Shown one piece after another: positions 1-64,000 of a DNA stretch of 64,000 nucleotides. Positions within the stretch are counted from its first letter, which is position 1, and each line of letters begins with the position of its first letter. This stretch comes from Lingula anatina. Its lineage: Eukaryota > Animalia > Brachiopoda. The notes beneath the pieces were generated by a model. It was not told the DNA's origin, made no database searches, and worked only from the letters and a program-made list of their open reading frames with translations. The stretch covers positions 20,022,587 through 20,086,586 of the forward strand of contig CM120648.1 in NCBI GenBank assembly GCA_051362555.1. The letters run 5' to 3'. The position numbers were made by a program, and so were the translations under genes.

Positions 1-3
1 GAC

Positions 4-456
4 TTGACATTTACAAAACGAGGATGCACCCTAAGAGTAACCAAATCGAAAAACAACCAGTACGGCCAGAGAACCCATATCGTTACACTCCCCTTTCGTC
101 ACGGCAGCCCTTTATGCCCCACAACAGCGCTGACAAATTTTCTGAAGATGTCCATGGACGTCCCGGAATCTGCGCCGCTCCTTGCCACTTCTTACAACGG
201 AGAGACCACTCACCTCACATCGGCAGGCTTTCGTCAAAAACTTGCGCGGTCACTTCGAGGGATCGGACTTTCCACCGCGACGTACAATACTCACAGTCTC
301 CGCAGGGGAGGAGCTACGTGGCTTCTTTCTTTCGGTACTCCTTAAGCGATGGTGAAAGCCATGGGAGACTGGTCTAGTGACGCGGTATTCCAATACATCA
401 AACCCTCGGCGGATATGAAATACGATGTAATGGTGGGAGCGCTGAAGAAAGTTTGA
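4..456 (+). pseudogene. C-terminal part of a tyrosine recombinase of a DIRS/Ngaro/PAT-type retrotransposon, with one in-frame stop
   Basis: ORF 4-345 has KSKNNQYG and HSLRRGGAT (H-x-x-R box). Reading through TAA 343-345 in frame gives AMVKAMGDWSSDAVFQYIKP...KKV* (stop ends 456), the G-x-W-x-S-x-A-x3-Y catalytic-tyrosine motif. Confidence 0.9.
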
Positions 457-744
457 ACTTGTAGTTAAATTATGAAAAAACTTTAAGTAGTGGACTGGAA
501 ATTAAAAACCTGTGACTGCCCCCAAAGACGAAGCCCACTGTTATATGTCTGGATGGCAGTTTTTTAAGTGCAATTACGTCTATTTTCATTTTCACTCACC
601 TACTCATACTCTGGGTTAGGAATTTTGAACAGCTGCAATGGGGAATACCCGCTTTAAGGGTCTGCCGCTAGACGGCGTGGGGGTGAAAGCAGTCCTTCTT
701 AAATCTCGCAGAATCTCGCTCACGGCTTTACACCAGAGTTTAAC

Positions 745-1943
745 ATGGAGCGTGTGCACGCGTCGCTGACAGTGAACCAACTCAAACGCAATTTACTTGA
801 ATGTGGTGCCATAACATCTGGATGAAAATGTGAATTGACTGAAAGGTATGTGTTTTCTTTTCATTTAGTGCTTGAAAAACAAGAATGCTAACTATTTTCC
901 TTGAAAAAAATCGAACATTAGTCGAGGTGTGTGTGTCAAATCTGACATGTTATGTACATGTAGACTACTGTAGGTACGAGTAGGCCTACGCTCATATTTT
1001 GTTTTAGTAGCACGAAAGACGAAGATTTTTTATACTTAGTAAATGTACTTATTTTTTTTTTTCTTTATAAGGTTACCCAAAGAAGGCCCATATATTGGGG
1101 GCAAAGCCTGAAACTGTCGATTTCAGGACCCCAGGACAGCCAACTTCAAGAGCAGGATAAAATGATTACTTCAGGAATCTTACCCGTCACTTCACATCAG
1201 CGGCAAAGATTGATGTAGCCACCAGTTATGCCTACCCTAAAGCCGACTTACAGGCGGCTGTGATGGACAACAACTATTGCCAAGTGCCATGAAAACAATA
1301 ATGCATGGATAGAGGGAATGATGTAAGTGAAAACAGAGGTCTAATATTAAGAATCAGGCCCAAATATGAGAAAGAATTATCAAACTAGGTGATGTGTGAC
1401 ATCATAGAAATATAAAATTGTATCTTAACTATTTAATGCTGTAACCATCTACCATGCTTTAATGGGATATGACTATTTCAGGTTGAGGAACAAACAGCGA
1501 AGGACACTGAGCATAGCAAGTTACAACAAGGAAAGAGCGCAATCTGACACAAGGAGAGACAATGGCGGATCACTGCTTCCAGATTTGGAGAGATAATGTC
1601 AGCTACAGAGAAGAAGTATATGAACAAACTGTATGAATAATTGTTGTGTCCAAAACCATTGCAGACACATGACAGTTGGACCCGGACCCGATTTCCCCTT
1701 TTTGGAATGTGTATCTCGTGCACGAATCTGGGCCTAAAGAAAACCCGCGAATACTATACTAAGTTAGAAGGCCAAATGTTCATTACAAATCGCCCATTCT
1801 GCTATTTTGCTGTGTTTACATTCAAAGATCTGTTTGTGGGGTTGATTCATTCTGACGCTGGATATTTTTCTACATGTATTTTGCCCAGGATAACTTTTTT
1901 TAATGAAAAACACTATAGAAAGTATGTGTCAACCAGTTTATAG
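745..1943 (+). pseudogene. SAP-domain + YqaJ/lambda-exonuclease-like nuclease remnant (spliced, with stops and deletions)
   Basis: 745-845 translates to MERVHASLTVNQLKRNLLECGAITSG*KCELTER (SAP-like) followed by GTATGT. From 1482: QQGKSAI*HKERQWRITASRFGEI. ORF 1641-1943 has YYTKLEGQMFITNRPFCYFAVFTFKD...ILPRITFF, the typical YqaJ C-terminal motifs. Confidence 0.8.
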
Positions 1944-2169
1944 AAAGTACCCCTGTATGAGATGGTTTTAGCTGCAATCATAATTTTGAAGTGCAATTTT
2001 AAAAAATGTTTTCACTAAAATGAAATAATTTGGTGGTGCTATATTCTTTACAAAAAGTACTTATGTGTTTATGCTGTTTTTAATAATATTTAACTGTAAT
2101 GAAAAAAAACCCATGATGTTATTTTGTAAAGTATTTTAGCGGGATGAAATAAATTGCTAGTTGTATTTA

Positions 2170-2735
2170 CAGCAAATAATTTGGTTTTTCTGCTTTTTAA
2201 AGAATTTTCAAAGTGATGACATAATGTGGTGGTTCTATTCAAGTAAAATAATTCATAAGTACTATTTTGTAAAAAGGAACAAAAAACTTAATTTGTAAAA
2301 TGTTTGCTTTCTTTAATTTTTATTTCTTAAACTGTTACAAAAAGTTTTCCATACCTACAGTAATCCATTGGCTGAGAAATTGCAGCTATATATTCAGGAA
2401 AGTTATAGCACAAATAAATTATCTAAGTATTATGTGGTTTCATGGTTTTTACTATGGACTGAATAATTATTTTGTTTAAATAAAATATTTGGTTTTGCTG
2501 CTTTTTAATGAATTTTCAGAGCGATGAAATAATATGGTGTTTCTACTCAAGTAAAACAATTCAGAAGTGCTATTTTGTAAAAAAAGAACAAAAACTGTTC
2601 ATTTATAAAATGTTTTCTTTCTTTAAATTTTATTTCTTAAACTGTTACAAAAAGATTTCCAAACATGCATTATTCCATTGGCTGAGAAATTGCATCTATA
2701 CATGAACAAATAAATTATCTAACTATACCTAGTTT
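2170..2735. repeat. Diverged AT-rich tandem duplication, ~310-bp unit, inside the ISL2EU-like element
   Basis: ~2175-2430 aligns by eye with ~2483-2730 (e.g. TTTTATTTCTTAAACTGTTACAAAA and CCATTGGCTGAGAAATTGCA in both). Confidence 0.7.
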
Positions 2736-2875
2736 TATGATTCTTACGAGGTACTGAATAATGATTTTAAATAAAAATAATTATTTAATGAACATTACCG
2801 GTCATGCTCAATACATCAATAAAAAAGGATATTACTTAATAACACAACCTTATGCGGGTAGTAGGCTACCGGGAC

Positions 2876-3219
2876 TTATATATATTTACTGACAACTCTT
2901 CTGAAATTACGGACATAAGAAAACGCACTTTGATAAATCATACTTCCTAGGGGCACTTTCTTGCTATGGAGCTCTCTTTCCAAAACTTTATAAGTTTTGC
3001 CAAGATCAATTAACCTTTTTACGTGTATTCTTTTTGAGGCAACTCGTCTATCTTTAGGGGCCTAATTACTGTTCCTGGGTCAAGTTGTAACTGACCCTTT
3101 AACATGGAAGGTGTGTTGACATGGGCAACCCTTCACTTCAAACGAAGCCCTGAATCCTCAAGAAAATTATGCCCACCTTGCCGACTTTGACATTCAGGTA
3201 CACAACAATACTGAGGCAT
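2876..3219 (-). pseudogene. Internally deleted THAP + DDE (Harbinger/ISL2EU-type) transposase remnant
   Basis: Minus strand from ATG 3219: MPQYCCVPECQSRQGGHNFLEDSGLRLK*RVA (THAP N-terminus), joined to VNTPSMLKGQLQLDPGTVI and, after a frameshift, KDRRVASKRIHVKRLIDLGKTYKVL (the RIHVER..G..K.YKIL motif). Confidence 0.8.
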
Positions 3220-4621
3220 GTTTATTAAGGCCAGTACCACAGTCCAACGTATACAATATCCAACATGGCGACCTAGGAAGGACTGAATTCACACTAGCGA
3301 CACCTGGCGCCAAGCGGGCTGGTATTCCCCATTAGTAATATTGCTACCTGTATCTAAGGGTTGCAACTCATTAACATACGGGTTGATGTACTTTGTTGAA
3401 GTAGTTAACGTTTACTGTAGTTATGTAATTTTATGTAAACTTTTATGTAGTTTTAATAAACTTTTAAGCCCGATAGTGGTTCTGGTTTTAAGTACCCTTT
3501 CCCTTTGGGAATGGTATTTAAAACCACCACTAGAGGGATGCCTAGGCTGCGGGCTCCGGATTGGTCAGCCAGCTCATGTGGCGCATTCAAAATAATTGGC
3601 AGTTAGAGCCTGGCAGCCGTTAAAGCTGGACAGCGTGTAAGGGCGCTCGAGCCCATTTTGCTTCAATTAAAATCGGCTTAAAGCAATAATAACTCTTCCT
3701 TTGAGATTCAAAATTCCGCAAAAAATACATTGAAAACAACGCCTGGAAATATATTCTATTGCATTTTCCCACTAAAACGGCTGTTATTGTAGTAAAACTA
3801 AAATCTGTGCTTGTCACTTGGGCTTTCGATGCCTTTCTTCGCGGTCGACAAGTGCATCCTTTGCTAATGACGTAATGGTGTCACGCGGATTCTCGCGTTC
3901 ATTCGGGACCAAAATAACATGGCGGGAAACCCTCAGACGTAAGTTGCGAGTTTTTTTACAGTGCGTCGGATAACGAAAAGCCCAGAATTGCACACATTGT
4001 AGATATAAATGCATTTTGAGCAAAAAAGACTAATATATCTTATGAATCTTATAATATTGATATAGTGTTGTTGTTGTCTGCTTTTCCCGCGGTTTTAAGT
4101 AGGTCACTAGAAACTATCGCTCGATACGAGAGGGCTCCGTCAGTTTAAATCTCTTAAGAGATTTTAACAAAAAACCGTACGTTTAGGAAAAAAAAACCTG
4201 GATTAACTTTGAATGCAGGAATGGGGTCGTTGACCATTGGTAAGTACGGGAAAATTGCCGTTTTTTCCAGGAAAATCGTATTTTTGGCCAAAACGAAGAG
4301 TTATTATGACTTTAAGCATAAGCGTCGAAGATTTTCCCACCCTCCCGTCCCTCATATGGGCGGAAGGCGCCTCTTACATTAGCATTACACATTTTGCGTA
4401 CATGATGTTCACTTAGTTTTTTTAACATTTGCGCTTAGTAAATGGGAATTTTGAACAGCTGCAATTAGTAATATTGCTATTTGTATCTAAGGGTTGCAAC
4501 TCATTAACATACGGGTTGATGTACTCTGTTGAAGTAGTTAACGTTTACTGTAGTTATGTAATTTTATGTAAACTTTTATGTAGTTTTAATAAACTTTTAA
4601 GCCCGATAGTGGTTCTGGTTT

Positions 4622-4763
<142 letters not shown>

Positions 4764-5181
4764 CCGGGGCAACGTTTGAAATGGCAGACTACTCCCAACT
4801 AAAATCGCCAATTTGTGAACCGCTTTGGCTCTCATCTTTCTCTATAACGTCACAGGTCAAAATAAATGTACTTGTAATCTCAACAATTTTAGTAAAAGCT
4901 CAGTAATATCAGTGCAAAACAAAATGAAAGTATAGGAAGTCATCTAACTAGGAACGTTCTTGGAAATAAAAGTGAATCAGTAGCTTTCCCGCCTTAACAC
5001 CACGTCATACATACAGTGGTGGATTTAGGGGGTTCTGAAGAGAAGATCACACTTATTTTCCGTTCTTGAAATTAGAATTTTGTCTAGCTAATTCATAGTT
5101 CTAAACCATGCCAAAAAGGCGCTGTTTACCTTCTAAAATATTCTAAGGGGGCCAAGATTCGACTTCTTATCCGAGGCCTGT

Positions 5182-5977
5182 CATTCCTAAACGGGAGGGT
5201 TGACTTCGCGTCCGTGTGGACCCCCCCTCCAAAAAACATTGCATCTACCACTGAGGGTAGCAATTACGGTAAAAAATAAGAAGGAAATGGCAAAAACAAG
5301 AATCAACCACGTCTGGTCTTTGTGTGGGTACTATCCTGAATACTTTGTATGTCAATGTCGCCATGAAACGAAACTTGCCATGAAACAAAGCTTGTTCCTA
5401 AATGAACCGAGGTACCGATCATTTAAACAACGTGCATTGTGTATAATATTTTTTACAAGTCTACTTTCTCAGTTAACGTTTACATGGGTACCACCTGACC
5501 CCGCTGAGAAAATGGATCTTCTCCTGACCACCCTGGATGCATACCTGTCTATCCATAATACTTTCATTATATTTCGACATTCCTAAACGGGAGGGTTGAC
5601 TTCGCGTCGGTGTGGCCTCTCCCCCCCCCCCCCCCCCCCTTCAAAAAATCCTGGATCTACCCCTGAGGGTAGTAATTACAGTAAACATTAAGAAGGAAAT
5701 GCCAAAAATAAAAACTGACCACGTTTGGTGTTTGTGGGGGTATTATCCTGAACACTTTGTGTATTAATGTTACCATGAAACCAAGCTTGTTCCTAAATGA
5801 ACCGAGATACCAATAATTTAAACCACGTGCATAGTTTATAATATTATTTTACAAGTCTACTTTCTCAGTTATCGTTTAAATGGGCGCCACCTGACCCAGC
5901 TGATAAAGTGGCTCTTCTCCTGAACATCCTGGATGCGTGTCTGCCTATCCATAATACTTTCATTATATTTCGACATT
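5182..5977. repeat. Tandem duplication, 2 x ~396 bp, overlapping the right end of a small CAGTGG-terminated MITE-like element (5014-5253)
   Basis: CATTCCTAAACGGGAGGGTTGACTTCGCGTC at 5182 and 5578; both copies end ATCCATAATACTTTCATTATATTTCGACATT. Confidence 0.85.
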
Positions 5978-6527
5978 TGGCAAGATTTGGTAGCTGAGTG
6001 AACATCAAAACAATAGATTCCAATTTTTTTTTTTAATTTTAAAAAGGAATTTTATGAAGTGAGATAATTGAGACCTCACAAAGACATCTCAGGAGTGTTA
6101 CAAAAATGTCCCAGTATCAAAGAAAGATTGGCTAACAAAGTGTGGGGAGGGGGGCACCTCTATCTGAGATGTACGATAAGCGACACGACGGAAATATCAG
6201 AGTGCAAAAGATCAACTTGTTTAAATTGAAATTAAAAAAAAAAGAATTTTCTATATTATTTTGTGTAGCCAACATATTTCATTTTCGTAATTGTGAAAAC
6301 AGTGTTAAAACACATTTTGCTAAAGACAGGAAAGTACCTGCCATGAAAAGTGTTACAGTTACGAAAGCTGTATGAGATAATATGTCCACACACATCGTTC
6401 CTACTGGCAGCCCTTAAATATTGTGATCCAAGGAGAATGGCTTAATCATAGCTTACGTTAATTGATATGATATGATAACCGATTACAGCACTGATTAACT
6501 CACACTCTAGTTGTCCAGATGCATTGT

Positions 6528-7058
6528 CAGGCCTACCCAACTACCAGACTCGGCACCTAAGGAGCGGACCACGCTACCCGTTTTCAAGGTGTGTGTCAGA
6601 TCGCATTTCGGAGTATCATACACCAGAACAAATTTTGTAGCACGACTGCGGGCTCATCCACGCTCGGCTGAACAACCTTAAACTGTACTCTTACTTTAGA
6701 GTACTCTATTTTATTGTCTCTATGGGGATATATGGGGACTTTACGACATTCGGTTTGAATGTTTTAACCAATTTGATAGGGCTTTTTTGCATTGTATTAG
6801 ATTAATGTGGCAGTCTAAGGTGCATCTAGGTGGCTTTCAAATTTATGCACCCGGTTTTAAAATCATATAGCGATTTTATGACAATCGTTTACTATCCAAT
6901 CAAGGTGACAGCCGAGCATGCCAGGGCTCATCCTGTCGGTGTTCTGGCTGATACTCCGAAATGCGATCTGACACACACCTTGAAAACGGGTAGTGTTGTC
7001 CGATATACCGGTTAATTCAGGATCCTTAGGTGCCGAGTCTGGTAGTTGGGTAGGCCTG
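6528..7058. mobile_element. MITE with ~90-110-bp TIRs and apparent 5-bp TSD ATTGT
   Basis: CAGGCCTACCCAACTACCAGACTCGGCACCTAAGGA... is mirrored by ...TCCTTAGGTGCCGAGTCTGGTAGTTGGGTAGGCCTG; ATTGT at 6523-6527 and 7059-7063; a related right end lies at ~14145-14235. Confidence 0.85.
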
Positions 7059-7304
7059 ATTGTACTTTGGACTCATCACCTGACAAGCACAATGTGGGAT
7101 CATGAACAGCGGACACGTCAGCGTCGTCCATGCAGCGGCACAGTAATTAAATCTCGGCTCCATTCGACTGGACGCGTGGGGAGGCGTGCGAAAGGCGGAG
7201 AGACCATTACAGGGTTTAGTGGTCTTCCTTTCAGGTAGGGTCCGTCATATTTGATATTTGGATCAGTTGGTAATCGGATATTCTATTCTGAATGTCCCGC
7301 CCCA

Positions 7305-7546
7305 TAGTGGGGTTATAAACAGTGGACACGTTTTATCAGATCTGTGTCAAGGAGAACAGGAAACCATGCTTACCATGTAAACATTATAGTTTAGTGGGGT
7401 TATAAACAGTGGACACGTTTTATCAGATCTGTGTTAAGGAGGGGAGGAAACCATGCTTACCATGTAAACATTATAGTTTAGTGGGGTTATAAACAGTGGA
7501 CACGTTTTATCAGATCTGTGTCAAGGAGAACAGGAAACCATGCTTA
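7305..7546. repeat. Tandem repeat, 87-bp unit, ~2.8 copies
   Basis: TAGTGGGGTTATAAACAGTGGACACGTTTTATCAGATCTGTG at 7305, 7392 and 7479. Confidence 0.92.
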
Positions 7547-8098
7547 CAAGCGAAACATGCGCTTCAAGAAAAACAGACAGATTTGGTCACGACTGATTTT
7601 CATTTCAAGGTCAAGATCAATGTTCTCATTGGTACAGTACTTATAAGTACCCCTATATACCAACTCTCTCATAACGCCAATCAAACGCACTTGTATTACA
7701 CTGATTGGTACTAAGGACAAAAGGGGGCGCCTCTAAATTTACTGATAAAACGAGTGGCTGTATTCCATAATTTTCGAAAAAATAAACTTATTTCATGTTT
7801 CTCGTAGTAATAAGGACAGATGAATGAGACCATAAAAGGTTTACGCGGTCTTCCTTTCATGAAGGTCAGTCATATTTAGGTGTCGGCCTTGCTAGACCTC
7901 GGCTCTTCTTGATGTGAATGCTCTCTAATATATCCACACATGGAATGCACACATCTCAAGTTAATACACTGCTAGATCAAGTTATCACTGACACTGTTAT
8001 TCTTTGTTTGACTAAACTATCATCTCATAGGGAGTTTTTTCTCCGACAATTGGCGGATTTCAGTCTTTTTGGCGTTGTAAGCACTGACAGCAACTTTC

Positions 8099-8285
8099 AT
8101 GGATAATCTTTTGATATGTACCATCTGTCTGGGAGATTATGAGGACCCCCGTGTGCTGCAAAGCTACCATACTTTATGTTATGGTTGTATATGTGACCAT
8201 ACCAAGAGAACAATGACCCCAGAAGGGCCTTTTTTTGTGTCCTGATTGCAGAGAAAAGATCCAGTGTCCACCTCAGTTTGCTTCA
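8099..8285 (+). pseudogene. TRIM-type RING finger (C3HC4) coding remnant
   Basis: MDNLLICTICLGDYEDPRVLQSYHTLCYGC...EGPF, then after a frameshift in the T-run at 8230-8236, LCPDCREKIQCPP. The third Cys appears as Ser. Not in the ORF track. Confidence 0.8.
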
Positions 8286-10789
8286 GTTTTTTTTTCTTTA
8301 TCATTGATGTGACAAAATAATACCTGGTAAATTCTGTCAATTTTCATGATGCAGTCTTGTTCAGGGATAAAACTTACGCCCCAAACCGATTGCTACCTTA
8401 GATCTACCTCAAAATAGGAAGGTATTGAATTGACGATAAAACTTTTGAGATGCCTATGCTTTTACATTGCAACGAGAAATATAACGCCGATATTTTATAT
8501 TTTCGAGGGCATTTTATTGTTTTTAAACAGCAAAGATAGACCCATAATTGAATAATTAGATGTAGGAAATATCTCATTATCAATATCTAGATAATAACAA
8601 AGGCTTACAATACCCTTAAGATTAATCAGTATATTTATCCCTAATAACCAGCACGCAGCTCTTCAGGCCGAGTCCTATAGTGACGTCATCCCTTATTTAG
8701 CAAGCGGTGACCCCGCCTGATGCAAGGCCTGCTCTATTAAAAAAAAAATCTCTGAACTTCTTTTTGTGAATTAGGTATGACTTCCCTTGTTTTGTTTTGT
8801 TTTTCAGATAAGTCTTCCAAATATATTTATACACTATAGCTAATAAGTCCCCGGTCACTTTAATAGCACACGCTGTCTACATCAGACGCACTAATGCGCA
8901 CGTCCCCGACAGTGTTAATGATAGGGGGATTACGATGGACAGCGCATGTTGCTCACAGCAGTAGGCACTGCCGCCGAAGTTAAACCGGTAATTAAGTCTT
9001 TAACTTGACTAAACATGTTTTGCTTTGTAACTTGCGTCCTTCAGTCTTGCTGTTGCGGAAGCGCCGGCGGGACATATCTCCACCTTGCCGATATTTATCC
9101 CGACTCTCGACTTTAAAAGTATTATTTGTTTTGATTTTATCAAAGTCTTATTATATCAGAAAACCTGAATATTTTCATACGTTAAGAGAATTATAGAAAC
9201 TGTAGAAAAAGCTACTCGTACATCAGGGATAAAAAACAACACCTTGCAGCACTATTACCTATTATTCATCACCAGAAGTTACTGTTTCACTTTTTTCTCC
9301 CAAATTACAAAGTCTGATGACAACTGAAAGCCTTTAGCCATACCTCAGGGCAGTGGGAGATAGTCTGGATTTGATTAAATGTAATAAAAGTATATTTTGA
9401 AGAATTTTCCTAGCCTTCGGCAATTTCCGCAAAGCTTCGGCATGCGCGGCAATACAGAGCTGTCGATATCTGTATGCGTGAACAATAGAATTGGTGGAAC
9501 AACGGTTAACGTCGTTGAGTCGTCTGCAACCTACCCGTCGGGAGATCGTGTCCCTATTGGTACTTTTGAAGATTTTGAAATTGTCATTATTATAAATATC
9601 TATTAATATATAAAACAGTCGTGGCTAATTGTTTTTGCAACGGAAAGCACAGTAGGAAGGTTTGTTGTTATTGTTAAAGTTATTATTACTGGGGACATAA
9701 ATTAGTATGCTAATCTCTTATCATGCTAATCTCGTATAATGATTGATACGATGGGTATCAAATAGTTTTCCATTGATATAAACAACAAAAGATCGGCCTT
9801 CCAAATATCTTTGCTGAATGTTTATAACGTAGGTACTATTATGCGCAAAAATATTGATACATGACGCAAACGACATTTACTAATTTTGGTAATATCAATT
9901 TTAATTAAAATCAAATTTAATTGAAATTAAAATTAAAATTTGTCTAAACGTGCATATTACCATTCACCTTGTTTAAAGGGTTCGCAACACTTTACATTCT
10001 AATACATTTTGCCAATTTTCATGTTTGCTAGTTTATTTTGATTTGAGAGAAAGCGAGAGAAGACCCTCTACTAGGGCCGCAAATTAATTATGAGTATTTT
10101 TCTTCAGTGCAAGAGACTGTGTAATGAAAAATCAATCTGTAACTCTGGTATAGGGTGGCCTTGTGTGTGTAATAATATACAAGTAGGGGCAGGGGTACAG
10201 TTTTATAGTACAAATAGTAATTTTATACATCTTATTGATCTCATCGTCGGGTCATTGTTTACAATAGCGCTTTGTCGCTGTGCGTACCTTTTTGCATTTG
10301 AGTTAGACTCAGTCAGTAACAGCTGGTGATTTTGTCTTTTTTGCGTTTCATTGACAATATTTTGGCCACCTAAGTAGGGAAATGTGGCTCTTTGTTTTGA
10401 AATGACATTTCCATTGTTCCTTTGAACATGCAAAAGTCAACACACTTACGTCAACATACTTACTTTGTAATACCAACCCAGGGGAAGAAACAAAAGCCTC
10501 ATAAGGTGTCGTCATTCACACTGTAAAAGGTGTTAATATCATGCTTCTATTGTTTGCCCATGAATCATTATGACAAATTTGTAGGGTTGCCAGATCACTG
10601 GCGCTTCATTCAATTCTCTATATCTACCCTGCAGCCTGGGATGAGTGATACTTGACTGACCTTTGTTTACATCTGGAGATTTTCTTTATAATTCGATCAG
10701 TGTGCATAAATTATGATATTTTCCATCAGGAAAAATACGTGATAATGTTACGATTCCTATTTTACGGATACATAATTACAAAAATTAAT

Positions 10790-11818
10790 TCCTGATTTAA
10801 TACCCCCTATTTCAGCGCCTATTCCTGGCTGCGTTAATTATGGGGGGTTGGAAAGTAATCCGTTAGAACGCAGGAGTGATGATTGCTACTCTTACCAATG
10901 GTGCATCACCGATCAACTAATCTCAGCCACCTGAAGCAGAATCACCAACAAAAGACAAATTGGACTACATCTGCCTTCTTGTTGAGACATCTTATGTAAA
11001 AAAGGCGATAACGATCAAAACATACGTGCTTCGCGGTTTATTAAATGTTCATCGTATTTTTTCGTTCGTTATTCTTATGAGTTAAGCAGCTTCACCTCCG
11101 TGACACCCTTTTTATTTATTTAAACCATTGTTAGATAAACCATGGGTTTCACTCCAGATTTCACGATCGAGCAGCTGATCATGAGGAGAGTGTAGCATGC
11201 TATAGTAAACTACCCCAAATATATATACAACACCTCCAGGGTTTCACGATCGAGCAAATGATCATGAGGAGAGAGTGTAGCAGAGAACTTCATTAATGGT
11301 CGTCATAATTGGTGGTTGCCTTGGGAAAATGAGTTACATGATTACATAATACAGATACATAATAACATAAGATTAATACTAAAATTTTCCCTGATACAAA
11401 AACCCCTATTTGAGCGCTTATTCCTGACTGCGTTAATTACGGGTGATTAGAAAGTAATCTATGAGGACGCAGGAGCGATGATCGCTACTCTTACCAACGG
11501 TAAATCACCGATTTACTTGACTCCGCTACTTCGAGCAAAATCACACACCACCAAAAGACAAATTAGACCACGTTCGTCCTCTTATTAAAACAAAGAATGT
11601 AAAAATGTGATGTCGGTCAAAGAAGAGGCCTAGACTACGTGCTTCATGGTTTATTAGATAGGCCTATTCATTGGATTTTTTTATTTCATTATTATAGCTT
11701 CACCTCGCGAGACCCTTTTTTATGTATTTAAAACACAGCACCCCACTGGTTTCGCGATCATGAAGAAAGGGAGTGTAGCAAAGAACCTCATTAATGGTCG
11801 TAATAATAGGTGGTTGCA
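10790..11818. repeat. Old tandem duplication (~600-bp spacing)
   Basis: CCCTATTT(C/G)AGCGC(C/T)TATTCCTG(G/A)CTGCGTTAATTA at ~10805 and ~11403; similarity continues to CATTAATGGTCGT...GGTGGTTGC. Confidence 0.75.
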
Positions 11819-14800
11819 TTGTAGGCCTAACCTTGTTCATTTTAGTCGACAGACTAAGCTAGAAGAAAGAAAAGATCATTATCGCCTCTCTTTACTTAGG
11901 AACAATAAGGATGGCTGGTGGCAGCATTTATAAGTTCTTTTATTTAGAAACTTTCCGATCCTTTGTCTGGGACTGCGTCCAAGAAACGGCGATAACGACA
12001 GAGACGTCCTCGAACATTTTGGACTCAGTGCAAATAAAAAAAAAAATCCGTTAAGAAGTAGCCTTTAAATGTCCTGGCAAATAATTTTGCGATGGCTCAG
12101 AGAGTTCTAGAATGAATGACAAGCAACGACATTAGGGTTAATAATAGACTAAAAACTATCAGAGTGTAGGCCTGTCTTACTTCATTTCTAAGGCCATCTT
12201 GTGATACGAGTCATGCTACACTACAAAAGAGGGGGTAGCAGTGGATGATATAATACAGGGATACCATCGATAGTATATCAATAGAAAATCGCAATCCTCA
12301 AATGTTTTTTAATTCATTAAATATAAACGGTCTTTTCTCGTACAATGGGTCTGGTATAGTTGTATTGGCCTATCAGTTGGAAACACGTGGTTCGTCTACA
12401 ATTGCAAATGGCGGAGGTGCCGTGGTAGTTATTGTCGTAAAATTAGCTGGATACGGTGCACGTGAGAAAAATATTCATTAAATTTAGTTTTCGAGCGTCA
12501 GCTTAATCTGGTAAAATGCGAGACGAAAAAAAATGATAGATAGAGCCTTATGACCCACTGTAGAATGATGCCGAATAATACATCAACGACGTAGTTTATC
12601 GGCAGATAAACGTGTTTCCATTCTCGGCTGACTGAGGAAAGGTTTGAGAGAGCATTTAAAGAAGAGGCGGTCGAACCAATAGTGAGTAGGAAGTGTGCTG
12701 CAATCAAGACGAACAATACCGATCATAAGTGGACAGCTAATAACCCCTAATTAACCCCGGGTTACGCGCTGCTGTGTTGACTCCTTGCTGGGAAGGGGTA
12801 GCGGCCTCCTACTGCTGTGCGTAATCAAACATTGTCTTCTAACATGCGGCTACACGACGGTTGCATTGTATTAATAAAGTAATACCTATTCATAAGGAAG
12901 GGGGCGGATGGTAATCTTACGAGAATTAAATCAGTTATCGATCATACGCGTACCAATAGTCGTGTTTTTTTTTAGCTATACGGTAGTTTTGATCATTTCC
13001 CTTCATATAATAAACAAGGAAAGGTGCTCCTATGGGGGGGGGGGGGGGGAGGAGGTCACAAGTTCAACGTTCACCATTTGTATGGATAGTGCCCTTGATG
13101 GCCTGGATTGCACCGACTTTGTGAACATTTAAAATAATGAGAGAACATTTAACTTGCACGCCTTTCTAAAACGCCAATGTATTTTAGAGTCATGTGCCTG
13201 TCTACGTAAGTTTATAACCCTAAGCTACGCAAACTAAGTTTCAAGTATAACAACAGTTACATCATTTCCATCAATTGTTAATGTTGCAGAGGGACTGCAG
13301 TGCTACAGAAAGGAAACTTGTCTTGAATAATTCGTCATTGTGTAACTCAAGTTTAACAAGGTCGTTTCAAAGACAACTTTTCTATAGAGTATATTCAATG
13401 GACACTAAATTTAGTTTTATTTAACTGACTCTGTCACCTGTACGTAAAGATATGCAGGCTATGATATCATTCTCTGTTTACCTGCAGACGCCATATCAAG
13501 AAAGTTAACCTCTATAACCAAGATATACTGATAAGGGCATGGAAATTAATTGACATCAGAGCTGGGTGCTGAGATATTACTGTTTGAACAGATTAAATCT
13601 GTCTACTCTTGTGGACGCAGGCTGGCACTGTGACAGTCACTGTATGTTTAAGAGCGAGATAGGACACTGTCACCCGAGCAATATATACCAGCTCACCTTG
13701 AGCATCAGAGATGTTTTGGCATTTATCTTGAGAGGGGGGCTGTCTATCATGTCACATACATACTAGACTAGTAAACTGAGCGAAAAAAATGGCCTAACCC
13801 AGGACTAATTGCAAAAAAAATAAAATTGTAATAATGTTTTTTTAGAAAGCTAAATATCCAAATTTCAACATATTAAAAAACTAGAAAAATTTTAATAGTG
13901 GAAAATGTTTTTTTAGGCAGTTTTTCAAGATGGCCGCCAATATATTAAGTCTCTATAGGCAAAGGGAATCGCGCCTCGTTTTTGTCAGGTGCAATATGGC
14001 GAGATGGTGTAGCCTTGTAACACCAGAGGAAAACTCTCACCATACATGCTTGCTCCGTCAAATGCGTCCGTCCCGGTAGCCATGAAAACCTTATTTAATC
14101 CCTGGTGCCGCGTCTGATACATGTACATGTACTTCGAAGCGCATACTGATACACACCTTGAAAAGGATAGCGCGATCTGTTTATCGGTGAATTCTGGATC
14201 ATTTGGTGCCGCGTCTGGTAGTTAGGTAGGCCTGACAAAGTAATCGGATGGCATTGTTTGTATCTGTGTTGAGAAAGTACACGTCACTCGTGTTAAAACG
14301 AGTTTTGATAGGTAACGTTGCAGGATTGATTTCAGTGATTTGGCACTTGTCTGGTCAACTGAATAATCCAGCGATTATTTTAGAAAACTCACCTTGCAAA
14401 ATGTCATCTAAGAATATATCTGGTAGTAAGAAGGTGCTCAGCTGCACAACAAACAATGAGTCTATTGCAAAAAAATGCATGTATTCATTTCTTTGTGTGT
14501 ATGTAGAAGTTCCGTCAATTTTTATTAATTTTTTATCATTTTATTTTATTTTCTTGTAGATTAATTTTGTCTAAAACTACATATATCGACTTTTTTGTGT
14601 TTCCTGCTACATGTCATTGGTCCCCTAGTTTCTATCATTTGGCGTTGTCTCTGGGCAGGAATGCCGAACAAAATGACAGAATGCTGACAATCCTATCGCG
14701 CCATTACCAAGAAACGATTTTTTGCATCTCAAAGTACTCAAAGATACTAGACAATGAGCAAGGGTTCCATATGATCGTTTAACTGATAACAGTTAAAACT

Positions 14801-14962
14801 CTGTTTTGACCAATATGCTCTGTTAACCTGCCTGTGGACATTTTTGTCATTTTAACAGCTTTCCAGACTGCCGAGATAAGTGAATTTCTCTCCATCTAAA
14901 AGATATATTCCCATCATACTAACTGGATCGATCTAACTTTGCAGGAGTTCTTGCTAATATGA

Positions 14963-15301
14963 CTTCGGTATAATCATCTCAACTGTCTATATAGTGGCAA
15001 GTCCCGTTGGGTAACAAGCAGCTTAATTAGGCGTGTCAGCATTTAAGTCTTCGGTATATAATCATCTCAATGGTCTATATTGTGGCAAGTCCCGTTGGGT
15101 AACTAGCAGCTTAATTAGGCGTGTCAACATTTAAGTCTTCGGTATAATCAGCTCAACTGTCTATATAGTGGCAAGTCCCGTTGGGTAACAAGCAGCTTAA
15201 TTAGGCGTGTCATCATTTAAGTCTTCGGTATAATCAGCTCTATTGTCTATATAGTGGCAGGTCCCGTTGGGTAACTAGCAGCTTAATTAGGCGTGTCAAC
15301 A
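14963..15301. repeat. Tandem repeat, ~86-bp unit, 4 copies
   Basis: CTTCGGTATA...GGCAAGTCCCGTTGGGTAAC...GCTTAATTAGGCGTGTCA at 14963, 15049, 15137 and 15223. Confidence 0.93.
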
Positions 15302-16374
15302 ACTGCAGAGTTAGAACTTTATCCAGCAGTCACGGCTCCATTCCCGTGTACTTCCACCTAAAAATGAAAGCTTCACGTCTTACACAAAACAGATAAAATC
15401 ATAGAAACACTACCCTGTTCTAATAATCAGTTTGAAAAAAAAAAAACTTCCCAAAATTAAACAGAGATGCGTTTTGTCCAACGGTCGACGCTGTAGCTCC
15501 ATTTTGGGAAATTTTTCATTTTTGGTTTTAGGATTTTTTTAATATCGGAATTAAACTTATTTCAACGGCATCATTAAGCGGGATGAAAGATTCTTTTTCA
15601 AATGATACTGGGGAACTTTCTTGTTCCCATAATCCTATCGTAATAGCTGGATCCATATAATTCCTCGGGGATTCTCACTAAATTGCATTCAGTTTAACTG
15701 CCTTAAATATCTCCCCTCCCCCCTCGTAACTTGAAGTACTTGGATAAAGTCAGTTATGGGAACGCAGTTTTAAACACTTTCCTTCTGATTTTATGGTCTT
15801 TTACGTTAAATTTATCTTTACTTCATTGACTTCATTGGGCTTTTAACCTACAAAGACGGTAACTTTTAAATAAACAATTTCCTCCAAACTCTCTGATAAC
15901 AATATGTAGGCCTAGTTCACATACTTCACAACAAGTTGTGTATTTTTGTAGGGATCAGTTCCTTATAGGGAGCTTTCCAACAGACGTTTTTCTTCTATTC
16001 TTTGAGGATTGAAAGAAGTGGAAAAGACTAGGACAAAGAAACCAAAGTCTGCCCTAGATTGATATGATCATACATGAGGCGTTTCAATATTTTAAGTCAG
16101 TTCGATAGCCGTCCTGGTATTAGAGAACATCCCAAAACCTAAAAAGGATATTTTTCTTCCCAAAATGTCCATAATTAATTGGTCTTTTCGGAAGTTTGTT
16201 TATTTTTAAAACAGCAAATTAGAACAGGGGTATTAATATTGACTCTACATCACAAAAAATAAAGAAATTATTCGCATTGCTATTGCCAAATATATAATTT
16301 CCTTACGTCAACGATATTTTCAGATTATCCAGTTACAGCACATTTTAAAACTATTTTTTGCTGTCAGGGATCTC

Positions 16375-17095
16375 TAAGAGACCATCCCCACAGATATTTA
16401 AATCGATCTAGCCGCCTGGGGAGTCTCACTAGATTGTTGTCAGCTTAACCAGCTTAAATGTCCCGTCTACTGAAAGCTGTAAGGGGGTAAATAACTTTCG
16501 TGTGCGCTTGGCTCCTGGAAGCAGAAATTTAGCGAGTTATATAGCAATTTAGGGAGCAAGATCGATCCAGATGGATCGATCTAAATCTGTGGAAACCCAG
16601 TCTAAGACCCCATTCCCACAGATTTTAGATCGATCTATTCCCGTGGGGATTCTCACTAGATTGGTGTCAGATTAGCTGGCTTCAATGTCTGACCAGCCTA
16701 CTAAAAGTAAGGGAGGGTAATTAACTATAGTGCGGCAGACAGCAATTTAGCGTGAATCCCCAGGGAGTTAGGTGGATTGATCTTAATCTGTGGGAACGCA
16801 GTCTAAGAGACCATCCCCAGAGATATTGTACTAACTTTGGATCGATATATCTCCAAGGGGATTCTCACTAAATTGCTATCAACTTAGGCGGCTTAAATGT
16901 CTGTCACACCTACTAAAGATGTTAGGGAATAATTAACTACCAGAGGCCAAGCGTGCACGAAAGTTAATTATTCCCTAGTTGATTTGAAAGGCGTGACAGA
17001 CATTTAAACCACTTAAGTTGATAGCAATTTAGCGTGAACCCCTTTAGAGTTAGACTGATCCTGTTGGGTCGATCTAGGCATGGGAACCCAGTCTT
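16375..17095. mobile_element. Three abutting palindromic MITE-like units (TAAGA...TCTTA/TCTAA termini)
   Basis: Units ~16375-16604, 16603-16806 and 16804-17095 each begin TAAGA..CCC(A)CAGAT..GATC and end GATCT..TGGGAAC(C)CAGTCT(A/T)A, with internal GGGGATTCTCACTA arms; partial copies at ~15660 and ~18280. Confidence 0.7.
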
Positions 17096-18258
17096 ACACA
17101 GTGTAATAAATTAGGGAGTATTCAGATTCAAGTTAACATACATCTAGACATGGGAACCCGGTCTTACACAGTGTAATAAATTAGGGAGTATTCAGATTCA
17201 AGTTAACATACATCTAGGCATGGGAACCCACTCTTACACAGTGTAATAAATTAGGGAGTATTCAGATTCAAGTTAACATACATCTTGGCAGGGGAACCCA
17301 CTCTTACACAGTGTAATAAATTAGGGAGTATTCAGATTCAAGTTAACATACATCTAGGCATGGGAACCCAGTCTTACACAGTGTAATAAATTAGGGAGTA
17401 TTCAGATTCAAGTTAACATACATCTAGACATGGGAACCCAGTCTTACACAGTGTAATAAATTAGGGAGTATTCAGATTCAAGTTAACATACATCTAGGCA
17501 TGGGAACCCAGTCTTACACAGTGTAATAAATTATGGAGTATTCAGATTCAAGTGAACATACATCTAGGCATGGGAACCCAGTCTTACACAGTGTAATAAA
17601 TTAGGGAGTATTCAAATTCAAGTTAACATACATCTAGACATGGGAACCCAGTCTTACACAGTGTAATAAATTAGGGAGTATTCAGATTCAGGTTAACATA
17701 CATCTAGGCATGGGAACCCAGTCTTACTCAGTGTAATAAATTAGGGAGTATTCAGATTCAAGTTAACATACATCTAGGCATGGGAACCCAGTCTTACACA
17801 GTGTAATAAATTAGGGAGTATTCAGATTCAAGTTAACATACATCTAGACATGGGAACCCAGTCTTACACAGTGTAATAAATTAGGAAGTATTCAGATTCA
17901 AGTTATCATACATCTAGACATGGGAACCCAGTCTTACACAGTGTAATAAATTAGGGAGTATTCAGATTCAAGTTAACATACATCTAGGCATGGGAACCCA
18001 GTCTTACACAGTAATAAATTAGGGAGTATTCAGATTCAAGTTAACATACATCTAGACATGGGAACCCAGTCTTACACAGTGTAATAAATTAGGGAGTATT
18101 CAGATTCAAGTTAACATACATCTAGGCATGGGAACCCAGTCTTACACAGTGTAATAAATTAGGTAGTATTCAGATTCAAGTTAACATACATCTAGACATG
18201 GGAACCCAGTCTTACACAGTGTAATAAATTAGGGAGTATTCAGATTCAAGTTAACATA
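17072..18258. repeat. Homogeneous minisatellite, 70-bp unit, 17 copies
   Basis: Unit CATCTAG(G/A)CATGGGAACCCAGTCTTACACAGTGTAATAAATTAGGGAGTATTCAGATTCAAGTTAACATA; no variable spacers. Confidence 0.97.
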
Positions 18259-18371
18259 GCAGCAGGATACATTCATCTCTGTGGGATTCTCGCTAAATTC
18301 CAGTCAATGTAATCAGTTAAATAGTCTTACACGCCACCTCGAGAAGTTAAAAGGAAAAGAAAAGTGGGGCA

Positions 18372-18849
18372 GGGGGGGGGGGGGGCAAAAAATAATAATC
18401 GCAAAGGTAAAAAAAAATAATTGCAAAGTTGGTATCAATTCTGTGAGAAAATGCACTCATGGCCACTAGACAATCATTCAACAATCTGTTTACAAAGGTG
18501 TACTGTTTACTTATGTGTACTTAGTGGATTGGCTCTCTTACTTGTCCACAGAGGAAGAAACGTTATTTCTGATCCTGAGACAATCTACGAAATGAAGTCC
18601 AATTGGCGTGTTGTGTTGAAAAAAATGACTGTACTTATGGCAAAATGAACCCACAATTTCTGACTTCTGATTGAGCAATAAATAACAGTTAAAATGCACC
18701 AGAATGCAGTATTATACATACAGTTTTTAAAATTGTCCACACCGTGGGAGCGGGACACCCCTCCAACACCCTCATCTCTCCGGGGCTTCGCCCCCTCGTG
18801 TCCGCTTACTGCCCCCCCCCCCCAGCATTTTGCTCAGGCTACGGCCCTG
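18372..18849. mobile_element. Left-truncated copy of the CAGGGCCGTAGCC-terminated non-autonomous element; provides the empty site for the 20509-23134 insertion
   Basis: 18395-18603 matches 20300-20508; 18604-18849 matches 23137-23575; ends GGCTACGGCCCTG. Confidence 0.8.
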
Positions 18850-19198
18850 TTACGGTAATTATTTTTTGCGCCATTTAGGTCACATTTACCTCATATTTGA
18901 GTAATTTTGTTGATGTATATTTTGTTGATGTTTCTTCTGTTTGCTGTCTGTATATTTACCAGCTTTATTGGTCTAGTTTATAACTTTTTGAGTTGGCACT
19001 TTACCTTTACCTAGAAACTGTACGTTACACAAACACGACTATTAATGAAATAATATGCCAACTATACAAAAAGTAATTACAAGATGAGAGTCCTTTCTTA
19101 CTTCGGTGCACTGCTTATATTGAGGAAAGATATAAATTTCATAAAAAAATGGGTATCCAACAAATGGTATGAACGAAATATTTAAGGTTTAAGTGTGT

Positions 19199-19229
<31 letters not shown>

Positions 19230-20508
19230 GAGGCAATAAGCAACATTTTTTGTCACGATTTTTGATATAAGGCAGAAAAAATGTATACAACAGGTGTGTT
19301 ATAAGCCCGAAGGGCTGGGTGTTCAATTCCCATTACAAGTAAATAAAATGATTATGTTGATATGATAAACGCTAGGGTTCAGTCATAGCTAACAATTAAT
19401 AATAACACGATAACCCACAACAGCACTGCTGCATTACTTATTAACTCGTGTCTTCGTCCAGTCATGTTGTACTTTGGACTTATCTGCTGACAAACACGTG
19501 ATGGGGCTAGAAACAGTGACAAGTAGATTTAGTACAATAATTATCCTTCACTTTGATATCATTTTTGTACCTTGTCTTACTTTATTCTATCAAGAAAGGG
19601 TGACTCCCGATTTAGCCACACAGAATAATTATTGAACACAGCTAATAACTTTTTTATACAGTTCTAACTCCCTCAATTCACAACAGATAACTTATTAAAA
19701 CAATAGAGAGAGAGAGAGAGAGAGAGAAGGGAGGAGGGAAGCCTTATATGTTGCCATTCGCGCGCGCCTTGTCACTCGAGCTAGATCTTATTTCTATCAC
19801 GTTTACTCAGTTTTCAAGCAAAACGACAAGCGACCCAGAAATCGGTTACCCTATTTTTTGTATCTCTTTTTTACCTTTTACAAAAAATTAAAAAAAAAAA
19901 ACAGAAATTTTTCATAATGATCTGCTCATACAGATAATTCCAGAAACAGGCCTACGCTTATTAAAAATTCTGGTTTGGTCTTAGATGCCATCGATTCTAT
20001 TATCATTTCACCAGATTAAAAGAGAAGACTCTTTCCAGACCCCCCCCCCCCCCCTCCAGTCTGATACTGAAAAGCTAATCATGGTTACCTTCGCCTTCCT
20101 GTGGGTAGGGAAGATCATGATTTCTTGAAATTATTTCTCTAAAAGCGTACAGATGACCTTCCCCCCTCCCCAACATACAGTACTGTTGTACATGTAATGG
20201 TAGATTTGCAAAAATGACCCCTTAACGACCAGGGCCGTAGCCTCCGGGGGGGGGGGGGGGGGGGGGCAGCTGCCCCCCTTGGGATTTGAGGTGCAAAAAA
20301 TAATCGCAAAGTTAAAAAAAAATAATTGCAAAGTTGGTATCAATTCTGTGAGAAAATGCACTCATGGCCACTAGACAATGATTCAACAATCTGTTTACAA
20401 AGGTGTACTGTTTACTTGTGTGTACTTAGTGGATTAGCTCTCTTGCTTGTCCACAGAGGAAGAAACGTTGTTTCTGATCCTGAGACAATCTACGAAATGA
20501 AGTCCAAT

Positions 20509-23134
20509 AAGGTCGCGCGACAAGGTTATTTTCAGTTGCACCCTGGATTACGCACGCTTGCTCCGCAAGGTGTCGCCTGTGGTGGGCGGGCATCACAGCC
20601 CATATGGTTACTGTGGCGAAGGTGACAGGTACTTCCAAACATTTTTTCATAACTGTAATTTTTCCTCATTCTATTCATGAATTTGATATTTACGGCAATT
20701 GAAAATGTGGCACCGGCAAAAGTGAATCTAGGTGCGTTGACAGGCCGCACAGGTGTCCCCAATTAACCGCCGCCAAAGAAGAGACCCCAAGCATTAAACA
20801 ACACAACCTGTAGATACTGGAAATTTGGCGAAAGTTTTACAAGCAACTGAGGCTTTATTAGATTTGGACAGAAATCGAGGGGAATGTCCAGTGACATGCC
20901 AAACCCCTAAGTTCAAGTCTTGGCCCTTGACACCAGTAACGCACCCCTTAGTCAAGAATCTGAACAAATCAATGTTGGGCAGGTATGCTCTGTTTTCTAC
21001 AGCTGTTTTGTGATTTTATCAACTTGATTGTCAAGTGCCAGACCTTTTGTTCCCAGGTATTAGTAGCAAACTTTATCAGATAACAATCTGACACTAGCCA
21101 AGCTGCACTAGAAAAGCGCTGTAAACTCAGTTATCAATGCTGTCATCTTTACCTGTATCTTTACCGGTATTATGCCAGTGGTACGTTTGATACATTTGAG
21201 TAAGGCAACATGCTTTAATGCTTATGTTCATTTGTAATACGTTAGCATCAACCTGTTAATAAAAACTTGGAAACTTTCAATGTTATTACACAATAACAGT
21301 ATAATGATGGGAGATGTTATGATTAAATGCTTAGAAGAATAATAAAAACAAATTATGTGAAATATAAAATGAATTGATTTTATTTGGGTTATTTATTTAT
21401 TTATTTCAAACCAAATAATTATCAAACATGAAGCTTATTTTTAGAAACATTCGCAGATATATGAAATATAACCCTGCTGGTACACAGACCTACAGTTCTA
21501 AAATACAAATACCAAGTACCTTTCACACACCACTGATAAGATGTGAATAATCATATGTATAAAGTAGTAAAAATATCACAAAATGTGTGTAAGCAAGATA
21601 TTTCTGCAAGTAACCTCATTAATCAGTCAGGAAACTTCATAATGCACCCAATAAATGTAGAAATTTGAGCCAGAGAAATTCTACATACAGGCATGACAGA
21701 TTTACCATATATTGCCACCAACCCTTAACTGAATGGGCATAGAAAGAACAAAGTGAATCTTCCTCCCATTAAAAATGAAAAATGAAAATAAATAAATAAA
21801 AAACAGATACTGTCATTCTTAATACTGAAAAACAATGGCACCTTGCAGCCTTCACTGCCTCACTATTTGCAGACAATGTTCTAGTCACTGTAACTGTGTA
21901 CTTTTTATGAGACATAGATGCAAGAATAACTTCTTTGAAGTACATGTATATTGTGAAGGTCTCTTTTGTCATAAATCTGCCATGTATAACCTGAATGTAC
22001 AACGATTCACACCGCAGCAGCTTGTCTTAGTAAGGACTCAACCAGTTTGAAAACTTGTGGCATAGCTTCAGGGACAAGATAACACCATCTATCCTTGCTG
22101 TGATGATGGATCTACTAGTACATTATCTATGTCTTGTCCTCCTAGTTTCTCTAATACCATTTCCCCTGATCTATGCTCACATCAATCTCTATAGCTTTAC
22201 CAACTGCTACACAGTTTTTACATCTGAAAGTATAAAGCAAAAATTGTAATAAAGCACTATCAATTTACTTGTTAGATATTGATTTGAGGGCAAGAGAAAA
22301 ATGCAGAAACCTCATATCATAATCAAGATAATTGAAAATCAAATATGCATAATCAAATTAATAGCTTTAATTGTACATACTACTGATAATTTAATCTTTT
22401 AAACAGCATAAATTTCTCTTGTTAAAGCATAGCCACTTTATCAAAATGTGCTTGAAAAAAAAAATGATAATAATGATAATAATAATAAACAACCTGCACA
22501 CAAGATGGAACATGGAGGTCAATTGCCACAAAATAAGTTGATTTGTACTGTACTTGGTAGCCTGAGAAATAGTATCAGGTATTAATTTGAGCAGTAAATT
22601 GAGTAATAATACCACAGAGTTAACAATGACACAAGCATATGGTGTTGTGTAACAAAATTCATGCATTACTTGCTGTGGCAGTGTCCTCCTCAACCTATCC
22701 TGCACCGCAGGTTTTGATTTTCAATGTCATCAAAATTTTTTATTGTTGTTAGTTTGATTTATGTATCTGCTATTCAAATAATATCCTTAGGAAAATAACT
22801 TACTGATTTAATTATGCTTTTGCAACATGAAATTATCATTAACTTTGTCGGTTCACGTGTATACAGTACCTTGCAATCAGTGCTGCTCTAATCTCCCCAA
22901 CTCGCCACTGACAGGCTAACCACATCGTTTCAAAACAACGTTGGTATGCTCCTTTACTTTTGGTGTTGGCAGTTTCGCCCTGGGGACATCGTTTTTGCTT
23001 AAAAACAACGTATCGTTTTCACCCATCTATGCATTGCTCGTGTACAAAATGGCCGCTTGCTGCCCCCCCCAAGGGAAAAATCGTAGCACGTGGGTAGTTA
23101 CGCAAGACCTGTGACGTATAACGCGCGCAAGGTT
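20509..23134 (-). mobile_element. Second degenerate ISL2EU-like element with SAP/SWIM-region gene remnants
   Basis: AT duplicated at 20507-20508 and 23135-23136 relative to empty site GTCCAATTGGCG (18597-18608). Minus exon 23026-22870: MGENDTLFLSKNDVPRAKLP..VKEHTNVVLKR/WLAC..IRAALIAR (SAP-like). ORF 21769-22002: YFKEVILASMSHKKYTVTV..VKAARCHC (region leading into a SWIM finger). Confidence 0.7.
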
Positions 23135-23244
23135 ATTGGCGTGTTGTGTTGAAAAAAAAACTGTTCTTATAGCAAAATGAACCCACAATTTCTGACTTCT
23201 AATTGAGCAATAAATAACAGTTAAAATGCACCAGCACGCAGTAG

Positions 23245-23510
23245 ATTATACATATATGTTTTTAAAAATTTTCCACACCGTGTATTATACATACAGTTTT
23301 TAAAATTTTTCCACAACGTGTATTATACATACATTTTTTTAATTTTTTCCACACCGTGTATTATACATACAGTTTTTAAAATTTTTCCACACCGTGTATT
23401 ATACATACATTTTTTAAATTTTTTCCACAACGTGTATTATACATACAGTTTTTAAAAATTTTCCACACCGTGTATTATACATACAGTTTTTAAAAATTTT
23501 CCACACCGTG
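23245..23510. repeat. Tandem repeat, ~38-bp unit, ~7 copies
   Basis: GTGTATTATACATACAGTTTTTAAAA(A)TTTTCCACACC repeated; present once only in the 18372-18849 copy. Confidence 0.92.
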
Positions 23511-24177
23511 CTTCGCCCCCTCGTGTCCGCTTACTGCCCCCCCCCCCCCGGCATTTTGCTCAGGCTACGGCCCTGAAGACAGACGCGAATACCTTTAATC
23601 TTATGTCCCCTAGCCAGTTAGTCTGCAATCTCTAGATTATTATTATTATTATTATTTATATATTATATATATTTTATTTTATTTTTTTATGTGATGATTC
23701 TTGTGACCTTTGGTAATTACTAAGATGTCGGAGTCATACCATGATTCTTCTTCTTCTTCTTCTCATTATTATTATTATTATTATTATAGCACAATCCTTA
23801 CTCCTTGCAGATACCTGTTTTAAAATTGACATTCTACTGGCACCTGAACTCGCTGTGTCATCTATTATCCACTGCTCTGTGATGCCGTTTAGTTTCTCGT
23901 GGCCTGTGATGCCGTTGCCGCCATTCTGTGTCCTGTCCTGGCCTTTCTCCTAAGCGAGTCAGTGCTGTACGTGATAAACAGGCGCCATTTTCTTCAACAG
24001 CCAGGAAGTAACAGGACGGAGATTGTGGGATAATGTTGAACATATTTGATAAAGAAAGAGATATGATCTGACCGACTTGTAGGTAATATGGAGCAAGTGT
24101 TTATGTTACTGTGATCTCCAAGCTGCAGCACCAGAAGTAAACATAAAGTTTAGCAATCACTGACAGAAATATTACAG

Positions 24178-25122
24178 GATCTACTGTCGGAATGGAAGCC
24201 ATGTTAGGGCAGTCTAGACGAGGTGTAAATCCAAGATCAGGACAGGTGACAGTACAGACACAACCTCCATTAGCTGAACAGGAAACAAATACAACATCAG
24301 CTACACATCCTCGTGTTTTCTTAGAGAAGGCAGAATGTGTGCGTTCCTTCAGTGCTAAACTGGAAGATGATGATAGAGAAATAACCAACATAACTGGGTT
24401 AGCCATAGATAAGGAACACATGTTTGTTGTGGATAGAGGAAACAACAGAACAAAAGTATTCACACATGGAGGACAATTTAAGTTTAACATTAAAGTAAAC
24501 AGTCCATATGATGTGGCTGTGTCACAGACTGGTCACCTGTATATAACATCATGGGGTGACAGATGTGTCCAAGTGTACTCCACCAGAGGTCAGCAGGTGA
24601 CAACCATGGGTCAGGGTCTACTGGAGTATCCACAGGGTATTACACTGAACAGACAAGGTCATGTGATGGTTTGTGACAGAGTAAAGAAGTCCATCTTCAC
24701 ATTCCATGCAGACAGTGGACAGCTCCTGAACACTATTCCACTCAGTATGTGTAGATACCCAGAGTACATCACAGTGAACAGTGTGAATGATAACATTGTG
24801 ATATCAGACTTGGACTGTGTACATGTGCTGTCACCTACTGGTGATCATCTGTACAAGTATGACGGCAGCAGAGAAGGCAGTGAACTGAGGTTACCACGTG
24901 GAGTGTGCACAGACAGCTATGGTTACATCTTCATTACTGACAGGGGTAACCACAGGATAGTGGCACTGAGTCCACAGGGACAGTTTATCAGATACATTGT
25001 CACTAAGGATGATGGGTTGTGGTCTCCCACTGCAGTAGTCATCAACCCTGCTGCTGGTCAACTGGTGGTGGGAGAGGGTTACGGCAATGTTAAGACATTC
25101 CAGTACATTGACCTGAAACAAG
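24178..25122 (+). CDS. NHL-repeat beta-propeller exon (TRIM2/TRIM3/TRIM71-like C-terminal domain), phase 1-1
   Basis: ORF 24192-25130 has about six NHL blades (ITGLAID..MFVVDRGNNR, PYDVAVS, PQGITLN, PEYITVN, PRGVCTDSYGYIFITDRGNHRI, PTAVVIN); acceptor TTACAG|G at 24177/8, donor AAG|GTGAGT at 25122/3. Confidence 0.88.
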
Positions 25123-25471
25123 GTGAGTAACATGTATTAACTGTGGATAGATATGATTATTATGTAAAATATTTGAAAGTTTATTAGTCTTACAATGTTT
25201 TTATCCATGATTATGTTTGCCTTTATTTCAATAAAAAAACTTTTTAAGCATATTTAAATTCAGTGAGCACACAGCTGTGCTTTAGTAAAAATGTATGTAC
25301 AGTGGAGACATTTTCTATAGTTAATACTTTACTGTTACTGACAAATTTCCATGAACCCATTATAGTGATTAGGATTTTGAATAATGATGAAGAACTCTTT
25401 TTTAATGGAATTTATAGTATGCTTTATTTGTATTTTTATTAAGTCACAAGAAAAACATCTTACATTGTTTA

Positions 25472-28400
25472 CGGTAAAGTGCCATGAATTTCGAACGGCT
25501 CTTGAATTTCGAACGATCTTAAAATCGGCCGTCTGGAGTTTTTTCTGGACCATGAATTTCGGCCAGTAAGCAATTTTGCGCGATCTTGATTTCGTGAATT
25601 TCATACACCTTAAAATCGGCCACCGGGCTATTCTCGCGCTTATAAAGATCTAACAGTCGGCAATGTTGCCCAAGCGTACCTTTACCTGAGTACTACGTGT
25701 GCGGCCCAAGGTGCAAGATAACGATCGGTACAGTTAGTTTAGGACGCTAAACAACATCGTCATATCCATTCATTCAGATAACAGGAGAATCTATTAAGAG
25801 TTGTACTGTCGGGCTGTTGTTTCTTTACCGCAGTATTCGGTGTGAGATAGCGATCGGTAGTTTTGCTGAGGCGCACAATAGCATTGTTAACAGTAGAGAC
25901 TTCAGTAACAGAACAAAAGAGCAATATAAAGAGCTGCAATAAAGACTACCATTATTGCTTTCTTGTCTCGCTCAGATCGTTCACGATCTCCCGTTGCCAA
26001 TCTTCCGCTAATGAAGTCCCTTGAAATGTACAAATGAAATGAAAAATATTTTTAAAAATTATAAATTCCAATGGGGAGGGATGGAGGGTTAAAAACAATC
26101 GAGAACGATCTCCGGCTGACGATCTTCAGCAAACGAAAGCCACTGAACGAGTATGAGCTTTCTCGTTTCACTCGGATTGCGACGCTGACTGTTCGAAAAT
26201 TGCGTTCTCGTCTCGCTCTTTGGCTTACGAAGTCTCTTTAACAAATATGAAAATTGCCTCCTGGTCTCTCTCGGCTTGCGAACGATCTCTCGCTGAAAAT
26301 TTGAAATTTTCCTTTTTGTCAATCAGCTTTGTCAGTTGTCGTGCGTATGAAAGTCCGGTAGGTGTCCCCTTTCACAAATTGGCCTGTAGTTTGCTTCGTG
26401 TTTTGTACCGCATGCAGGTCACTCTTGTCTCTGCTGCATACGGCGTGGAATGTGTATCTTAAAGTTCATAGAAACATTTTATTGTGTTTTGTAAGCTTTT
26501 GGAAGTAGTTTCGTCGTGACTGAATATCAGCGTACACTACAAAGTACCGGTAGTACCATTCATCTGTGACGCATCATAAAAGCTAGGTACGTCAAATTAC
26601 TCTAAGAAAATTTCTTACAACGTCCACGGCTGTCCCGACAAGCCAAGACGTCATTAAAAAAAAGTCGCAAGCCGTCTAGCCGTCTTTGAATATATAGGCC
26701 GTCCGGTGATGTCAGTGGCCGTCCAAATGACGGCTGGACGGTTCGCTGGGAAAAGCCTTGCTCATAAGGGTATATTTATTTAACTACGGGCTTACTGACA
26801 TCACCCAGCTTACTTGCGGGTGCATGTCTCCCAAAATTATATTAAAGGATAAAATTGTAATATATCGAAGTTTAATTGTTTGTAAATTTTGTAAAAATTG
26901 CCCATGCCACCCCGTTAGTTTGGAGGGTTAAGCTGGATCAAGTCCGTGTCAAAATTCTTTGAAACTTTGCAGGAAAAATCAATCTTCCTTTGTTTCTCTG
27001 GCTCCTTGTTTAGCCCGATGATCATATTTATCTACATGTAGTGCCCCCAGGTCTGCTGGAGCAGCTCTTTGAAAATAACACACAGGTAGATTTTTATCTA
27101 AGATAAATATCGCGTTCGATACATTCAAGACAAAAGCTACCTGTGAGCTGAAGGGCACTTTATCCTCTAATTAAGAGGTAAAGCAAGTTCCAGCTAGATG
27201 GACGATTAAGATCGGACTTCAGATGGTAACTAGTATTGTTTACCTCAGTTCTGTGAAAGCAAACGAGAAGGGTGTCAGAACAATGGTGCGTATATAAATT
27301 ATACAGAGAATTTGTACATTCAGGTGACGTTTACTTATAATCGAAGGGGATTTTCGATAATATTCCTTGAAAAGTACACTAGATTTATAGAGAATAATAT
27401 CATGGTTGGCCAAAAAATTATATACGCACAGTGTATCCGTGCGTATGCCTGGTTACGCCCTTGTCGCAAACCAGCAAACCATATCCTGCTGACTACATGA
27501 AAATTGCCTTCTAGCACGGACAAAAAGTCCAAGCTTCTATGCTTGCTCGAATCGCTGACGATCTCTTGCTGACGAATATAGTAACGAAGTCCCTTGAACT
27601 AGTGTGGAAATTGGCTTATTGTCGCGCTCAAATCTTCGATTTAACGAATATAAAAACTGCCTTTTCGGTTTACTCTAGATTACCTATCTCTCGCGTTTGT
27701 TTGAAGATGGTTTCAATGACAAAACGTACACGTTTTTCAAATGCGTACATTGACGCAACTATGCGCCAGGAAATCAGTTGCTGCTTCTGGTTAAGATTGG
27801 GTTGCCTGAGCGAAAAAAAAAAACGGCCCTGCATCCCCCCCCCAAATCTAGTATATTTGATCGCAGACAACAATCAGCGGTCATCTTGGTCGCAGCGCAC
27901 GACGGAGAGAGACCGTAATACACAGTTCGGCTGCCGTGGCGAAGGCTACCTGTGCGCCGCACATACCGATCTGCGGTCGTAGTGGCCTCCCCGCACGGAG
28001 GAGAGGCCGTAGTGCCGAGGCTTCTGCAGGGAAGGCTACGTATGCGTCGGAGACACTGACCCGCGAACGGCGAGATGAGGACGCATTCGCGCGTTAAGCT
28101 CCGCCCGACTTTAACGGTAAAAGCAACGAACCTGGTCGCGGAAGACACTTATCGCAGATGAAGGCTACCTGCACGTGCGCCACAGACACTGATCGGCTGT
28201 CGTCTCGGTTTCAGTGCACAGAAAGGAGCAACGGTAACACTAAGCTTTCATAGTAAAGGTTATCTGGCCGTGGCAGACGCTAATCATCGGCCGTCTCTCC
28301 CTCCGTCCACTCCCGTTCTGAGCGCCAGGATCGTTTTTGAAAAACGACACTAGTTTCTGGCTGCCAGAATCGCTTTTGAAAAACGACACTACTGATAACG

Positions 28401-28719
28401 ATGCTGTTTGCGGCCCTAGACAACAGTACCGCTCTATCTATGGGCCATACACAGTGATCGGGTGAAAGTACGTGTATACCTTTGGTCGCAATTAACGACA
28501 CTCACACATCATACATTATGGTAACTCTAAATAGATCGTCGGGAGAAGATAACAGAAGGCCTAGCGACGAACAGACAACTTCCGGTCAAAATTGACAGAA
28601 TTCCATGAAATTCGAACTTTTGGAAGTTCTGAGCCCCTCCATTTCATGAATTTCGGCCAGAACGATCTTTTCCCAAATTTAATTATTTTCTACTGTTCGA
28701 AATTCATGGCACATTACCG
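25472..28719. mobile_element. 3.2-kb non-autonomous TA-target DNA transposon (Tc1/mariner/pogo-like)
   Basis: TIR CGGTAAAGTGCCATGAATTTCGAAC / GTTCGAAATTCATGGCACATTACCG (1 mismatch), flanked by TA on both sides; subterminal CATGAATTTCG repeats at both ends; no transposase ORF seen. Confidence 0.85.
26895..27252 (-). repeat. Interspersed repeat, inverted copy of the family at 32531-32757 and 33281-33595 (fragment also at ~37085-37160)
   Basis: TAGTGCCCCCAGGTCTGCTGGAGC..CTCTTTGAAAATAAC..ACAGGTAGA is the reverse complement of 32704-32757; AAGCTGGATCAAGTCCGTG is the reverse complement of 33538-33556. Confidence 0.75.
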
Positions 28720-29204
28720 TAATCCCTGAACTTCTTGTCCATATGTCAGTGAAGAACAACTTAAATCTCACAACAGAACAGTCCAATTCTTCATATTCTT
28801 CATCTTGTAGCTGTTCATGAAAGCTTAGATATACCTAACTTCTCAAATGTACTTTGTCAAGTTTCTTGATGTCTTACCACTTCTAGATTCAAAGACATTT
28901 CATCACCAGTTTGTTGTTAACACACACAAATAAATTAAATGTTGAAGTACTTTGGATGATACCTTATTTTCCTGACTTTGTGGATTGTTGATTGCAAATA
29001 AAACTAGCAGACGACCATTTTTCATGAAATGGAACTACTTTTCACAGGAAGTAGTGTATTCATACACAACAGTGACCTTGGGTTTGGAATACAAAAAATA
29101 GTACATGCATTCATACTGTCACAGCATGCAAATTATAATGAAATATACAAAACTAAACACATTTTTATGTAACACAAAAAGTTAAATGCATTTTTATTTA
29201 TTTA

Positions 29205-29235
<31 letters not shown>

Positions 29236-30349
29236 CTGGATAAAAATGTTGATGAAATGGTTTTGACCACCTTTTTGGACTTTTTAAACTTCATGCTGAT
29301 GGACCCTCATATTTATGTCAAAGGCCCAGACCAAATCTAGTCCCATGCATAAAAAGCCCAGACCCCATGTTTATTACGCCCTGGCTGGGCCCATTCTTTA
29401 TGGTGTTTGTTTTGTTAACAGCATAGTGGGCAAGTTAATTGACCAAGTTACTTGGCCAAGCTGCCAGTTTGTTTGTATGGCATGTGCGGGGGATGTCTTA
29501 TAGAATAATAAAATCAGACAGAATATGCTGTGATTCCTAAATAAAATAGATGGGGGGGGGGGGGGGGGGGGGTAGGAGACACCAAGGGGCTCATGATTAT
29601 AAATGCCATTGCATTAATAATAATGGTTACATATGCACAACTCCTTTCTTATGTTTGAGTCATAACATGGTAAATTCATCTTATTATCACGTAGGTGTAA
29701 TATTTGGCCTTATCAAATATGTTTTTCATCGCATTAACAAAAATAAGTAAAATGTGTACAAAAGCTTGTTTCAGCAAAATGGTTTAAAATAATTTTTACT
29801 CAGAACATATCTTAAGAAGAACCTGCTAGGGGAGAAGACATATATGTTGTGGGAATTATACACCAATATCATATTCACCATAAATCATTGACATAAAGAG
29901 CTAGTGTATCATATTTATGACCTAAGTTGAAAATGACCCATCGTAACAGCTAGAAATAGGTACTTTTTGGACACATAATTGGCCATGTTTTTGTAAATTG
30001 TAGTCGGATTATTATAATTCTTTTTTTATTTTGCTCCTATGAACAGTGTCTTTGATATCAGTCTATCAGCAATCTCTAATCATAAATTGTTAATTTATCA
30101 GACACTTGTAACATTAACCACATTTAATTGTTCACCCTGATTGTGAAACAGACGCCTGCTCCAAATGTACTTGGTCTTCTCCAAATTTAAAAAAAAATCT
30201 GGATGTTGATAAAATTTATTCTGAACAGTCTATAAGTCAGGCAGATTCAGTACAATGGCATATGTATTTGTAGGTTGATAACTTATTAACTAAAGAAAAA
30301 AAAAACTTCATGTAATAATCATAATAGTGATACATGATACATGTATGAT

Positions 30350-30604
30350 GATACATTTCACCACATTATGATGCAAACACCATCAAATGGAAACAAAAAT
30401 AAACTTGTTATTAAACCAACTCAACAAATGTTTGTGCCAAGCAGATATTTAGCATTGTACAATGTACATGTATTTCTGATACATTTCACCACATTATGAT
30501 GCAAACACCATCAAATGGAAACAAAAATAAACTTATTATTAAACCAACTCAACAAATGTTTGTGCCAAGCAGATATTTAGCATTGTACAATGTACATGTA
30601 TTTC
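30350..30604. repeat. Near-perfect tandem duplication, 2 x 128 bp
   Basis: GATACATTTCACCACATTATGATGC...GTACATGTATTTC at 30350 and 30478. Confidence 0.93.
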
Positions 30605-32530
30605 AGGAACTGCTCAGAATTATGCTGATTGCCATTTCAAGTCTTAATTAAACAAACATCAATGTCGCCTACAAAACTGATACAAATGCACCATATATCT
30701 CTTGCTATATGAAATACTTGTTGAAATGATGTTTTCAATAGAACTTATATTTTGTTTCATTTTCTTATTTAATCATGAGAAAAACATTCTAAAATGTTTA
30801 ATCCCATTTCTTAGTATTATCATTATGCTTCACATATATATCAAGGCTGTTGCAATGTTTTTTTAACTAGTAAACAAAATCTCTTACACTACTGCAGCAG
30901 ATATCACCTACTAGCTATAATTTTTACATCTGATGGTTTTTAGAAGTTACTGTCCCTGTGATTCATCAGCTAATATTGTTTTTTTTTTTTTTTGAATAAG
31001 TCATATTGTGTAATATTATTCTGTGGCAGGTGCCATTTTTTTAAAAAATGTTCTTGAAACTAAGGAATTTTGTTTTTGTAGGCCAATATCCTAAACAATT
31101 AAGCGATTAATATGAAAAGAAATCCAGGGAGGGGTTTCAAAATAACAATTAATGTCGATAAATATGGCCCCAAATGTTTTAATGACTGTTAGTACACAGG
31201 TATAACCAAAAGATTTGTACCATGCTTTGGTTATTGACTCTAAGAAATTTAAAGTGAAAAATGCAGTGGTAAGACAAGTAGTAAGACGTTCCAATTTCAA
31301 TAAAAAGAAGGGGATTTTTAAAGCTAAAATTTATTTACATACTGAATAAAGTTATTATAAAGATATAAAATCTCAAAAATAGAGGTAAGTATGATCAATA
31401 TAAAAACTAAAAAAATAAGGTTAATATTCTGATTATATATATTCACAAAAACTAATACAGGACATTTACAACACAATGAGAGACAAAGACACCTTCCAAC
31501 TGCCATTCACACACTGAAGTTCTTACAAATGTGGGTTAAAAATTCATGTATAATTTTTTAAAATAAAAGAATCTCAGTACACAGTTACAAAAAACTTGTC
31601 GAGACTTGATTGATCCAGCAGATGGCAGGCTGCTTGATATCCTAGCTGGCCAAAAGGTTAAACAAACATACTTTACTACAGTTGAATAGCCAAATGGAGC
31701 TTTTGTACCCCTTTGGGACTCCTTCCACAACTGTGGCATAAATGAATTGGATCTAACTCTCACAGTCATCTTGTTAAGAATATCACAACACTGAACCCAA
31801 AAGCCAGGTGGGACAATCCAACATTAACTGACAAGTCTATAAAAGTCCAGATAGGCAGAGTGAAGAAATACCGCAATATTTACATCTCCTATGCGGGAGC
31901 TGGTCTCACAGATCTATACAGAATTCCAGACCAGCTTTACAGAATTGAAATGTTTGTTGTTATCTCTGTCCCCACTCTACACCAGTGACAACTACAACAA
32001 GTTACTGCTTGTTCTACTTTATGCAGCAGGTAAGATGTGTACAAAGATAGCGTTTAGTTATGAAAAAGTACACATTTTGTTAGTGGAATTCAAAAGAAAA
32101 CATAATATTGATAATAGAAATTAAGTTCATAAATAATTTATTCACCTCTGTTTGTTTGTCACCAGCGTAACACATGAAGGATATTGTCACTTTTCCCCAA
32201 AAACTCTTTATTTGCTGCCTTACATACACTTTCTTGGGAAATATATAAAACGTCAATGTTCAGCGACTAAATAAATTAACATGTACACCTACAGGTACAA
32301 CATCTAACGCATGGGCGTAACTAGGCATAAGCACGGATGCACTGTGCGTACAGTTTTTTGGGCAACCATGATATTGAATTATTTCATAGAAATTTAGTGT
32401 AGTTTTCACTGAATATAATGAAAAATCCTCTGCGAGTTAAAGTCACCTGTGTGTACATACCCTCTGTGTCAATTGTATGTATACGCATTGTACACCATTG
32501 TTCTGACACCCCATCATGCATACTTTTATT

Positions 32531-33600
32531 GAACTGAGGTAAACAATGCCTGTTACCTTTACAAGTCCTATCTTAATCTTCCATCTAACTGGAACTTCCT
32601 TTACCTCTTAATTGGAGTGTTAAGTGGCCTTTAACCCTCCTGTAGCCTTTGTCTTCAGAGTATCGAACGCACTCTCACTGGCGATATTTATCTCAGGAAA
32701 AAGTCTACCTGTGCGTTATTTTCAAAGAGCAGCTCCAGCAGACCTGGGGGCACTAGATTAAAGGATTTGCTTCATACCGTCAGAATGGCCTCAACGGAAC
32801 ATATTCTTCAGAAAACATGCCCAACTAACGATATCTTTATCCAAATACACAAATTAAAAGCTCATTTTGTAAAATTTTGGCTTTAAAAAACGTCCTATTT
32901 GCTCGGCCTGGGAGTTAATGAGCTACGTGGTCACGTGGTCCGATGATGACAATCGAGCCACTGGAGAACAGAGCGTGCTTAGCTGTCAAACTGAGCTGCA
33001 TTGTCTACCTGTAAGATGACTTCTCTGGCTTCTGATAAAAGTTAATACTCATTCAAATCTCTTACCCGAGGGATCTAAATCCTCATGAAGCTGTGTAAAA
33101 CCATTCCCGTCTAGTCAATTCTTTAACGAGCATTTAATTATGGTTATCCCAAGTTGTATAAAACACTGCATTTGAATGAGTAAAGGGTACTGTGGATTAT
33201 TGCATATGAGGGCCATGTTATTTGTGAAATTCAATAAATTTTATTAAACCGCTGACACTCCGTCTTGGATACTTTTCTTAAACTGAGGTAAACGATGCCC
33301 GTAACCTTTACAAGTCCCATCTTAATCATCCATCTAACTGGAACTTCCTTTACCTCTTAATTAGAGGGTTAAATGGCTGGCGATATTTATCTCAGGTAAA
33401 AATCTACCTGTGCTTTAGTTTCAAAGAGCAACTCCCGCAGACCTGGGGGTACTAGATAAAATCTGAACACCGGATTTATTGAGGAGCTAGAGAAACAAAG
33501 GAAGAATTTTTCCTGCACAGCTTCATAGGAATTTTAGCACGGACTTGATCCAGCTTAGACCTTCTAATTAACAGGGTGACATGGGCAATTTTCAAATACA
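32531..33600 (+). repeat. Two copies of an interspersed repeat (32531-32757, 33281-33595)
   Basis: AACTGAGGTAAAC..TGCC.GT.ACCTTTACAAGTCC.ATCTTAATC.TCCATCTAACTGGAACTTCCTTTACCTCTTAATT in both. Confidence 0.8.
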
Positions 33601-36600
33601 AAATAAACAAATAATAAAACTATATTTCAGTTAGCCTCCTCTTAAATAAATATACCGTTCTGGATAAATTAGAACATTTATGAAATCGACAGAAAATTTT
33701 TGACTTAAATGATGATTTTATTATTAATGGAAATTAAGCTACTATATGGGACACATTTGCTGAGATTACGCTGTTCTTGATGTTTTGCGTTAGTCTACAT
33801 TTTGCTGTGCGTGCTTGGAATTTTTTAATTTTTTATACTCACGTATGTAAAACTGCACATTTAGTAAACATTCAAGTAATGATTTTTCCCATGCTACTTA
33901 TAGCAAACAAAGCATACAAATTTGCAAAAAGTTTTGTGTACAGACGCAGAACTTGTATTTCAAGGTATAGAATGATAAATCTTTTAAATTATTTTATACT
34001 TCAGATGAAATAACATTCAGAAACAAATCCTCAAAGCATAAACGAATTAGGATTACGAACCATTTTAGTACATAAGTTCCTATTTTTTTCTTTAATATAC
34101 CGCTCTTTTTTTCTGTTTGTTCTTCAACACGTTTTCTTCCACGGAAGTAATGCCTGGGCATACGCATGCTTCAAGTTACCCTGAGAGCAATTACTTTTAT
34201 TAATGTTCGCGACGGTGTTTGAACTCAATTGTTTAACAGTCATTCTTTGCTAGTGGTGCACTGCAGGGGGGCCATAACAAGAATGTTATTTAAATTTAGA
34301 TAGCCAACCAAATTCTCATGACATCGTTGTGTATGTTTCAATAACAAATCAAAGAAGCTGCATGAGCAAGGAGGATGCTGTTATAAAAGCAAAATAAGAG
34401 AAAAAGCAGAAAATATATCGAAATTACCCTCAAAATGGCGTCCTTTTTTGTGGAATTTCGACCCTACCTCTATTTAGGAACAGTTTGTTTAGGGTTTGAA
34501 TGAATTATTGAAGCGGGGAATACACCTACTGCAAGAAGATATAATAAACAGAATGTGCAAATGGTTATTTAAATAAAAATTTATTTGAAGTGACTGAAAA
34601 ATGATCACAAAATTAGCTTAACTTACGATACATGCGGTGTCCCACCCCGATGAAAATTTCATCTAATCCTATCTTTTTGTATTAAAACTGTTCAATCGTC
34701 CAAAGTAGTATGTCGGTTAGTTTGTGTCAAGAAATCCATGATAATATCAGTTTTCTTAAGAATTTCACATTTATTGCTCAGCAAGATCAATTTTTCTTCA
34801 CCGCGTCCCAATATAACGTTCGCAACGGTGAAACTTCAGAGATCGATTCTTATCAGACGACTTTAAAATGCCGCGTGAAAATTATACATCGATAGCGATC
34901 TTCTTCCATACTCACTAACTGATGACGTCTACACACGAATGGCTTCTTTTGCACACTAAAAAAACCAGCTCAAACTGGCGGGTGGTCCATTCTGATAACA
35001 TATCACGCAATGACGCTGTCGAGATAGGATGCAGGGCACAGGTGTAATTCCCTTGATTTAACCGTCACAGGATTGTTTATTGGGATCTTCTTTGTATGAA
35101 GGTGAGAAATAATGAGTTTCGTTTCATTTTTCTTCAATTGTTTCAACATATTTGTGTACCGATTGATTTTTACCATTCTATAAGTAGGGTGACTTCGTCT
35201 GAACTTTCGTTTTGCGTCTGTGTCACATGGGGGACTTAAGGTCATATTGAACATGGTGAAGCGGTGATACCGTATTCATGTTCTCTTGTTCTCGAAAACT
35301 CAATCATCGAAATTGAATTACTTTTTTTAAGTTTTGTCTTAAATTAAGCGGCTACACTGTATTCCGTGCGTTTAAAATTTAACCGTCTGTAAAAACAGCA
35401 ATACTGGATTACTAGCAACACCTACGTTACGCAATGAAGCACCGAAAATGGGTGAAGAAAATGTGTCTCAGTAATGCGTGTTTGCCACTCATAATGCACT
35501 GCACTTTGTTTGAATAAGCAATAAACTATTTGTGATCTTAGGTTATCCATTGTTCGTTATCAGAGTTAACAGATTCTTTGTGTGATTTTTTTTCAGAATC
35601 CCAAGAGTGGATGCCTTAGTGAGCACAGAACAGATATCACCATTGGTCTACATATGTCAGGAAGAATGTTATAATTATGAACTTTGTGTTACACTGAACT
35701 TCATTTTGTTAAATTTTGTATTTAACTGAACTTTATTGTGTTAAAATAATAATAAAAAAATAATAATTCTGATAAAAAACTACAATCTGGAACATTCTTT
35801 AGATCAACTTTGTTCAGTGTGTGTCCCATATGACAGAGTTACAGTAAATAAAATATGTGCATTATTCCTCTGTGTTTGTCAATTCCATTTTAAAAGCATG
35901 TGAAAGTGGTGTGCCCCTCATGATTGAAGTGTGTATGGATAATAGCAAAAATATTGTTATTATTTACATGAGTATAAAAAGTTTTTGTACCCGCGTCAAT
36001 AATGTTACCGTGACCCACATATTCACCATTTTTATTAATTATGAAATGTGGATTAAATTCTTCAAAACCAGTTTTGAAGCATTGAGACAACACCCCCTTA
36101 TGATTTAAACTAAAACTGAAAACATTCCATTAGACTTTCATTAGTTTGTGCAAAATATATTACCCAGGGTAACGCGTCTTGGATTTGGTGGGTATAGCTG
36201 TTCAACTCTCCTGTGTGCCCTAAAAAGGGCAGCTGCTGTTTCCCTTTTTATGAAATGATAAACTGTGATGGTGTAGCTATCACATCGCAAAATTACAGCT
36301 TCCCAGAGAAAGTTTGAAATTTTCGGTCAAATTCAACATTTTGTAACCACTAGCAAAGAATGACAGTTAAATATTGATATTAAACGTCATTTACAAATAC
36401 CAATAAAATCACCCCATGAAATAAATGAGATATTTTGAAAAATATGAAAGCCCACCAAGACGATTTTGATACCTGTTATTACCTGGGTTGGGAAGTGCAG
36501 CGGTGCATAATTAACAGGTTTGTTGTAAACGAGCTTTTGGTCAACTACAATGCATTTAAAATGCATCAGCAATCAGTAAGTTTGCCAACTGATGACAGTT

Positions 36601-37170
36601 AATCTGAAAGACTACCAGCTCTTGATATGATCTAAACCACCTGAGGTGACCATGATCTAGAGCATCGCAACTATTGTCACCGAAGTTAGTAAGTCACGGA
36701 AGACCGTCACAGACAAAGAAAGATTGTCAACGAGAGCTGCAATTTTGGTGAATCCCACGGCAACACACCGAGGCATAACGAAAATTCCTCAACTCCGTTC
36801 AACACAACTTTCCTTAACTTCTCCGTCTGTATGCACCATGCAGCTCAGTTGAGTCTCATAGACCTTTATCGTGATTGTCGTCACAGTACCACGTGACCCA
36901 GATCTGTTGCTTCGTTTATGCATATTGAGGTGAGGTTTACTAAAACGCTTTTTGTCTACTAATAGATTGTTTTTATAATTTTTAAATGACGGGGATCGAT
37001 TAAAACATAACTGCAGTGTATAGATTAAGTGCTGGATCTTCAGAATTCGAGAAATGGATTTTTATATGACTATTGTCCTTTAAATCTGGACACCAGGTTT
37101 AATAAGAGGCTAGAGAAGCAAAGGAAGAATTTTTTCCTTCAAAGCTTCATAGGAATATTAACACAGATTT

Positions 37171-37828
37171 CCCAGCAGGCAAATTATGTTGTTTTGACAT
37201 TGAAACAACGTTGAACCATAACGTTGAGTAGACATTGAATAAACGTTGGATTTGAAAGTTGTGTCAACCTCAGATAACAACGTTGTATCAACGTCAGAAA
37301 CCAATGTTATATCAACCCCACCCAGCGGGAAATTAGCCTGGATGTGTTTAGCAGTAGGACATGTTTGATGGCTATATATTATTATTATATATATAAACCT
37401 TGGAAATTTTAACTTAAAGGCCATACATAAATACCCTACATACATTTAGCCATCAAACTTGTCCTACTACTAAACACATACAGGCTAAAAGGGTGTACCA
37501 TGCTTAGGTGCAAAACATGCTTAGGAGCTAGATGCGTGGAAAATATCAGGCAAAGCAGGCACTTGGATGTTTTTACAGTGTACGTTATAATTGTGTACCT
37601 GTGTTTTGTACCAAAAATAAAAACATTTCATGTCATTTTAATGTCTTTTCATCCAAGAATGTTGTCTAACAACTGGGGTTGATACAATGTTATTATGATA
37701 TCTGACGTTGATGCAACATTGATATCTGAGGTTGAGTCAACTTTCAAATCCAATGTTAATGCAATGTATTATCAACGTTATGGTTCAACGTTGTTTCAAT
37801 GTTAAAACAACATAATTTGCCAGCTGGG
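37171..37828. mobile_element. MITE with ~150-bp TIRs (CCCAGC...GCTGGG)
   Basis: 37171-37320 is the reverse complement of ~37675-37828 (GGCAAATTATGTTGTTTT.ACATTGAAACAACGTTGAACCATAACGTTGA); TSD not clear. Confidence 0.85.
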
Positions 37829-38028
37829 TAGTGTTTACTTATGAGCATGTAGACATAATATTAATGGAATTTAAATAAAATATAATATTGATGGTAAGGA
37901 TTTAGTGCACAAGTAATGCATTAACCTCCGTTTGTTTGTCACCAGAGTAACGCAGTAAGTAATCAGTATGGGTGGATTTTGTTGAAATTTTCATGATACA
38001 TCAGAGATGGGTTTCCGTATAAGTTTTT

Positions 38029-41000
38029 ATGTACAGACACAGATGTGTCTGTACATATAGCCGTCATCTGCGTCTGTCGTCGCCGTCGCCATTGCCGTTG
38101 CCGTTGCAAACACGATAAGTGGAATACTGTTTTACCTTTTGGCTTGAAAGTTACAGAACTGATGAATATTCATAATACGCCGGTCAAGTTCGAAAATCAG
38201 CATGATCGGGCCATTTTTAGGGAAGTTATGCTTTTTTTTCACTTTTTTCAGCATATATGCAACACCGTAAACACGATAAGTGGAATACTGTTTTACCTTT
38301 TGGCTTGAAAGTTACAGAACTGATGAATATTCATAATACGCCGGTCAAGTTCGAAAATCAGCATGATCGGGCCATTTTTAGGGAAGTTATGCTTTTTTTT
38401 TCACTTTTTTCAGCATATATGCAACACCGTAAACACGATAAGTGGAATACTGTTTTACCTTTTGGCTTGAAACTTACAGAACTGATGAATATTCATAATA
38501 CGCCGGTCAAGTTCGAAAATCAGCATGATCAGGCCATTTTTAGGGAAGTTATGCTTTTTTAGTACCACCAGCGTGTACGCTGGCGGTACTCATGGTTTTA
38601 GTCCCGACCCGTCTCGTCCGGCTCCGCCGGCTCCGTTGGCTCCGCCGGCTCCGCCGGCTCCGTAAGCTCCGCCGGCTCCGCGTACTGGCGCCGGATACAA
38701 GTCACCGTTACCGCTTCTCCTCCTAGACCGCAAGGACCCCTGTCCCCATCTCTTGGATTTCGGTCACATATAACCTCAACTTGAACCCCCAGATTTTTTT
38801 GTCTCAGTCGGTGCATTAACCTGGGCGTGACGCTTGTTGAAATGCACCCTTGTCAAAATTTTTGAAAATTCAATGCCAATTATTTACCCTACGGAAGGAA
38901 TTATGGGAAAAATTTCTACAGACGGCTTTCCAAAAGTCATATGTGTAGATTTCAAATATGCCCTTGGATTTGACCTTTGACCTTTATTTCAAGGTCAAAC
39001 AGGCCAAAATTTTCAAAAAAATGAAATTTTTTACAAAAAAAATATTATTTGCGCTGTTATTCAGACACTACACAGACTTAACCAATAATATTATTGGAAA
39101 GTCTTACCCTTTGGGTCATCTTTCATCTCCGTGAATTTGGGGTCAATCGGTGCATTTTCACGGGAGAAGCGGCCATAAGATACCGAAACTGAAAACTGTC
39201 TCTAATTCGGGAACCGTTAATGCTAGCGACCCGTTCTTTTTTGCATTTTGTAGAGCATGTAAAGCCCAACATTGCATGTGGTCTCCGTTTTTTTGTATTT
39301 CATACGGTTTTCGTGTTATGCTGTATTAAAAAGTACATTGTGGTGACACATTATTGTAACTCAGAATTGTAACATTATATCTCCAAAACTGGCAGAGATA
39401 GGTCAATAGTTACTATTAAAGTTGAATAGGAAGTCACTTACTGGCAATTTAACAGTGACCATAAAATTGACCTTTGACCTACTTTTCACCATGAATTGAA
39501 CTTTGCAAATTTTCGTTCCCTTTTATCACCAAAACTGGCAGAGATAGGTTCATAGTTACTATTGAACTTGAATAGGAAGTCATATACTGGCAATTTACTG
39601 TGACCTTAAATTTGACCTTTGACCTATTTTTGAACTGAACTTTGCAAATTTTTGTTCCCTTTTATCTCCAAAACTGGCAAAGATACGCCCATAGTTACTA
39701 TTGAATTTGAATAGAAAGTCAGAGGCAATTTACTGTGACCTTTAAATTGACCTTTGACCTACTTTTCATCATGAACTGAACTTTGCAAATTTTCATTCCC
39801 TTTTATCTCCAAAACTGGCAGAGGTCAATAGTTACTATTGAACTTAAGTAGTAAGTCATATACTTGCAATTTACTGTGACCTTAAAATTGACCTTTGACC
39901 ATCTTTTTACTATGAACTGAACTTTGCAAATTTTCTTTCTCCTTTATCTCTAAAACTGACAGAGATAGGTCCATAGTTACTATTGAACTTGAATAGGAAG
40001 TAATACACTAGCAATCTGTGACCTTGAAATTGACCTTTGACCTACTTTTTATGATGAACTGCTTTTTGCATGTTTTCAGGCCTTTAAATCTGCAAAATTG
40101 GCAAAGAAATGCCCATGGTTGCTATTGAACTTGAATAGAAATTCATAAACTATGATATTGAAATTGACCTTTAACCTACTTTTTCACCATGAACTGAGCT
40201 TTGCATATTTTCTTGCCTCTCATATCTTTAAAACTAGCAGAGATGTGCCCCTTGTTGCCCCTAGGTTTTCTCTTTTGTCAGCATATATGCACCATTAACA
40301 ACACTTTTCAAGGAAAACCAATAGGCCTTTTGTCTAGAGAATACAGGAGTGATCAAGGGTAGGAAAATGCAAGTCAATTCGAAAATCTGCTTGATTGTAC
40401 CATTTTTAGTTATATTTTTTTGCATATTTTGAGAACTCTTATTGATTGCATCTTATAGAGCTTGTCAAGCACAAGACTGGTGATGGTGTCCCTTTTTGGA
40501 AGGGGGGGGGGGTCCATACGAATGCCCTTACTCCAGCTGGTGGTACAATATCCGGAGGCGGTATCGCCTCTCTGATCCTCTAGTTTTTCACTTTTTTCAG
40601 CATATATGCAACACCGTAAACACGATAAGTGGAATACTGATTTACCTTTTGGCTTGAAACTTACAGAACTGATGAATATTCATAATACGCCGGTCAATTC
40701 GAAAATCAGCATGATCGGGCCATTTTTAGGGAAGTTATGCTTTTTTTTCACTTTTTTCAGCATATATGCAACACCGTAAACACAATAAGTGGAAAACGGT
40801 TTTACCTTTTGGTTAGACCCATTTCAGAAAAGTGCTGTCTTGTTTACATTTTGGCATTTTCAAGATGTGACTTTGAAGTTCCATGGTCCTGAAGACCTTT
40901 GCTAGTCACATTTTCTGAATATCCATGATACTAATATTTTATGATTAAAAATTGATGGTCATTATGCTGTTAAACATTATGTAATATTGCATCAAAATTT

Positions 41001-44000
41001 GAAGAAACCCCTATTTTGGGCACTGCTCCCATGATGACCATTTAAGGAAAATCATGTCACTCACTGTTCTCAAACTTACAGGAAAGAAACATGGGACTAA
41101 AATATAGCTTCAGTAGGCAATGCAGTCTGTTTGGTAATGTTTTCTGGCAGTTAAACAGTTTTTTTGTGAAAATTTAATTTTTCACATATTGGGATTTTCA
41201 GGGTGTGATTTTGAAGTTCCATGAGCCTGCAGACCTTTGCTAGTCACGTTTTCTGAATGTTCATGTGACTAATATTCTATTATTAAAAATTGATGGTCAT
41301 TATGCTGTTAAACATGTAATATTGCATCAAAATTTGACGAAACCCCTATTTTGGGCACTGCTCCCATGATGACCATTTAAGGAAAATCATGTCACTTACT
41401 GTTGTCAAACTTACAGGAAAGAAACATGGGACTAAAATACAGCTTCAGTAGGCAATGCAGTCTGTTTGGTAAATTTTTCTAGCAATTAAACAGTTGTTTG
41501 TGAAAATTTAATTTTTCACATATTGGCATTTCCAAGGTGTGACTTCAATACGCCGGTCAAGTTCGAAAATCAGCATGATCGGGTCATTTTTAGGGAAGTT
41601 ATGCTTTTTTTCCACTTTTTTCAGCATTTATGCAACCCTGATAATATGAAAAGTGAAAAACCGCTTTATTTTTTGGCTTAAAACTTACACAACTGATGAA
41701 TATTTATAATATGCAGGTCAAGCTGAAAATCAGCATGATCGGGCCAATTTTATGGAAGTTATGCTGTTTTTTTTTCAATTTTTTTCAGCATAAATGCAAC
41801 ACCGATAACAAGATAATCGAAAAAATAATTTTACTTTTTGGCTTATAAGTTACTGAAATGATGAATGTTCATAATACGCAGGTTAAGTTCGAAAATCAGC
41901 CTGATCGGGCCAATTTAATGGAAGTTATTTAATGGCAGTTTTTTCGCAATTTCAGCATATGTGCAACATCGATAACACATTTCAAGGAAAATCAATTGGC
42001 CAATTATCTTGAAATTCACAGGGGTGATCAGATTTACTAAAATACAGATGAGGTTCGAAAATTAGCTTGATCAGTTCAGTTTTGGTGAAATTGTGCCTTT
42101 TTTTGTAAATAAGTCTTTTTTCCTTGGATTTAATTCTTAGGCATGTTAACAATCTCATTTGTGAACTAATTAGTAATGTAAAGGTGTTCTTTTGACATTT
42201 TCTGCATTTTAACAATATTGCTAGTTGATTATATAAAAATGATGGTAAACCTGTTATTGTGCATTGTGTAATAAAGTGTCAAAAATGGAAATAAACTCAT
42301 ATCTTTACAGTTTGTCAGATTCAATCATTCACCATGTTCAGAATCTCAGAATGGAACAAATTAGACATTTAAAATTGTTCTATTGATATTTTTCCTATGT
42401 CAACAACTTTCTTAGTTGATCATTTAAAAACAACAGTAAATTGATTATTTTGATATATGTAAAAAAAGTGTTGAAAGTGGAAAGAAATTCATTTCAGTAC
42501 AGTTATCTCTTGTGTACATTTTGGCATTTTGAAGTTGTGACTCTGAACTTCCATGGCCCTGAAGACCTTTCCATATCAAATTTTCTGAATATCCATGATA
42601 CTTTTATTTTATTATTAAAAATTGATAGTCATTATGCTGTTAAGCATTATGTAATATTGCATCATAATTGAAGACAACCCCATTTTAGACAATGCCTCCA
42701 TAGTGACCATTAAAGGAAAACCAAGTCACTTACTCTTCTCAAACTTACAGAAATGTAGCATAGCACTAAATTATAGCTTCAGTTGAAAAACCTGCTATAT
42801 CAGTTAACTTTCTTGGAAATTATATAGTTTTTTGTTACAATTAAAATTTTCACATATGGACATTTTCAAGGTGTGACTTAGTCTTTGATCTTCCATTGGC
42901 TTGAATACCATTGCTAGTCACATCTTTTGAATAGCTATGATACATTTACTTTATTATTAAAAATTGATGGCCATTGTGCTGTTAAGCATTATGTTAAATT
43001 GCATAAAAGATGAAAAAAAAAACCTTTTTTGGACATCGCTGCTAGGATGACCATTAAGGAAAAACCATTTTACTTATGATATTCTAACTTACTGAAAAGT
43101 TTCATAGGACTGAAGAGTAGCTTGTGTTGGAAATCAGTGTGATTGTTTTCTGTTTTGGAAGCAATGCAGCTCTATAGAGTGCTATATGGGGCTACTGTTT
43201 ATGAATGGTGGTAATTGTCCCTTGGGATAATCACTAGCTAAATTCAGAGCTATAAAATTACTTGCCTAATTGATTTTCAAGTGCCCATTAAATAAGATTA
43301 CATAAAGTACACGTTAAGATTTCCCATTCAAGTCCTATAGGTTAAGCTCTCTCAACTGTGTCACATAATAAGGAATTGGTGATAATTATGCAGGTAAATG
43401 TTGTTTAATATTGCAAATAAGTTTACAAAAGAAAAAAAAAATTGTGTAATGCCAACATTAATGCTATAGATGAATAACAGTGCCTTATTATCCTCAAACG
43501 CATTGGGATTATTCATATCATGTTAATACAGCAAGATTAAAAGTTTGAATAGCAGCTATATTGGATTTTTTTTGTGTGTTTTCTTTTTAATTTTTTTTTC
43601 TAAACACTGGCATTTTCAACTCCCATCCACCTGAAGCTCTTCAGATTTTCTGTATTTCCACATAAGCAGTTGCATAGGTTTTTATGTCTTTAAACATTAT
43701 GTAATATTATTTTATGTACTGTCAACATTTTTCAAATATTGGGATTTTCATTATGTGAATTTGAACTCTCATGGTCCAGAAACTGTAATCTTATTGCAGG
43801 GGTGGATTGAGGCCGTCTTCTGGGTCTTTCAGATGACAGTCAGATTTTAAAGTTTACAATGACTGGTATCATTTTTTTTTGTTGGAAGACCATCAAAAGT
43901 GGAGGATGGATCAACAAAGATACTTTGGAATACTGTCAAAAAATATCTCTGGATCTGCTTCTGTTATTGACCATTTTACCTGTTGTGCATGATTAAAAAT

Positions 44001-44124
44001 CAGTGTTAACTGACCGTGTTATTATAAGCATTATTTATTATTGCATCAAAATTGACAAAATGACCCATTTTGCATCTTTATTTTCTGTTTTTTGTCTGTA
44101 CATTTGACAGCTTTGCTGCCTTGT
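38029..44124 (+). mobile_element. Helentron-type non-autonomous element (HINE family A) with ~160-bp core tandem repeats
   Basis: T-run, then 5' subTIR/IR palindrome ATGTACAGACA-CAGATG-TGTCTGTACAT, a GCCGT-type microsatellite, and core repeats AAACACGATAAGTGG...GTTCGAAAATCAGCATGATCGGGCC; 3' subTIR TGTCTGTACAT 44093-44103, hairpin GACAGC-TTT-GCTGCC, end CTTGT. Confidence 0.78.
38561..40583 (+). mobile_element. Complete HINE (family B) nested in a T-run of HINE A
   Basis: 5' subTIR GTACCACCAGC 38562-38572, IR GCTGGCGGTAC 38579-38589, (CCGGCTCCG)n microsatellite, ~145-bp TGACCTT-rich tandem repeats 39380-40240, 3' subTIR GCTGGTGGTAC 40536-40546, hairpin GAGGCG-GTAT-CGCCTC, end CTAG then T; host repeat resumes in register. 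Confidence 0.88.
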
Positions 44125-44137
44125 CTTAATCTGTCAG

Positions 44138-46034
44138 GATCTGGTATAGCGGTGAGCACTGCTGCAGCCCCCACCCCCGTGCTGCAGCTGACCTCACCCC
44201 AGGGGATGATGGCTCCCGCCCCAGGGGTTGGATTAACCCCTGGGCTGATAACCGTACCCGGAGTTATCCCCACAGCTGTTATACCTGGTATGTGTGGGTA
44301 GAGCTTAGGGAGGGTGGGGGAGGTGGCATTGGTTGGGGGGAAGGTAAACAGCTAAGTAAGCCAAAAAGTTAATTGACAAAATTACTGTAACTTTTAGAGG
44401 CTTTATATTTTTCTTATCTATTTTATAAGCTTTCAAATAAATTGTTGAGTTAATTAAAGAAGGTATATGAATGAACCACGTATTTGTAGCATTTGTCAAA
44501 AGCATGAAATATTTTTCTCTGTTAGAATGGTTGGAATATACATGTACTATGTCAGTTGTATAAGGATTGGAAGGGGAAAGGTTGCAGGGAGGGGGGAAAG
44601 AAGGGACACATTAGGAAAATAGTGGACCATATACCAAATAATTTTTGATTTATGTTTATCAAAATAACAGCACATTTCAAATTCACATTTGCACTCTTCT
44701 CTTTTTCTTCTCACTGTCCACCAGGTGGTGCTGGAGCAGTGATGGCCCAACAGATGGTGCCAGTTAAAGATGCTCCAGTATTCCACAGAAAGTCAGATCC
44801 CACCACTGCCACCGCTGTCCCGACGCCACCTGGGGCAGGTGGAGATGGTCAAGTGTCCATGGCAAACACAAAAGAGAAAACCCCAATGTGCTTAATCAAT
44901 GAGTTAGCCCGCTACAATAAGGTACCTGAATTGTCATGTAATTTAGTAGAGAGTCTTTGGAAAACTTTTCATCTTTTAAAAATCACACTGAGGTTTGTTC
45001 TTATGTTAAAAAAAAAGATTTAATTTTGATTGTAATTTTTTAGATATTAAATCAGGTACATATTTTCTTTAATTGAATACTTGCATGTTTTCTAATATTG
45101 ATATTTGTTTTTAAATCCAGGAAAAGAAAAAAAATTAAAAGTACTTATGGGTTTTGTTTCTTGTTTTCCTTAGATACTCCACCAGTACACATTAACTGAC
45201 AAACAAGGCCCAGCTCACAAGAAAACTTTCTTCGTGAAGCTCAAGTTAGGTGACGAAGAGTACGCAGCAAATGGCGTCAGCATCAAAAAGGCGCAGCATG
45301 CAGCAGCTGACATTGCGTTAGAGAAGACACAGTACAAACATCCTCCGCCTAAACCAGCAAAGTATGTGGACGGTACAGGAGTCTGTGGTATGCTGAAAAA
45401 ACTTTGTTACAGTTTTGATGATATTTTTATTTTGATTAACTAGCTTAGAAAAAGAATCATTGTATTAGAGGGTGGGGCTTACGTGAGCCTCTTATTATTT
45501 TTCATCATTGACATCTTGATATGAAGATGAATTATGAGTATGATGACAGAAACAATTTTCATTTCTTTTTCCAAATATTTTTCCTTTAAACTTTTCTTTA
45601 TTGTTACTAGTTATTCTATAGCAAACTGTCCAAAGATGAAATATAAAATAACTGACTTCACTTGACTTATTTTTCTTTTTAATCAGTATGTCAGATTATT
45701 ATGTTATTCTGCCACCTTTTCAAAGGACATTTTCATGATATCATTCTGTTATTCTTTCCCCAAGATCCTTCTTCCTCCCGTACCATCACTCCCACAGTGG
45801 AACTGAATGCTCTGGCCATGAAACGAGGAGAACCTGCTGTGTACCGCCCCATTGAGCCTCCCAGACCTGCGTGCTATGGGCCACCTAACTTGGGCTTCAG
45901 GGGCATGTACAACCAAAGGTAAATAACATGTACAACCAAAGGAAGATAACATTTACAACCAAAGGTAAATAACATGTATAACCAAGGGTAAATAACATGT
46001 ACAACCAAAGGTAAATAACAACCTAAAGAAAATT

Positions 46035-46067
<33 letters not shown>

Positions 46068-46575
46068 TGCTTTTCAGTCTGAAGTGGCAACCCTTTTTCT
46101 CATTTTAAGGGTATTTCTTTTCATTATTTTCTTACAACCAAAATGCCTGGTAGGCATGTGAATACACATACAGGCTTGCTTTTGTGCTTCATTTGAAATC
46201 CATTTGCAAAGATCATTTTCTAAAGCAGAAATCCATGCCAGATTATTTCATACTATTGAGTGAGCTGTAGTCAAGCAGTGGCATGGGTGAGAAAATATCG
46301 CAGTGGAAGACTGCCAAATTGATAGACAAATTGACAACCGAGCCAGAAACCAGTTAACATTCAGACTTTCTATTCCAGATATCATTATCCAAAAGCACAG
46401 AAAGTGTTCTACGTGTCCCTGAAGGTGGGCAACCGAGAATTCATGGGTGAGGGCAACACGCGCCAGGCTGCTCGCCATTTTGCCGCTTCAAAGGCGCTGA
46501 AAACGCTGGCCGCTCTCCCTATGCCAAACCAAGACAAAACACCACTCCAAGTGAGCGATGGAGTGGGTGACGGTG
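44138..46575 (+). CDS. stau: Staufen-type exons encoding N-terminal low-complexity region, dsRBD1 and split dsRBD2 (exons 44138-44287, 44725-44921, 45174-45387, 45765-45918, 46379-46575)
   Basis: Spliced translation ...MANTKEKTPMCLINELARYNK|ILHQYTLTDKQGPAHKKTFFVKLKLG..SIKKAQHAAA..|..ITPTVELNALAMKRGEPAVY..FRGMYNQR|YHYPKAQKVFYVSLKVGNREFMGEGNTRQAARHFAASKAL matches Staufen signature motifs; all introns GT-AG and frame open. The first exon is less certain. Confidence 0.93.
45904..46018 (+). repeat. 23-bp tandem repeat x5 spanning a splice donor
   Basis: CATGTACAACCAAAG|GTAAATAA repeated five times with small variants. Confidence 0.92.
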
Positions 46576-47038
46576 GTAAGTATCCTGGAGATTTGCAGCA
46601 CATGCAGTAGGTTACCAGACATGGGGGAAAAACTTTTAAGATGCTGAAGGTCTAGAGGACATACGCAAGAGGAGATCTGAAGGTTCTCACAACATTCTTC
46701 GGAGTTCAAACTAAGTAATTTATTTCTGTTAGACTATGTTTACATGTAAGTGATTATTATATGTTGTATTTTCACATAAACCTAGCTAGTCATAAAGACT
46801 TGGGATATTAAAAAATCTTGCAGGTCCTGTAGCATTTCAATTTGATCATCTCCAGTGGGACAGGCAGTTTCCCCATGTCTGGATAACACTGGCAAAGTCA
46901 CATGAAGTTACTTTCTCTTATACTATGCTGTCTTTGATGTAAGGCATAAATGTTAGATTTTATTGATTGAAAATAAGAAATGTTATATTTTAGAACTTGC
47001 GGGCAAACATATCTATATACATATGCATGCACACCCTT

Positions 47039-47541
47039 GTCTCTGTCACAACTAACACAATGTTTCTGTCACAACTAACACAATGTTTCTGTCACAGCTA
47101 ACACAATGTTTCTGTCACAGCTAACACAATGTTTCTGTCACAGCTAACACAATGTTTCTGTCACAACTAACACAATGTTTCTGTCACAGCTAACAATGTT
47201 TCTGTCACAGCTAACACAATGTCTCTGTCACAACTAACACAATGTCTCTGTCACAACTAACACAATGTTTCTGTCACAACTAACACAATGTTTCTGTCAC
47301 AGCTAACACAATGTTTCTGTCACAGCTAACACCATGTCTCTGTCACAGCTAACACAATGTTTCTGTCACAGCTAACACCATGTTTCTGTCACAGCTAACA
47401 TAATGTTTCTGTCACAGCTAACATAATGTTTCTGACACAGCTAACACCATGTCTCTGTCACAGCTAACACAATGTTTCTGTCACAACTAACACAATGTTT
47501 CTGTCACAGCTAACACTATGTTTCTGTCACAACTAACACAA
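47039..47541. repeat. Minisatellite, 23-bp unit, ~22 copies
   Basis: GT(T/C)TCTGTCACA(A/G)CTAACACAAT repeated. Confidence 0.96.
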
Positions 47542-47551
47542 TTTTCTTTTT

Positions 47552-50500
47552 ATGTACAGACACAGATGTGTCTGTACATATTGCCATCACCTGCGTCTGT
47601 CGTCGCCGATGGCGATGCCGATGCCGATGGCGATGCCGATGCAGGCGCCGTGCACTTTCCTTGTAAACACGATAAGTGGAGGGCAGTTTTACTTTTTGGC
47701 TTTATATTTACAGAGCTGATGAATATTCATAAAACGCAGGTCAAGTTCGAAAATCAGCATGATCGGGCCATTATTGTAGAAGTTATGCTGTTTTTTCACT
47801 TTTCAGCATATATTTCACATTTCCTCAGATTCAATTCTTAGGCATGTTAACAGTCTCATTATTAAACTAATAAGATACGAAAAAGTGTTTGTTTGGCATT
47901 TCCTGCATCTTTACAACATTGTTAGTTGATTTTGTAAAAATGATGGTTAACTTGTTATTGTGTATTGTGTAATAAAGTGTTAAAAATGGAAATAAACTCA
48001 TATCATTGCAGTTTGTCAGCTTCAATCATTCACTATGTTCAGAATCTCATAATGGAAGAAATTGGACATTTAACACTGCTCTGTTGATATATTTCCCATC
48101 TCATCAATTTTCTTAGTTGATCATGTAAAAATGGCAGTAAACGGTTAATTTTGTTTTATGTTAAAAATTGTTAAAAATGGAAAAAAAAAAAACATTTCAG
48201 ATCAGTGCTGTCTTGTTTACATTTTGGCATTTTCAAGTTGTGACTTTCAAGTTCCATGGGCCTGAAGACCTTTGCTAGTCAAATTTTTATGTACAGACAC
48301 AGATGTGTCTGTACATCTTGCCATCACCTGTATCTGTCGTCGCCGTCGCCGATGCCGGCGCCGTGCACTTTCCTTGTAAACACGATAAGTGGAGGGCAGT
48401 TTTACTTTTTGGCTTTATATTTACAGAGCTGATGAATATTCATAATACGCAGGTCAAGTTTGAAAATCAGCATTATCGGGCCATTATTGTAGAAGTTAAG
48501 TTGTTTTTTCACTTTTCAGCATATATGCAACCCTGTAAACACATTTTAAGGAAAACCGTTAAGCCTGTTGTCATGAAACTCACAGGAGTAATCAATCTTA
48601 CTTGAATGCAGGTCAAGTTCGAAAATTGGCATGATCGGGCCACTACTGTGTCTGTGCATAAAAATTTGACTAGCAAAGGTCTTCAGGCCCATGGAACTTG
48701 AAAGTCACAACTTGAAAATGCCAAAATGTAAACAAGACAGCACTGATCTGAAATGTTTTTTTTTTCACTTTTCAGCATATATGCAACCCTGTAAACACAT
48801 TTTAAGGAAAACCGTTAAGCCTGTTGTCATGAAACTCACAGGAGTAATCAATCTTACTTAAATGCAGGTCAAGTTCAAAAATTGGCATGATCGGGCCACT
48901 ATTTTAGTAGTTATGCTGTTTTTTCACTTTTCAGCATATATGCAACACTGTAAACACAACATAAGAAAAACAGATTGGCCAATTGTCATTAAACTCACAG
49001 GAGTGGTCAATCTTACTAAAACGCAGGTTAAGTTCGAAAATCAGGATAATCGGGCCATTTTTTTAGAAGTTATGCTGTTTTTTCACATTTCCTCAGATTC
49101 AATTCTTAGGCAGGTTAACAGTCTCATTATTTAACTAATAAGACACGTAAAAGTGTTTGGTTGACATTTCCTGCATCTTTACAACATTATTAGTTGATTA
49201 TGTAAAAATGATGGTAAACTTGTTATCGTGTATTGTGTAATAAAGTTTCAAAAATGGAAATAAACTCATATCATTGCAGTTTGTCAGCTTCAATCATTCA
49301 CTATGTTCAGAATCTCAGAATGGAGGAAATTGGACATTCCGTCACTGTCACTGGCGCCGGCGCCGTTCACTTTCATTGTAAACACGATAAGTGGAAGGCA
49401 GTTTTACTTTTTGGCTGTATATTTACAGAGCTGATGAATATTCATAAAATGCAGGTCAAGTTCGAAAATCAGCATGACCGGGCCATTATTGTAAAAGTTA
49501 TGCTGTTTTTTCACTTTTCAGCATATATGCAACACTGTAAACACAACATAAGAAAAACAGATTGGCCAATTGTCATTAAATTCACAGGAGTGGTCATTCC
49601 TGCTAAAACGCAGGTTGAGTCAAAAATCAGCATAATAGGGCCATTATTTTAGAAGTTATGCTGTCTTTTCACATTTCCTCAGATTTAATTCTTAGGCATG
49701 TTAACAGTTTCATATTTTAATTAATAAGATACGAAAAAGTGTTTGTTTGGCATTTCTTGCATCTTTACAACATTATTAGTTGATTATGTAAAAACGATGG
49801 TAAACTTGTTATCGTGTATTGTGTAATAAAGTTTCAAAAATGGAAATAAACTCATATCATTGCAGTTTGTCAGATTCAATCATTCACTATGTTCGGAATC
49901 TCAGAATGGAAGAAATTGGACATTTAACACTGCTCTATTGATATTTTTCCCATCTCATCAATTTTCTTAGTTGATCATATAAAAATTGCAGTAAACCATT
50001 AATTTTGTTTTATGTTAAAAATTGTTAAAAATGGAAAAGAAAACATTTCAGAACAGTGCTATCTTGTTTTAATATAGATTTTTAAATATTTAAGACATTG
50101 CAGAAATCTTGAGTTTGGCAGTTTCTCCATGAAACACTGCTTTTTGGTCATAGCATCCTATAGTAAACTACCCCAAACATATACCCAAAACCCCCAAATC
50201 AAATGTCAAGTTTGACCTTGACCCTCATTTTCAAGGTCATTTGGCTATTTCATGGAGAAATATTGAAGTGGGCTAAAAGTGATGTTTAGTTGACCCCCCC
50301 CCCCCCAATTCGCACATGCTCTTTCAGAATATAGGGTCAAATTTAACCCATGACCTTCACATGACCTTGTAAGAGCATTTTCACACCTATTTTGCAGGGG
50401 AATCCTCCGCCACTGGCTTTAGCCAGTTGCAGTCTAGTTAAAATTTGATGTTGAATTTGCAGTTTAACATAATGTACTTTTGCATCATAATTGACAGTAG

Positions 50501-50556
50501 CCTATTTTGTTATTTCCTGCTTTTTGTCTGTACATTTGACAGCTTTGCTGCCTTGT
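47552..50556 (+). mobile_element. Composite HINE family A array (5' ends at 47552 and 48289, 3' end at 50525-50556), with the 3' fragment of another HINE at ~50150-50440
   Basis: Same ATGTACAGACACAGATGTGTCTGTACAT start, same core repeats, same TGTCTGTACAT-hairpin-CTTGT end; separate ACTGGC-TTTA-GCCAGT...CTAGTT end at 50412-50439. Confidence 0.78.
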
Positions 50557-50731
50557 TTTAAAATTCTGGTGTTAATATGCAATACCATTTGCCCTCCACC
50601 TCTTTAGATATTCTTTCGCTTCTTCTCTGCTATCGCCTCACAATTAAATGTCATCCGCAAACATCATCATTCACGGGACATTTTCCATGAGTCATTTCGT
50701 CAATCTGAAGCAATATCATTCGTATTACCAG

Positions 50732-53265
50732 GTGAATTTAATGAACGGCTTCGCCGATTGTGTGAAAGTGGTAAGATTCCAGTATACCGACAGCGAGTAG
50801 CTATTGTAGGACCTTACGGTGTGGGAAAGACTCATCTCGCCAAGCGCCTCATCCATGAGGAATATATCAAAGCAGAAGATGCAAATACAACTGGCGTGAA
50901 TATATACCGTCATAGGTGTGTTGTCCATAAAGCTGGCCGATCCTGTTGGATAAGAGGAAAAGGTAAGCAGAATATAGGAAAACATTTGGCACATATGGAA
51001 TTTGTTTATAAAGAATACAAAGAACAGAAGATAAGACATTTTCAGTTTTACCGCATAACCCACAATAAGTGTATGTGTGGGTGTCGAAATGTGTCCTTCC
51101 CTATCTTAGTATGGTAGACGAGGGGCTGAGTGAAAAAGTACTTAAATAAGTGGTGCCTTTGTATTGTTATCAATCAATTGACATACATTACACTTAACAA
51201 TCTACTACTACAGCCCATTGATTATTTTTAACTGGGTACAAACACGATAATTTCATTCTCTGTAAAAACACCATGCTTTATTTTACTAAATGTTGAATTG
51301 AATTTTTTAATGGTGTAGCCTGATACGTACACTCAGAAAAGGTACATTTAGATACAACCCTTGATCTACCTGTATGATCCTTCCAACTATTCTCAGATGA
51401 TCCAAAAGACCAGTTTGCACAAAACATGGCAATTGGAGTACAGAATTCAGATACGTTTTGTGAGCCGGACTTAACAGTATTGGACCAAACGCCACTAGAG
51501 GAATCCCTACCAGATTCAGAAGAGAATATTAATAACATGCTGACAAATAGAGGTATTGTACATGATTGTCTCGAATAGTTCATCTTGGTGCAATTTAAGC
51601 AGATATTTGTAGTTATTCTTCTTTTTTGCCAAGAGATTCCACCTTCTGTGTGTTTTTCGTTGGCCATTCCACATATATGTTCCTTAAAGACGTTTTTGTT
51701 TACTTCAAGGTTGAGTCTTTTTCTGTTAGAATGGTGTTTGATATTATTCTTTTCTTTATTCTACAGCCGCTCCCCCTGATGACAGTGAATCACCTGCCTC
51801 TCCTGACAAAGCAGCAGGTAAGTAGTTCACATGTAGTAAAACAAAATTCTCGTGTATTGCTCAGAGATGTTCGAGAGTTTTTCTTAGCTTGTCGATTAGC
51901 TATGTGAGTTTCTATCTTCTTATTTTCATCAAACTGGGACTTAGAACTCACACGGGCATGAAGCCCAGTGGTAATCAAATTCTCTAAATGTCCATGTTTT
52001 TAATAGAAAATAATTAAAATTTCATGGTATACAGTTGCCCATTATGTTATATTGCATCAAAAACCTACTTTGTGCACTATCACCATAACGTTATAAAAAG
52101 AAAACTGTTACCTATTTTATATTTACAAAAAAAATGATTCTTAGGATTGACAAACAGCTCAAATTAGAAAACCAGCTCTTTTGAATTATCCTTTTTATCG
52201 AATTATGCATTTTTTGTGAAATTTTTATTTATCTCATTCTGGTGTGAGCTTGAACTCTTATGGGCCTGAAGCCTTATGCTTTTACTTACATCGTTATATA
52301 CTATTGTGCATAATTAAATTTTCAGGTTGACTGTGCAGTTAAGCATTGTATTACATTAGAACTGACAGCCTCCTATTTTGTGCATTATTATTTTCTGCTT
52401 TTTTAAAATTGTGACTTAGATATTTCATGGGCCTGAATACCTTTGCTAGTCACATTTGGGTGACAAGCCTCTAATCTTCCATTGGGTAACTACTAGCAAA
52501 ATTCAGAACTATAAGGTCACTTGCCTAAATTAAGTTTCAGGTGGCAATAAAATGAGATTATATAAAACACACATGTTGAGATTCCCTGTAAACTCCCATA
52601 GGTTAAGTTTTCTGCCAGATAACAGTGTCCATAATAGGGAAGCAGTGATAATTATGCAGATAAATGTTTAATTTTGCAAATAAGTTTTCAAAAAATTATT
52701 TTGTATAATGCCAACATTAATGCTTGTTTGAAAAGCAGCTTTACTGGAATGTTTTGTTTTTAATTTTTTCAAACACTGAGGGTTTCAACTCAATTTTTAA
52801 CTCCCCTCCACCAGAAGCTCTGCACATTTTCTGTTTTCCCACATAAGCAGTTGTATTGGTATTTTATATTTCAGCATTATGTAACATTATATTATTCTAT
52901 GCACTGCTTTCATATGTCAAATATTGTGATTTTCATTATGTGAATTTAAACTCTCGTGGTCCTGAAACTGTAATCTTATCATAGGGGCAGATTGAGATCG
53001 TCCTCAAGGTTTTCAGGAAGACGGTCAGATTTTAAAGTTTACATTGACGGGTATCTATTTTTTTTTTGTTGGAAGACCATCTAAAATGGAGGGTGGATTA
53101 ACAAAGATATTTTAAAATACTGTCAGAAAATACATTTGGATCCGCTCCTGTTATTGACCATGTTACCTGTTGTGCATGACTTAAATTCAGTGTCGATTGA
53201 CCGTGCTATTACAAGTATTATTTATTATTGCATCAAAATGAGAAATTAACCTTTTTTTTGCATCT

Positions 53266-53296
<31 letters not shown>

Positions 53297-55281
53297 TTTT
53301 GTCTGTAGACTCGCCCTTCAAGAAATCCATGCCTTGAAGAAATCGATGAAAACTGGAAGTGTGTGTTTTTTGCACTGTTTTTCCTGTCATGCCCATCGTT
53401 AACACTGTGTTGTCAAGTAAAAGGAAGCGTCTGATACAAAGTATCAAACGCAGCATTGACGTGCTTGCTTGCGATGCGTTCAGTACACTTTGTTTACACT
53501 GACAAGTCGAGGTCAGGAATGCACAATGTTTTTCTATGTAATTATGCAGTTTCAATTTTGATTAGTGAATTTTCTCTTATCTGCATGGTCATTTTCCGAA
53601 CATTTTCATAAGCCACGAAATATTTCTCATCGGAAAATCACCCAGCAGCTTTCCAAGTACAAGCGAGTGACGTCATGACGCACTTCCGGTTTTTCGCCAA
53701 GATCTTGAAGGGATTAGCTTTACGGTTTGCTGCACATTTAAAGCATTCTGTCTCAAAATGTACTTGACTGCTTGGATTGAAATTTACAGAACTTATTCTT
53801 CACATGATATCACACATATGTGCTTAATTTGAGAGCTTTAGCTGTTATATATTTTCTACAGTGCCCATTCAAAATTGAAAAAGAGCTATTTTCCGTCGAT
53901 TTCTTGAAGGGCAAGTCTACATTTGACAGATTTGCTGTCTTGTTTTATCTGGGTACAAACACGACAATTTAATTTTCTGTAAAATAAGTCGTCTTTATAT
54001 GACTGAGGATTATTTTTATGTACAGACACAGGCTTGAAGACCCATGCTAGTCACATTTTCTGAAAATCCATGATACTTTTATTTTATTATTAAAAATTCT
54101 TGTTTTCTGTTGGAAGACCATCAAAATGAAGGATGGATCAACATAGATACTTTGTAATACTGTCAGAAAATATCTCTGGGTCTGCTCCTGTTATTGACCA
54201 TGTTACCTGTTGTGCAAGATTAAAATTCAGTGTTGACTGACAGTGCTATTATAAGCATTATTTATAATTGCTTCAAAATTGACAAAATTACCTTTTTTTG
54301 CATCTTTATTTTCTGTTTTTTGTCTGTACATTTGACAGCTTTGCTGCCTTGTTCTTTTTGCCAAGGGATTCCACCTTCTATGTGTTTTTCGTTGGCCATT
54401 ATACCTTATGTGCCTTGAAGACTGGGCACTTGATACCAATTATACTTGATCTTATTAGACGCATTTTCAATGTAATTTATTTATTTTTATACAATATTTA
54501 TACAATATCCCAAAGTTATAGTTAAAAATTTTGTAAAGAAATTCCTTTATCTTAGCCATGTTTTTGTTAACTTTAAGATTGAGTCATTTTCTGCTAGAAT
54601 GGGGTTTGATATTCTTCTTCTCTTTATTCTACAGCCGCTCCCCCTGATGACAGGGAATCACCTGCCTCTCCTGACAGAGCAGCAGGTAAGTAGTGCACAT
54701 GTAGTAAAACAAGATTCCGTCTTTTGCTCAGAATCTGCGAGAGTTGTTCTTAGCTTGTTGATTAAGTATGTGAGTTCCTGCATTCTTATTTTCATCAAAC
54801 TGTATTAATAATGTTACATTAAAATTGACTATACCTTACAATTTAAATTGATTTTAATTAATGTTAAAACATTCAGTGTATCACCCAGTTATGTTTTGAG
54901 CTTACCCACTTGTATTCATCAGAGAGGATACATTTTTAAGAAACTTTTTTTTTTTGCGCAAATTGCTGATAAACCTTCAGAAACAGACGAAAGCTTCTAA
55001 TTTATTTGATAACTGTTTCACAAAGTTAATTGACACTAAATACATTCAAATTTTGTCAATAATTATGATACTTTTTTATGCTAAAAAGTTTTATTTTAAC
55101 CACACTGTTTATTGTACAGTCCTTTTCAAAGGTTAAAGTGGATCTCATACCTCTGGGGAAGAAAACATGAGTTGTATAAGAATGTTGACGATATGTCGAT
55201 GTATGAACAGTCCCTGACAAATGAAATAAATTAGATTGAAAGCATGTCTATAAAGATTAAGGTCTAGTCTCTCTCTCTCTC

Positions 55282-55330
<49 letters not shown>

Positions 55331-55799
55331 TTGAAGAAGGCACATCAGCTGAAAACTCAATTGGGCGCTTGATACCAAATATAATTATTACATGCATTTT
55401 CAATCTAATTTATTTATTTTTATACAATATTTATACAATATACTGTGGGATAAATACGATGATTTGGATAAATATGCACGCATTGTAATACATAACAATA
55501 TGCATTATGCTAAAATCAGTTAGTTTGGACATAGCTTATTGTATTCATGGCAGTGGCAGAAAGGGACCATCTAGATGATATTGACAAGGAGCTATTGGAA
55601 AAAATCAAGAAAATTGCCCGAGGAGAAGATGTGGAGCCAGAGAAACAGGTCACAATTTGGGATTTTGCAGGACAGGATGTCTACTACACCACGCACCAAA
55701 CGTTCCTCTCAGAGCGGATCATCTACTTGTTGGTATTCCGACTTGACCAGGACCTCGATGATAAAATCCGTGTATACAGGGGAGAGAAGACGTTGAAAG
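50732..55799 (+). CDS. Roc (Ras of complex proteins) GTPase domain of a Roco-family protein, partial; exons 50732-50962, 51397-51552, 51767-51817, 54635-54685, 55554-55799, all phase 1-1
   Basis: G1 RVAIVGPYGVGKTHLAKRL, G2-like TTGVNI, G3 IWDFAGQDVYYTTHQTFLS..IYLLVF (Roc signature); each exon has AG/GT borders and the spliced frame is open. G4/G5 and COR are not in the window. Confidence 0.85.
51950..53943 (+). mobile_element. 5'-truncated HINE family A copy
   Basis: 52470-53305 parallels 43210-44100; the 3' end CATTTGACAGATTTGCTGTCTTGT resumes at 53920 after a MITE insertion. Left boundary approximate. Confidence 0.7.
53308..53917. mobile_element. 610-bp MITE, 20-bp TIR, TA TSD
   Basis: GACTCGCCCTTCAAGAAATC / GATTTCTTGAAGGGCAAGTC (1 mismatch); empty site GTCTGTACATTTGACAG is seen at 44094, 50526 and 54322. 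Confidence 0.88.
54018..54352 (+). mobile_element. Short internally deleted HINE family A copy
   Basis: Starts TTTTT-ATGTACAGACACAG; ends TGTCTGTACAT-TT-GACAGCTTTGCTGCC-TTGT. Confidence 0.8.
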
Positions 55800-55970
55800 G
55801 TATTGTTGAGCTTTATATCATACATATATATATATATATAACATTAAGTTTTTAGTAGCATTAAGTTTAAATGGTCCGATGAGTGTTTAAGATTTTAATA
55901 TTGTAGTAATTTTAAGGATTTTAGTTATATTATCCATTGTAAGCCGCCCAATAAGAAACATTATTATTAT

Positions 55971-56904
55971 TGTAGAGACAGGCAACAAGACGGGAATGTT
56001 GACGGGTTGAACTAATCTTTATTCTTGCTTTCTAACATCCAATCAACCATGGCGGGTTGAAATCAACCGTGAAACTAAAAGGAAACAAATAACAAAATAA
56101 ATAAATGAATTCATGACAACTGTAAGAAACCAGTTAAAATACCTGTACTATACCTCAAATGTTCACAATATCTTATCATACAACTTTATTATACTCTCTT
56201 CTCTATTAACACACTCTACCAATCCGTCAGCCGAGGCCCACGCGCCCGCAGACAGCACCATGACACTTAAGACATACTTTAACTAAATAATAATGCGTGT
56301 TTACCTACACACACACATACATGAACCCACACTGTCATTTAAATAAAGTACATGAAACCTCTTCCCATGCATAATATCAACATGACTGCAATTCACAATA
56401 ACTATTGCATCAGCACTAAGTTCAACTGTTACTATACTATATAGCCTTTGGCAGCTTGATAATACCAAACACTTAATACATACTTGTCTATCTTCCACAT
56501 TAATCCTATACAACCTTATAGATTAACATATTATTTCTTGGTTTAAACATAACACGGAAATTAAACACAATTTAACTTCCTTGCCACGGATACATTTTAC
56601 ACTCACTGACCTTCTAACAATTACTAAACTTGGGAACCCTGCACTACTAAATAACTCAAAAACATGAATTCAGCAAAACATTAACATCCAGTAAACCAAG
56701 TGTAGACATAAACTTACCATTGACTCCCTTGTCTCCTATTAATAGGTCCTGCTTGTCTACAACTTTCAAATTCTGGACCTGCCTGTCTCTTAAGTTCAAA
56801 ATGTCTGCTTCACATTGCATGGTAAAGCTAGAAGGTCACGTGACTACATCTGACCTATATGTGAATTGTGCTAGTTGTGCTGCTGGCGCATTTTTGCACC
56901 TACA
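55971..56904 (-). repeat. 3' LTR (934 bp), TGTAG...CTACA, preceded on the minus strand by PPT-like GGGGCCGGTG
   Basis: Inverted 5-bp termini; 55971-56170 matches 63801-64000; inner boundary inferred from the purine tract at 56905-56914. Confidence 0.8.
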
Positions 56905-57335
56905 CACCGGCCCCAAAGACGTCTCTGCTGTAAGACGCTCTTTCAACACAAAAGGTGCAATTAAAACACTTATGACTATTTTCATCAGTATACATGTTTT
57001 TTCTCTTTAAGGACAAAATGCCAGCATACATATGTGAACAATACTTGCTAACACCATATACAGATACTTAAATATGCAATGAAACTTGGTAACCACTTCT
57101 GTATACCTATGCATAAAGATGTTTCCCATATTCAATACTTATACCATACAATGAATTCAGTGAACCCACCTTTGTCACTGTCTATACCAAAGAGTAAATA
57201 ATCCTACTTGAAGTGTGAAAACATAAACTAATGTAAATCCCAACTTAAATTTCATGCACTTCACAATGTCTAAATAAAACATGTTAATCTCATATAAACT
57301 TAAGTGTTCTGCAAAACAAGTTTACACCTACTAAC

Positions 57336-60300
57336 TTAAACTGACATCTCCAAGAGGCACAATTTCCTAACATCTCTGCGTAGCTGTCCCTTAGATGTCT
57401 TTAACATCACTTGTCGAACATGACCAAATCTGTCTGGAAAAACTTGCTGAACCAGAGCCTTGGGCCAGCAACCACGCGGTGCATTTTCATCAATTATGAG
57501 TACTAAATCACCAACTTGCAGATTCCTTTTTGGACGCAGCCACTTTTGTCTCTCCTGCAATGTAGGTAGGTACTCCTTTAGCCAGCGATCCCAGAACTGA
57601 TCTGCCAGCTGCTGTGCTCTTTTCCATCCATCTTGAAAATAGTCTCCTTCCACATCTGGAGAAACCCACACATTGGGACGTAAAAGTAGCAAAGAACTTG
57701 GAGATATCGGTTCAAAATCCCTGGGGTCATCAGACACAGGAGAGAGGGGTCTGCTGTTCAAAATTTTTTCCACTTCAGTGAGTACTGTCATCAGAGTCTC
57801 ATCATCTACTAGTTGATTTCCTAGAATAGAACGCAAGATTTTCCTGATTGATCTAATCATACGCTCCCATACACCGCCTGTGTGACTAGCTGATGGAGCA
57901 TTAAAGTACCACTGAATATCATTCTGACGAAGTTTATTCTCAATTTTGACACAGTCCCACTGCTGCATTGCTTTCTTGATTTCTTGTTCTGCTCCCTTAA
58001 AATTTGTTCCATTGTCACTGTAAATTTTCCTAGGAGCTCCACGTCTGCTGACAAAACGGCAGAAAGCTTGAATAAAGGAATCAGTGGACAAACTATGAGC
58101 AATTTCAATATGAACTGCACGGACTGCTAAACAAGTAAAAAGACATCCATATCTCTTGGCAGTTCCACGCCTCCACTTCACTTGCAGTGGGCCAAAGTAA
58201 TCTACACCAACACAAGAAAACGGCGGTTCACCAGGTGTAACTCTATCCATAGGTAGAGGTGCCATAACTTGTTTAATTGGATGAGAGCTCCATCGCTTGC
58301 ACACAATGCACCTACCAATCACACGTTTTACTGTTTTAAGTCCCCGCACAATCCAAAATTGCTGACGTATGACTGACAAAACATGGTTAGCACCTATGTG
58401 ACCTTCTTTCTCATGGTAGTGCCTTACAACCAGGTCTCTGACATGATGATAACTGGGTAAAATCATAGGGTGCCTTCTGGATTCATCCAAGTCTGCTTGT
58501 TGCAATCTGCCTCCAACTCTCAAAACTCCATTTTGCTGAAATGGATTCAGTTTGCGTAGAGGACTGAGATATCCTTGTGCATTAATCTTTTCACTGGGCA
58601 TTTCTTTGGATATATCTCTTAAAAAGACCTTTCTCTGAACAATTTTCACAATTTCATGTGTAGCTTGAGTAATTTCAACAACTGTCAATGGACCTGTGTT
58701 GACTTTGTCACGATTTTGAAGATAAGACTTAAAACGCAGTAACCAAGCTACTGCCTTTTGTAGTTTGTACCATTGTGAAAATCTATTCACCATTTCATCT
58801 AGCTTATCTTCACATGCCTTGGGAAATTCCGTAATCAGACTTAAACAGACCCGTGTCTGTCCTTTCTTCAATTCTCTGTCATCACTTGGTATATCATGAA
58901 GAATCTCTGGTTGCTCTGGCCATTCATGTTCAGGTTTCCATAAGAATTTTGGCCCATTCAGCCATGTCTGGATAGCATCCTCATTGGGTTGATCTAAATG
59001 AATCCCACGCGATGCATAGTCTGCCACATTTTCGCCTGAACTTATATAGCGCCATTGGCTTGGAGAAGAGGCATCATGGATGATTTGCAATCGGTTTGCT
59101 ACGAAGGTTTGAAAGCACTTCGAAGTGTTTCTGATATACTGGAGCACTATAGTCGAGTCGGTCCAAAAAGTCACGCTGTGAATAGGAATCTGTAGCTCTT
59201 CCTGGACTTGCTTACTGACCTTCACTGCAGTGACTGCTGCAGTTAACTCAAGACGGGGAATTGTCATTGTCTTCAAAGGGGCTACTCTGGATTTTCCGAG
59301 CACCAAGCTGCAGTGTATTCTCCCAGAAGTATCCACAAATCGAAGGTAGGTACATACACCATAGCCAGAAAGGGAAGCATCAGAAAAACAGTGAAGTTCA
59401 ATGGACTGCAATTCATCACATAATGGTGGCTTAAAACATCTGGGAATTTCAAGACTGTTCAAAATTGAAAGATTCCCTTGCCATTTTCTCCACAGAGAAA
59501 GATAGTCTTGGGAAAGCTCTTCATCCCAACTGTACCCTGCTCGACACAGCTCTTGGAGAATCTGTTTTCCTGGTAACACAAATGGAGCTGCATAACCTAG
59601 CGGGTCATACATTGCTGCTATGTAGGAAAGTATACCCCTGCGTGTTTCTCTTTTAACCTCATTCTTGATTTTGAATCCAAATGTGTCACTTTCAACGTTC
59701 CACTGCACACCAAGAGTCCTATCACTAGGGAGTTTCTCCAGATCCAAATTCACCACAGAGGAGGCTCTTTCTGATGCAGGAATGGACTCTAGAACTTCTC
59801 GGTGATTAGAAACCCACTTTGTTAAATGAAAACCACCTCGAGACATCAACTCAGTGATCTGTGAGATAAATGATTTGGCTTCTTCTGTTCCACTCACTGA
59901 TTTCAATAAATCATCAACATAGAAATTCTTGTACACAGAGCCAATCACATGAATGTCAAAGTCCTTCCTGTTATCATGAGCAGTTTTTTGTAATGCATAA
60001 GATGCACAACTGGGTGAAGAAGATGCTCCAAACAAATGCACCAACATTTGGTGATCAGTGGGTTCTTTAGATCAATCACCGTCTTGCCACCATAGGAAAC
60101 TAAAGGCACCGCAGTCAGTGGGTTTAACCCGTACCTGGTGAAACATCTGCTCAATGTCGGAAACTACTGCTATCCTTTCCTGTCTGAAGCGAAGTAGTAC
60201 ACCTAATAATGAGCTCGTGAGATTCGGTCCCTGTAGAAGCTGATCATTCAGAGATGTATTACCAAACCTCGCTGCACAATCGAAAACTACTCGGACTTTG

Positions 60301-63300
60301 TTTGGCTTATTAGGATTAAACACCGGATGGTGGGGAACATACCACTTGATCTCTGATGTTGTGTCTTCCTCTGTTAACACTCGAGCATGTCCTTTCTCGA
60401 TGTAATCTGTCATGGTTGCTTTGTATGAGATAAAAAGTGCTGGGTCTCTTTGAAAACGTCGTTTTAGCAGGTTAATCCGCTTCTTGGCCATAGACAAATT
60501 GTTGGGCAAACATGGGTGGTCATATTTCCAAGGCAAACCAATCTGGTAGTGGCCATCAATAAACACTGCAGATCTTTCCATGATATCTCTGGCTCTTCTA
60601 TCTTCCATGGAGACACAATCTTTAACATCTGCTAAATTCTCGCTGAACTCAGTCGTCCACATTCGTTCGAGATTTGTAGACACAGATTCCATGCACTCTA
60701 TGGGGGCACTGCAGTTCACTGTTTGATCTAAGTGAATAAAGTTGGCGGAAACTGTCGTGATTTTAGTCCCATTTTCACACACGGGCCCCATGATGGTCCA
60801 ACCTAAGATCGTTTTAATGCCAACTGGCTGTTGTCTCTTTCCACGGCGCTCATCTAGTAACCAATGCGCTTCTGGGACATCGCAGCCGATGAGTATCTCG
60901 ACCTTCTTATCTTCTAACTCTTCAATGTTGACATCCTTCAAATGTGGCCATCAAGACGCATCTTGAGCATTACAAATCTGTTCACTGGACACAGGTAACT
61001 TGTTTGTTGTTAAAAGTTGATCAATCATGATGCCTTCATTTGAGCTCAGGTGTTTGAGATCAAGTTGCACTTTCCTTCCATATATGGTCTTCTCAGCATT
61101 TACAGTGGTCAACTTGTAATCAACTGGCTCCCCCTCAATTCCTAATCTTTCAGCTAGGCTCGATAAACACATACTAGTGTCCGATCCACTATCGAGAAAT
61201 GCGTATGTGCTGATTTCCTGTCCAGAATCTGGATTACACACTCTCACTGGAAGGACTGGGAGAACAGTTCTACGTTGTTGGTGACATTTCCCAAAGTTTA
61301 CTGATGACTTCACAGCATCTATGGAAGGGGCATCGGTGTTGACATCCTTGGAATGAGATGGCACACCTGAACGACTCTGACTTGCACCTAGACTCCAATG
61401 CAGCGCTGTGTGGTGTCGTCTGCCACAACCATCAACTGTACACATTCTTTTACTCTTGCAATCCTTTGCAAAGTGTGGTGGGTCTGCTGACAGACATAGA
61501 TTACATAGTTTGTGCTTACGTGTGAAGTCCCTCCTCTCTTCATGGGGAATCTTCGGGAATCGGAAACAGCGCGTGAGATTATGATTGTTTCTACCGCAAA
61601 ATAAACAACCTTTGGTATCCTGTTTTGACTGCATTGCTGTTGTGGCTAATGTTGTGACCCTTTGTGTAATAGCTGGTGATGCCTTTTGTCTGTTTTTGCT
61701 TGGTTTCTCTGGTCTGGCTCCAACTAACATTCCAAAACTTGAATTCGCAATCAAGGCCCTTGTCTCAAGAAATGTGGACAAATCTTCAAAGGTTACATCA
61801 GAGCAACTGATCAATTTTTTCCCAGCTTCCTTGGCCCACTCGCCTTGTAAATGTAAAGGTAATCGTTTGACTACTTTAGTCATAGTGTCAAATGAATTCA
61901 AATCTCCACTATAACCCATCTGTCTACAACACAGAAGTGCATTTTTCATATCCCTTGCTAATTGAGAAAGTCCTTGGCTCTGTTGTGGCTTCAGGACTGG
62001 ACCCTCTGTACATTTTTGGATTAGATTCTGCACAACAATATGCCTCTGTCCAAAGTTTGTAAACAAGATAGATTTGGCTTGCTGATAACCTTGACTTGGG
62101 GGCAAAATTACACAATCCTTTATGGCACTCTTTGCTTTCCCAGTGCAAAACTGTATCAAATAGGTCAACCTAACACAATAATCTTGAACCTGGTTTTCTA
62201 CATTTATTTCAAAATTTCTCATAAAAGTTGGATAGTTAACAGGGTCCCCATCAAAGTACATAAACTCCCTTTTTGGCATATTAATGCCTTGAATCATGCT
62301 AGCATACATAATAGCATCAAGTGAAGGTGGGTTGACATTCTGCAAAGGACCGTGCGCTGGCTGGGGCATACTCACTATGTTTACATACGGCTGCTGCGGA
62401 GGTACACTGGTATCCCTATATGCTGGCTGAGTAATCGGAACTCTGGACCCCGTCCCATATGCTGGCTGGGTAACCGGTGCATATGCTGGCTGTGTAACCG
62501 GCGCATATGCAGGCTGAGTGATCGGAACTCTGGACCCCGTCCCATATGCTGGCTGAGTAACTGGTGCATATGCTGGCTGTGTAACTGGTGCATATGCTGG
62601 CTGAGTAACCGGAACTCTGGACCCCGTCCCATATGCTGGCTGAGTAACCCCTGCATATGCTGGCTGTGTAACTGGTGCATATGCTGGCTGAGTAACCGGT
62701 GCATATGCTGGCTGTGTAACTGGTGCATATGCTGGCTGAGTAACCGGTGCATATGCTGGCTGTGTAACCGGTGCATATGCTGGCTGTGTAACTGGTGCAT
62801 ATGCTGGCTGAGTAACCGGTGCATATGCTGGCTGAGTAACTGGTGCATATGCTGGCTGTGTAACCGGCGCGTATGCAGGCTGAGTGTTATTTACAGTTGA
62901 ATTCAGTGTACAACTGGTGTCAGTCATAGAACAGGTAATGTATATAGGGTTGGCTACTGATACAGGATTATCACTAACCTGCACTTGTGGCAATGTTTGA
63001 TCATGGTAAACAGTTACTGTTGGCAACAATGGAACACTAACATTGCTTGTATCAAGTTTATTTGCATGTTCTTCTAAAATGTTGTCCCACTTTTCATATT
63101 CTTCCTCCCACAGCCTTGCTTCCAATTCTGCACAATCAACTTCATTTTTTACCTTTAGTAGGTTACACTGACTTTCACTCTCTTGTTTTTTGCGCTCTTG
63201 TTCCTGTTCATAGATCATTTGTTTATGCTTCATTTCCTCTTCTATGGAGAGTTGTTTGAGTTTCAGCCTGGCAACCTCGGCCTTTACCTTTGTCTCTTTA

Positions 63301-63737
63301 ATCTTCTCACTGACTCGACTACTGGCCTTTGAAGATCTTGAGGAACTAGAGCTGCCTTTGTGTGACGGGTCGGTTAAATGACGCTGTCTATGACGAGATT
63401 CATTCCACTCTAAAAGTCTTTGATCAAATTCAAGTTTATTTTTAACTACACTCTCATAAACTGCACTGGCCTCATTCAAATGTTCTGTCTGCTCTAGATG
63501 GCTTAAAACATCAGCATACTCTAACTGGATTGGTTTCAGCTTCTCAAAGGCTTCATTTAAGCTGTCCTTTTTCTTGATTACTGCCTGATAGTTATCAAAG
63601 TCAAGCATTAAGTTTTCCATTTCATTATAGAGTTTAGTCATCTGTCCCATATAAGCGGCTCTGGACAATTTCAATGTCTCTGCCCTTTCACCTAACACTT
63701 CTGTTCGCATTACTGGGGTTCTCACTCGCGCAGCCAT
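57336..63737 (-). pseudogene. BEL/Pao Gag-Pol polyprotein (2134 codons including the terminal stop) broken by two in-frame TGA codons
   Basis: ORFs 60951-63737, 60072-60941 and 57336-60047 share one frame (AQDAS*WPHLKDV; QDGD*SKEPTDHQM). Motifs: FDGDPVNYPTF Gag, three Cys/His knuckles, LDSGS protease, FYVDDLL RT, FSDAS RNase H, H-H-C-C plus VDYFGP/SDNGTNF/WERMIRS integrase. Confidence 0.95.
62412..62886 (-). repeat. Coding minisatellite in gag: 24-bp unit (TQPAYAPV) with 39-bp variants (TQPAYGTGSRVP[V/I])
   Basis: Visible in the translation and as GCATATGCTGGCTG(A/T)GTAAC(C/T)GGT repeats. Confidence 0.95.
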
Positions 63738-63800
63738 GTCTATGACGAGTCAACTCACTGTTGATAGGAACCCCTTGAACTCCAAGGAAATGTTTCACTT

Positions 63801-64000
63801 TATAGAGACAGGCAACAAGACGGGAATGTTGACGGGTTGAACTAATCTTTATTCTTGCTTTCTAACATCCAATCAACCATGGCGGGTTGAAATCAACCGT
63901 GAAACTAAAAGGAAACAAATAACAAAATAAATAAATGAATTCATGACAACTGTAAGAAACCAGTTAAAATACCTGTACTATACCTCAAATGTTCACAATA
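63801..64000 (-). repeat. Inner end of the 5' LTR (partial)
   Basis: By eye identical to 55971-56170 except base 2 (TAT vs TGT). Confidence 0.95.

What the first reader, a model, noticed from the sequence alone, without database searches (positions are those of the whole stretch)
24178..55799. Predicted chimeric gene: NHL propeller - Staufen dsRBD1/2 - Roc GTPase in one open spliced frame
Seen: the NHL exon (24178-25122) is phase 1-1. The Staufen block starts in phase 1 (44138) and ends in phase 1 (46575, GGT G|GTAAGT). The next recognisable exon (50732, TACCAG|GT GAA) is the phase-1 P-loop exon of a Roc domain, giving ...VGDG-GEFNERLRRLCESGKIPVYRQRVAIVGPYGVGKT. All eleven exons are on +, GT-AG and stop-free, whereas the transposon genes around them are decayed. 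Known: invertebrate Roco proteins have variable, exon-shuffled N-terminal domains and are proposed immune sensors; NHL domains (Brat, LIN-41) and dsRBDs can bind RNA. Inference: a Roco GTPase fitted with RNA-binding modules taken from Staufen, possibly a dsRNA-responsive signalling or antiviral protein. I do not know of this architecture, but could not search for it. Caveats: phase-1 compatibility is common by chance, the NHL link spans 19 kb and is weaker than the dsRBD-Roc link, and Drosophila Staufen dsRBD2 does not itself bind RNA.
Basis: partly seen in the sequence, partly recalled or inferred. Interest (0 to 1): 0.85.

Follow-up and report, generated by a model that had tools for sequence, protein, structure and literature searches.

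The report
Staufen fragment inside NHL-Roc gene intron
A five-exon piece of the staufen RNA-binding gene sits in frame, between rolling-circle-type repeats, inside an intron of a brachiopod propeller-GTPase (NHL-Roc) gene, but RNA reads join these exons only to ordinary staufen exons, so it is likely a skipped copy rather than a working fusion protein.

Summary
The 11 exons, GT-AG ends, phases and an open 863-codon frame are real. The closest named relatives are Lingula anatina proteins. The proposed fusion transcript was not seen. In four RNA runs from three studies, the 246 reads leaving the last Staufen exon (46575) give one consensus, the normal staufen next exon and not the Roc exon. The 162 reads entering 44138 give staufen exon 1 as consensus, not the NHL exon. 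At 10 sites nearly all reads differ from the window (3037 of 3041 observations), so they come from another, full-length staufen. Lingula gene models join this NHL exon straight to this Roc exon, so NHL-Roc is the family's own link. The Staufen block is likely a DNA-level partial duplicate that landed next to HINE repeats. It carries a change at a position invariant in 119 of 119 homologues. A dead HEPN exon lies in the same intron, so the locus seems to swap front modules. Caveat: the RNA animals may lack the insertion, so an expressed fusion in carriers is not excluded (about 15%).

The parts
24178..25122 (+). NHL beta-propeller exon, phase 1-1; front module of the Lingula NHL-Roc family
   Evidence: Pfam NHL; 84-90% identical to the NHL part of P0002, P0003, P0004, P0089
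31560..32029 (+). Dead HEPN_DZIP3 exon (stops and frameshifts) with a donor-like end at 32029; approximate start
   Evidence: tblastn of P0090 E=1e-22; Pfam HEPN_DZIP3 E=4e-7; three-frame translation
38029..44130 (+). HINE-like repeat A, with nested inserts; its 3' end abuts the Staufen fragment and supplies most of the acceptor's pyrimidine tract
   Evidence: 11-base subterminal inverted repeats at 38029 and 44093, 3' stem-loop; reads of other copies stop matching at 44130. Pairing of these two ends as one element is inferred
44138..44287 (+). Staufen fragment exon 1 (staufen residues 21-71 region), phase 1-1
   Evidence: tblastn with P0091; joints
44725..44921 (+). Staufen fragment exon 2, start of dsRBD1
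45174..45387 (+). Staufen fragment exon 3, dsRBD1; carries K where 119 of 119 homologues have E (base 45201)
   Evidence: Pfam dsrm
45765..45918 (+). Staufen fragment exon 4, first half of split dsRBD2
46379..46575 (+). Staufen fragment exon 5, second half of dsRBD2, phase-1 donor
   Evidence: Pfam dsrm; loose ends go to the normal staufen exon
47038..47547 (.). 23-base tandem repeat, 22 copies, between the fragment and repeat B
47552..50557 (+). HINE-like repeat B with both ends; ends 175 bases before the Roc P-loop exon
50732..50962 (+). Roc exon with G1 P-loop, phase 1-1
   Evidence: Pfam Roc; 96-99% identical to P0003, P0088, P0089; + strand RNA about 54-fold in X4, source copy unknown
51397..51552 (+). 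Roc insert exon, phase 1-1
   Evidence: same exon in P0003, P0088, P0089
51767..51817 (+). 51-base mini-exon
54635..54685 (+). Duplicate of the mini-exon, in a duplicated block that starts right after the 3' end of HINE-like repeat C (54018-54353)
   Evidence: self-blast; two copies also in P0003
55554..55799 (+). Roc exon with G3 motif; the next exon is not in the window
   Evidence: Pfam Roc; 98.8% to P0003 476-558, no hit for later residues
55970..64000 (-). Young BEL/Pao LTR retroelement in the intron after the G3 exon, cut by the window end
   Evidence: Pfam Peptidase_A17, DUF5641, integrase zinc finger; LTR identity and two internal stops

Best explanation
The window holds a member of a Lingula NHL-Roc gene family whose NHL-to-Roc intron contains an in-frame, intron-bearing piece of staufen that was likely copied there with the help of flanking HINE repeats and is likely skipped, so the working message would splice NHL straight to Roc. 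Shown: the exon anatomy, the repeat ends beside the fragment, the absence of the other staufen exons from the window, direct NHL-Roc joins in named gene models, and RNA joints that go only to normal staufen exons. Inferred: the copy was moved as DNA by rolling-circle end bypass or by recombination between HINE copies; it has since drifted; the host gene is a Roc-COR signalling protein, probably of innate immunity, whose front module has been swapped before (dead HEPN exon, then NHL).
For: Loose ends behind 46575: 6, 57, 104, 79 reads in X2, X4, X5, X7, agreement 1, 1, 1, 0.97; the consensus encodes the residues that follow the block in full-length staufen P0091 and matches the Roc exon start at only 11 of 30 bases. 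Loose ends before 44135: 4, 31, 50, 77 reads, consensus encodes staufen residues 11-19 and matches the NHL exon end at 4 of 30. X4 holds Roc-exon RNA at about 50-fold depth yet 0 of 57 Roc joints. Neither flanking staufen exon is in the 64 kb. P0003 and P0089 join the NHL exon directly to the Roc exon; the window's NHL+Roc model matches P0003 at 240 of 245 Roc residues. In the named assembly, staufen and the five Roc relatives lie on contigs of different lengths. Ten sites where all four runs differ from the window: 7 change the residue, 3 do not, close to the neutral ratio of 3.07; one hits an E found in 119 of 119 homologues. HINE features at both sides fit the anatomy in PMC4067079 (passages seen), which also ties such elements to gene duplications by end bypass.
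Against: The RNA animals may simply lack the insertion: X7 differs from X2/X4/X5 about as much as each does from the window, so the species label covers several lineages, and no DNA run was laid. Roc-exon reads may come from paralogues. The NHL-to-Roc joint of this copy was never laid; P0003 and P0089 are gene models whose transcript support I could not see. All 10 splice ends and the frame are intact, the fragment's acceptor is pyrimidine-rich (0.73) and stronger by that count than the Roc acceptor (0.50), and seven RNA-contact motifs are unchanged. The excess of residue changes is only suggestive (Fisher p=0.08; 39 variant rows were not shown). Agreement of 0.94 at 44135 in X4 and X7 and 0.97 at 46575 in X7 could hide a few other joints. 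Only about 6% (X2, X4, X5) and 25% (X7) of each run was read.
Confidence: 0.68

Rival explanations
1. In animals that carry the insertion the Staufen exons are spliced in, at least as a minor or induced form, and give an NHL-dsRBD1/2-Roc(-COR) protein that would act as a dsRNA sensor or as a bait for pathogen proteins that attack Staufen.
For: Open frame, intact splice ends, good acceptor; RNA-contact motifs kept; mouse Stau2 dsRBD1-2 binds RNA (PMC6477676, abstract and section 12). Among 47 longer Roc relatives scanned, extra domains include Bcl-2, Med25, EH, SH2/SH3, TAZ, FN3, Macro and NHL, so the family often takes up such modules. PMC8195603 (passages) reports RNA-binding and RNase domains fused into brachiopod immune-type TRADD-N proteins.
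Against: No Roc consensus in 246 reads at 46575 (0 of 167 in the three runs with agreement 1; upper bound 1.8%) and at most 4 of 3041 read letters could be the window's own. No dsRBD in 155 Roc relatives and no Roc in 120 Staufen relatives. Change at an invariant dsRBD1 residue. An open frame is expected about half the time without selection.
Confidence: 0.17
2. The fragment's position is an assembly error: a true staufen piece was joined in through near-identical HINE arrays.
For: Both edges lie at or near high-copy repeats; no DNA reads were laid and no genome is held.
Against: The repeat copies here are mostly 70-95% alike, low for a mis-join. The fragment has 10 private bases, one at an invariant residue, unlike a working allele.
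Confidence: 0.08
3. The block is the normal staufen gene of a more distant Lingula lineage, with exon 1 over 44 kb upstream and the dsRBD3 exon over 17 kb downstream; NHL and Roc exons sit in its long introns.
For: The window, X7 and X2/X4/X5 are about equally far apart; the window ends before this can be excluded.
Against: The block's own introns are 252-460 bases. NHL and Roc exons would be interleaved with staufen on one strand. Staufen and the Roc relatives are on different contigs in the named assembly. K at an invariant E.
Confidence: 0.05

Closest known systems
Lingula anatina NHL-Roc models XP_023930482.1 (P0003), XP_013379953.1 (P0089), XP_013403180.1 (P0002, NHL-Roc-COR)
   Same: Same NHL exon type and, for P0003 and P0089, the same Roc exons in the same order (240 of 245 and 142 of 146 Roc residues identical)
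   Different: They have no Staufen piece between NHL and Roc; their NHL parts are only 86-90% identical to the window's; all are uncharacterised models
Lingula anatina staufen XP_023933375.1 (P0091)
   Same: Residues 22-324, 290 of 303 identical; same four intron positions as the RNA joints
   Different: The window lacks exon 1, dsRBD3, dsRBD4 and the Staufen C-terminal part; 13 residue differences
Lingula anatina HEPN_DZIP3-Roc-COR XP_013395173.1 (P0090)
   Same: Same Roc P-loop exon type (71%); a dead copy of its HEPN exon lies in the window's intron
   Different: HEPN is the live front module there and is broken here
HINE / DINE-1 non-autonomous Helentrons (PMC4067079, passages seen)
   Same: 11-base subterminal inverted repeats, hairpin at the 5' end, microsatellite, central tandem repeats, short 3' stem-loop, T-rich flanks; linked to gene duplications
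   Different: No autonomous partner or empty site was tested; the fragment lies beside the elements, not inside one pair of ends
Exon-shuffled ROCO candidate immune receptors of brown algae (PMC11378527, abstract seen)
   Same: Roc-family genes with variable front exons
   Different: There LRR exons are shuffled; here whole foreign modules (NHL, HEPN, a staufen piece) sit in front of Roc

Membership tests
Roco (Roc-COR) GTPases | Roc domain with G1 P-loop and G3 motif | tested here: met
   Pfam Roc E=5e-6 and 2e-8 on two exons
Roco (Roc-COR) GTPases | G4/G5 and a COR domain after Roc | tested here: inconclusive
   Not in the window, which ends in an LTR element. P0003 continues to a G4-like stretch but has no COR hit; P0002 and P0090 have COR-A
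Roco (Roc-COR) GTPases | GTP binding and hydrolysis | not testable with these tools
   Needs an assay
Staufen | dsRBD1 and split dsRBD2 | tested here: met
Staufen | dsRBD3, dsRBD4 and C-terminal domain in the same gene | tested here: not met
   No such exons in the 64 kb; beyond the window unknown
Expressed chimeric gene NHL-dsRBD-Roc | Reads across 46575/50732 or 25122/44138 | tested here: not met
   Loose-end consensus at both places is normal staufen in 4 of 4 runs laid; 4 of 9 listed runs were laid on this stretch
Expressed chimeric gene NHL-dsRBD-Roc | RNA animals carry the insertion | not tested
   No DNA run was listed or laid (asked for RNA)
TRIM-NHL | NHL propeller | tested here: met
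   Lingula TRIM2/3-like hits at 44-68%
TRIM-NHL | RING and B-box joined to the propeller | tested here: not met
   Only a RING remnant split across two frames at 8081-8270, 16 kb upstream
HINE (non-autonomous Helentron) | Subterminal inverted repeats of 11 or more bases, 3' stem-loop, T-rich flanks, microsatellite or tandem core | tested here: met
   the 3' stem-loop is weak (-2.6 kcal/mol)
HINE (non-autonomous Helentron) | Autonomous Rep/helicase partner with the same ends; empty sites | not testable with these tools
   No genome held

The most novel reading that the evidence does not exclude
Lingula Roc-COR genes are an animal counterpart of plant NLRs with integrated domains: HINE repeats drop phase-1 pieces of housekeeping genes in front of the Roc exon, and this locus records three rounds (dead HEPN, live NHL, new Staufen dsRBD1-2). 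In carriers the newest piece is spliced in and gives the first dsRBD-bearing Roco protein, a dsRNA sensor or Staufen bait.
Probability: 0.15. Interest if true: 0.75.

Novelty: new member of a known kind. Interest (0 to 1): 0.33.

Why it matters
As it most likely stands, this is a clear snapshot of how repeat-linked partial duplication feeds new exons to a fast-changing GTPase family: one intron holds a dead front module and a newly arrived in-frame one. It also shows that an open spliced frame is not proof of a fusion gene. If carriers do splice the piece in, it would be a Roco protein with dsRNA-binding domains, which I did not find in the proteins or papers searched, and it would make the idea of bait domains in animal Roco proteins directly testable with one RT-PCR.

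Tried and rejected
Whole-genome checks were not possible: no genome is held. The run search listed no indexed RNA holder; nine raw RNA runs came by species label only. The first lay (43900-56000, X1, X2, X4, X7) gave depth, but its joint and loose-end tables were filled by repeat reads (340 joints and 1532 loose ends not shown), so it says nothing direct about 46575/50732 or the Roc joints. The second lay was therefore put on the repeat-poor 44100-47030; this left the NHL-to-Roc joint and the exon after 55799 untested. X3, X6, X8 and X9 were never laid. Retrocopy origin rejected: the fragment keeps four introns at the spliced positions. Selection test on private changes: 7 to 3 against 10 to 18, p=0.08, not decisive. 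Protein searches found no dsRBD+Roc protein: 120 of 686 Staufen hits listed, none with Roc; 150 of 1175 Roc hits plus 5 Lingula proteins, none with a dsRBD; Pfam on 47 longer ones of the 150 showed no dsrm, with only the best 5 families shown for the crowded ones. The three homologue searches used the 'longer' setting only. Paper searches: Lingula anatina+Roc+NHL 0 papers; Roco+Lingula 3, one relevant only in passing; Roc-COR+dsRBD+Staufen, none of the 15 listed of 219 held Roc-COR; searches listed no paper on this architecture. Earlier findings of the scan: nothing by place, words or sequence. No structure or complex prediction was run, since the open question is splicing.
Full report
Observation. 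Eleven + strand exons from 24178 to 55799 have AG/GT ends and join into 863 codons without a stop. Pfam finds NHL, two dsrm halves and two Roc halves. The closest named proteins are all from Lingula anatina, so the window is likely from this brachiopod or a close relative. No genome is held for it.

The host gene. The NHL exon's best relatives include Lingula models that carry Roc: P0002 (NHL-Roc-COR), P0003 and P0089. P0003 and P0089 run from the end of the NHL exon directly into the Roc P-loop exon and go on through the same small exons; P0003 even has the doubled mini-exon. The window's NHL+Roc model matches P0003 at 240 of 245 Roc residues and 264 of 307 NHL residues. So NHL-Roc is a family trait. 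These are gene models; I could not see their transcript support. The same NHL exon is joined to a more distant Roc in P0002 and to a non-Roc tail in P0004, and the same Roc exon type follows a HEPN_DZIP3 domain in P0090. A dead HEPN_DZIP3 exon lies at about 31560-32029, inside the window's NHL-Roc intron. I infer that the front module of this locus has been swapped before.

The Staufen block. It covers residues 22-324 of Lingula staufen P0091 with 13 differences and keeps four introns. Exon 1 and everything from dsRBD3 on are absent from the 64 kb. The block starts 7 bases after the point where reads of other repeat copies stop matching (44130). That repeat has 11-base subterminal inverted repeats, a 5' hairpin, a microsatellite, tandem cores and a small 3' stem-loop, the anatomy given for HINEs in PMC4067079 (passages seen). 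A second copy starts at 47552 and ends 175 bases before the Roc exon; a third ends exactly where the duplicated mini-exon block begins. [quoted passage not shown] Which route acted here is not shown.

RNA test. Nine raw RNA runs were listed by species label. laid X1, X2, X4, X7 on 43900-56000: Staufen and Roc exons are covered on the + strand, in X4 at about 75-fold and 49-67-fold, in X7 at about 94-fold and 1-4-fold, but repeats filled the joint table. laid X2, X4, X5, X7 on 44100-47030. The four internal introns appear as joints. Behind 46575, 6, 57, 104 and 79 reads run on into one consensus (agreement 1, 1, 1, 0.97) that encodes the next staufen residues and matches the Roc exon at 11 of 30 bases. 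Before 44135, 4, 31, 50 and 77 reads (agreement 1, 0.94, 0.99, 0.94) give staufen exon 1 and match the NHL end at 4 of 30. At ten sites all four runs differ from the window; 4 of 3041 read letters do not show the other base. So these reads come from a full-length staufen, and the window's copy is not detectably transcribed in these animals.

Limits of that test. X7 differs from X2, X4 and X5 at many sites, so the label covers more than one lineage, and the animals may lack the insertion. No DNA run was laid. Roc reads may come from paralogues. About 6% of X2, X4, X5 and 25% of X7 was read. Agreement below 1 in some rows could hide a few other joints.

Is the copy under selection? Of the ten private changes seven alter a residue, near the neutral ratio of 3.07; against 10 to 18 among the other listed sites p=0.08 (39 rows not shown). 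One change puts K where 119 of 119 homologues have E in dsRBD1. Against this, seven RNA-contact motifs are unchanged, and mouse Stau2 dsRBD1-2 binds RNA through the matching residues (PMC6477676, abstract and section 12). An intact frame is expected in 46-68% of neutral cases with 10-20 changes.

Comparison with what is known. No dsRBD was found in 155 Roc relatives and no Roc in 120 Staufen relatives. NHL with Roc occurs in four of the 150 unnamed relatives as well (P0260, P0337, P0343; P0282). The 47 longer relatives scanned carry many extra domains (Bcl-2, Med25, EH, SH2/SH3, TAZ, FN3, Macro, caspase, death, HEPN); their organisms and expression are unknown. Exon shuffling in ROCO genes is reported for brown algae (PMC11378527, abstract), and RNA-binding fusions in brachiopod immune-type proteins in PMC8195603 (passages). 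The parallel with integrated bait domains of plant NLRs is from my own knowledge and search listings. Searches listed no paper on NHL-Roc or dsRBD-Roc in Lingula; the Lingula genome paper PMC4595640 was seen only as a listing, and its supplements, not read, may list these domain combinations.

Verdict. Most likely (0.68) a repeat-linked partial duplicate of staufen, skipped, in the intron of an NHL-Roc gene. An expressed fusion in carriers remains possible (0.17), mis-assembly (0.08) and an interleaved normal staufen (0.05) less so. The immune role of the host gene is inferred from family resemblance only. Interest 0.33.

Noticed in passing
window 31560-32029 (+): Dead HEPN_DZIP3 exon in the same NHL-Roc intron, like the front module of P0090; suggests an earlier HEPN-Roc gene at this locus.
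   Followed up: partly
window 55970-64000 (-): Young BEL/Pao LTR element, LTR ends 99.5% alike over 201 bases, two internal stops in a 2138-codon frame; it sits 170 bases after the Roc G3 exon.
   Followed up: partly
window 8081-8270 (+): RING-finger remnant split across two frames, 58-69% like Lingula TRIM-NHL proteins; may mark the TRIM gene that gave the NHL exon.
   Followed up: no
window 24178-25122 against P0002, P0003, P0004, P0089: NHL exons differ by 10-16% between family members while Roc exons of P0003, P0088, P0089 differ by 2-3%: possible diversifying selection on the propeller, as in a receptor.
   Followed up: no
P0227, P0271, P0272, P0291, P0294, P0295, P0298, P0262: Roc-COR relatives carry Bcl-2, Med25, SH3/SH2, EH, TAZ, FN3 or Macro domains in front of Roc, many known from housekeeping proteins; a possible bait-domain pattern across animals.
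   Followed up: no
window 50608-50731 (+): A pyrimidine-rich in-frame acceptor lies about 123 bases before the Roc exon; model P0088 includes this stretch as coding.
   Followed up: no
runs X2, X4, X5 against X7 on window 44138-46575: Two distinct staufen allele sets under one species label, each about 3% from the window; fits a species complex.
   Followed up: no
window 1-342 (+): Open stretch that looks like the end of a tyrosine recombinase (recalled likeness; no Pfam hit).
   Followed up: no
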